A stretch of DNA of 32,333 bases from a bacterium. GTDB taxonomy: Bacteria; UBA9089; CG2-30-40-21; SBAY01. Under the pieces are notes generated by a model, which saw only the letters and a list, made by a program, of their open reading frames with translations, searched no databases and was not told the origin of the DNA. Numbering within the stretch: position 1 is the first letter of the stretch; each line of letters begins with the position of its first letter. Of this stretch, positions 1-32,333 are shown one piece after another. Location: assembly GCA_040757115.1 (NCBI GenBank), contig JBFLYA010000015.1, positions 1 through 32,333 of the forward strand, given 5' to 3'. A program made the position numbers and the translations under genes.

Positions 1-27
1 GCCTATTATGAGTTTTGCTTTGGATAG
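1..27 (+). CDS. cas4: 3' end of Cas4 (partial)
   Basis: Translates AYYEFCFG*, matching the CxxCxYxxxC tail of type I-B Cas4; lies upstream of cas1-cas2. Confidence 0.7.
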   Translation, partial: AYYEFCFG

Positions 28-36
28 GAGGAGATT

Positions 37-270
37 ATGGAGCAGAATTTAGTCCAACTGTTTAAAACTCGCTGGGAAGAGGTAAAAGAGATTGAAAAAA
101 TGGAGTTGCAAAATACACCATTTCAAGAAAAGTTCCTTCATCTAATACAATTGTTTTCATTTGGGAATAAATTGGGATTTAAGACAGAAGAAGATGAAAC
201 AGTAGATAAAGTCCGCGCCAGATGGGGTTATCTAAAGGAGATTTGGTGTGAAAAAGATAAAAGCACTTGA
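37..270 (+). CDS. small helical protein, putative antitoxin/partner of the downstream nucleotidyltransferase
   Basis: 77 aa, strong AGGAGG RBS, overlaps the start of the NTase gene. Confidence 0.65.
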   Translation: MEQNLVQLFKTRWEEVKEIEKMELQNTPFQEKFLHLIQLFSFGNKLGFKTEEDETVDKVRARWGYLKEIWCEKDKST

Positions 271-817
271 ACCGTTTACTAAGGCATTGGACGCCGTTCA
301 GAAACTCTTTGAGAATAATTCATATCAATGGATGATTCTTGGTGGTATAGCTGTGAGTATATTGGGTAAGCCAAGATTTACAAGGGATATAGATGCGGTG
401 GCGTTGTTGGATATTAGTGATATCCCCTTATTTCTTGAAAGGGCAAAAGATATAGGATTAGAACCAAGAATCTCAGATGTAGAAGAATTTGCTAAAAAGT
501 CAAGGGTGCTTTTACTATACCATAAAGAGACGTGTATTCCCATAGATATCTCGATGGGGATTTTGCCGTTTGAGGAAGAAACAATCAAAAGGAGTCAGAT
601 AGTCCAAATAGGTGATTTATCCCTGCATCTTCCCACGCCTGAGGACCTGATCATCTTTAAAGCAGTAGCAGATAGACCACAGGATATAATAGATATACAG
701 GGGATAATTGAATCCCATCCACAACTGGATAGAAGGTATATCAAATACTGGGTAAAAGAATTTGCTGATGTCCTTGAAACACAAGAGATTTATGAAAGGA
801 TAAAGAAATTACTCTAA
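248..817 (+). CDS. Pol-beta-superfamily nucleotidyltransferase (DUF6036/AbiEii-like)
   Basis: Motifs GGIAVSILGKPRFTRDID and TPEDLIIFKAVADRPQDIIDI; GTG start. Confidence 0.8.
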   Translation: MKKIKALEPFTKALDAVQKLFENNSYQWMILGGIAVSILGKPRFTRDIDAVALLDISDIPLFLERAKDIGLEPRISDVEEFAKKSRVLLLYHKETCIPIDISMGILPFEEETIKRSQIVQIGDLSLHLPTPEDLIIFKAVADRPQDIIDIQGIIESHPQLDRRYIKYWVKEFADVLETQEIYERIKKLL

Positions 818-837
818 TAAATCCGTAGGAGGAATAG

Positions 838-1818
838 ATGAGCAGACCATATTACATATTTTCCAATGGTAGAATCAAACGGAAGGAAAATACCGTTTAT
901 ATTGAGAATGAGCAGGGTGATAAGAAGGCAATTCCTATTGAGGATATTGATACTATCCATCTTTATGGAGAAATAGATTTAAATACAAAGTTGTTAAACT
1001 TCCTCTCCCAACAGAATAAGACCCTTCATATATATAACTATTACGGCTTTTATGCCGGGAGTTTTATGCCCAGGGATAGAAATGTATCCGGGGAATTAAC
1101 CGTCAAACAAGTCCAATATTATCTGGACAATAAGAAACGCTATTTCCTTGCCTTTTGCTTTGTAGAAGGAGCAATATTCCATATCTTGAGAAATTTGAGG
1201 GAATATCCAAAGACAGAAGATTTCCAAAAATACATAGCCATAGAGCAATCTAAATCTTATGAGGCAAAAAACATTAGTGAACTTATGGGCTGTGAAGGAA
1301 GAATAAGGAATATCTACTATCAGGCATTTAATACCATTCTGAAAGATGATTTTACTATGGAAAAGAGAGAGAAAAGACCACCTACCAATCCCATTAATGC
1401 TCTTATCTCATTTGGAAACTCAATGATTTATTCAACGGTGCTTTCAGAGATATACCATACTCAACTTAATCCAACTATAAGCTATCTTCATGAACCAGGA
1501 GAGAGACGATATTCGTTAAGCCTTGATATTGCAGAAATATTTAAGCCGTTAATCATTGACCCAATTATTCTTAAGTTAATAAATAACCATATGATAAAAC
1601 TTGAGGATTTTGAAGAGGATGTGAATTATTGCTATTTGAATGATAGCGGCAGGAAGAAATTCCTTAAAGAATTTGACCAAAAACTAACTACCACGATAAA
1701 ACATCGTAAGATGAAGAGAAATGTATCCTACCGAACAATTATCCGGCTCGAGTGCTATAAATTGATAAAACATTTTTTAGGGGATGATGTTTATTCTCCA
1801 TTTAAGGCCTGGTGGTAA
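838..1818 (+). CDS. cas1: CRISPR-associated endonuclease Cas1, type I-B
   Basis: N-terminal YYIFSNGRIKRKENT, YNYYGFYAGSF, NALISFGN, SYLHEP, LDIAEIFKP; AGGAGG RBS. Confidence 0.97.
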   Translation: MSRPYYIFSNGRIKRKENTVYIENEQGDKKAIPIEDIDTIHLYGEIDLNTKLLNFLSQQNKTLHIYNYYGFYAGSFMPRDRNVSGELTVKQVQYYLDNKKRYFLAFCFVEGAIFHILRNLREYPKTEDFQKYIAIEQSKSYEAKNISELMGCEGRIRNIYYQAFNTILKDDFTMEKREKRPPTNPINALISFGNSMIYSTVLSEIYHTQLNPTISYLHEPGERRYSLSLDIAEIFKPLIIDPIILKLINNHMIKLEDFEEDVNYCYLNDSGRKKFLKEFDQKLTTTIKHRKMKRNVSYRTIIRLECYKLIKHFLGDDVYSPFKAWW

Positions 1819-1819
1819 A

Positions 1820-2086
1820 ATGGCGTATTTAATAGTTACTTACGATATAGGGGAAGATAGAGTAAATAAAATAAGGAAGGTTTTAAAAAAATACTTTATG
1901 TGGGTTCAGAACTCAGTATTTGAGGGAGAGATTAGTGAAGGTAAACTTGAGCAATGCAGGAATGAGTTATCTAAGATTATTGCCAAAGAGAAGGACTCTG
2001 TTTATTTTTATCGGCTTGAAAATAAACTTAATTATCGCAAGACAATCTTAGGCATAGCCAAGGAGATTACGGATAATATTTTGTAG
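1820..2086 (+). CDS. cas2: CRISPR-associated endonuclease Cas2
   Basis: YLIVTYDI...WVQNSVFEGEI...DSVYFY; start taken at ATG 1820 just after the cas1 stop, not 1784. Confidence 0.95.
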   Translation: MAYLIVTYDIGEDRVNKIRKVLKKYFMWVQNSVFEGEISEGKLEQCRNELSKIIAKEKDSVYFYRLENKLNYRKTILGIAKEITDNIL

Positions 2087-2306
2087 AGGGGAATTAATCA
2101 TTGCATTGAACCTACTTTTGGGCATAAGATGCTTGAATCCTTTATGTAGCAATAGGTTACGAATGATTTCTTTTGCATTTCAAAAACGCGATTAGAGGTG
2201 TAATGCAAGAATATTCATTTTGGGGCTATTTTGTTTCAATATCTATTAGGTTAAACCAGTTGGTAATACAAGACTTAACCAAAAGTTATGGCCATTACCC
2301 TAATAG
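2087..2306 (+). promoter_or_regulatory. CRISPR leader
   Basis: 220-bp AT-rich non-coding stretch between cas2 and the first repeat; degenerate repeats are at the opposite end. Confidence 0.8.
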
Positions 2307-5224
2307 GTTTTATCTGAACCATGTGGGATATAAAGGAGATTATCCGGATGGCTCGGGTGATTACTCAGTTTCGTTTTATCTGAACCATGTGGGATATAAA
2401 GAAAAAGAAAACCAGGGGCGAACCCTGGTGGTGGCAGCGTTTTATCTGAACCATGTGGGATATAAAGTCGGTTGGGCAACGCAAGATTGGGGGAGGCTAA
2501 GAAAGTTTTATCTGAACCATGTGGGATATAAAGTCTGAGTAGCATTGTCTATCTTCTGTTTGCCGGTAAGTTTTATCTGAACCATGTGGGATATAAAGAA
2601 ATGAAAGGAACTGGGCGGATGCTATAAAATACTCGTTTTATCTGAACCATGTGGGATATAAAGTGTAAATACTACACTTAAGTCAAGTTTACATAAGTTG
2701 TTTTATCTGAACCATGTGGGATATAAAGTCGGCATGTTTGGTAGATAGTAGGGGTAAAAGAATAAGTTTTATCTGAACCATGTGGGATATAAAGGATAAT
2801 AATAAATCATTGGTATTAGATTGGCGGAGAGTTTTATCTGAACCATGTGGGATATAAAGATGATCTTGGAGGTCTTTCTCTTTTTCTTTTTTCTCGTTTT
2901 ATCTGAACCATGTGGGATATAAAGTTGCCAGGATCTCACCACTCCCACTGAGGGGATAGCGTTTTATCTGAACCATGTGGGATATAAAGCTACAGCATAT
3001 AGGGGGGCTAACTCGATGTATATGAGTTTTATCTGAACCATGTGGGATATAAAGGTGAATGGAGACTGCGTCGCCCAGCTCGATTTTTTCGTTTTATCTG
3101 AACCATGTGGGATATAAAGCTCATTTGTTACGGGTTATGTTTAGTCCTGATACCCGTTTTATCTGAACCATGTGGGATATAAAGACCCGTGAGATTATAT
3201 CACCGCGCAGGCTCTCCCAGTTTTATCTGAACCATGTGGGATATAAAGTCCCCAAGCTTTAGCGTGGGATCGGAGCGGGGAAGCCGTTTTATCTGAACCA
3301 TGTGGGATATAAAGAATGACCAAGATAAAGAACATTTTTGGGCTATTGGGCTGTTTTATCTGAACCATGTGGGATATAAAGGTAATTAGAATTAGCCGGG
3401 GGAATTTTTTTGAGCAGATGAGTTTTATCTGAACCATGTGGGATATAAAGTGCATCAATTAAACACACAAAAGGTCAACATGCTACTGTTTTATCTGAAC
3501 CATGTGGGATATAAAGGGCAAAATAATACCTGTATCATCAATATTACCTTCAGTTTTATCTGAACCATGTGGGATATAAAGACCATCCCCTATTCAGGGT
3601 TATATCCAATGGTGCCGTTTTATCTGAACCATGTGGGATATAAAGTTTGAAGCTGTTAAAACAGCATTGAAACCTGGAGAGTTTTATCTGAACCATGTGG
3701 GATATAAAGGCGATAGGGAGTAATATAGTAGATATAGCATGGGGGTTTTATCTGAACCATGTGGGATATAAAGTTCTTAAATCTATTAGGGTTATTTCCT
3801 TAACTTTCGGTTTTATCTGAACCATGTGGGATATAAAGCAGGTAAAGTTTTTTCGGTCGATTTTTATGATGGAGTTTTATCTGAACCATGTGGGATATAA
3901 ATATTATGTGCCCACAAATCCTCTGCAAACTTTTCCTAGTTTTATCTGAACCATGTGGGATATAAATAGCATATGTGGAACGTGGACTTGCTCCATAGGA
4001 AAAGTTTTATCTGAACCATGTGGGATATAAATTATGTTATTAGAAAAGGAATTGCAAAAAGTTATTCCGTTTTATCTGAACCATGTGGGATATAAATATC
4101 TATTATATTTTCTATCTGCTTATTATGGTTTAATGTTTTATCTGAACCATGTGGGATATAAATACGCTAACATAGCCACGCCCAGTGCCACCATAACCTG
4201 TTTTATCTGAACCATGTGGGATATAAATTTTGGTCAGGTGTCAGTAAAAGACACTAACAACAAGGTTTTATCTGAACCATGTGGGATATAAATATTCAGT
4301 ACAGTGATTACTGGTTGTATTCGTTATTGGGTTTTATCTGAACCATGTGGGATATAAATATTNNNNNNNNNNNNNNNNNNNNNNNNNNNNNNNNNNNNNN
4401 NNNNNNNNNNNNNNNNNNNNNNNNNNNNNNNNNNNNNNNNNNNNNNNNNNNNNNNNNNNNNNTCTCTGGCACTGATAAGAGATGTATCTTCATCAGTTTT
4501 ATCTGAACCATGTGGGATATAAAGTTCTCAGTTCGTTGAATAATAGCTTTTTGCACAGGGGTTTTATCTGAACCATGTGGGATATAAAGAGGAATTTACA
4601 TCAGCAGGGCTAATACCAGCGGGACCGTTTTATCTGAACCATGTGGGATATAAAGCTTATTTTTGATAAGTGTATCGCAGGTCAAGTTGGAGTTTTATCT
4701 GAACCATGTGGGATATAAAGTTTAAATAATAGAGGATACCCTATTCAATTATCAAAGTTTTATCTGAACCATGTGGGATATAAAGAAAGAAAAATACCCG
4801 CATCTTCTATCCGCGGACACGTTTTATCTGAACCATGTGGGATATAAAGAAATTACTTACGAGGCGATGCTATCTGCAAAAGCGGGTTTTATCTGAACCA
4901 TGTGGGATATAAAGATTTTAAATTCATTTAGTCCGTCTGTGTCCAGGCTCGTTTTATCTGAACCATGTGGGATATAAAGTATAGGCTCTCTAATTTTTTC
5001 AAATACTTCTCTTGAGTTTTATCTGAACCATGTGGGATATAAAGTGTGTCATCCTTACTATGGAACAATGCTTCTCCAGGTTTTATCTGAACCATGTGGG
5101 ATATAAAGTTATTAATTACGATATTGTGGCTAAGTTCAGCTGGAGTTTATCTGAACCATGTGGGATATAAAGAATGGCACTTGGACGGGGACGGCGAGTA
5201 ATCCCGAGTTTTATCTGAACCATG
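2307..5224 (+). CRISPR. CRISPR array, 29-bp repeat GTTTTATCTGAACCATGTGGGATATAAA(G/T), at least 44 repeats, spacers about 35-40 bp
   Basis: 32 repeats counted before the N gap and 12 after it; penultimate repeat (5145-5172) lacks one T; last repeat (5208-5224) is truncated to 17 bp. Confidence 0.98.
4363..4462. other. assembly gap (100 N) inside the CRISPR array
   Basis: Run of N. Confidence 0.99.
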
Positions 5225-5437
5225 GAGATTGACCAGAGGTATCAAAGGATTGCATTTGAGGCATCTGTGCCAAATTCTGTTAAAAGGATACATTGGTTTG
5301 TCGATGATAAAAAGATTGCTTTGGTTGGAGCTTCCGAAAAGATATTTTACCAGCCGCAAGAGGGTAAACACAAGATTGTGTGTCTGGATGATGTCGGCAA
5401 CTCATCGGAGATTTTTATTAAGGTGATTGACAAATGA
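5222..5437 (+). pseudogene. pbpC: C-terminal (BiPBP_C-like) fragment of penicillin-binding protein 1C
   Basis: QRIAFEAS...IHWFVDDKKI...YQPQEGKHKIVCLDDVGNSSEIFIKV resembles the PbpC C-terminal domain; no RBS; ATG is supplied by the truncated CRISPR repeat. Confidence 0.65.
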
Positions 5438-5451
5438 TATTAAAAACTAAA

Positions 5452-5804
5452 GTAACTATTCACCCTGTAGGAAAGTAAGAGAGTAGGAAAGTAGGAAAGG
5501 GGAGACATTGTCCCCAGAAGAGGAATACCGTGCACATCCTTTATCCCTTTCCTACTACCTACTTGCCTACTATTTCCTCCTGAAAGTAGGAAAGTAGGAG
5601 AGTAGGGAAGTAAGAAAGGTATTATCTAATTCTATCTAAAGATCTTAATTATCTGCCAGATTTTCAATCCATTTGGGATATATCTGAAGAAGTGAGTAGG
5701 ATGCTTATAGGTTTAATCAAATCAATTAAGAGTAAAATAGTATGAAGTATTTTCCCCCTTTCCTACTTCCTACTACCTACTTGCTTGGTATGCTGAATAG
5801 TTAC
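5452..5804. mobile_element. MITE-like element with 11-bp TIRs and internal 8-mer (GTAGGAAA) inverted tandem repeats
   Basis: GTAACTATTCA (5452-5462) and TGAATAGTTAC (5794-5804); flanks AAACTAAA/AAAGGAAA look like a decayed 8-bp TSD. Confidence 0.75.
5617..5745 (+). pseudogene. C-terminal remnant of a four-helix-bundle (23S rRNA IVP-like) protein
   Basis: Manual translation RYYLILSKDLNYLPDFQSIWDISEEVSRMLIGLIKSIKSKIV*; no start codon. Confidence 0.75.
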
Positions 5805-5812
5805 AAAGGAAA

Positions 5813-7597
5813 TTAACCCTCCACTAAGTGATTTCTTGCTGTATTGAACAAATGAGGGAATTTCTTATACATTATTTCCTTGAGGACATTTTCTACTTCA
5901 TTGACGCTGTGCAATTTAAGTACTTTTTGCACTAATTCTTTTGCCTCAATAAGGCTTATTGACCGAATGACCTCTTTTACCTTCGGGATAGAGCTACTGG
6001 ACATACTTAATTCATCTATTCCCATCCCGACTAAAATAATCGTAAATAATGGGTCACCAGCCATCTCACCACACATACCTGCCCATATTCCTTGATTATG
6101 TGCAGATTCGATGGTATAATTAATAGAGCGTAAAATAGCCGGATGCGCCGGGTTGTAAAGATGAGCTAATTGTTCATTAACTCTATCTATAGCAATGGTA
6201 TACTGAATTAAATCATTTGTGCCAATGCTAAAAAAATCTACTTCTTTGGCTAAAATATCTGAAATCATTACCGCTGAAGGCGTTTCAATCATTATGCCAA
6301 GTTCTATGTCCGGAGCAAAACATACCTTTTCTGTCTTTAATTCCTGTTTTACCTCTTCAATGATTTTTTTTGTAGCTCGTAATTCTTCTAATTCTGAAAT
6401 CATTGGAAACATTATTCTTAATTTACCAAAGTTACTGGCTCGAAATAGGGCTCTTATTTGTGTTTTAAACATATTCTTATATCTTAAACATAATCGGATT
6501 GCTCGCAATCCAAGGAAAGGATTTACTTCGGTTGGAGTTCCTAAGTAAGATAAATATTTATCTCCGCCTACATCTAATGTTCTTATCGTCACAGGATATG
6601 GTTTCATTTGAGATATTACTTGTTGATATGCCTTTAATTGTTCATCTTCATCTGGTAATTCAGTTCTATCCAGATACAAAAATTCAGTGCGGTATAATCC
6701 AATTCCCTCTGCCCCTTCATCCTTTACAACATCAATTTCCTCTGGTAGTTCAATATTAGCCGCAATGTCAACTCTATAACCATCATTCGTTTGACCTGGT
6801 AAGTCTTTTAGCCAGGCTAAGCCCGCTTTAAATTCATCAAATATCTTTTTCTTTTTCTCATATTCGTTAATCGTCGCTTTATCTGGATTAACAATAACAA
6901 TACCATGACTACCATCAATAATTAGAATATCTCCGGATTTAACTCGAAATGTTATATCTCTTAATCCAACTACGGCTGGGATTTCTAAAGCACGCGCCAT
7001 AATGGCGGTATGCGAGGTTTGACCACCTATATCTGTCGCAAAACCCATTATCTTCCCTTTATACATATGCGAGGTATCTGATGGTGTTAAATTATGGGCA
7101 ACAACAATAACATCTTCCCTTAATTCTTGTAGACTAATATTAGTAGTTCCAACTAAATTTTCTAATATTCTCCGACCTATGTCATAAATATCTACTACTC
7201 GTTCTCGCATATAGTCATCTTCTAATCCAGCGATATTCTCAGTAATCATCTGCAGAACTTCCCACAAGGCATATTCTACATTGATATATTCTTTTCTTAT
7301 TCTTTCAGAAACCTCAAAGATAAGTAATGGGTCTTTTAAAATTAATAAATGAGCCTCAAAGATATTCGAATATTCTTCACCCATCTCTTCATGAACCTTT
7401 TCTTTAATCTTTACAATTTCTTTTTCAGTGCGTCCAACTGCCTCTTTAAAACTATTAATTTGATTTTCTACTTCTTCTTCAGTAATCTTTCTCTGGGTTA
7501 TCTTGAGCTTAGTTATATCTAATAAATAAGCCTTGCCGATAACAATCCCTGGTGAGGCAATTACGCCTTTAAGTTTTAACATCGATGAAGTTATCAT
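5813..7597 (-). CDS. ptsI: phosphoenolpyruvate-protein phosphotransferase (PTS enzyme I)
   Basis: GGQTSHTAIMAR phospho-His motif, GIGLYRTEF, FFSIGTNDL, GMCGEMAGD. Confidence 0.98.
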   Translation of the reverse strand: MITSSMLKLKGVIASPGIVIGKAYLLDITKLKITQRKITEEEVENQINSFKEAVGRTEKEIVKIKEKVHEEMGEEYSNIFEAHLLILKDPLLIFEVSERIRKEYINVEYALWEVLQMITENIAGLEDDYMRERVVDIYDIGRRILENLVGTTNISLQELREDVIVVAHNLTPSDTSHMYKGKIMGFATDIGGQTSHTAIMARALEIPAVVGLRDITFRVKSGDILIIDGSHGIVIVNPDKATINEYEKKKKIFDEFKAGLAWLKDLPGQTNDGYRVDIAANIELPEEIDVVKDEGAEGIGLYRTEFLYLDRTELPDEDEQLKAYQQVISQMKPYPVTIRTLDVGGDKYLSYLGTPTEVNPFLGLRAIRLCLRYKNMFKTQIRALFRASNFGKLRIMFPMISELEELRATKKIIEEVKQELKTEKVCFAPDIELGIMIETPSAVMISDILAKEVDFFSIGTNDLIQYTIAIDRVNEQLAHLYNPAHPAILRSINYTIESAHNQGIWAGMCGEMAGDPLFTIILVGMGIDELSMSSSSIPKVKEVIRSISLIEAKELVQKVLKLHSVNEVENVLKEIMYKKFPHLFNTARNHLVEG

Positions 7598-7881
7598 TCT
7601 TTTTCTCCAAATTTATCTTCGAATAATTTTGTTAATTTTTCTACCGCCTCTATAGCATCTTCGCCACGGGCATTGATTATTATTTGACTACCTTTGCCTG
7701 CATCTAAAGTTCCCACACTTAAAATACTTTTGCCATTTCTCCATCCTGAACCTGAGTTATTAACTTTTTTTACTTTAATCACTGATTGAAATTTAGTGGC
7801 AGCCTGGACGAAAATAACCGCCGCCCGGAGGTGTAACCCTAATTTATTTTCAAGTGTAACTATTTTTTCTACTGAATTCAT
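7594..7881 (-). CDS. ptsH: phosphocarrier protein HPr
   Basis: NKLGLHLRAA (His15 motif), NGKSIL (Ser46), ARGEDA. Confidence 0.92.
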   Translation of the reverse strand: MNSVEKIVTLENKLGLHLRAAVIFVQAATKFQSVIKVKKVNNSGSGWRNGKSILSVGTLDAGKGSQIIINARGEDAIEAVEKLTKLFEDKFGEKE

Positions 7882-8714
7882 AAAATAATCCTGGTTAAAT
7901 ATTTAATTTCAGAATTATAAGACCACATTCCCATTGTTTTAAAATAAACTAATAAACTTCCTATTCCCAATATGAACAAAAAGATAATCAAGGGATTGAT
8001 TCTTATTCTAATGCCAATGCCTGTGGCAATTATAATTATCAATGATGCTATTCCAATAAAATATTCTTCAACCACATCAGTTTTTATTAAACGGGCATTA
8101 AACCAGCAAAGAATACTACTTAATATCCCCAAAAAAGTTATGCCGATAATATTGAATATAGATTTAATCCGCTGAAAAGAGATTTTACTGATTTTTTCTA
8201 TCAGGTTTTCTTTAAGGCAATATCCTTTTTTTATGCCGATAAATCTCAGATATAAAGGCAAAATATTATAAATAATCAAGAAAAAGATTATTCCCCAGAT
8301 AGGGGATTTTTGTATCCAGATTAAGGTTGATGTTATCATCATTCCCAAAAGGGAGATTAAAGGGCGATATGTTGCCCAAAGCAAACTATCTCCAATTCCA
8401 GCCAGAGGCGATGTCATATATGATTTCAAAACCGAGATGTCACCCGGAGTTAATCCTTCTTTACCTTTTGATAGTTCTTCTTCTTTTGAAATAATTAAGC
8501 CACTAATTAATGTAATAAAATATGGATGCGTATTGATAAATTCTAAGTGTCGAAGAATAACTTCTTTTTGTGCTCGAGGCTGTGAATACAATTTTTTTAT
8601 CATTGGGAATATCGTATAAACAAATCCTACACTTTGCATCCGCTCAAAATTGAATATTGACTGCACAAATAATGACCTGAAAAATATCTTGAAAATATCA
8701 CCTTTAGATAGCAT
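7878..8714 (-). CDS. PTS mannose/fructose/sorbose family IID component
   Basis: FNFERMQSVGF, HLEFINTHPY, SPLAGIGDSL. Confidence 0.93.
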   Translation of the reverse strand: MLSKGDIFKIFFRSLFVQSIFNFERMQSVGFVYTIFPMIKKLYSQPRAQKEVILRHLEFINTHPYFITLISGLIISKEEELSKGKEGLTPGDISVLKSYMTSPLAGIGDSLLWATYRPLISLLGMMITSTLIWIQKSPIWGIIFFLIIYNILPLYLRFIGIKKGYCLKENLIEKISKISFQRIKSIFNIIGITFLGILSSILCWFNARLIKTDVVEEYFIGIASLIIIIATGIGIRIRINPLIIFLFILGIGSLLVYFKTMGMWSYNSEIKYLTRIIL

Positions 8715-8718
8715 AGAT

Positions 8719-9441
8719 TTAGCCTTTTATAAAAATTACAATACTTGTTAAAATAAAACCAACCACAAAATAAATAAAATACTTTCGGACACCTAAAACA
8801 CTTATTGTTACACCACAACCAAATAATAAAAGTAATGATAAAATAATGGTTAAATCAAATTTAGTGGCTAAAAGATTTGTTATTATTTTAACGGCAAATA
8901 GTCCCACGCTTATAGTCCCAATCAAGATTAAGGAATGGATAATAAAACTCATTCCTATACTTATCCAATTTATCCATTCTATCATCTGTAAATTTCCTAT
9001 TTTAATGTTAGCCTCTAATTTGTGTAAAAGGGTAATATTAACCTTTTCAAACAGGAAAAAATCAATCCATCTGGAGAAAAAACCAACAATGATTCCAAAG
9101 CACATAGATAAAATTAAAAAACTTACTTTTTCTAACAAATTAAGTGGTAGAGTAATACTACCAATACAGACTAATGAAGTAGTTGTGATACTACTTATCG
9201 CGGCATTTGGTGGAATAATAGTGCCTACTTGAAAGGTATTTATCCAGACTAATTCTAAAACAACTCCAATGATTGCCCCTAAATATAATCCTTCTTGAGG
9301 CGAGCCTTGCAATGACCCCAGTATTAATCCTAAAAAAGGCGAAACAACCAATGGTCTGGAAACCATTGTTTGGGCAATACAATAAGTATCTAAATTTATT
9401 AATCCACCAATTAATCCGGCTAATAAGATTTGAACATACAT
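8719..9441 (-). CDS. PTS mannose/fructose/sorbose family IIC component
   Basis: QTMVSRPLV, GVVLELVWI, GTIIPPN; start moved to ATG 9441 because the ORF-track start lies in the promoter. Confidence 0.88.
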   Translation of the reverse strand: MYVQILLAGLIGGLINLDTYCIAQTMVSRPLVVSPFLGLILGSLQGSPQEGLYLGAIIGVVLELVWINTFQVGTIIPPNAAISSITTTSLVCIGSITLPLNLLEKVSFLILSMCFGIIVGFFSRWIDFFLFEKVNITLLHKLEANIKIGNLQMIEWINWISIGMSFIIHSLILIGTISVGLFAVKIITNLLATKFDLTIILSLLLLFGCGVTISVLGVRKYFIYFVVGFILTSIVIFIKG

Positions 9442-9466
9442 CGCAAAATTTCTACCTTTTTGTAAT

Positions 9467-9495
9467 AGTTTATCACATTTTTTGCCAAAAGTCAA
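9467..9495 (-). promoter_or_regulatory. sigma70-type promoter of the PTS operon
   Basis: TTGACT-17 nt-TAAACT with extended TGn. Confidence 0.6.
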
Positions 9496-9505
9496 AGGAT
9501 TTTTT

Positions 9506-9759
9506 GTAACCGTTCACCGCAGAGACACAGAGACGCAGAGAAAAAATTAAAAACTATTTACCACATGCCTCATTCCATCACGGATTTTCATCAGAGCAAG
9601 CTTTTGAAAACCGACATATCATGATTGATTAACAAATTTGGTTTTGAGGTCCTATGTATTACTATGATTGCCTCAATAATCTTTTCTGTTGTCTGATTTA
9701 TTTCAATCTCTTCTCTGTTCCTCTGCGTCTCTGCGGTGAATTACTATCTGAACGGTTAC
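9506..9759. mobile_element. MITE-like element with 11-bp TIRs, perfect 8-bp TSD and 9-mer inverted repeats
   Basis: GTAACCGTTCA (9506-9516) and TGAACGGTTAC (9749-9759); GATTTTTT duplicated at 9498-9505 and 9760-9767; inner arms CACCGCAGAGACACAGAG / CTCTGCGTCTCTGCGGTG. Confidence 0.85.
9548..9707 (-). pseudogene. internally deleted GxxExxY-family gene remnant
   Basis: IEINQTTEKIIEAIIVIHRTSKPNLL resembles the family N-terminus (EINxITEKIIGAAIEVHRxLGPGLL) and IRDGMRHVVNSF* resembles its C-terminus. Confidence 0.7.
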
Positions 9760-9803
9760 GATTTTTTTAGGGTGTAGGTTTGATAACGAACTATCCCCAC
9801 TTT

Positions 9804-10355
9804 TTACATCCTCAATTCTACTATCTCATCTCCATCTTTTAAAATTACTTTATCTTCAAATACCTCATCTATCTTTACTCCCTGGATGTAATCTCCTCTT
9901 TTGAGGAAATATTGATGTGCTTTGTTTCCATCTTGAATTATTGCTGTCCCACTACTTTCATCAAACACTACTCCTATTAATCTTAAATTACCTACTCGCT
10001 TCTCTAAAGGAATTTTAAGCGGTATATCTGGTGGTGGCGATTGTGGCGGTAATTGAGGTGGTGGTGGCGGAGATATTACGGGTAAATTAGGTAATGACTG
10101 CTGAAATACTTTTTCTTTTACCTCTTCCTCCACTAAAGGAACAAATAAATATCGACTACCAATTAAATTACTATAATACGAATAGGGTTTAGAAGGAGGT
10201 AAATTTATAGCGTTTAACTTTATATCCCCTCTTTTTCTACTGATTACTAATTCTTTTTTGGGCAAAGAAAAGTAGATAATAATTCCAATACAGAGAATTA
10301 AATTTGCTAAATATAAAATTTTATTTGCAAAACTTATCTTATTTAAAGGTAACAT
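9804..10355 (-). CDS. GspC/PilP-like T2SS inner-membrane protein
   Basis: N-terminal TM, Pro-rich linker, HR-like domain LRLIGVV...AIIQD...LKRGDYIQGVKIDEVFEDKVIL. Confidence 0.7.
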   Translation of the reverse strand: MLPLNKISFANKILYLANLILCIGIIIYFSLPKKELVISRKRGDIKLNAINLPPSKPYSYYSNLIGSRYLFVPLVEEEVKEKVFQQSLPNLPVISPPPPPQLPPQSPPPDIPLKIPLEKRVGNLRLIGVVFDESSGTAIIQDGNKAHQYFLKRGDYIQGVKIDEVFEDKVILKDGDEIVELRM

Positions 10356-10359
10356 TGTG

Positions 10360-10887
10360 TTACTCCTCTAAGATTCTACTTATAACCAACTGGGCAGATA
10401 AGACACCCTTAGTTCCACTTTTTGCTTTTAGTCTTAAAGATGAAACCTTTAGAAGTTTAGATGATAATTGATAGATAAATTTTGTCAGGTGATTTATTTC
10501 CCCTTCTGCCTCAACTACGATGATAAGTCTTTTATAAAATCCCATATCCTTAACTATTCCCGGCTTAATATCTACTAAATAAAGGTTTGAAGCCTTAGAT
10601 ATAGATTCTATCACTTTTAAAGTATCCGCTAATTCCTCTTCCAGAGAACCTTTTATCTGTAATGTCCTGGAGAATTTGTTATATACCGTAGAGATTTTAT
10701 CCTTTTGGCTAATAATTCGTCTATTTTTTAAAAGTAGTATTTCCTTAGATAATACCTCGTTGTTCAATTTGGACAAAAAATTATAGCCTGGTTCAAGTAG
10801 ATAAGTATATCCTGCATAACCAAGAATGACGGCAATGGTAATCCATAATAATTTCTTTTCTCTTTTGGTAAATTGTGAAAAAGTCAT
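10360..10887 (-). CDS. GspM/PilO-like protein
   Basis: TKREK followed by TM, coiled coil and ferredoxin-like EGEINHLTKFIYQL; ATGA overlap with upstream gene. Confidence 0.75.
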   Translation of the reverse strand: MTFSQFTKREKKLLWITIAVILGYAGYTYLLEPGYNFLSKLNNEVLSKEILLLKNRRIISQKDKISTVYNKFSRTLQIKGSLEEELADTLKVIESISKASNLYLVDIKPGIVKDMGFYKRLIIVVEAEGEINHLTKFIYQLSSKLLKVSSLRLKAKSGTKGVLSAQLVISRILEE

Positions 10888-12317
10888 AATTCTTCCTTTT
10901 CCAGTGGGCAATTAATTTGAAAATCAGTTACTTCACGATTCCCTACTCTTCGTTTGGTAGCATAATTTACCTTTACATTCTTAAAATAATCTGAATCTTC
11001 CAGTGTAGAAATTAAGGAGAACACTGTTGACATATTTCTTGCCTCTCCTCTAATGATAGTCAAGGTTTCTTTTTCAAAGATAAGTTCATTTAAAGAGATA
11101 TCTATAGGAATTAATCTATAAATTTCTGCTAATATATCAAGGCTTAATTGCTGTTTACTCATCTGCTCAGAAATAGCGTCAAGTCTTTTTTTCTTTAATT
11201 CTATATCCTTAGCTAAAGGTAGATTAATCCTAATTTCTTTATCAAGATAATCTATATATTGATAAGTAGCACAGAGTTTTGTAATGGTAAGGACAGATAA
11301 ACTCAAGATTAAAAGTATTACCAATATGCCCGATAAGATAAAATTAGTATGTTTATCTTTTTTTCTTTGATTTATTCTGATGGATTCAGGTAACAGGTCA
11401 ATCCTCTTTTCTGCAGAGCCAATAACTAACCCTACTACTGTTGTTAGTTGAGGCATTTTATCTGATCTCTGACCTCTGTCTTCTGACTTCTGTCCTCTGT
11501 TTTCAGGTGGAACAATAAAACCTTTAAAAGGGGCACATATCTCCACAGGAATACCTATATCTTCCTCTAATCTTTTATTCAGTCCTTTTAAACTTGCTAC
11601 TTCACCACTAAGGACAATTTTTTGAATTTCTGCCCCTTTAATTTCTCGTTTGTATACAGTTAAAGATGTCCTTAACTCCTCGGCTATTCCTTTTAAAGGG
11701 TCTCTTCCTGGGATAGAGACACTACGGCTAAAGAGTAATCTATTTTGATTAATAAAGATAATATCCGTAGTCGCAAATCCGATATCTAATATGGCTATGG
11801 ATAGAGGAATTTCAAGTTGGGTATGCTGATAGGAATTAAAGATTGCCTCGGATGTTAAAAGAATTCGAGTAGGTTCTAATTTTATTTGTTTTAAAATCTG
11901 CAGGTGTTTGTTAACAATGTCGTTATGTGCTACCACTAACATTACTTGTGTGGAATTATCCTGTTGAGATAGGATTTGAAAATCTATGATGAGTTCTTCT
12001 AAAGGATAAGGTAAGAGTTTACCTGCTTGGAATTTAACCATTTCTGCCAGCTCTTTTTCATCTACGGAGGGTAATTCTAACCATCTGATAGTAACAAATT
12101 GCCGATTGATACAGGTATGAAGATTAACTACCCTAATCTTATTTTTCTTTATGAGCTCAGCTATAGTTTGAGATATCTTATTATCCTTTGTCTCATCCTC
12201 ATCTTGAGGTATTTGAGTAGAGCATAATTTTAATAGTTTAACCCTTCCTTTTGAGTCTTTCTTTACTTGAATTATCTTTACTGAATAATCATCAAAGTCT
12301 ATACCGGTAATAATCAT
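10884..12317 (-). CDS. PilM-PilN fusion (GspL-like) assembly protein
   Basis: Actin-like GIDF, LDIG and IVLSG motifs, then IDLLP, TM and PilN-like periplasmic domain. Confidence 0.85.
   Translation of the reverse strand: MIITGIDFDDYSVKIIQVKKDSKGRVKLLKLCSTQIPQDEDETKDNKISQTIAELIKKNKIRVVNLHTCINRQFVTIRWLELPSVDEKELAEMVKFQAGKLLPYPLEELIIDFQILSQQDNSTQVMLVVAHNDIVNKHLQILKQIKLEPTRILLTSEAIFNSYQHTQLEIPLSIAILDIGFATTDIIFINQNRLLFSRSVSIPGRDPLKGIAEELRTSLTVYKREIKGAEIQKIVLSGEVASLKGLNKRLEEDIGIPVEICAPFKGFIVPPENRGQKSEDRGQRSDKMPQLTTVVGLVIGSAEKRIDLLPESIRINQRKKDKHTNFILSGILVILLILSLSVLTITKLCATYQYIDYLDKEIRINLPLAKDIELKKKRLDAISEQMSKQQLSLDILAEIYRLIPIDISLNELIFEKETLTIIRGEARNMSTVFSLISTLEDSDYFKNVKVNYATKRRVGNREVTDFQINCPLEKEEL
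11461..11502. repeat. 6 x TCTGNYY heptamer tract, in frame within the PilM/N gene
   Basis: Encodes NRGQKSEDRGQRSD. Confidence 0.9.
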
Positions 12318-12325
12318 TGTCTAAA

Positions 12326-13222
12326 TTATTCCTCTCTCCAATATTTTATCTTGCCTGTTTCGAGGTCAATTATTGAAGTTATTTTTTTAGTTACTTTATT
12401 TACTATCCCTGTCGCACTAATTCTAAAGGTATTAGAATTAGTAGTAATTAGTTGGCTAATTGAGTTGTATTTCTCTCCTATTCCCTGGACATTCTTTATA
12501 TCCTGTGGTGTTTTAAATATGTTATCATCCTCGGTCCCTTCTTTTCCATCAAATCTTGCTCGATAATTAATAATATTTTGAGCTAATTCTTCATTTAGTA
12601 AGACAGATAATACTTCCTTAGGGGCCGTATTAATATTTATAGCCCCTTGACCATATACCGTTATCAATTGGTTAATTTTACCTTCTCCATATAGTATTTT
12701 TGAAATTACTCCTTTGACTAATAATAATTCTTCAATGGATTCAAAAGGTGCATTTTTACAATGATAATTTTTTAAAATACTCTGGTAATACTCATCCTCA
12801 GCCTCATAATCTTCTTCCTTAATATCTACATCCCTCCAGTCAATTATGCAGGAGACTATCTCTTTATTCAACTGTGGTAGCTTCTCAAGGGTTGTTCTTG
12901 TAGCATAATTCAGGTTAATTCTGCGTTCCTCATCACTTACTTGATAGATAAATCTTCCTCTGCCCAATTCTACCTCTTTTTGCCCATTCCACGGTTCATT
13001 AAGGGCATCATAATCATTTGTATCTTTTTTTAACTCTGCAATAGCATAATTAATTCCTGCCTTCGCTAAGTATAAAGCCCGTAGGGAATCAATTTGAAAT
13101 TCAGTCAATTTTATCTCTACCCTCATCCGATGAGAGAAAGAAATAGCTAATAAGGTTAAGATAGTTAATATCCACAGGGTAACAATCAATACCACTCCTT
13201 TTTCATCCTTCATTGTTTTCAT
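12326..13222 (-). CDS. gspK: T2SS minor pseudopilin GspK
   Basis: KG|VVLIVTLW, DEERRINLN, IIDWRD, KNAPFESIEELLLVKG, ININTA; start at ATGA overlap. Confidence 0.92.
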   Translation of the reverse strand: MKTMKDEKGVVLIVTLWILTILTLLAISFSHRMRVEIKLTEFQIDSLRALYLAKAGINYAIAELKKDTNDYDALNEPWNGQKEVELGRGRFIYQVSDEERRINLNYATRTTLEKLPQLNKEIVSCIIDWRDVDIKEEDYEAEDEYYQSILKNYHCKNAPFESIEELLLVKGVISKILYGEGKINQLITVYGQGAININTAPKEVLSVLLNEELAQNIINYRARFDGKEGTEDDNIFKTPQDIKNVQGIGEKYNSISQLITTNSNTFRISATGIVNKVTKKITSIIDLETGKIKYWREE

Positions 13223-13776
13223 ATCGAGCTTCCTATGGGAATCCACACCGTCGTAGTAAACATCTTTTTATCCGCATAGAGAGAGACTTTTACTGCTTTA
13301 GGTGGTTTATTCGTATTCCATGTTTCATGCCAGATGTCTTCTAAATCCAGATACTTGAATTCTACTTTATCTACAGATTCTATCATTGTCTCTTCTAAAT
13401 CTTTATTCTCTTGCCATGCAAGAAAAGTTTCTCTCTTTAAAAGTTTATTTTCATCCCATTGATAGGTTATTTTTGATAAAGTTTGTTTTTGTGTATCTAA
13501 GGCTAAAAAATTCAAATAGGTATCTTTACCTTCAAATTTCTCATTCTCTAATTTAGTTGTATTTCTAAGTGCAGTGGATATCTCATCTAAGGATAGTCTT
13601 AATTCCTGGTATAAAGATACCTTTTCATCACCCATCTTAGTTACACTAATTCCTTGACTAAATGTTGTATAGATAGCCGTGATAATAATCATAAAGATTG
13701 ATATACCAATAAGCACTTCAATCAGGGTAAATCCATTTATAAGTAAGTGATTAAATCTACTATCCCTTCTTTCCAT
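13219..13776 (-). CDS. gspJ: T2SS minor pseudopilin GspJ-like
   Basis: G|FTLIEV prepilin motif, C-terminal W..TW...PPKAVKV; gene order. Confidence 0.8.
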   Translation of the reverse strand: MERRDSRFNHLLINGFTLIEVLIGISIFMIIITAIYTTFSQGISVTKMGDEKVSLYQELRLSLDEISTALRNTTKLENEKFEGKDTYLNFLALDTQKQTLSKITYQWDENKLLKRETFLAWQENKDLEETMIESVDKVEFKYLDLEDIWHETWNTNKPPKAVKVSLYADKKMFTTTVWIPIGSSI

Positions 13777-14099
13777 TCTACTATTACCTTTACCTCTTTC
13801 AAATCTAATTCCTTTATTTTCTTAATTTCGGCTTTCCATGTAAATTCGGATTCATCTTCAAATCCTCCCTCTATCTTTCCCGAATAAAGTTCTTGTGTAG
13901 TATTTTCTAACTCACTTATCTTCTGGGCAAGTAAAAAAACCGCCTTTGTATAATTCTTAGATGCCTTTACTGCCTGCAAACTTATCATAAAAGAGCTTAA
14001 GATTAAAACTATTCCCAGACAGAGAATAGACAGGGAAAGCATCACTTCAAGAAGGATAAAACCACTGTTAGTCCATATCTTTCTTGTAAATCTTAACAT
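13737..14099 (-). CDS. gspI: T2SS minor pseudopilin GspI-like
   Basis: SG|FILLEV motif, about 120 aa, gene order; start codon uncertain. Confidence 0.75.
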   Translation of the reverse strand: MLRFTRKIWTNSGFILLEVMLSLSILCLGIVLILSSFMISLQAVKASKNYTKAVFLLAQKISELENTTQELYSGKIEGGFEDESEFTWKAEIKKIKELDLKEVKVIVEWKEGIVDLITYL

Positions 14100-14574
14100 A
14101 ATTAATCCTTGTGCCAAATGTTAAAATATACTCTCTACTCTCTTCATCTCTAAGAGTTAATACCCCTATATTAACTCTACCATCAGGATAGAAGATAATA
14201 GCATCAAGATAGCTATTCATTACAAATTCTTCTGGAAGACAATAGACTTTTCCAGACTTAACATAATAATCAGGGTAGTTAATTGGGTCTTTTTCTACAG
14301 ATAACCAGTATTTTTTACCCTGATAATCGAGATTCAGTTTATATTTAGTCCTTTCTAAGACAGCCTTTTGTCGGGCATAGGTGATAAGTGAAGCCATTTC
14401 TTTAGCCGTTAGAGAGATTTTAAGATTTTTGTATGTTCCTTTAAAAGATGGTATCGCGGTTAGTATTAGTATTCCTATCATAGATATAACTATCAATAAT
14501 TCAAGTAAAGTAAAACCTTTACTCTCTCCTATCTGTTTGTGTTTCTTCCCAGTTGCATACATCATCACCGCCAC
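14068..14574 (-). CDS. gspH: T2SS minor pseudopilin GspH/FimT-like
   Basis: KG|FTLLEL, YARQKAV, IIFYPDG; exact start uncertain. Confidence 0.8.
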   Translation of the reverse strand: MAVMMYATGKKHKQIGESKGFTLLELLIVISMIGILILTAIPSFKGTYKNLKISLTAKEMASLITYARQKAVLERTKYKLNLDYQGKKYWLSVEKDPINYPDYYVKSGKVYCLPEEFVMNSYLDAIIFYPDGRVNIGVLTLRDEESREYILTFGTRINYVKIYKKDMD

Positions 14575-14956
14575 CTTCTACACCATCCTTTCCGTAAGAA
14601 ATTAAGTCGTAATCTTCATTATGCACCCCGGGGCAGGTGTAATGGTATGGATTATTCCAGGGATCTACGGGTATTTTCTTCTTAAGATAAGTTCCTTTCC
14701 AGTTATTCGGGATAGGTGGAGTAGTAGGTTTTTGTCTCAAAGCGGATAATCCTTGCTCAGTCGTGGGGTAGGAATCATTATCTAATTCATACATATCTAA
14801 GGCAACTGAAATACTGACAATATCTGCTTTAGCTCTCGCTACCTTTGCTTGATAAGTTCTGCCAGTAAATCTGGGCAAGACCATCGCTACCAATATGCCA
14901 ATAATGATAATGACAAGCATAAGTTCGATTAAAGTAAAGCCCTTATTGTTTCTCAT
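14519..14956 (-). CDS. gspG: T2SS major pseudopilin GspG
   Basis: G|FTLIEL, YPTTEQGLSAL, WKGTYL, DPWNNPY, SYGKDGVEGG. Confidence 0.96.
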   Translation of the reverse strand: MRNNKGFTLIELMLVIIIIGILVAMVLPRFTGRTYQAKVARAKADIVSISVALDMYELDNDSYPTTEQGLSALRQKPTTPPIPNNWKGTYLKKKIPVDPWNNPYHYTCPGVHNEDYDLISYGKDGVEGGGDDVCNWEETQTDRRE

Positions 14957-14976
14957 ACCTCAGTCCTCCTATTTTT

Positions 14977-16233
14977 TTACTCTACTAAGATATTCATCTT
15001 AAAAATAGGTAATAGCATGGCAATAACAATAAATCCGACCATAAATCCCATAGCCAAAATCACTATTGGTTCTAATAATGAGGTGATTACTTTTATTGAC
15101 CTATCAAGTTCCTTTTCATAATTTGAGGCTATTTTTAATAATGCCTTTTCTAAAAAGCCACCTTCTTCGGAAATAGATACCATACTGACCATTAAAGATG
15201 AAAAAAACTCTTTGTCTATTAAACTATTCGCAAATCCCTTACCTTCATCGACTTGTTTATAAATTCTATCAATATCCTTTTTAAAAATTAAATTACCACT
15301 ATGACTACTAATTACCTTTAAAGCCTCTAATATGGACACGCCGTTTTTCAATAAAGTGCCTAAATTTAAACTGAATTTTAAAACCTCTACTTTTTTTATC
15401 ACCTCACCTATATAGGGTAATGACAACAAGAATTTATGGATAGTTAAACGACCTTTTTGAGTAGCAAGCATCCTTTTTATGGCAAAGATGACAATTATAA
15501 AAGAAGCGAATATCATCCACCAATATTTAGCCATAAAATTACTACTAAAGATTAAAATAAGGGTAGGAAATGGTAGATTTTGTCCTAAATCCTCAAACAT
15601 AGTTACTAACTTCGGGATAACAAAAGTCATCAGGAAACAAATGCTTATTATTCCTACCGCGACTAATAAACAAGGGTAAATTAATGCGGTAGATACCTTC
15701 ATCCTCAAATCTTCTATCCTTTCAAGATAATCTCCTGCCCTATCTAACACATGAGGTAACATACCTCCTGCCTCTCCAACCTTAATCATAGTTACTAAAA
15801 ATGCAGGGAATATTTTAGGGTATTTATTTAGGGCATCAGAGAATTTCATCCCTTGCTGAACATTTTTATTTACCTCCTCGATTATTATTTTAAATTGTTT
15901 ATTTTGGGTTTGTTGATATAATACGGATAAGGCTTTATTTAAAGGAAGTCCGCCTTCAAGTAAATCTGATATTTGTCTGGTAAACATAGTCACTTCCTTA
16001 TTATTTATCGGGTTAAATCGCCATAGTTCCTTCTGTTTTCTGTCCTCTGCTCTCTGCCCTCTGCCTTCTGCTCTCTGCTCTCTGCCCTCTGCCTTCTGTT
16101 CTTCCTGTATCAAAACAGGGAAATAACCCATTTTATCTAAGGTATCGACAACTATTTTTTGTGATTCAGCAACTATGTTACCTTCAAATATATTACCCGA
16201 TTTATCCTTTGCCTTATATACAAAGTTAGGCAT
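14977..16233 (-). CDS. gspF: T2SS inner-membrane platform protein GspF/PilC
   Basis: FTRQISDLL, GEAGGML, ALIYP, LLEP motifs. Confidence 0.95.
   Translation of the reverse strand: MPNFVYKAKDKSGNIFEGNIVAESQKIVVDTLDKMGYFPVLIQEEQKAEGREQRAEGRGQRAEDRKQKELWRFNPINNKEVTMFTRQISDLLEGGLPLNKALSVLYQQTQNKQFKIIIEEVNKNVQQGMKFSDALNKYPKIFPAFLVTMIKVGEAGGMLPHVLDRAGDYLERIEDLRMKVSTALIYPCLLVAVGIISICFLMTFVIPKLVTMFEDLGQNLPFPTLILIFSSNFMAKYWWMIFASFIIVIFAIKRMLATQKGRLTIHKFLLSLPYIGEVIKKVEVLKFSLNLGTLLKNGVSILEALKVISSHSGNLIFKKDIDRIYKQVDEGKGFANSLIDKEFFSSLMVSMVSISEEGGFLEKALLKIASNYEKELDRSIKVITSLLEPIVILAMGFMVGFIVIAMLLPIFKMNILVE
16032..16101. repeat. 10 x TCTGNYY heptamer tract, in frame within gspF
   Basis: Encodes EQKAEGREQRAEGRGQRAEDRKQK. 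Confidence 0.9.
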
Positions 16234-16277
16234 TCCTTCTCCTCAAATCAGAAGTCAGATTTTAAAGGTATTGTCAT

Positions 16278-16361
16278 TCTGTCCTCTGCCCTCTGCTCTC
16301 TGCTCTCTGCCCTCTGTCCTCTGTCCTCTGCCCTCTGCTCTCTGCCCTCTGACCTCTGTCC
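16278..16361. repeat. 12 x TCTGNYC heptamer tract between gspE and gspF
   Basis: Abuts the gspE stop codon; short opposite arm TCAGAAGTCAGA near 16248-16259. Confidence 0.92.
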
Positions 16362-17888
16362 TCACTGCTGTGTTATTCTTAATACCTCTAATTTATTTGT
16401 AATTCCTGCTTCTACCTTTTTCATTCCATCTTCAAGTAATGTCTTCATCCCTAATTCAACTGCCTTTTCTTTAATTTTATAAGTAGGAGATTGGTTTAAT
16501 ATTAACTCCCTTATCTCATCACTCATTAATAAAATCTCATAAACTCCTGTTCTCCCTTTATAACCTGTATATCTACACTCCTCACAGCCAAACTTCTGTC
16601 CTCTGTCTTCTGTCCTCTGCCCTCTGTCTCCTTCCTTACACCTCGGGCATATCTTCCTTACCAATCTTTGAGCAATAATCGCCTCAATAGAGGATGATAT
16701 CAAATAAGGTTCTATCTTCATATCCAGTAATCGGGCAATAGCTCCTGCGGCATCATTAGTATGTAAAGTAGAAAATACCAGATGTCCGGTCAATGCGGTT
16801 CTAATCGCCAATTCTGCTGTCTCTAAATCCCTTATTTCTCCTACCATCATTATATCCGGGTCATGTCTTAACATCGAGCGTAGTGCATTAGCAAAGGTAA
16901 AATCAATCTTTGGTAAAACTTGCATCTGGGTTATCCCTTTTATTTGATACTCAATTGGGTCTTCAATAGTGATTATATTCTTTTCAATAGAGTTGATTTT
17001 AGTCAAGCAGGCATACAAGGTAGTTGTTTTCCCGGAACCCGTTGGTCCTGTAACCAATATTATACCATGCGGCTGAGTTATTAATCGATTTATTTTTAAT
17101 AAATCCTCATCACATAACCCTAATTCTTCTAAGGTATATGGTTTTCTACTCAAAATTCTTATACTTACGCTCTCTCCAAAAGGTGTAGGAAGAACAGATA
17201 CCCGTAAATCATATTCATCTTTGCCTACCTTAATCTTTATCCTGCCATCCTGTGGAACTCTATGTTCTGCAATATTTAAATCTGCCATTACCTTTATCCT
17301 TGAGATAATTGCCTGGTGGAACTGGCTAATTTTAGCGGGTATAGGAATATTATAAAGTATGCTATCAATACGGTATCTTATGGTTAACTCTTTTTCATAA
17401 GGCTCAAAATGAATATCCGTAGCTCGGTCATTAATAGATTCTAATATAATTTCATTAACAAACTTAATTATCGATGGGTCTTTGGCATTATTACTTATAT
17501 CTTCAGATTCTTTTGTTTCGCTTGTAATTTCAAGTCTTGCTCCTTCAAAGTAGTCTCCTCTTGCCTTTATTCCTTCTATGGTTTCTGCCCCTATTCCATA
17601 GTATTTTTTAATTGCCTTCAATATATCTACTTCATTACTTAAAACAGGTTTTATTTCGTACTTTAAGAGGCGTTTTATGTCATCTAAGGTATGAATATCT
17701 GTGGGATTAGTCATAGCTACCGTGAGATAACTATCATTTAAAGATAGAGGTATAAGTTTATAATGTAAGGCAAATTTAGCGGAAACCTTCCTGATTGCCT
17801 TCGCATCTATATGAATATCCTGTAATTGCACATAAGGGATATCAGTTTCCACCAGATTCTCCTTTTCTTCTGATATAGATTGGTACAT
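16362..17888 (-). CDS. gspE: T2SS ATPase GspE/PilB
   Basis: Walker A GPTGSGKTT, TIEDPIEY, LRHDPD..MVGEIRD, STLHTND, CPRC...CEEC. Confidence 0.97.
   Translation of the reverse strand: MYQSISEEKENLVETDIPYVQLQDIHIDAKAIRKVSAKFALHYKLIPLSLNDSYLTVAMTNPTDIHTLDDIKRLLKYEIKPVLSNEVDILKAIKKYYGIGAETIEGIKARGDYFEGARLEITSETKESEDISNNAKDPSIIKFVNEIILESINDRATDIHFEPYEKELTIRYRIDSILYNIPIPAKISQFHQAIISRIKVMADLNIAEHRVPQDGRIKIKVGKDEYDLRVSVLPTPFGESVSIRILSRKPYTLEELGLCDEDLLKINRLITQPHGIILVTGPTGSGKTTTLYACLTKINSIEKNIITIEDPIEYQIKGITQMQVLPKIDFTFANALRSMLRHDPDIMMVGEIRDLETAELAIRTALTGHLVFSTLHTNDAAGAIARLLDMKIEPYLISSSIEAIIAQRLVRKICPRCKEGDRGQRTEDRGQKFGCEECRYTGYKGRTGVYEILLMSDEIRELILNQSPTYKIKEKAVELGMKTLLEDGMKKVEAGITNKLEVLRITQQ
16595..16629. 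repeat. 5 x TCTGYCY heptamer tract, in frame within gspE
   Basis: Encodes DRGQRTEDRGQK between the two CxxC motifs. Confidence 0.88.
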
Positions 17889-17919
17889 ACTATTCTCCTG
17901 TAAATAGCCGATGTCAGAC

Positions 17920-18179
17920 GTAGGGCAAGGCTTATGGTTTTTGCAAAATCAACTTCCACTTTTTTGGAATACCATAAAATAAATTAAAAATCAAACATCA
18001 AAATGTAAAATTACAAATCAAAAATCAAAATATTCTCCAGCTACTTTGTTAATTTACAAGTATTTTTGCATTTTGCATTGTAATTTTGATATTTGCATTT
18101 TGATATTTACATTAAAGTTCTTCTTGCTATCGCTCTCCCCAAAAGAGGAACCTATTTATGAAAAAGCAATTAGCCTTGC
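17920..18179. repeat. REP-like palindrome interrupted by a nested inverted-repeat module
   Basis: GTAGGGCAAGGCTT...TAGCCTTGC halves about 240 bp apart; inner AAATCAA / TTTGATA-type heptamer arms at about 17985-18110. Confidence 0.6.
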
Positions 18180-18201
18180 TGCTCAAGACTGTTCTGCTGC
18201 T

Positions 18202-19974
18202 CTATTTTTCTTCTCCAGTAATAATTTTAGGGGTAAGTAAAATAACAAGTTCTGAGTTAAGTTTCTTAGTCGTCTCTTTCTTAAATAAATAGCCCAGATA
18301 TGGGATATTCCTTAAGAAAGGTACTTGAGCAATCTCCTTGGTTTTCTCTTCCTTTACTAACCCACCAATAACAATGGTCATCCCATCTTTTATCCTTATT
18401 TCGCTTTCTACATTAGAAGTCTCTACGACAGGGAGGTTATCATTTACATATCTTGTTACAGCACTTACTTCGGGTTTTATCTTTATAGTAACAAAATCAT
18501 CCTCACTTATCTTTGGGGTAACAAAGAGTTTTACGCCCACATCAATATAAGTTACCTTTTGCACCTTAATCGGATTCCCTTGTTGTGGAACTACAGTCTC
18601 TTCAGTGATATAAGGCACATTACTTCCCACTAAAATTTTTGCTTCTTCCCCGCTTATTACTGCTACTTTGGGGGTAGAGAGTAATTTTGTATCTCCAATA
18701 GTCTTTAGTGCCTCTAAGAGTATATGATAATCATCGGTATTTAATACCCCTGCCTCTATCCGAATTCCTGCCTCACCTTGGGTTAACGCACCAAGGTTAG
18801 TCTTGATATTCAAGTTATCCGTCTGCTGGGCTAAATATTCCCAGTCTATCCCAAATTTAAACTCATCTGATAAATTTACCTGGATAATTTTTGCCTCAAT
18901 TACTACCTCTTTTGTCTGGGTATCACAGGTAGTAACAATCTCTTTAATCCTCTTTATCTGACAAGGCAAATCACTTACTATAACCTTATTTGTCCTTTTA
19001 TCCATCTTAACTGTTCCTATCTCTTTAGTTAGCTCATCCTTTATCTTTTCGACTATTTCTTCTGGTTTAGCATAGTTAAGGGTAAAAATTTCTGTGCTCA
19101 GCTCGGGATAGTTATCAAACTCTGTAATCAATTGGGAAATTACCTCTACCTTTTCAGATATATCCGTAACAATAATCTTCTTATTTAAAGAATCCGTTTG
19201 AAGTTTTCCATCTCGGGATAGGAGACTCTTTAATACTGGTTCTAACTTCTGGGGTTGGGCATAAGTAAGGGTAAAAGTCTTTGTTATTGATGGGGTATCT
19301 AATACTTTGATAATCTCTTGCATCTGCTGGATTAATTCTGGTAAATCAATAATAATAAGTTTATTTGCCCGTTCATCTATAAATATTTTACCGTCTCTGC
19401 TCTTTACTCCATTAAGTAATTGAAGGATGGAAGTCGGTTGAGCATATTTTATTTCAAGCATTCTAAGTATTTTGCGGTCGTTCGCCTTTTTACCATATAA
19501 CTGTTCATATTCATGATTAGCCATAACCTTAATTAATTCATCTTTCTTTTCATAAGCTAAATCATTCACCTCGCAGATGACCTTTAATGCATCTTCTACA
19601 CTTATCTCCTCTAAGAATATCGTAACTCTACCCTGCACATTCTTGCTGGCAACTATATTCATTCCACCTTTTTTAGCCAGGATATTAAGCACATCGATTA
19701 TTTCCATATTTTTGACATTAATGGTTATTTTATTACTCAGGGTGCGTTTAGTTGGGGTTTGAATTTCGGCAGGAGGTATCTCTATTTCTCTATCTGTTGT
19801 CGGTAATGGAGGTTGTGGTCTTTCTTGTTCTAATCTCAGTTGTTCCTTTATTTTTTCCCGGACCTCTTGAGGTAATGTCTCAGGAGGAAGTGGTATTTCC
19901 TTTGATTCCTCTGCTTGAAGAGGGGATAAAGATAAAACGATAAGTAGACATAATAATATTTTTAATTTATTCAT
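18202..19974 (-). CDS. gspD: secretin GspD/PilQ family with STN and N domains
   Basis: Signal peptide from MNKLKILL, repeated N domains, VVIEAKI, LLSTPK, DVGVKLFVTP, IVIGGL, VPFLRNIPYLGYLFK, ELVILLTP. Confidence 0.95.
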   Translation of the reverse strand: MNKLKILLCLLIVLSLSPLQAEESKEIPLPPETLPQEVREKIKEQLRLEQERPQPPLPTTDREIEIPPAEIQTPTKRTLSNKITINVKNMEIIDVLNILAKKGGMNIVASKNVQGRVTIFLEEISVEDALKVICEVNDLAYEKKDELIKVMANHEYEQLYGKKANDRKILRMLEIKYAQPTSILQLLNGVKSRDGKIFIDERANKLIIIDLPELIQQMQEIIKVLDTPSITKTFTLTYAQPQKLEPVLKSLLSRDGKLQTDSLNKKIIVTDISEKVEVISQLITEFDNYPELSTEIFTLNYAKPEEIVEKIKDELTKEIGTVKMDKRTNKVIVSDLPCQIKRIKEIVTTCDTQTKEVVIEAKIIQVNLSDEFKFGIDWEYLAQQTDNLNIKTNLGALTQGEAGIRIEAGVLNTDDYHILLEALKTIGDTKLLSTPKVAVISGEEAKILVGSNVPYITEETVVPQQGNPIKVQKVTYIDVGVKLFVTPKISEDDFVTIKIKPEVSAVTRYVNDNLPVVETSNVESEIRIKDGMTIVIGGLVKEEKTKEIAQVPFLRNIPYLGYLFKKETTKKLNSELVILLTPKIITGEEK

Positions 19975-19980
19975 AAGTGC

Positions 19981-20552
19981 TTCTCCTGAAAATAGTTTTT
20001 TCACGCAAAGGACGCAAAGGTAATTTTGTCCTTATTTTTCTTTGTGGTCTTTGCGTGCTTGGCGTGAAACTTCCTTTCTCTTGAAAAATCGGACTTCTTT
20101 TCTGTTTTTTTATCTGCTCAATCCGCTAAATCCGCTTACTACTTATTTTCATCTTCATTTGTGCCCACTCACGGTGGGCATGAGCGTTTCCCCTGAAAAT
20201 AGTTAATTAGAGATTAGAGATTAGAGAATTAGAACCTGCACTCTTGCTAATCTCTAATCTCCAATCTCCAATCTCTATGCTCAATTTTCATCCCCCTTTG
20301 TGCCCACTCCCTGTGGGCATGACCGTTTCCCCTGAAAATAGTTTTTTCACGCAAAGGACGCAAAGGTAATTTTTCCCTTATTTTTCTTTGCGGTCTTTGC
20401 GTGCTTGGCGTGAAACTTCCCTTCTCCTGAAAATCGGGGTTCGGGGTTCGGATTTCGGGGGTAGGGGATTCTTTTATTCCCGAGCCCCGAGTCCCGAGCC
20501 CCTTAATTTTCATCCCACTTTGTGCCCCGCCAGGGCATGAGTGTTTCTCCTG
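19981..20552. repeat. array of five hairpin cassettes separated by TTCYCCTGAAAAT junctions
   Basis: Six junction copies, three copies of a 50-57-bp core, one cassette duplicated. Confidence 0.85.
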
Positions 20553-20562
20553 CCTACTACAT

Positions 20563-20590
20563 ATTATATATTAATTTATCCAGATGTCAA
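20563..20590 (-). promoter_or_regulatory. sigma70 consensus promoter of the gsp operon
   Basis: TTGACA (20590-20585), 16 nt, TATAAT (20568-20563). Confidence 0.75.
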
Positions 20591-20611
20591 CTATAAAGTA
20601 AAAATTTGAAA

Positions 20612-21820
20612 TTAAAATTCATAATTTATACCTAAGCTAAAATTAATAGAATGATAATTATACTTATAAGTTTGCTCATAGGCTGTGTTGGATTTTGAGA
20701 TGTCATAATAGACCTTTGCTTTTAAATTCCATCCTTTAGAAAGAGGATAAGAAGTCAGGAGAGTAAATATGTGCTCTTGCTTATCCAACTTTTCTTTTAA
20801 ATAATTTCCTTTTTTGTCCTGGAGGGGCCTTCCTTTATATTTTCGATAAATATAGTTGTAATTTAGATGACAGGGTATATCTTCACAGAGACGAAGAATT
20901 AAGGAGGGTGAAATTTTATACTCATTATAATCAAAAAAGTGAAGATAAAGGACAAGACTTTTGGTATCATAATAGTTTTGATTAGATATTCTTTGATTCA
21001 ACTCAATTGTTAATTTTACTGCTATCCAATCTTTTAGATTATTAACAAAACCTATCTCTATCCAATTGATTTTTTCCTTCCTTTTCTCCTCTGAAAAAGG
21101 ATATTCCGTTCCACTTTTAGGTTCTATTTGAACCAGATCATCTATGTAGTCTTTCCACAAATGAATATAATTAAAAGAGTAAATTTTCTCTCTACCCTGT
21201 ATATCTACCCCAACCCATATCTTATGTCCATAATAGTCTTCTACCTTATGAGGACCTTTTTTATAAGTTTTATAATATAACCCTTCATAATAAGGGTATC
21301 GTCGAAGATAGAATTTATATCCTCCTTCAAAGATTGCAGGGAGTCTGGATACATAGCCTTTATATTCTATTCGCTCTTTTATTCCCCAATCATAATAATT
21401 ATACAGACCACTGGTTAAACTTTCATCATTTGTGCCTTTTATTTGCTCCTTAAAATATTGAAGGGAAAGTTTACTTTCAATTTTATCATTGAATCTTCGT
21501 ATATAACCTAGACTTACAAATTGATCCAATAGCTTATCTGTCCAGACTACCCCTTCTTCTGTCTGGGTTTGATCTGTTTCTTCGTAAGATATTTCATAAA
21601 AAGGAATAAGAAGATTGCTTTTATCAAATTCAAAAGGTAACCCAATATTCAACTGAAGGTTAATCCCTAAAGATTTATCTTCTCCCCTTAGTTTGTAATA
21701 TCCTCCACTAAAATCTGCATTAATTAAAAAGGACTCCTTTAATGCTGCCCAGGCTGGTATATTAAAATACAGGAGTCCTAAGAGTAGTGTCCAAAATAAA
21801 ATCATTCTTTTTATAAGCAT
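20612..21820 (-). CDS. putative outer-membrane beta-barrel protein
   Basis: Signal peptide ending AWA, Tyr-rich alternating strands, C-terminal LGINYEF BAM-type signal. Confidence 0.75.
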   Translation of the reverse strand: MLIKRMILFWTLLLGLLYFNIPAWAALKESFLINADFSGGYYKLRGEDKSLGINLQLNIGLPFEFDKSNLLIPFYEISYEETDQTQTEEGVVWTDKLLDQFVSLGYIRRFNDKIESKLSLQYFKEQIKGTNDESLTSGLYNYYDWGIKERIEYKGYVSRLPAIFEGGYKFYLRRYPYYEGLYYKTYKKGPHKVEDYYGHKIWVGVDIQGREKIYSFNYIHLWKDYIDDLVQIEPKSGTEYPFSEEKRKEKINWIEIGFVNNLKDWIAVKLTIELNQRISNQNYYDTKSLVLYLHFFDYNEYKISPSLILRLCEDIPCHLNYNYIYRKYKGRPLQDKKGNYLKEKLDKQEHIFTLLTSYPLSKGWNLKAKVYYDISKSNTAYEQTYKYNYHSINFSLGINYEF

Positions 21821-21833
21821 AGAAAATTACCTT

Positions 21834-22757
21834 TTAGTACAAAACACCAAACAGATAAGTGTTAAATCCTCCCCCTACTAAAGATTCTTCACTTGCGTAT
21901 CTTAAAAATATCTTTGGTACCATAATAGTATCAATTGTCCTGCCTTCAAACTCTGTTGCTGTATAGATGGTCTCAATATTATAATCCCTTTGCAATCTTT
22001 CAATCTCTCTTAAACCTGATGGTTCCCAGCTAATGGAGTTACCTTCATCATCGATGATATAACTTTCTCTTTTTAAGAAGGTATTATTCCACCAGAAGTC
22101 TCGATTACTCCATTTTCCACCATTAGGATATTTACCGTTACTCCAATTTGGTTCATGAGCCTCAAAAGAAAAAGACTCAAAGTCAACCTTTAGTTTATCA
22201 TTATTATTCACTCGCCAGACAACTTTTTCTGGACATAAGATCCACCATTCTCCAGTTTTTTCCTTCTGGGCATTAAAAAGGTCCATTACCTCAGGTTTTT
22301 CACCAGTCCATTCATACTCTACTGAATCAATGGTGTTGGATAGATGGATAGTCTGTTTTTCTGCATACCATTCTGGATAACCTGGCCAATCCCATCTAAA
22401 GGCTATCTGAGTTATATCTTCAGGTAAATCTTTATTAAATTCTTGTAAAAACCAGAGAGAATTCAAGCTTCCTTCACGATGAGAAAAGCTTAGAAATTTA
22501 ACCTGGTCAGCCTGAGGTCTGAGCACATACTCCTCTACCCTTACCCTATTGCCGTGTATATCAGTAAGCACCTTTTCTAACTGGGCATCATATTGTCTTG
22601 TAATTTGAGTCTCCTGTCTATCAAAGGATATATCACTCCTCTCCTCTGCTATCTGGGTTCGATATTCAGCCCTTTCAGCTAAACCCAAAGCATAAGTTAA
22701 ATTACACCCAACTAAAATCATAATTCCTGCACTTCCTAAAACAAATAGTTTCTTCAT
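21834..22757 (-). CDS. exported hypothetical protein
   Basis: 307 aa, AGGAGG RBS, N-terminal signal peptide, Trp-rich. Confidence 0.8.
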   Translation of the reverse strand: MKKLFVLGSAGIMILVGCNLTYALGLAERAEYRTQIAEERSDISFDRQETQITRQYDAQLEKVLTDIHGNRVRVEEYVLRPQADQVKFLSFSHREGSLNSLWFLQEFNKDLPEDITQIAFRWDWPGYPEWYAEKQTIHLSNTIDSVEYEWTGEKPEVMDLFNAQKEKTGEWWILCPEKVVWRVNNNDKLKVDFESFSFEAHEPNWSNGKYPNGGKWSNRDFWWNNTFLKRESYIIDDEGNSISWEPSGLREIERLQRDYNIETIYTATEFEGRTIDTIMVPKIFLRYASEESLVGGGFNTYLFGVLY

Positions 22758-22820
22758 TTTTACCGCCTCCTTTTCTCAAGGGTTAAAAATAATAATGAAT
22801 TAGAATTGAGTTTGTTATCT

Positions 22821-22952
22821 ACCTAACGATAAAGTTCAGGTGCGGAGGGGAGAATTACCACAAAAGTTTGATAGCAAGATAAAACTTTGAGAGACCACAA
22901 AACTCTGACCACGGCACAGTCCCCCGCCGTCAACTGCAACGCAGGGTTAGAC
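22821..22952 (-). mobile_element. integron attC recombination site (orphan)
   Basis: Minus strand reads R'' GTCTAAC, 5 nt, L'' GTTGCAGT TGACGG ... CCGCACCTGAAC, 6 nt, R' GTTAGGT; arms pair with two extrahelical bases. Confidence 0.75.
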
Positions 22953-23052
22953 AAAAGCTCTGATTCGCTGTCTTTTCCTTTTCCTCTGCCTCACCGAATT
23001 ATTGTGCATTCCACATTCACGGTTGACCCTAAAATATCTCCTTTTTATTTTC

Positions 23053-23126
23053 TCACACAAAGCCACAAAGAACACAAAGGTTTATTGTTTTATTCAATTC
23101 CTTTGTGACTTTGTGTCTCTGTGTGA
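23053..23126. repeat. 9-mer inverted tandem-repeat hairpin
   Basis: TCACACAAAGCCACAAAGAACACAAAG ... CTTTGTGACTTTGTGTCTCTGTGTGA. Confidence 0.85.
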
Positions 23127-23312
23127 TTATTTTTATTATTCTAATCAAATGAATATTCTTCTATTAGTGTAAATTGAAGGTTTTTTATACCAGTGAATGG
23201 AAATTTATTAATATCCCCACTGCCTATCTGCTTCTTTATATTCCCAAAGAATAATCAGTCTCTTTAGTGTCTTTAGTGTCTTTAAAAAAGTTAGATCCTC
23301 TCTTTGCTATTA

Positions 23313-23750
23313 TTATGAAAAACCCAAAATCTGTTTAGCTTGTAATGTTATTTGGTAAAGCATAACAGGTTTTTTATTTATTAAAGTTTTTAGATTATCA
23401 ACCGATAAAATAGGTTCAATAAGTTCCATTATATTATTATTTAAAATATTTTCCAATTCTTTTTCAGTTATATTTTCTGGTTCAAAATAATCAGTTGTTT
23501 TTCCTTCTTTTTCATAACTAAAACGAGCTCTAACATCTCCATCCATATATTTTTGTTTTTTATGTTCTTTGTTTAATTCTTGTAAAATATAACCTACATT
23601 TATATAAAATCCTTCTGAATAAGATGATTTTTGCACTCCTATTACCAATAAAATGTCATTGGTTTCTTTTAAAAAAGAACTTCCTTTTTTAGAGAATCCT
23701 TTCTTTTTTAGAAAGTCGCTAATCACTTTTTGAAAATATATTGACTCCAT
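23313..23750 (-). CDS. DUF4304-like putative immunity protein
   Basis: FLKKKGFSKKGSSF...VIGVQKSSYSEGFYINVG; 15 bp downstream of the Rhs stop; very AT-rich. Confidence 0.75.
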   Translation of the reverse strand: MESIYFQKVISDFLKKKGFSKKGSSFLKETNDILLVIGVQKSSYSEGFYINVGYILQELNKEHKKQKYMDGDVRARFSYEKEGKTTDYFEPENITEKELENILNNNIMELIEPILSVDNLKTLINKKPVMLYQITLQAKQILGFS

Positions 23751-23765
23751 TTTTATTTATTTTCC

Positions 23766-26700
23766 TTAATAAGTTTCCAGTATAGTTTTCCATCCAGAAC
23801 CATATAAACTTTCCACTTCTTTTAAATAATTTTGAAGTTGTTTTTCCCCCAACTTTATAGCACTTGGATTATTTGGTTTTAATTCATAAATAATCTTTTT
23901 TTCAAGATCAATGAAATCTACTTTTTTACCGCTTGGCAATCTAAATTCTTTTATCCTAATTCCTTCTAAAACTTCATCAGCTTTAAAAAGTTTATGGATA
24001 GCACGACCTTTAGCGATTGCTTCGGCAACTTTGGGATTAGCAATGCCTCGCTCTCCACTCTTTACAGCTTTAAGTGCCGCGCCAATTTTTTCCGCAGCCT
24101 TTTCTCCCGCCCTTGCTGTTTTAAGTGCTACGCCAGCGCCACCTGGAACACCTGGAATAAAGGTTGCCCCTAAATCAACTATAATTGCTCCAGCGCCAAT
24201 CCAACTTGGCGCCATAGCAAACTCTACAACACCAACACCCAAGCTGGTTACATCCCAGACAGTCTCTGCTGCCTCTCCATCAGGGTCAACATACTTTAAT
24301 GGATTATTAATTCCATAGGCATAAGGATTCAATCGTTGTGGCTCCCGCAGAATTCGTTGTGATGGAACACGCTCAATCGCTGGATCTGAGATAATAAATC
24401 TACCTAATTCAGAATTATAGTACCTTGCTCCATAGTAGTATAATCCTGTCTTTTCATCAAATCTCTTACCTGTAAACCCTATCTTGTAAGCACTTCCTGG
24501 AGAAGCCTTACCACCAAAAGGATAATAATCCTGAGTGGTATAATTATCATCTAGACTATTGGTAATCACACGAGGAGAGCCAAGATAATCATTATGATAA
24601 TAGTAAGTTTGGTACTTAGTGCTCGGTAGGGGATGTTCAACTCTTGCTATTACTTGTTCATTAGCATGAATATAGAAGATATTATCAATAGGTGTTAGCG
24701 AAGTAATATCAATAGTCTTTAGTTGCTGGAAATCCTCACTAATTGTTATTATCTCAATATCATCTATATACCAGCCTTCATAATCGTTATACCACCCATC
24801 TACTGTATCAAAACTAAATTTAAGTTTTATATTATTTATAGTATAAGGTGATATATCGAAAGATTCCTCATGCCAATCTTTATAACAGGGACCTTCGTTA
24901 CAATCATTGTAAAATATCCGATGCCAGGATATACCATCATAAATCTCTACCCTCATATTATCATAGTCTCCATAGGAATAAGATTCATGTTGCCATCTTG
25001 TCTTGAATTTTAAGGTAGCATTATTTACAGTGGTCAGATCAATAAATGGTGAAGTTAACGCACCAAAATTCCTATTTCTACCAGTATCATAATTTGTTCC
25101 ATTATTATAAGCAAAACAGTATTGAGAGCTATAATTTTTGGTTTTAGAGCGATTCCACAAACCATCATATAACCAGAGATTATCCTGCGGTGCTTCCTCT
25201 TTTTCAAAATCAGCATTAAAGGAAGATGGTTCAACTCTAACATTATCTATATACCAACCTTCATAATCGTTATACCATCCATCTACCGTATCAAAACAGA
25301 ATCTTACTTTTATTAGTTTACCGGCATAAGCTGAAATATCCAATAATTCCTCATGCCAATTTGTAGATGCCTGTCCTTCATTACAATCGTTATAAAATAT
25401 CCGATTCCAACTTTTACCATCCCATACCTCTACTTTTATGTTATCATAATCTCCATAAGAATATGATTCATGTTGCCAACGGGTCCAAAATCGTAATTTA
25501 GCCGTTGTTACCTTGGTCAAATCAATAGTAGGTGAGGTTAAAATTCCAGAGTTTCTTCCACCAGTATTGTAATTAGAGCCATTGTTATAGGCAAAGCTAT
25601 AATTAGAATTATAACCTTTACCCTGTGCCCGATGCCAAAGCCCAGTTGTAGTCCATACATTTGGCTCAGGTAATGTTTCAAAATTGTCTTTAAATAAAAC
25701 AACCGATTGAACGGTTTTTGTGCTAAAATTCTCTTCGTAAATTATCTCTCCTCCAGCATTATAATGATATAGAGCAACTAAAGTAATTGTTCCATCATTA
25801 GTAAATTTCTTAACCCTTTTCCCATCTCCATCATATACATATCCCTCAAGCCACTTTCCATCTTGATTAACCTCGACTAATCTATTTTCATAATCATATA
25901 AATAGGTAAAAGTGATTCCATTATAGCTCTTAGATTTTAGGTTGCCATTATCATAATATGTATAATTATAAAGATTATCTGAGATAAGGCGGTTAGGATG
26001 TGAAGCATAATATGTGTAGTTACGAATAGAGGTGCCTGATGAATCTTGAACTCTTGACCATGTCCGATTTCCTATTTCATCATAATCATATTCTATTTTT
26101 AGATTACTTGTAGGATTGTAATCTATTGAGATTAGCCTATCTATAGAATCATAATCATATACTACAAATGGAGTGTTAGTCTGGACTAACTCATTATATT
26201 CCTCCTTAAGATTTCCTGCTGGCTCATACTTGTAATACCTGTGGAAGATAGGAGAGGTCTTAACTACTGTTACTTTCTTCATCCAACCTCGAGGATAATA
26301 GTCATAGTTAGTTATAAACTGATTATTATAAGTGATGGATGAGATATCCCCATTAGGTTCATAAAGGTATTTTTCAACTATTTTATTCAATCCTTCTACT
26401 TCAATAAAATCTACCCGATTGAAGATATTATAACTATAGATAATCTTTTTATTAGAAGGGGTAATTATCCAGTCAATATTACCTGCTGAGTTATAATGAT
26501 AGGTAGTAGTATATGTTTGACCTACTCCATTTATCTTCCTTCTTTGTTGAATTAACCTATTACACCTATCATAGCTATAATTAGTTACTCCTACATCGTC
26601 TATCATATTTGTACGATTTCCAGTACCATTTATTCCTTGATCGTAGGTATAACTTACCTTTTGAATAAAGTCTTCGCTGGACTGTGGATTGTTTACTTTC

Positions 26701-29700
26701 GGATCATTTATTGGGTCACTACCAGTGTAATTTAATATCCCCTTTGCTATCACTCTATCCAACTTATCATATCTATATTCTACCCAATTACCTGCCTTTT
26801 TCTGTTCGGCATCTCGACTAAACCTTAAATTGCCATTTAAGTCATATTGATACTCCCTCCTTCCACTGTCTAAATGGTCCACAGCAAGTAATCTATTCAA
26901 TGTGTCATAAGTATATTTAGTCTCATGGCCATCTTTGTCTTGAATTATAGTCAGGTTGTCTAATATATCATAGGTATAATTAGTAGTAAGATTATAAGTC
27001 TCTCCTTCGTCCGGAGAGTCTTCCTCTACTTTAACTAACCTACCTAATTTATCAAATGTAGTTCTCTTATAATGACCATTTTCATCTTTAGTGGTTACCA
27101 GATGGAATCCAGCATTATCATTCCTATGGGTAATAGTCACCACGCCAGTGGGCTCTGGATAGATAATCTTGTAAGTTCTAAATAATGAATCATAGTGATA
27201 TTCCGTATAGGTATTTGGTCCTTCTGATTCAATGTAAGGAGAATATTCCTTTTTTATCTTTCCAATCTCGTTATATTCAACCTTACTACATACACTTTCC
27301 CCTGAAGAGGTATAATTTATTGTAACATCAAGTAGTTCCTCACTTGCTGTGGAAACACATCCTTCCAGATATACCTTCCAGCGCAAGTATCTTTTAACTG
27401 GTGAATTAATAATTCCTACAAATTTACCATTTTGCCAGTGTCCCGTTACTTCCTGAGCTTTTGATTCCTCCCAGGTAAACTCACTCGTATCACTACTTTG
27501 GGTTTTAATTTTAATCGATATCATAGGCAGTCCGTGAAAATCTACATTTGCAGAAAAAGTCCCATAATTATGCAATGTAGAACCAAAATCAATCAATGGA
27601 GAAAGAAGTGAACCTAAAGAGACATAGATTAAACCACTAAGATTGAAAGAAAAAGAGGGATTTGAAGGGCCATGCCAGCCATCCCCATCCATATCTTCAA
27701 AAGCAAATGTCCTAAGAATTATCTTATTTGAATCTAGACTAACTAACCCACAATAATTTGAATCTTGACTTGACCACCATGGATTAGATGCACCAACGCC
27801 ATTAGAAGAATAACTTTTAATCTGGGGAGAAGATATAAAAGAGGGAAAGAAAACATATTCCATTGTATATTCATGCACATCTTGATTAGTCCACAGTCTC
27901 CCATCAAAAAACTGTTTATTTCGATGGCCACATACGCGTTCACTTGTTTTTCTAAGCCCACTCTGGGCTATTTCTTTGGTAACAATACTTCTTTTAACAG
28001 TTCCTGAATTGGTTATATCAATTCCTTCACCTGCACATCCCTTCCATTCTGTTTTATTGTTCCATGTCTTTGTGTGAGATATAATTGTATTTGTATCATT
28101 TGTTTTTGTTTTAGTTTTTATCAATTGCCCCAGTCCATTATAATATTTAGTGGTTTCTTTTTTTATTTCATTATTTATCTTTTCAGAGATGATAATCCTA
28201 TTCAAATCATCATCAGAGGAAAAGTTTCCATAATGATAACTATATTGAATAGTTGGAGAATCAAGGGTATCTTCTGGCTTTATTATTTTCTCTAATCTAC
28301 CAAAGATATTATATCTATAAATAGTCGAATTCCCATTAGCATCTGTTAAAGTATCTATATCTCCATTCTCATTATAATATGTATCTACATAATGTCCTAA
28401 GGCATTTTTAATACTGGTACAATAGGCATGTTTTAATTCACTGGCACTATTACTTCTTGGATTATCATTATCACCAAAATAGTAATAGGTAGAATTGCCA
28501 TTAGCATCCGTTTTTTGTAAAAGATTACCATAGGCGTCATAGTCAACATAAGTAGTAGTACATGTATTCTCTCCAGCATCATATTCTTTATCTCCATCTT
28601 TATCTAACCACCTATATTCTGACACTGGATATATCTGAATTCCTTCAGTATCATCAAAATCTTTATATAAAGTAATCCTTCTATTTGCTAATGTATAATT
28701 GTTAAGTTTTTGGTCTTGGATTGTTACTGTCCCTACTTGATTTATCATATGTTTATTTTTCATATCATCATAATATTGAAATGCATAGGTGTTTTGTGTT
28801 ACTCTATTTCCATCATTTCCATGTTCGGTCATAGTTCCCACTAAACCATTTATTGGATTATAGAGATAATTTATCTCTTGATATGTGCTTACGGTTCCAA
28901 TTGTAACATTTCCAGATGCAGACCAAGTAAAAACTACACCTTCTGGAGGGTTTGGATACCACTCTTGAATCCAATCTCCAGCAATATCGTATATATCCTT
29001 TAACACATAACATTTTGCTTTAAAACCATCTGTTCTATTTTCTATAACCTGCATTCCTCCCCAATAATTATTTGCACTAACAGATAGTTGTGGTGGTTCG
29101 TTAAAGGTTATACCATAGGAGACATCTACTATTGCCCAAACATTGTAGATAGCTAACTCAACCCACCAGATACTTACCTTTTTATTAGAGCGTTCTTCTT
29201 GAGCCCCTCTACTTCCGTTCTTACTTCCCGAAAGATATCTTGTTTCAATACTCTCTACCCCATTATATGCAGTTTTATAGGTATTTAATTTTGCCCAACC
29301 ACTGGTTAATTTTTCCTTTCCACCACTCCATGTAGCCTGGTCTTCAAAGGTATATTTATTTTCAACTATTTTAATCGCTTTATCTTCCTGGGTGTAATAA
29401 GTTATCTTTGTTAATAATCCCCGTCTATAATCCATATCATATTGCCATTCATCGCCTTCATTAGGATGGGTATAGGCATTTGTAAATTCATGAACACTAT
29501 ATCCAGAAGGTCTGGCTGTAGAATTATTAGAGTCATAGCCTGGAATGACAGTAACCTTACAGTAACCTACATAACTGTCAGCTTCATGACTACCAATATA
29601 AATTCTGTCATTAAGTGACTCACAAGGAGGAGGTTCTATAGGTGTAGCACCACTACTTTCTCCATAATTATTGGCATCTCCATCCCCTTCCTCTAAATCA

Positions 29701-31643
29701 TAACCCTTTACATTATATAGATATCTAACAATTTGTTTGTTTCCAAGACCATCTGAGATGGTTATCGTTTTTACCCTTATTCCACCCCCATATTGAGTTC
29801 TATAATCATTATCTATAACTCCCCATAATCCCTCATTTCTACCAGTTCCTGCCGCTTTATTTCCTACATGGGCGTATCTATCTGACTCATACTCCCATTC
29901 AATTGTTCCACCAGTAGGATAAATTACCTTTGTTAAAGACCATGCCTGAGGAATAATATTTTCCAGTCTACAACTGGAATTATGATTATCTATTGAACCA
30001 TTGGAATAATAATAACCCCAGCGATCCCATTTATACTTATCCCAGGTTGGATTTTGGGAATAATATTCAAATCTTGTTGGAGGTAAAGCATTACCTCCAT
30101 TTTTGCCTCCTCTACCATATTCTGTAATTTTTGATAAGGTTAACTTGCCTACAGGGGATTCAGGAGCACCAGAACATAACGGATTGGAATTATTATATTC
30201 GCAATAAATACTCTTAATAATCTCAGAAGAATTATTTTTATTATATAATTGTATTTCTGCTAACTTCATAGGAGGGTGGTTACTTCCATTAGAAGTTGCT
30301 ACAAAAGATGCTTTATGTGTAGGTGTTTCTATTGAAGTCAGATGAGCTAATTCTCTTTTGCCCCATGAGGAAAAATATGTTTTAAACCCTTTATCATTTC
30401 TACCTTCATATTCCCCTCCATCAGAGGGATTATGAAAATTATACTCACCATCAACTTGATAATTAAACTTAACCCAGTTACCTTTATCATCCCCACCATT
30501 ATCAGGAATTAAATCTCCATTACCATCAATATAATCTGGAGAAAGAATAGCTGTTAATAGCCATTTATATGGGTATGGGTCAAGGAATTCTGTTTTAAGC
30601 CTTCCTTTTGTATCTATATCATCTATAATTCCAGGTACTTTCCCCTCAAATCTTGTCTGCCACCCTCCAGATTTTACTAAGAGTGGTTGAGCATAAACAT
30701 ATTTGGTACCATCTTTTTCGGTAATAACAAATTTTTTTATCCCGTTAGAAATAGATGCAGACAATTCATACTCTATCCTTACAGCATCATCCACTTCAGA
30801 ATTAGAAGATGTTTGTCCACATGTACGTTGTAGATGGAACTTTCTACTATTAGGACTTCCACTTAATACCAATTTATTGCTCTTACCTATTCCTGAAAGA
30901 TAATATAAATCAGGTGTTGCTCCATCTCGAGGGTCTTCATCCTCTAAATTATGATGGTTGGTATATAAAAATCCACCATCTGAAAACTTTTGATCACGAA
31001 TATCTATATCTGTTTCTCCTACACTCACACTTCGACCAGAAACATAAGGTTTTATTTCAGTCCCATCATTATTACCCCAACTTACACTAAAACCCATTCC
31101 TCCACTAATAAAAAATTGGAAAATTCCCTCGATTATTTGTTCATACCACTTCCTGGGACCAACTTCTATTTGTCTAAAGAAGTGTACATTTTCTTTCCCT
31201 TTCCAGTAATCATCAGGCCAACTTACTACCTCTCTTGTAATAACTCCTGGACATAAATCAAATCCTAATCCTACCCACGATGCCATTTGATTGACTCTAA
31301 TTCCTGCCTTGTAAGTTAGTTCAACAGGATAATCTAATTCTCCTCGACCAGGTACTGTAAATAGTGGAATCTTCAGGTTCATATCGCCAGTATAAAGATC
31401 AACTGTAGATTCATCCAGACTAATACCCTTTGGAGTAAAATTATAGATTTCTGGTTCACTGCCAAAAACTACCTGAGTTCCTACTACCCATGTTGAGACA
31501 CAAATAAAGCAGGCAATTAATTTTAGCCTGCTTAAAAAACTTAAAACCCATTTTAACATCAATTCCCACCCTCCACTTAAAACTCCTTTCATTCCGTAAC
31601 CTCTCTCTCTCTTATACTTACAACTCTTATTTTGTTTTAACAT
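23766..31643 (-). CDS. giant Rhs/YD-repeat polymorphic toxin with C-terminal PD-(D/E)xK nuclease (Tox-REase-9-like)
   Basis: YD repeats; core GFTGKRFDEKTGLYYYGARYY and NPYAYGINNPLKYVDPDG; tip H...KEFRLPSGKKVDFID...IYELKPNN...QL..Y; start may be 31643, 31592 or 31559. Confidence 0.92.
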   Translation of the reverse strand: MLKQNKSCKYKRERGYGMKGVLSGGWELMLKWVLSFLSRLKLIACFICVSTWVVGTQVVFGSEPEIYNFTPKGISLDESTVDLYTGDMNLKIPLFTVPGRGELDYPVELTYKAGIRVNQMASWVGLGFDLCPGVITREVVSWPDDYWKGKENVHFFRQIEVGPRKWYEQIIEGIFQFFISGGMGFSVSWGNNDGTEIKPYVSGRSVSVGETDIDIRDQKFSDGGFLYTNHHNLEDEDPRDGATPDLYYLSGIGKSNKLVLSGSPNSRKFHLQRTCGQTSSNSEVDDAVRIEYELSASISNGIKKFVITEKDGTKYVYAQPLLVKSGGWQTRFEGKVPGIIDDIDTKGRLKTEFLDPYPYKWLLTAILSPDYIDGNGDLIPDNGGDDKGNWVKFNYQVDGEYNFHNPSDGGEYEGRNDKGFKTYFSSWGKRELAHLTSIETPTHKASFVATSNGSNHPPMKLAEIQLYNKNNSSEIIKSIYCEYNNSNPLCSGAPESPVGKLTLSKITEYGRGGKNGGNALPPTRFEYYSQNPTWDKYKWDRWGYYYSNGSIDNHNSSCRLENIIPQAWSLTKVIYPTGGTIEWEYESDRYAHVGNKAAGTGRNEGLWGVIDNDYRTQYGGGIRVKTITISDGLGNKQIVRYLYNVKGYDLEEGDGDANNYGESSGATPIEPPPCESLNDRIYIGSHEADSYVGYCKVTVIPGYDSNNSTARPSGYSVHEFTNAYTHPNEGDEWQYDMDYRRGLLTKITYYTQEDKAIKIVENKYTFEDQATWSGGKEKLTSGWAKLNTYKTAYNGVESIETRYLSGSKNGSRGAQEERSNKKVSIWWVELAIYNVWAIVDVSYGITFNEPPQLSVSANNYWGGMQVIENRTDGFKAKCYVLKDIYDIAGDWIQEWYPNPPEGVVFTWSASGNVTIGTVSTYQEINYLYNPINGLVGTMTEHGNDGNRVTQNTYAFQYYDDMKNKHMINQVGTVTIQDQKLNNYTLANRRITLYKDFDDTEGIQIYPVSEYRWLDKDGDKEYDAGENTCTTTYVDYDAYGNLLQKTDANGNSTYYYFGDNDNPRSNSASELKHAYCTSIKNALGHYVDTYYNENGDIDTLTDANGNSTIYRYNIFGRLEKIIKPEDTLDSPTIQYSYHYGNFSSDDDLNRIIISEKINNEIKKETTKYYNGLGQLIKTKTKTNDTNTIISHTKTWNNKTEWKGCAGEGIDITNSGTVKRSIVTKEIAQSGLRKTSERVCGHRNKQFFDGRLWTNQDVHEYTMEYVFFPSFISSPQIKSYSSNGVGASNPWWSSQDSNYCGLVSLDSNKIILRTFAFEDMDGDGWHGPSNPSFSFNLSGLIYVSLGSLLSPLIDFGSTLHNYGTFSANVDFHGLPMISIKIKTQSSDTSEFTWEESKAQEVTGHWQNGKFVGIINSPVKRYLRWKVYLEGCVSTASEELLDVTINYTSSGESVCSKVEYNEIGKIKKEYSPYIESEGPNTYTEYHYDSLFRTYKIIYPEPTGVVTITHRNDNAGFHLVTTKDENGHYKRTTFDKLGRLVKVEEDSPDEGETYNLTTNYTYDILDNLTIIQDKDGHETKYTYDTLNRLLAVDHLDSGRREYQYDLNGNLRFSRDAEQKKAGNWVEYRYDKLDRVIAKGILNYTGSDPINDPKVNNPQSSEDFIQKVSYTYDQGINGTGNRTNMIDDVGVTNYSYDRCNRLIQQRRKINGVGQTYTTTYHYNSAGNIDWIITPSNKKIIYSYNIFNRVDFIEVEGLNKIVEKYLYEPNGDISSITYNNQFITNYDYYPRGWMKKVTVVKTSPIFHRYYKYEPAGNLKEEYNELVQTNTPFVVYDYDSIDRLISIDYNPTSNLKIEYDYDEIGNRTWSRVQDSSGTSIRNYTYYASHPNRLISDNLYNYTYYDNGNLKSKSYNGITFTYLYDYENRLVEVNQDGKWLEGYVYDGDGKRVKKFTNDGTITLVALYHYNAGGEIIYEENFSTKTVQSVVLFKDNFETLPEPNVWTTTGLWHRAQGKGYNSNYSFAYNNGSNYNTGGRNSGILTSPTIDLTKVTTAKLRFWTRWQHESYSYGDYDNIKVEVWDGKSWNRIFYNDCNEGQASTNWHEELLDISAYAGKLIKVRFCFDTVDGWYNDYEGWYIDNVRVEPSSFNADFEKEEAPQDNLWLYDGLWNRSKTKNYSSQYCFAYNNGTNYDTGRNRNFGALTSPFIDLTTVNNATLKFKTRWQHESYSYGDYDNMRVEIYDGISWHRIFYNDCNEGPCYKDWHEESFDISPYTINNIKLKFSFDTVDGWYNDYEGWYIDDIEIITISEDFQQLKTIDITSLTPIDNIFYIHANEQVIARVEHPLPSTKYQTYYYHNDYLGSPRVITNSLDDNYTTQDYYPFGGKASPGSAYKIGFTGKRFDEKTGLYYYGARYYNSELGRFIISDPAIERVPSQRILREPQRLNPYAYGINNPLKYVDPDGEAAETVWDVTSLGVGVVEFAMAPSWIGAGAIIVDLGATFIPGVPGGAGVALKTARAGEKAAEKIGAALKAVKSGERGIANPKVAEAIAKGRAIHKLFKADEVLEGIRIKEFRLPSGKKVDFIDLEKKIIYELKPNNPSAIKLGEKQLQNYLKEVESLYGSGWKTILETY

Positions 31644-31692
31644 TTTTTAATACCCCCTTTTTCAAAAATAATAAAATAAAAAAGGTAATATC

Positions 31693-31910
31693 TGTGATTC
31701 AGACACTGGACATCAGACACAAGACTATAGACTCTATTTATGCAGGAAATTAGTGACATCTAGGAACTCATCCTCAAAACTTCACTCCCTGAATTTTTTC
31801 TAAGCCATACCTACAGAAGTATAGGCAGGTCTCCCACGCCTTCATTCTTCTGCAATTTCTGCCCGCTTTAGTCTGAAGTCTGATGTCTATAGTCTACTGT
31901 CTGAATCACA
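31693..31910. repeat. inverted-repeat module with CAGAC/TAGAC heptamer-like arms
   Basis: TGTGATTCAGAC (31693-31704) and GTCTGAATCACA (31899-31910) plus inner tandem units. Confidence 0.75.
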
Positions 31911-31941
31911 CAGAAATGTGTTATTTAAGTTTATAAAATTA

Positions 31942-31970
31942 TATATAACACACAAATAGAGTTTTGTCAA
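31942..31970 (-). promoter_or_regulatory. candidate sigma70 promoter for rhs
   Basis: TTGACA-17 nt-TATATA with extended TGn; TATAAT 4 nt further on. Confidence 0.45.
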
Positions 31971-31987
31971 GTGTTTTTTTGAGGGTG

Positions 31988-32124
31988 CAGAAATTCTCGG
32001 TGAAAAATTAGATAGAGGCTCATTATCCCTTATTTTTCTCTCAAAATGTTTACGAAAAATATTTTTTTCTATCTCTCCTAAACATAGATGAATTCAGTCT
32101 CTAAAAATTCACCGAGAATTGCTG
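31988..32124. mobile_element. short MITE-like element
   Basis: Perfect 13-bp IR AATTCTCGGTGAA (31992-32004) / TTCACCGAGAATT (32108-32120) within about 25-bp imperfect CAG-ended TIRs. Confidence 0.55.
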
Positions 32125-32333
32125 GTATAATACTTTTATATTTCAAAGATATTAAAAAAGATTTATAAAAAGTCATCCAGACTACCTGATATATGATATA
32201 ATCCTGAAATCGGCAAGTAGCTGAGTAAAAAGGGGAGAGGGGGGTGAAAAAGAAGGTTATTTTGACAAATTTGGAAGGGAATTAAGGAGAAGATGAAGGG
32301 AATTAGATAACGGATAGAAAAGAGATGGGATTA

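Follow-up and report, generated by a model that had tools for sequence, protein, structure and literature searches.

The hairpin modules dispersed along the 32,333-nt stretch of DNA analyzed here (hereafter, the window) are probably, for the most part, gutted copies of small selfish stem–loop cassettes whose arms may play a role in the transcript and many of which, in this genome, would have been amplified by way of IS66-type ends. According to this explanation, a cassette would comprise a gene of ~120 aa, apparently promoter-less, bracketed by mirror-image arrays of 3–15 short repeats. Two lineages would exist, the first with PF05635/TIGR02436 four-helix-bundle (4HB) genes (Avd-like, “23S rRNA IVS protein”) and heptamer arms of free sequence, and the second with PF13366/TIGR04256 GxxExxY nuclease genes and 8- to 10-mer arms built on a CRCRRAK core. 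Many cassettes of this genome would lie between IS66-family terminal repeats and be amplified as MITEs by a transposase acting in trans, and internal deletion would remove the gene, leaving the gene-less hairpins found in the intergenic spacers of the window.

Hairpin modules of the window

The inspection of the window confirmed 10–11 genuine hairpin modules with short, mirror-image tandem-repeat arms. All modules listed in the first-pass annotation were recovered at or near their positions, and the layout it described for most of them (arm, loop, and complementary arm) was borne out by the inverted arm pairs located in the window, paired arrays being detected also by TRF. When seven of these hairpins were folded along with dinucleotide shuffles, six had z-scores between −4.1 and −6.3, none of the 200 shuffles being as stable, and the seventh, which is AT-rich, reached −2.2, with 6 of 200 shuffles folding equally well. 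All but one of the window modules belong to dispersed multicopy families, with 26 to 405 non-self BLAST matches in the genome. A reading of the modules as CRISPR arrays (identical direct repeats of 25–40 nt with unique spacers between them) was ruled out, since their units span 7–10 nt, are not interrupted by spacers, and pair with inverted arrays; a genuine CRISPR array is present elsewhere, at 2173–5230.

A composite IS66-type element of 353 nt (5452–5804), delimited by GTAACTATTCA (5452–5462) and TGAATAGTTAC (5794–5804) and without an intact target duplication, contains two hairpins of GTAGGAAA units and yielded 91 non-self matches, including 93–97% identical copies in contigs C234, C223, and C11. 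Hairpin A (5467–5575; arms at ~5467–5500 and 5538–5575, inverted pair 5482–5500/5538–5556) is built on the 8-nt unit around a gene-less loop of ~37 nt (ΔG −40.2 kcal/mol, z −4.1). Hairpin B (5582–5782; arms 5582–5619 and 5748–5782, inverted pair 5584–5604/5748–5768) encloses the C-terminal remnant of a PF05635/TIGR02436 gene on the plus strand (5614–5742; profile positions 72–103 of 104, E = 1.1e-4), caught by an HMM built from this genome’s own 4HB copies, and its arms and ends recur around intact cassettes at C409:15766 and C407:15566. The second IS66-type element, a MITE of 254 nt (9506–9759) with ends GTAACCGTTCA and TGAACGGTTAC, is flanked by the 8-bp target duplication GATTTTTT (9498–9505 and 9760–9767). 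Its arms (9513–9552/9701–9740; 40 nt, 83% match) consist of the unit CGCAGAGA, of the GxxExxY type, and the minus strand retains a weak N-terminal remnant of a GxxExxY gene (9594–9740, E = 0.1); the element yielded 405 non-self matches, and intact GxxExxY genes at C460:8150 and C34:8657 are enclosed by the same ends and arms. These two loops are the only ones in the window with a recognizable gene remnant, which narrows the earlier statement that loops are either empty or hold decayed genes.

A third gene-derived module was revealed by comparison with a congeneric genome (G008). The module reported at 16246–16361 does possess a repeat arm but is not a full hairpin, as it combines one long arm (TCTGYCC ×12) with an 11-nt stub of the other. 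This decayed 4HB cassette on the minus strand (16246–16363) comprises the stub CAGAAGTCAGA (16246–16260), 18 nt, and the long arm (16278–16363). The same unit family forms an in-frame heptamer array within the neighboring GspF-like gene (16032–16102, minus strand; translation EGREQRAEGRGQRAED and similar), and similar arrays occur within GspE-like (16595–16636) and PilM/N-like (11461–11504) genes. A 243-nt dispersed repeat (17931–18173), with 175 non-self matches of up to 99% identity, carries a hairpin with AT-rich heptamer arms (17980–18030/18064–18114; 51 nt, 73% match).

Next comes a gene-less hairpin module bearing GxxExxY-type arms (19981–20092; TTCAC GCAAAGGA CGCAAAGG ..., hairpin 20000–20068, z −4.65), flanked by CCTGAAAA motifs. 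Among the modules assigned to 19995–20505, the stretch at 20108–20139 proved to be half a module, a single arm of ATCCGCTAA-type 9-mers, complete hairpins with this type of unit being present elsewhere in the genome (C55, C389). It is followed by a heptamer hairpin (ATTAGAG; 20206–20277, arms 20206–20227/20251–20272, 91% match) within 20192–20345, accompanied by a conserved linker of ~65 nt ending in CCCCTGAAAATAG (117 matches, z −6.07). A second copy of the ACGCAAAGG hairpin module (20331–20425; hairpin 20346–20406, arms 20348–20365/20386–20403, 89% match, z −5.99) is 96% identical to 19985–20079, and another heptamer hairpin (TCGGGGT/CCCGAGC; 20434–20502, TRF arrays 20434–20460/20479–20502) occupies 20415–20552 together with a copy of the linker (ΔG −47.6 kcal/mol, z −5.39). 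The segment 22850–23144 belongs to a larger dispersed repeat that extends leftward past 22850; within the segment is a hairpin (23053–23126) with CACAAAG-type 8- to 9-mer arms (TRF arrays 23055–23079/23101–23123; 121 matches, z −6.29), and a related copy in C77 matches GxxExxY weakly (E = 0.002, 20.1 bits, under the family cut-off). Lastly, a MITE-like element of 219 nt (31692–31910; 53 matches) with ends CTGTGATTCAGAC...GTCTGAATCACAG has heptamer-like arms (31693–31733/31870–31910, 78% match), and one of the three copies shown for its family has a 9-bp duplication. The window families other than the IS66-type ones exhibit several unrelated end types. The unit sequences had been described as unrelated, which does not hold for all of them: the CRCRRAK core is common to the modules at 9506–9759, 19981–20092, 20331–20425, and 23053–23126.

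Two gene families and two arm types

The source genome is a Candidatus Omnitrophota bin, and its assembly comprises 462 contigs. Genome-wide, we detected 5834 short tandem arrays, composed of 1765 distinct repeat units and amounting to 4% of the DNA. An inverted partner (within 1.2 kb, score of at least 12) was found for 1047 of the 5672 arrays scanned, in comparison with 129 reverse-only, 275 complement-only, and 341 direct partners in the controls; period 7 was observed in 511 of these 1047 modules.

The proposed link between the modules and the PF05635 and PF13366 families was upheld: 21 of 27 PF05635 matches and 38 of 81 PF13366 matches, many of the latter being fragments, lie inside module loops, against 201/20000 (300-nt) and 432/20000 (100-nt) random intervals, that is, 1–2%. 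Among loops of at least 60 nt, 74 of 448 hold a gene remnant, compared with 2 of 448 matched random segments, and in the 300–450 nt class the proportion rises to 36 of 69. The other 374 of 448 loops have no remnant, so their descent from gene-bearing cassettes is inferred from the shared arm type only. The best PF05635 genes inspected have arms on both flanks in 10 of 10 cases, and the order within a cassette is tight (arm, ribosome-binding site, ORF, stop codon, arm). BLAST clusters of loop ORFs were set aside, having been joined through repeat-encoded low-complexity peptides.

Of the genes tested in other genomes, 28 of 42 GxxExxY and 25 of 33 4HB genes lie between arms. Arm-flanked genes were found in other Omnitrophota, in bins of three further phyla (Planctomycetota, Nitrospirales, and Hydrogenedentes), in cyanobacteria (Anabaena sp. 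90, Nostoc punctiforme, Nostoc ATCC 53789, Leptolyngbya, and Stanieria), in Bacteroidota (Bacteroides finegoldii and Bernardetia), and in Sphingomonas; in Pseudanabaena, direct arrays lie on both sides. The association recurs in at least six phyla, with a period and motif particular to each family. In the literature searched, which includes few subscription journals, no account was found of PF05635 or PF13366 genes lying between tandem-repeat arms. The cassettes are located in operon spacers, in CRISPR loci (between cas genes and beside arrays), and in MITEs. In the arm-bearing cassettes of other genomes, the cargo gene is co-oriented with its upstream neighbor in 24 of 27 and with its downstream neighbor in 21 of 21 cases, and all 8 cassettes of this genome that lack IS66 ends are co-oriented as well. 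These figures are only modestly higher than the 83% (1596/1914) of adjacent ORFs co-oriented in this genome.

The arms fall into at least two types, and a link with period length, which had also been anticipated, was observed for both. In this genome, where periods were taken from TRF in replacement of whole-arm autocorrelation, which was too noisy, 20 of 28 loops with 4HB remnants have period 7 and 43 of 45 loops with GxxExxY remnants have period 8–9. In other genomes, 4HB arms have period 7 in 19 of 25 cases, and GxxExxY arms have period 8, 9, or 10 in 21 of 28, are unclear in 7, and never have period 7. Two or more copies of the CRCRRAK core occur in 16 of the 28 GxxExxY arm pairs from outside this genome versus none of 25 4HB arm pairs, and the counts for its orientation relative to the gene are 14 sense versus 2 flipped (11 versus 0 here). 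The core is kept across phyla and, along with a frequent TTCAC...GTGAA stem base, persists while the proteins diverge to ~40% identity; 224 of the 1047 modules are gene-less copies with arms of this type. The 4HB arms share no sequence motif and vary freely, yet they stay complementary. The CRCRRAK core points to sequence-specific recognition, beyond the needs of a plain stem model, and recognition of structure and period may operate in the heptamer class.

Regarding the cargo, the GxxExxY protein produced 162.1 bits with TIGR04256/PF13366 (cut-off 35; C460:8150–8503), and residues G21, E24, Y27, D64, E74, and K76 do not vary among the 26 sequences aligned, with D64, E74, and K76 as the predicted catalytic residues. 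Its structural model (pLDDT 96) adopts a PD-(D/E)xK nuclease fold with Cas4, BglII, and Hjc as the top matches (Z 6.4–7.7), and it resembles restriction-endonuclease-fold proteins (Z 5–7.7), in agreement with the PD-(D/E)xK-like assignment made earlier. The fold searches are generic (Foldseek E of at least 3.5e-3; VIA Z of at most 7.7) and phmmer produced no match among PDB sequences; given only generic nuclease-fold matches, no specific family can be named for this protein. The 4HB protein reached 125.9 bits with TIGR02436/PF05635 (cut-off 24) and matched PDB 2gsc (E = 2e-24).

Spread, decay, and the proposed role of the arms

Many module copies in this genome bear the conserved terminal inverted repeat GTAACNNTTCA, a motif found at 1182 sites and forming 290 adjacent pairs, mostly 200–300 nt apart. 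An exact 8-bp target duplication flanks 77 of 287 pairs and a duplication with one mismatch 12 more, compared with 0 of 286 in the shifted-offset control (−1, +1, +2, +3). The IS66-type ends read GTAAC(C/T)(G/A)TTCA and GTAAGCGTTCA, and also GTAACCGTTCAGGTA; an element with a PF03050 (DDE_Tnp_IS66) pseudogene (C198:3061–4623) has the same 15-nt ends as the MITEs. IS66 terminal repeats start with GTAAGCG and are accompanied by 8-bp direct repeats (PMC11946415). The conserved ends and the 8-bp duplications indicate that these copies are MITEs mobilized in trans by ordinary, sequence-specific transposition. Within the window, such ends were found only at 5452–5804 and 9506–9759, the duplication only at the latter, and only 152 of the 1047 modules are enclosed by an IS66-type pair under a strict definition, so most modules moved otherwise or are immobile. 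A generic 4–10 bp search for duplications around all modules seemed to reveal a 6-bp class, but this was the 8-bp IS66 class seen at a wrong offset. Of the GTAAC..GTTAC pairs longer than 560 nt, considered as candidate autonomous elements, nearly all consisted of two separate elements on either side of host genes, and an IS66 transposase is present in C198 only. Comparison of three MITE loci with G008 yielded no clean empty site, one insertion being common to both genomes and the other two loci having undergone rearrangement; where the window has the element at 9506, G008 carries another IS66-type MITE whose right junction is identical.

The GspF–GspE spacer that holds the module at 16246–16363 contains, in G008, both arms and an intact 123-aa PF05635 gene (G008:C766:6652–6966). 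This intact copy and the loop remnants agree with the earlier view of empty modules as decayed cassettes, at least in the cases that could be checked, and most window modules appear to be gene-less decay products, one of which is intact in the congeneric genome. Several copy families have common truncation points (profile positions 51–117, 83–117, and 90–117), and the repeat at 17931–18173 is missing from the corresponding G008 spacer. Array copy number changes fast between genomes that are 95–99% identical, and the in-frame GspF array exceeds its G008 counterpart by 21 nt.

As to the arms, we propose that they would pair in read-through transcripts, which may render insertion harmless in operon spacers and rRNA helix tips, like classical 23S rRNA intervening sequences (IVS), and would probably give rise to a site for RNase III cleavage, releasing the cassette mRNA. 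They would change quickly by slippage (gain and loss of units), their complementarity being kept by selection for the stem, by template switching between arms, or by both. The 23S rRNA gene, which lies outside the window on contig C423, spans 3414 nt against a 2925-position model, and the extra stretches include, among those listed, insertions after model positions ~228 (77 nt), 282, 312, and 583. At one insertion site, and possibly at a second, it has a hairpin like those of the modules, with two further tandem-arm hairpins inside the gene (C423:11618–11712 and 10838–10922; rRNA positions estimated by arithmetic); the rRNA copies in this genome are all gene-less. One of these hairpins needs six G:U pairs in the rRNA sense (−26.1 versus −12.2 kcal/mol antisense). 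The bulk of the modules lends no support to an RNA stem, given that G:U-compatible mismatches in 299 modules between co-oriented ORFs are equal in the two orientations (179 versus 178). The gene-bearing cassettes exhibit a significant bias here (50 versus 25), among copies that are non-independent, and a non-significant one in other genomes (62 versus 48).

This strand symmetry counts in favor of an alternative that we regard as unlikely, in which each arm would be a series of iterons that the cassette’s own protein binds in duplex DNA, with the hairpin potential as a side effect. A GxxExxY nuclease would then bind CRCRRAK repeats at both ends and cut, leading to excision or to homing into gene-less hairpins of the same type, and a pentameric 4HB protein would bind the heptamer arms. 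The persistence of the core, stem base, and orientation despite protein divergence, the invariant catalytic and motif residues, the confident nuclease-fold model, and the plentiful gene-less copies with the same arms all fit with this reading; nevertheless, the conservation of motif and orientation may be plain co-inheritance, the 4HB arms have no shared motif, and the G:U pairs of the rRNA hairpin point to RNA pairing. Moreover, truncated copies spread with IS66 ends and 8-bp duplications, for which a DDE transposase suffices without any cargo protein.

The first-pass annotation had instead proposed one mobility or RNA-processing system acting on all modules through stem structure and period rather than sequence. 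The freely varying yet complementary heptamer arms, with their prevalent period of 7, speak for it, as do the hairpins found nested within the loops of other hairpins, which are expected if loops are insertion targets. We consider it highly improbable in view of two arm types tied to two gene families, a GxxExxY arm core conserved across phyla, conserved IS66 ends with target duplications, and the window families with unrelated ends of their own. It is improbable to the same degree that the arms are neutral by-products of slippage and template switching in imperfect palindromes, with genes there by chance, or host terminator or stability elements. The variable copy number between near-identical genomes, the diversity of units, the solo and direct arrays (the 341 direct partners and Pseudanabaena), and the frequency of transversions among stem mismatches (580 versus 357 transitions) could all be neutral in origin, and transcript-stability roles have been proposed in the literature on cyanobacterial short tandemly repeated repetitive (STRR) sequences (PMC2670836). 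Against this stand the association with two specific families in at least six phyla, the arms adjoining the ribosome-binding site and the stop codon, and the dispersed, multicopy gene-less copies with target duplications.

A further reading, possible though doubtful, is that the two small proteins are specific partners of their own arms, making each cassette a minimal mobile or homing unit complete in itself. The GxxExxY nuclease would recognize CRCRRAK iterons and cut cassette ends or gene-less hairpins of its own type, and the pentameric Avd-like bundle would bind heptamer-periodic stems. If so, STRR, the rRNA intervening sequences that carry ORFs, and the thousands of low-complexity ORFs labeled “hypothetical” in bins would be fossils of one ancient cross-phylum class.

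Relation to known systems

The IS66-derived MITEs are closely matched by the copies described here, with ends starting GTAA(C/G)CG, an 8-bp duplication, a size of 200–300 nt, copy numbers in the hundreds, and a cognate DDE_Tnp_IS66 gene with the same ends; they differ in that the interior here is a tandem-repeat-armed stem–loop, with or without a small non-transposase gene. REPIN/RAYT systems and BIMEs are likewise hairpin-forming dispersed repeats in hundreds of copies, with a small gene between inverted repeat copies. RAYT belongs to the HUH transposases (IS200/IS605-like), and the REP sequences of any one genome are conserved, whereas the cargo here is a four-helix bundle or PD-(D/E)xK protein and lies between tandem arrays of variable units. 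The 4HB cargo shares the fold of, and distant sequence similarity with, the Avd protein of DGRs, but scored 27.7 bits with the Avd equivalog model (NF033474), below its cut-off of 80. Classical 23S rRNA IVS are excised by RNase III, and the ORF-bearing ones have the same protein family in the loop of a long stem; the 23S gene of this genome has tandem-arm hairpins at inserted positions. The cassettes differ in having tandem-repeat arms and in not being confined to rRNA. PF05635 ORFs are known from rRNA insertions, according to one report (PMC11270868). That the “23S rRNA IVS protein” scored as CRISPR-associated in large screens is explained by cassettes inserting between cas genes and beside arrays.

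Joining the repeats and both gene families into one cross-phylum cassette offers a testable model for two puzzles: to our knowledge, the origin of STRR has had no explanation so far, and we know of no function for PF05635 and PF13366, both very large families. The model predicts protein binding targets, transcript cut sites, and the mode of repeat spread. It would also explain the poor assembly of such genomes, the repeat-encoded peptides called by annotation pipelines, and the in-frame 21-nt insertions in conserved genes.

The STRR of filamentous cyanobacteria, reportedly first described by Mazel et al. (1990), have been used for decades as fingerprinting markers. They are defined for heterocystous cyanobacteria, whereas the host here is an Omnitrophota bin, and they were described as repeats only, with no cargo gene, 8- to 10-mer GxxExxY class, IS66 ends, or non-cyanobacterial occurrence reported in the literature searched. 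They are intergenic tandem arrays of ~7 bp, able to form hairpins and of unknown function (PMC2670836). The modules analyzed here are similar in being intergenic, dispersed, and hairpin-forming with a period of ~7; Nostoc, Anabaena, and Stanieria plasmids carry such arrays as inverted arms around four-helix-bundle genes, and Nostoc PCC 7120 uses the window’s unit TCTGCCC. The cassette class seems to account for the long-puzzling heptamer repeats of cyanobacteria.

Inverted repeat modules in the window and its genome

The genome bin comprises 4.32 Mb in 462 contigs (36.8% G+C), of which the window (contig C57) represents 32.3 kb, and the nearest relatives of the window's GspE were found in Candidatus Omnitrophota bins at no more than 59% identity. 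The window begins with cas1 (838-1818), cas2 (1784-2086) and a CRISPR array (838-5230 together), continues with two minus-strand operons, one of PTS genes (5813-9495) and one resembling type II secretion or type IV pilus operons (9804-20004), and then has two unknown genes and an RHS/YD-repeat gene (23766-31643, 2625 aa). The spacers between these genes are occupied by hairpin modules, consisting of two inverted short-tandem-repeat arms and a loop. The CRISPR repeat reads GTTTTATCTGAACCATGTGGGATATAAAG, the array is interrupted by 100 consecutive N (4363-4462), and a gap of about 220 nt separates its last repeat from the first cassette at 5452. Additionally, a 145-aa ORF (23313-23750) follows the RHS/YD-repeat protein, a layout as in a polymorphic toxin with its immunity gene, for which the pair is a candidate by layout.

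The modules reported in the first-pass annotation were all recovered by Tandem Repeats Finder combined with an inverted-repeat search and then by direct reading, although two of them were less complete than described: 16246-16361 is a repeat region with one long arm and an 11-nt stub of the other instead of a full hairpin, and only half a module is present at 20108-20139. When seven window hairpins were folded against dinucleotide shuffles, six gave z values from -4.1 to -6.3 and the seventh, which is AT-rich, gave -2.2. A solo AGTGTCTTT array of three units at 23257-23284 has no inverted partner and produced 0 BLAST matches elsewhere in the genome.

In the whole genome, 8279 Tandem Repeats Finder rows merged into 5834 arrays of period 5-12, totaling 4.0% of the sequence, with 2057 arrays of period 7, 1464 of period 8, 867 of period 9 and 734 of period 10. 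An inverted partner within 1.2 kb (score of at least 12) was detected for 1047 of the 5672 arrays scanned, against 129 reverse-only, 275 complement-only and 341 direct partners in the control searches. The loop lengths were bimodal, with 569 loops below 60 nt and a second group at 100-400 nt. Nested hairpins, one within the loop of another, were also seen genome-wide (e.g., C95:7300 and C13:33847), as in the 10-mer ATAGAAATAG hairpin enclosed by GGAGATAA arms, two units which are among the commonest of the genome (155 and 285 arrays, respectively).

Cargo genes and two types of arms

The proposed link of the modules to the four-helix-bundle family (4HB; PF05635) and the GxxExxY family (PF13366) proved strong in an association test, since 21 of 27 PF05635 and 38 of 81 PF13366 matches lie inside module loops, compared with 201 (300 nt) and 432 (100 nt) of 20000 random intervals. 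None of these 27 and 81 matches, obtained by a profile search of the genome, is located in the window. Using HMMs made from the genome's own intact copies, gene remnants were detected in 74 of the 448 loops measuring 60 nt or more (29 4HB, 46 GxxExxY), in comparison with 2 of 448 matched random segments, and in 36 of 69 loops of the 300-450 nt class. As for the decayed genes which had been read in the window's own loops, a 4HB C-terminal remnant at 5614-5742 was confirmed (E 1e-4), whereas a GxxExxY N-terminal remnant at 9594-9740 was weak (E 0.1). Because the same HMMs found no remnant in the other 374 of the 448 loops, we can only infer that most gene-less modules descended from a cassette, in which arm, ribosome-binding site, ATG, ORF, stop and arm follow each other in tight packing.

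The period of the arms was tied to the gene family as well (Fisher p 1.2e-9 in the bin, where copies are non-independent). Here, period-7 arms surround 20 of 28 loops with a 4HB remnant, and period 8-9 was observed at 43 of 45 loops with a GxxExxY remnant. Outside this genome, 19 of 25 4HB arm pairs have period 7, a period exhibited by none of the GxxExxY arms (period 8, n=7; 9, n=10; 10, n=4; unclear, n=7). The GxxExxY arms share the core C[AG]C[AG][AG]A[GT] (CRCRRAK), often preceded by TTCAC. At least two cores were found in 16 of 28 GxxExxY arm pairs outside the bin; in 14 of these pairs the 5' arm has the core on its sense strand, and the other two are flipped. Two copies were found in 0 of the 25 4HB arm pairs tested there. 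Within the bin, the core is present in 224 of 1047 modules, 215 of which have period 8-9. Judged by this core, the window modules at 9506-9759, 19981-20092, 20331-20425 and 23053-23126 are assigned to the GxxExxY type, and the remaining ones are heptamer-type or 4HB-type. Consequently, the description of the units as mutually unrelated holds for the heptamer class and fails for the modules with the CRCRRAK core.

Among the 25 genomes of the phylum examined, PF13366 occurs in 17 and PF05635 in 20. Arms flank 28 of 42 GxxExxY and 25 of 33 4HB genes tested outside the bin, including 5 of 10 genes in bins labelled Planctomycetota, Nitrospirales and Hydrogenedentes. On named plasmids, inverted heptamer arms were present at 5 of 8 4HB genes examined (Anabaena sp. 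90, Nostoc punctiforme PCC 73102 on pNPUN01, Nostoc ATCC 53789, Leptolyngbya BL0902 and Stanieria), and the 4HB gene of Nostoc PCC 7120 has a TCTGCCC array on one side only. Arms were also found at 3 of 6 GxxExxY genes (Bacteroides finegoldii, Bernardetia and Sphingomonas), which are wedged among housekeeping genes, as between fabD and fabG in Sphingomonas parapaucimobilis. A literature search returned no description of tandem-repeat arms around PF05635 or PF13366 genes.

Turnover and mobility of the modules

The window was compared directly with a congeneric genome (G008), whose genes are 95-99% identical to those of the window. In the GspF-GspE spacer, G008 conserves an intact 123-aa 4HB gene between both arms, whereas in the window 18 nt separate a stub from an arm with other unit variants, the length of this arm being off by about one unit. 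The 243-nt repeat at 17931-18173 is absent from G008, and site 9506 is occupied there by another IS66-type MITE, which shares the right junction. No clean empty site was found at three further loci compared between the two genomes. Heptamer arrays also run in frame within three conserved genes of the window, a PilM/N-like gene (11461-11504), a GspF-like gene (16032-16102, differing by exactly 21 nt from G008) and a GspE-like gene (16595-16636, within the C-terminal cysteine cluster); these three arrays are multiples of 21 nt, and their unit family and orientation match the neighbouring cassette arm.

The motif GTAACNNTTCA occurs at 1182 sites in the genome, forming 290 adjacent forward-reverse pairs under 2 kb, 164 of them spanning 200-300 nt. 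The 8 nt flanking a pair on its left and right outer sides agree exactly in 77 of 287 pairs, with one mismatch in 12 more, and at offsets shifted by -1, +1, +2 or +3 this match was found in 0 of 286 pairs. The same 15-nt ends, GTAACCGTTCAGGTA, delimit a DDE_Tnp_IS66 pseudogene (C198:3061-4623; 136.5 bits, two stops), and IS66 elements are characterized, in the portion of PMC11946415 dealing with them, by terminal repeats beginning GTAAGCG and by 8-bp direct repeats. Intact GxxExxY cassettes of the bin have the order end, arm, ORF, arm, end (about 480 nt), and families of copies share truncation points, which is typical of MITEs formed by internal deletion and then amplified in trans. The window harbors one such MITE at 9506-9759, with target duplication GATTTTTT, and an IS66-type element at 5452-5804.

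IS66-type pairs enclose only 152 of the 1047 modules. Other window families differ in their ends, CTGTGATTCAGAC at 31692-31910 being one example, and in a further class the modules are joined into chains by a conserved linker with CCTGAAAA at its end; an array starts within 25 nt after TCTCCTGAAAA at 102 of 171 sites, against 741 of 20000 random positions. Chained modules together with this linker motif suggest repeated site-specific insertion. Such head-to-tail chains occur genome-wide and at 19981-20552 of the window, and their linker of about 65 nt bears a small palindrome of its own (GTGCCCAC...GTGGGCAT) and a terminal CCCCTGAAAA, a motif also located directly upstream of the ribosome-binding site of the secretin gene. 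Separately, 31988-32124 comprises a 137-nt MITE that lacks tandem arms and has terminal inverted repeats of 25 nt (CAGAAATTCTCGGTG...). Its copies elsewhere exhibit 9-bp target duplications, indicating that another transposase family is active as well.

Reading of the arms and relation to known systems

The 23S rRNA gene (C423:9709-13122) measures 3414 nt against a 2925-position model, about 490 nt longer, and the listed part of the alignment includes several inserted hairpins (one of 77 nt near model position 228, another of 70 nt or more near 583). Two more hairpins within the gene have tandem arms, TTTATAGAG x4 and AGTGAGGA x3.6, and both fold more stably in the rRNA sense: one reaches -26.1 kcal/mol with six G:U pairs against -12.2 antisense, and the other -27.0 against -22.6 kcal/mol. 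This would favour arms acting as an RNA stem, as would arms adjoining the ribosome-binding site, which leave no space for a promoter, and the co-orientation of the cargo gene with its upstream (24/27) and downstream (21/21) neighbours in other genomes. In the bin, all eight cassettes without IS66 ends are co-oriented, against a baseline that is as high as 83% among adjacent ORFs. G:U-compatible mismatches, however, are split 179 to 178 by strand in 299 modules between co-oriented genes, and their strand bias reaches significance only in the bin's own set, whose copies are non-independent. A stem model also does not explain cargo genes between direct, non-inverted arrays, as on plasmids of Pseudanabaena galeata (GCTAAAA x14 upstream, GCCAAAA x10 downstream) and Prevotella nigrescens (ACAAATC-type arrays on either side). 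Conservation of the CRCRRAK core, which is against or neutral for an RNA stem, suggests sequence-specific reading of the arms, possibly by the GxxExxY protein itself. All 26 sequences compared keep the D-E-K triad of this protein unchanged, and its confident predicted structure has a generic PD-(D/E)xK nuclease fold. The architecture noticed in the first-pass annotation stands. Its interpretation is partly supported, for the tie to the two gene families and not for a single system recognizing structure and periodicity rather than sequence.

Cassettes also adjoin CRISPR repeats in the bin. Several 4HB cassettes lie within CRISPR-cas loci: the one at C226:2923-3237 is upstream of a Cas4-like ORF as read from the sequence, and those at C356:6810-7124 and C430:38447-38767 have partial CRISPR-repeat-like flanks, with hairpin modules at spacer positions. 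The 4HB gene is located between cas6 and cas4 on plasmids of Anabaena sp. 90 and Pseudanabaena galeata. This order, like the cassettes beside CRISPR repeats, fits the "23S rRNA IVP" entry among the new associations of CRISPR adaptation modules listed in a figure legend of PMC10910872, and such cassettes may explain the CRISPR-associated score of the family in large screens.

Together, these observations assign the modules, as members or husks, to a cassette class that is widespread and essentially undescribed, the gene-less ones mostly by inference. The arms of the cyanobacterial cassettes are the short tandemly repeated repetitive (STRR) sequences of the literature, described in the relevant part of PMC2670836 as mostly 7-bp, hairpin-capable repeats of unknown function, and passages of PMC11270868 and PMC10053308 present PF05635 as a protein family known from rRNA insertions. 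The cassette class is related to both STRR and rRNA intervening sequences, and has been amplified here as IS66-type MITEs.

Follow-up and report, generated by a model that had tools for sequence, protein, structure and literature searches.

In the window (the whole 32,333-nucleotide stretch of contig JBFLYA010000015.1), the gene gspD encodes a secretin, as judged from its Pfam matches (Secretin, 9.5e-46; Secretin_N, 1e-29), and is followed by T2SSE and T2SSF genes. About 570 bp separate its ATG from a consensus promoter that is unique in the genome. This leader, whose features are all read on the minus strand (the sense strand of gspD), contains hairpins of two kinds, namely three conserved cores and five modules whose arms are tandem repeats, as well as five or six ATTTTCAGGRGAA junctions (Table 1). 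A genuine CRISPR array, built on another repeat, occupies 2307-5108 of the window.

Table 1. Features of the gspD leader and its surroundings, in the order in which they are read on the sense strand (SD, Shine-Dalgarno sequence).
Feature	Position	Strand	Remarks
Sigma-70-type promoter-like site, TTGACA-16-TATAAT	20563..20590	-	12/12 consensus positions; unique in genome
Target word, left copy, CAGGAGAAA	20544..20552	-	presumed native gspD SD; compare empty sites
Core 1 (IS left end)	20506..20547	-	GAAAC-ACT-CATG, hairpin CCCTGGCGGGG, CACAAA-GTGG-GATGAAAAT
Module hairpin, arms GGGGCTC/CCCCGAA heptamers	20435..20505	-	
Junction ATTTTCAGGAGAA, IS right-end motif	20422..20434	-	
ACGCAAAGG hairpin unit without core, copy 1	20340..20421	-	16 near-full-length copies in genome
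Junction ATTTTCAGGGGAA	20327..20339	-	
Core 2, hairpin CCCAC-AGGGA-GTGGG	20284..20329	-	covariance model R1, 73.6 bits
Module hairpin, arms ATTAGAG/CTCTAAT heptamers	20201..20283	-	core 2 + module: 13 near-full-length copies
Junction ATTTTCAGGGGAA	20188..20200	-	
Core 3, hairpin CCCAC-CGTGA-GTGGG	20145..20190	-	covariance model R1, 71.3 bits
Half module, AGCGGATT repeats, second arm missing	20089..20144	-	
Degenerate junction TTTTTCAAGAGAA	20076..20088	-	
ACGCAAAGG hairpin unit without core, copy 2	19994..20075	-	95.7% identical to copy 1
Last junction ATTTTCAGGAGAA	19981..19993	-	supplies working gspD SD, 6 nt before ATG
gspD (secretin)	18202..19974	-	ATG at 19974
gspD-gspE spacer	17889..18201	-	another dispersed element ending in ATTTACAGGAGAA at gspE SD; 139 matches

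The core, TTTGTGCCC-loop-GGGCATGA, has three matches in the window (20158, 20297 and 20519) and none in 100 shuffles; the third core delimited by repeat comparison spans 20502-20552. With at most one mismatch, the junction TTCYCYTGAAAAT has six matches in the window, more than in any shuffle (mean 0.89, maximum 4). Five of them lie in the leader, at 19981, 20076, 20188, 20327 and 20422, and the sixth at 17893, before gspE. The array of repeated cores and junctions between promoter and gspD that a preliminary description had proposed is thus real. Of the six junctions that it placed there five stand, while the 'partial' one at 20545 is the left copy of CAGGAGAA. Two pairs of longer repeats are found, one of 116 nt (19972-20087 against 20318-20433, 91% identity) and one of 60 nt (20145-20204 against 20284-20343, 90% identity), and the tandem units ACGCAAAGG (twice), ATCCGCTAA, ATTAGAG/CTAATCT and TCGGGGT/CCCGAGC form inverted arms. 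Only three of the five units possess a core, both ACGCAAAGG units being without it, and the GAAA of the left target copy is common to the first element.

The associated sequencing runs are three DNA runs of one groundwater study. Each ACGCAAAGG unit finds its best match in the other, and no Logan contig of the probable source run spans the array, the contigs breaking inside repeats. Both facts would suit a rival origin, in which one repeat unit was duplicated in tandem on the spot or multiplied by the assembly. We consider such an origin very improbable. The unitigs that span junctions, at 20127-20214 and 20348-20455, have depths of 283 and 219 against 303 and 267 in the flanks, as expected of single-copy DNA. 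Moreover, other contigs carry near-full-length relatives of all five units (16, 16, 13, 4 and 2 copies), which are 89-97% identical to them, other loci of this genome (G000) hold comparable arrays of up to 789 bp, and multi-unit arrays also occur in a sister species of the same genus (G001).

A dispersed family of hairpin units

Genome-wide, the core pattern has 80 matches against 2 for the reversed control, and a covariance model of the core (R1) has at least 150 matches in G000, at least 150 in G001, 34 in G003 and 21 in G004, with matches in 11 of the 25 genomes of the phylum. The scan across genomes suggested in the preliminary description has therefore revealed a dispersed family, and local duplication, which that description had named as a refuting explanation, does not account for a core with at least 150 copies in G000. 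The core hairpin is 98.6% paired, and its stem carries compensatory changes, three of its pairs being altered in both partners (in 12, 9 and 5 sequences out of 37). In metagenome contigs, the exact 33-nt core has no match, while a degenerate core pattern recovers at least 123 loci, 80 of which were retrieved. A search of genome contigs with GspD for synteny returned one distant locus only.

The exact junction occurs 145 times against 0 in the control, and 385 times against 19 when one mismatch is allowed. Of these 385 junctions, 117 precede a core, and at 91 an ORF of at least 60 aa begins no more than 12 nt further on. The junction supplies the SD of about 90 genes. The units, 93-183 nt long (5th to 95th percentile, n = 159), are uniformly oriented, in one direction within arrays, and the gene downstream of the 290 arrays of G000 is co-oriented in 178 cases and opposed in 59 (p = 5e-15). 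A near-full-length partner exists for 143 of the 159 cassettes, and 32 have another copy that matches them at 99% identity or more, which speaks for recent copying. The five longest unit interiors (305-362 nt) contain no ORF longer than 57 aa, and none of the units checked for ORFs is a gene-carrying cassette of the kind that had been anticipated. The 'spacers' between units are themselves dispersed repeats, of 56-83 nt.

Between 19700 and 20900, Rfam 15 gives 22 matches at E-values up to 10, all far under the gathering score; identity of the core with a known Rfam family, which had also been raised, is not borne out by this search. Three other candidates were set aside. A hammerhead ribozyme or other known RNA, evoked by the GAAAC and GAUGA motifs, finds no near-threshold match in Rfam. 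In a putative conserved mini-ORF of the core (SD-ATG ... TGA), frame and stop vary with hairpin length. A CsrA sponge, suggested by GGA motifs between hairpins, is at odds with G004, where the left GGA is not conserved and CAGATGAAAC is found.

Empty and filled sites in two sister species

Comparison of 40 stretches of G001 with G000 yielded 58 length-discordant gaps, of which 19 hold core or junction motifs. Four of these gaps have a clean empty partner (L106/C411, L097/C162, L090/C33 and L056/C441), all at GGRGAAA-like words. In L106/C411, the empty site reads TTGGAGAAAAGAATG, and the filled one reads TTGGAGAAA, followed by a core-plus-module unit ending in ...ATTTTCAGGAGAAA and by GAATG. 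The core-plus-module unit sits directly 3' of GGRGAAA, has GAAA at both ends and ends in ...ATTTTCAGGRGAAA; it therefore rebuilds the site into which it is inserted. At the filled site of L056/C441, one simple insertion would leave a further junction-like copy unaccounted for.

Arrays also differ in length between the two species. One extra unit lies within the array in L055/C51, and one gene has 1 unit in one species and 6 in the other (L053/C28). The cassette common to both is the second of six, with insertions on both sides; insertion is therefore not polar. The gspD gene of G001 has no array. These comparisons uphold the sequential, site-specific insertion at an SD-containing site, with SD and spacing regenerated, that the preliminary description had inferred, but they contradict its view of the array as ordered. 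Within G000, the 7-mers flanking array-start units are identical in 8 of 61 cases (5.8 +/- 1.6 in shuffles) and those flanking internal units in 30 of 98 (20.4 +/- 3.3), values only slightly above chance in what is a weak test.

Candidate parent element

The ORFs just downstream of metagenome cores (n = 52) include nine with a DEDD_Tnp_IS110 domain, six of which also have Transposase_20. The remaining 43 are ordinary genes, and we read the corresponding loci as putative solo or mini copies. In the full-length elements L203 and L209, the order is flank, GAAAC...core, transposase, non-coding region, ...ATTTTCAGGGGAAA, flank, with GAAA at both ends of L203, and the transposases carry PF01548 and PF02371. 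Both the left end of our units (the core) and their right end ATTTTCAGGRGAAA match the ends of L203, of L209 and of a decayed copy on contig C90 of G000. The transposase of this last copy shares 68% identity with its L203 counterpart, and the copy has ACATTTTCAGGAGAAA as its right end. It is the sole resident copy that we found, and it is 5'-truncated and frameshifted. A search with the C90 transposase recovered no intact autonomous copy from G000, G001, G003, G004 or G005. The G000 assembly consists of 462 contigs and breaks at repeats, and multi-copy IS bodies are typically lost from assemblies as fragmented as this one; right-end fragments lie at contig ends, two in G000 and about seven in G001. 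PF01548 occurs in 13 of the 25 phylum genomes, and its co-occurrence with core counts is uninformative. We also considered as parent an IS labelled 'IS1', which inserts between CACAAA and N4-GATGAAAAT of cores; this is a separate IS that targets the core, with 25 copies in cores with different hairpins and 2 outside.

The non-coding region lies downstream of the transposase gene in L203 and C90 and upstream of it in L171. In six of six elements (G000:C90, G001:C572, L203, L209, L240 and L197; L171 was read separately), a variable segment before GAAACTGAC matches, over 8-9 nt, the left flank of the same element together with GAAA, and a second segment matches the right end of that element. The two segments read GAAGGAGAAAC and CAGGAGAAA in G000 and G001. 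Judging from these matching letters, we infer that the segments would act as a guide. The predicted fold of the region shows almost no covariation, with 1 of 27 pairs (six sequences, two pairs of which are near-identical), and the non-coding regions of L080, L203 and L171 have no Rfam match.

All these observations lead us to interpret the gspD leader, with a probability of about 0.82, as a head-to-tail stack of non-autonomous, MITE-like mini-IS derived from an element of the IS110/IS1111 family. The array is then an unusual form of known selfish DNA and not a new integration system. Each unit would keep the left end of its parent, that is the core (GAAAC-N3-CATG, hairpin, CACAAA-N4-RATGAAAAT), as well as its right end, the transposase and the guide-RNA region having been swapped for a hairpin with tandem-repeat arms. 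The units are probably moved in trans by a guide-RNA-directed recombinase. This DEDD enzyme would excise and integrate them under the direction of an RNA from the parent's non-coding region (seekRNA or bridge RNA), whose target segment in this genus would be AAGGAGAAA, a Shine-Dalgarno-like word. The right end of the unit, CAGGRGAAA, resembles this word, and each insertion would rebuild the SD of the gene together with a fresh target; arrays would form because the unit's own right end nearly equals the target word. For gspD, the outcome would be a long hairpin-rich 5' UTR in which the last junction serves as SD. Two of the five units of the gspD array have the right end but no core, and the proposed scheme does not account for their movement. 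Since no intact autonomous copy was found, mobilization in trans at the present day is something that we can only infer.

The preliminary description had favoured an undescribed cassette-integration system of integron- or CRISPR-like logic; in such a system, a recombinase of its own would stack cassettes at an attI-like SD site. The units are indeed discrete, co-oriented and stacked, their number varies between species, and the outer (ATTTTCA/TGAAAAT) and inner inverted repeats of the core are loosely attC-like. We nevertheless hold such a system to be highly improbable, as the unit ends are those of an IS110-family element. Integron cassettes usually carry an ORF and are inserted in a polar fashion, with intI, attI and Pc at one end, whereas the units lack any ORF above 57 aa and L053/C28 argues against polarity. 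At cassette boundaries, attC has R''/R' boxes (RYYYAAC ... GTTRRRY); the unit boundaries read GGRGAAAC in sense and GTTTCYCC in antisense, the latter with pyrimidines where GTTRRRY needs purines. CRISPR arrays alternate near-identical repeats with unique spacers of even length; here the 'spacers' are dispersed repeats, Rfam gives a single match of CRISPR type in this region, at 20.7 bits where the threshold is 35, and the true CRISPR array of the window uses another repeat. The likeness to integrons and to CRISPR is accordingly abandoned.

Spread by a RAYT (Y1/HUH) transposase, as for REP or BIME sequences, or by a DDE-type transposase, as for classical MITEs with terminal inverted repeats and target-site duplications, appears to us scarcely credible. 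The E. coli BIMEs, like these units, are modular interspersed repeats. The core does form a conserved hairpin between fixed flanks, it is targeted by another IS (25 left ends, 22 directly after CACAAA), as REPs are, and Y1_Tnp genes are present (7 matches in G000). REPs and REPINs, however, are associated with a Y1 transposase gene flanked by the repeat and form inverted pairs. None of the six Y1_Tnp loci examined (three in G000) adjoins a core, and the uniformly oriented units form no inverted pairs. As to the DDE-type MITEs, GAAAC... and ...GGRGAAA, with which the units begin and end, do not form inverted repeats.

Related systems and biological meaning

In Pseudomonas putida, MITEPpu9 (ssr9), a MITE-like satellite found in tandem, rides the IS110-family element ISPpu9 and makes its own circles with the transposase of this parent (PMC12288879). 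Like the array units, it is gene-less, flanked by the left and right end boxes of its parent, endowed with a short word common to both ends and present in tandem copies, and a small GCCC-N4-GGGC palindrome near the IS left end is a further point in common (PMC12288879). This precedent, together with unit ends identical to those of full-length IS110/IS1111-family IS with DEDD transposases, argues against the earlier term 'undescribed' (PMC12288879). MITEPpu9 is present in 8 copies, its targets being REPs, at an AG dinucleotide (PMC12288879), whereas here there are hundreds of copies, in arrays of up to 6. The units described here also differ in their target (GGRGAAA), their common word (GAAA) and their mosaic heptamer-hairpin interiors, and they are known from sequence alone.

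ISEc11, ISEc21 and IS621, of the IS1111/IS110 group, are guided by a seekRNA or bridge RNA, and for such elements natural retargeting and mini-IS movable in trans are described (PMC11187229). They share with the parent proposed here a DEDD transposase with Transposase_20 and a long non-coding region, in which segments repeat the flank of the target and the end of the element (PMC11187229). The parent differs from IS1111 in that no 11-13-bp subterminal inverted repeat was seen at the typical positions, and its RNA is a prediction. The excerpts of PMC11187229 make no mention of array-building self-targeting. IS900 and IS901, also of the IS110 family, insert between SD and start codon (PMC2942039, citing Doran 1997 and Inglis 2003) and likewise aim at translation-initiation signals in a fixed orientation (PMC2942039). 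They are full-length and present in few copies, whereas the units here are mostly gene-less and rebuild the SD instead of parting SD and ATG. The excerpts of a genome survey, PMC8141618, contain no statement on the target consensus of IS900.

Two other families of repeats bear a partial resemblance. The pneumococcal BOX elements are modular, interspersed and hairpin-forming like our units, measure 67-637 bp, occur in clusters and are co-transcribed with their neighbours; they differ by terminal inverted repeats and target-site duplications, do not target the SD and, in the excerpts, have no known guide-RNA IS parent (PMC3049150). In Beggiatoaceae and cyanobacteria, TAACTGA heptamers are similarly repeated in tandem a few nucleotides upstream of the start codons of many genes; these are plain direct repeats for which no mobile unit is known, whereas the heptamers here are hairpin arms within mini-IS (PMC4679880). 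The literature searched, which lay outside subscription journals, holds no report of an SD-targeting mini-IS of the IS110/IS1111 family.

Besides their mobility, the stacked hairpins might be kept because they act in the mRNA of gspD and of about 90 further genes, for instance on the stability of the leader, on attenuation or on the control of translation, a proposal that we regard as unlikely but deserving of some weight. The strong bias towards the sense orientation (178 to 59), the SD that is always rebuilt and the folding of the gspD leader far beyond shuffled sequences (z = -9.45) are consistent with it. In another genus, moreover, the same element end, ATTTTYAGATGAAA, provides the start codon, its ATG opening, at 10 of 28 sites, an ORF of 60 aa or more. 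On the other hand, guided insertion and purifying selection would by themselves yield an SD that is rebuilt and a bias in orientation; the turnover of arrays between the sister species is rapid, and gspD of G001 does without one.

Returning to a stack of IS110/IS1111-derived mini-IS, the core is a widespread metagenomic motif, absent from Rfam, that would mark the left end of one IS110 subfamily. As programmable tools for DNA insertion, IS110/IS1111 recombinases with their bridge or seek RNAs are currently the object of much interest, and the present family would illustrate natural retargeting to a very short and functionally loaded word, the SD site here and the start codon in a related genus. 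Gene-less mini copies would have been massively amplified, at gspD and in roughly 290 arrays, and array growth would be simply explained by convergence of donor end and target word, each insert becoming the next target. All three spacers of the T2SS operon are occupied by the element, and the spare SD may be what makes a selfish element tolerable in the translation-initiation regions of essential machinery. A wider view, which we put forward as speculative and rather improbable, is that a guide-RNA recombinase has been retargeted to the SD word GGAGAAA in one genus and to the start codon ATGAAA in another, so that mini-IS satellites carrying a replacement SD or ATG can be inserted and stacked in the 5' UTRs of about 3% of genes while these genes stay active. 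Such satellites may then have become, for the host, a renewable, RNA-programmed means of installing and varying structured leaders, for instance in its T2SS operon.

The gspD leader and its dispersed relatives

On the sense strand of gspD, CAGGAGAAAC lies downstream of a promoter-like site (table). Behind it come five units, each of which terminates in ATTTTCAGGRGAA; the last one stops 6 nt short of the gspD ATG at 19974. Three of the five open with a conserved core (GAAAC-N3-CATG, a hairpin and CACAAA-N4-GATGAAAAT) and the two core-less units are near-identical ACGCAAAGG hairpins. The unit interiors, or modules, are hairpins with arms made of 7-9-nt tandem repeats. The array of hairpins and junctions noticed in the preliminary description was confirmed, as the core pattern matches three times in the window versus never in 100 shuffles, and the junction motif six times versus a shuffle mean of 0.89. 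For the leader RNA, the predicted fold is a series of consecutive hairpins (z = -9.45), and no Rfam family fits it. The gspD product is a secretin, and T2SSE and T2SSF genes then follow. Upstream of the promoter, the 402-aa and 307-aa ORFs have no Pfam match and no counterpart upstream of gspD in the same-genus sister species (G001); synteny therefore breaks exactly at the promoter.

Coordinates of features in the window
Feature	Position	Strand	Remark
Promoter-like site	20590-20563	minus	12/12 consensus positions; unique
402-aa ORF	20612-21820	minus	upstream of promoter
307-aa ORF	21834-22757	minus	upstream of promoter
2,625-aa ORF	23766-31643	minus	upstream of operon
Remaining T2SS operon spacer	17889-18201		repeat-filled too
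Remaining T2SS operon spacer	16234-16361		repeat-filled too
CRISPR array	2307-5108	minus	42 repeats of 29 nt; spacers of ~36 nt

In the other T2SS spacers, a MITE of ~250 nt ends in ATTTACAGGAGAA at the gspE SD (139 matches, copies 97-99% identical), and a run of GGGCAGA heptamers precedes gspF (287 matches); G001 has different fillers in both. The window also holds a true CRISPR array, unrelated to that of gspD, whose repeats match Rfam CRISPR-DR43 at gathering score, with one further, diverged repeat near 5145.

The genome that contains the window (G000; 4.3 Mb, 462 contigs, 36.8% GC; the window is its contig C57) yielded 80 matches to the core pattern versus 2 for the reversed control. A scan of genomes with a covariance model of the core, one of the checks named in the preliminary description, relied on a model (R1) derived from 37 different copies, and 11 of the 25 phylum genomes searched contained a match. 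There were at least 150 matches in G000 and at least 150 in G001; two further genera within the family had 34 and 21, and the remaining genomes 0-4. The core hairpin is 98.6% paired, and three of its pairs show changes in both partners (12, 9 and 5 sequences). All five window units have near-full-length relatives on other contigs (89-97% identity), and 32 of 159 core-bearing units share at least 99% identity with some other copy. An origin of the array by local duplication was rejected, since the core is dispersed genome-wide and the relatives of the window units lie on other contigs.

A parent element with guide-like segments

The exact 33-nt core had no match in metagenome contigs; a degenerate pattern matched at least 123 metagenome loci, 80 of which were fetched. 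These carry 82 cores, 65 with at least three stem pairs, and their stems are diverse and compensating. Among 52 ORFs just downstream of the cores on the same strand, nine encode IS110-family transposases (PF01548, with PF02371 in six) and 43 are ordinary genes. In one metagenome element, L203, the left end (...ACATTT/GAAAC-ATT-CATG-hairpin-CACAAAGGAGAATGAAAAT, a slash marking the element boundary) is followed by 87 nt, a 405-aa transposase, a non-coding region (NCR) of ~210 nt and the right end (...TTAATTTTCAGGGGAAA/TGTTTC); L209 has the same build. This layout identifies the core as the left end of the IS and the junction as its right end, with GAAA at both. G000 itself retains a decayed copy (contig C90), 5'-truncated and frameshifted, with a transposase 68% identical to that of L203, a homologous NCR and the right end ACATTTTCAGGAGAAA. 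Right-end fragments lie at contig ends (2 in G000, ~7 in G001). The C90 transposase found no further copy in five family genomes, as would be the case had multi-copy bodies dropped out of the bins. We consider the gspD leader to be a stack of mini-IS units of the IS110/IS1111 family, with a probability of about 0.8.

Aligned NCRs consist of a fixed scaffold and two variable segments (...TTACTGGTGG..AGACCCC-segment 1-GAAACTGAC...GCACGC-segment 2-TTTTTAA...CTGGCT). Segment 1 is a copy of the element's own left flank plus GAAA: ATTTGAAAC for the flank CATTT/GAAAC in L203, GAAGGAAAC for CGAAG/GAAAC in L209, TTTGAAAC for CATTT/GAAAC in L240 and TTATGAAAC for TTTAT/GAAAC in L197. L171 likewise has a flank-matching segment, though its NCR lies upstream of tnp. 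Segment 2 is a copy of the right end. The G000 and G001 copies (C90 and C572) have GAAGGAGAAAC as segment 1 and CAGGAGAAA as segment 2. One of the 27 pairs in the predicted NCR fold covaries. The segment pattern, here a sequence match alone, is the same as that given for seekRNA/bridge RNA elements in PMC11187229, according to which a mini-IS was also moved with transposase and NCR provided in trans.

Other insertion sequences share these genomes. A second one ('IS1') is represented by 25 left-end copies at G000 contig ends (e.g. C4:13639-13755, equal to L001:1527-1643), 22 of them sitting precisely where CACAAA meets N4-GATGAAAAT in cores; the assemblies lack its body. It has ends similar to those of an IS110-family element (L081 on G001:C586, and G000 contig ends C140, C252, C283 and C432), with TTGACA facing outward and TATAAT facing inward, which are predicted to make a junction promoter. 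The L081 element encodes a 418-aa transposase (PF01548 and PF02371) with a 415-nt upstream NCR containing CTTCCTCCTT, complementary to an SD, and its end ...ATATTATACGAGG lands exactly at the SDs of genes (ACGAGG/AGG..ATG). Another element, bounded by GTAACCGTTCAGG...CCTGAACGGTTAC, is highly abundant: it lies at ~155 of 924 G000 contig ends and is the main cause of assembly fragmentation. It is inserted beside TTAC-like words, a targeting that we take to be IS200/IS605-like, and a small gene in some relatives (e.g. G000:C11) may encode a four-helix-bundle protein.

Insertion at translation starts

In G000 the junction ATTTTCAGGAGAA has 145 exact occurrences (control, 0), and 385 when at most one mismatch is allowed (control, 19). 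A core comes next at 117 of these 385, and an ORF start (at least 60 aa) lies within 12 nt at 91. With genes crudely approximated by 3,143 ORFs, the gene downstream of the 290 G000 arrays is co-oriented in 178 cases versus opposed in 59 (p = 5e-15), and 66 arrays border on a start codon. Only five arrays are longer than the one at gspD (569 bp).

The gspD DNA of G001 is 92% identical to that of G000, and its 60-nt spacer contains no array. Forty G001 stretches aligned to G000 gave 58 length-discordant gaps, 19 of them with these motifs, and a clean empty partner was available for four. In the clearest pair (L106/C411), the empty site is TTGGAGAAAAGAATG and the filled site reads TTGGAGAAA, the unit (CGCTCATG-hairpin-CACAAAGGAGGATGAAAAT-module-ATTTTCAGGAGAAA) and GAATG. 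A unit thus consists of a core and a module; it sits behind the native SD and terminates in a fresh copy of that SD. Elsewhere, the insertion went into an older unit's right end (L097/C162), two units sit at a word, GGGAGAAA, other than the working SD (L090/C33), or an array holds one additional unit in its interior (L055/C51). At L053/C28 the same gene is preceded by one versus six units, the shared one being the second of six, and several loci carry wholly different units in the two species. An extra junction-like copy at L056/C441 does not fit one simple insertion event. Identical 7-mers on both sides of G000 units are slightly above chance, for internal units (30/98 vs 20.4 +/- 3.3) as for array-start units (8/61 vs 5.8 +/- 1.6). 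The preliminary description was thus right about sequential, site-specific insertion at an SD; the new integron- or CRISPR-like class it proposed was wrong, as the unit ends are IS110-family ends and the gspD units fail membership tests for integrons and CRISPR. Tests for REP/RAYT and classical DDE-type MITEs fail as well.

In the genus of G000 and G001, the putative target word AAGGAGAAA is nearly the same as the right end CAGGRGAAA, so that each insert may become a new target and also serves as SD. The metagenome relatives have unlike target words and right ends; just one core is present at 78 of the 80 loci fetched, a rough count made with a strict pattern. In G004, from another genus (g4), ATTTTYAGATGAAA forms the junction and ATGAAAC the left boundary. 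Of 28 junctions without a following core, drawn from 30 loci (L137-L166) of 65 matches, 10 have an ORF of at least 60 aa opened by the ATG inside the motif, and ATG-AAA is Met-Lys of the downstream gene at about one third of the sites viewed. The G004 element rebuilds the start codon, not the SD.

The closest described case is MITEPpu9/ssr9 on ISPpu9 (PMC12288879), and SD-directed insertion of IS900 and IS901 is stated in PMC2942039. For the IS110/IS1111 family, no report of such features was found in the literature outside subscription journals: the present case differs from the known ones in scale, in building arrays, in its mosaic heptamer hairpins and in regenerating the SD or ATG.
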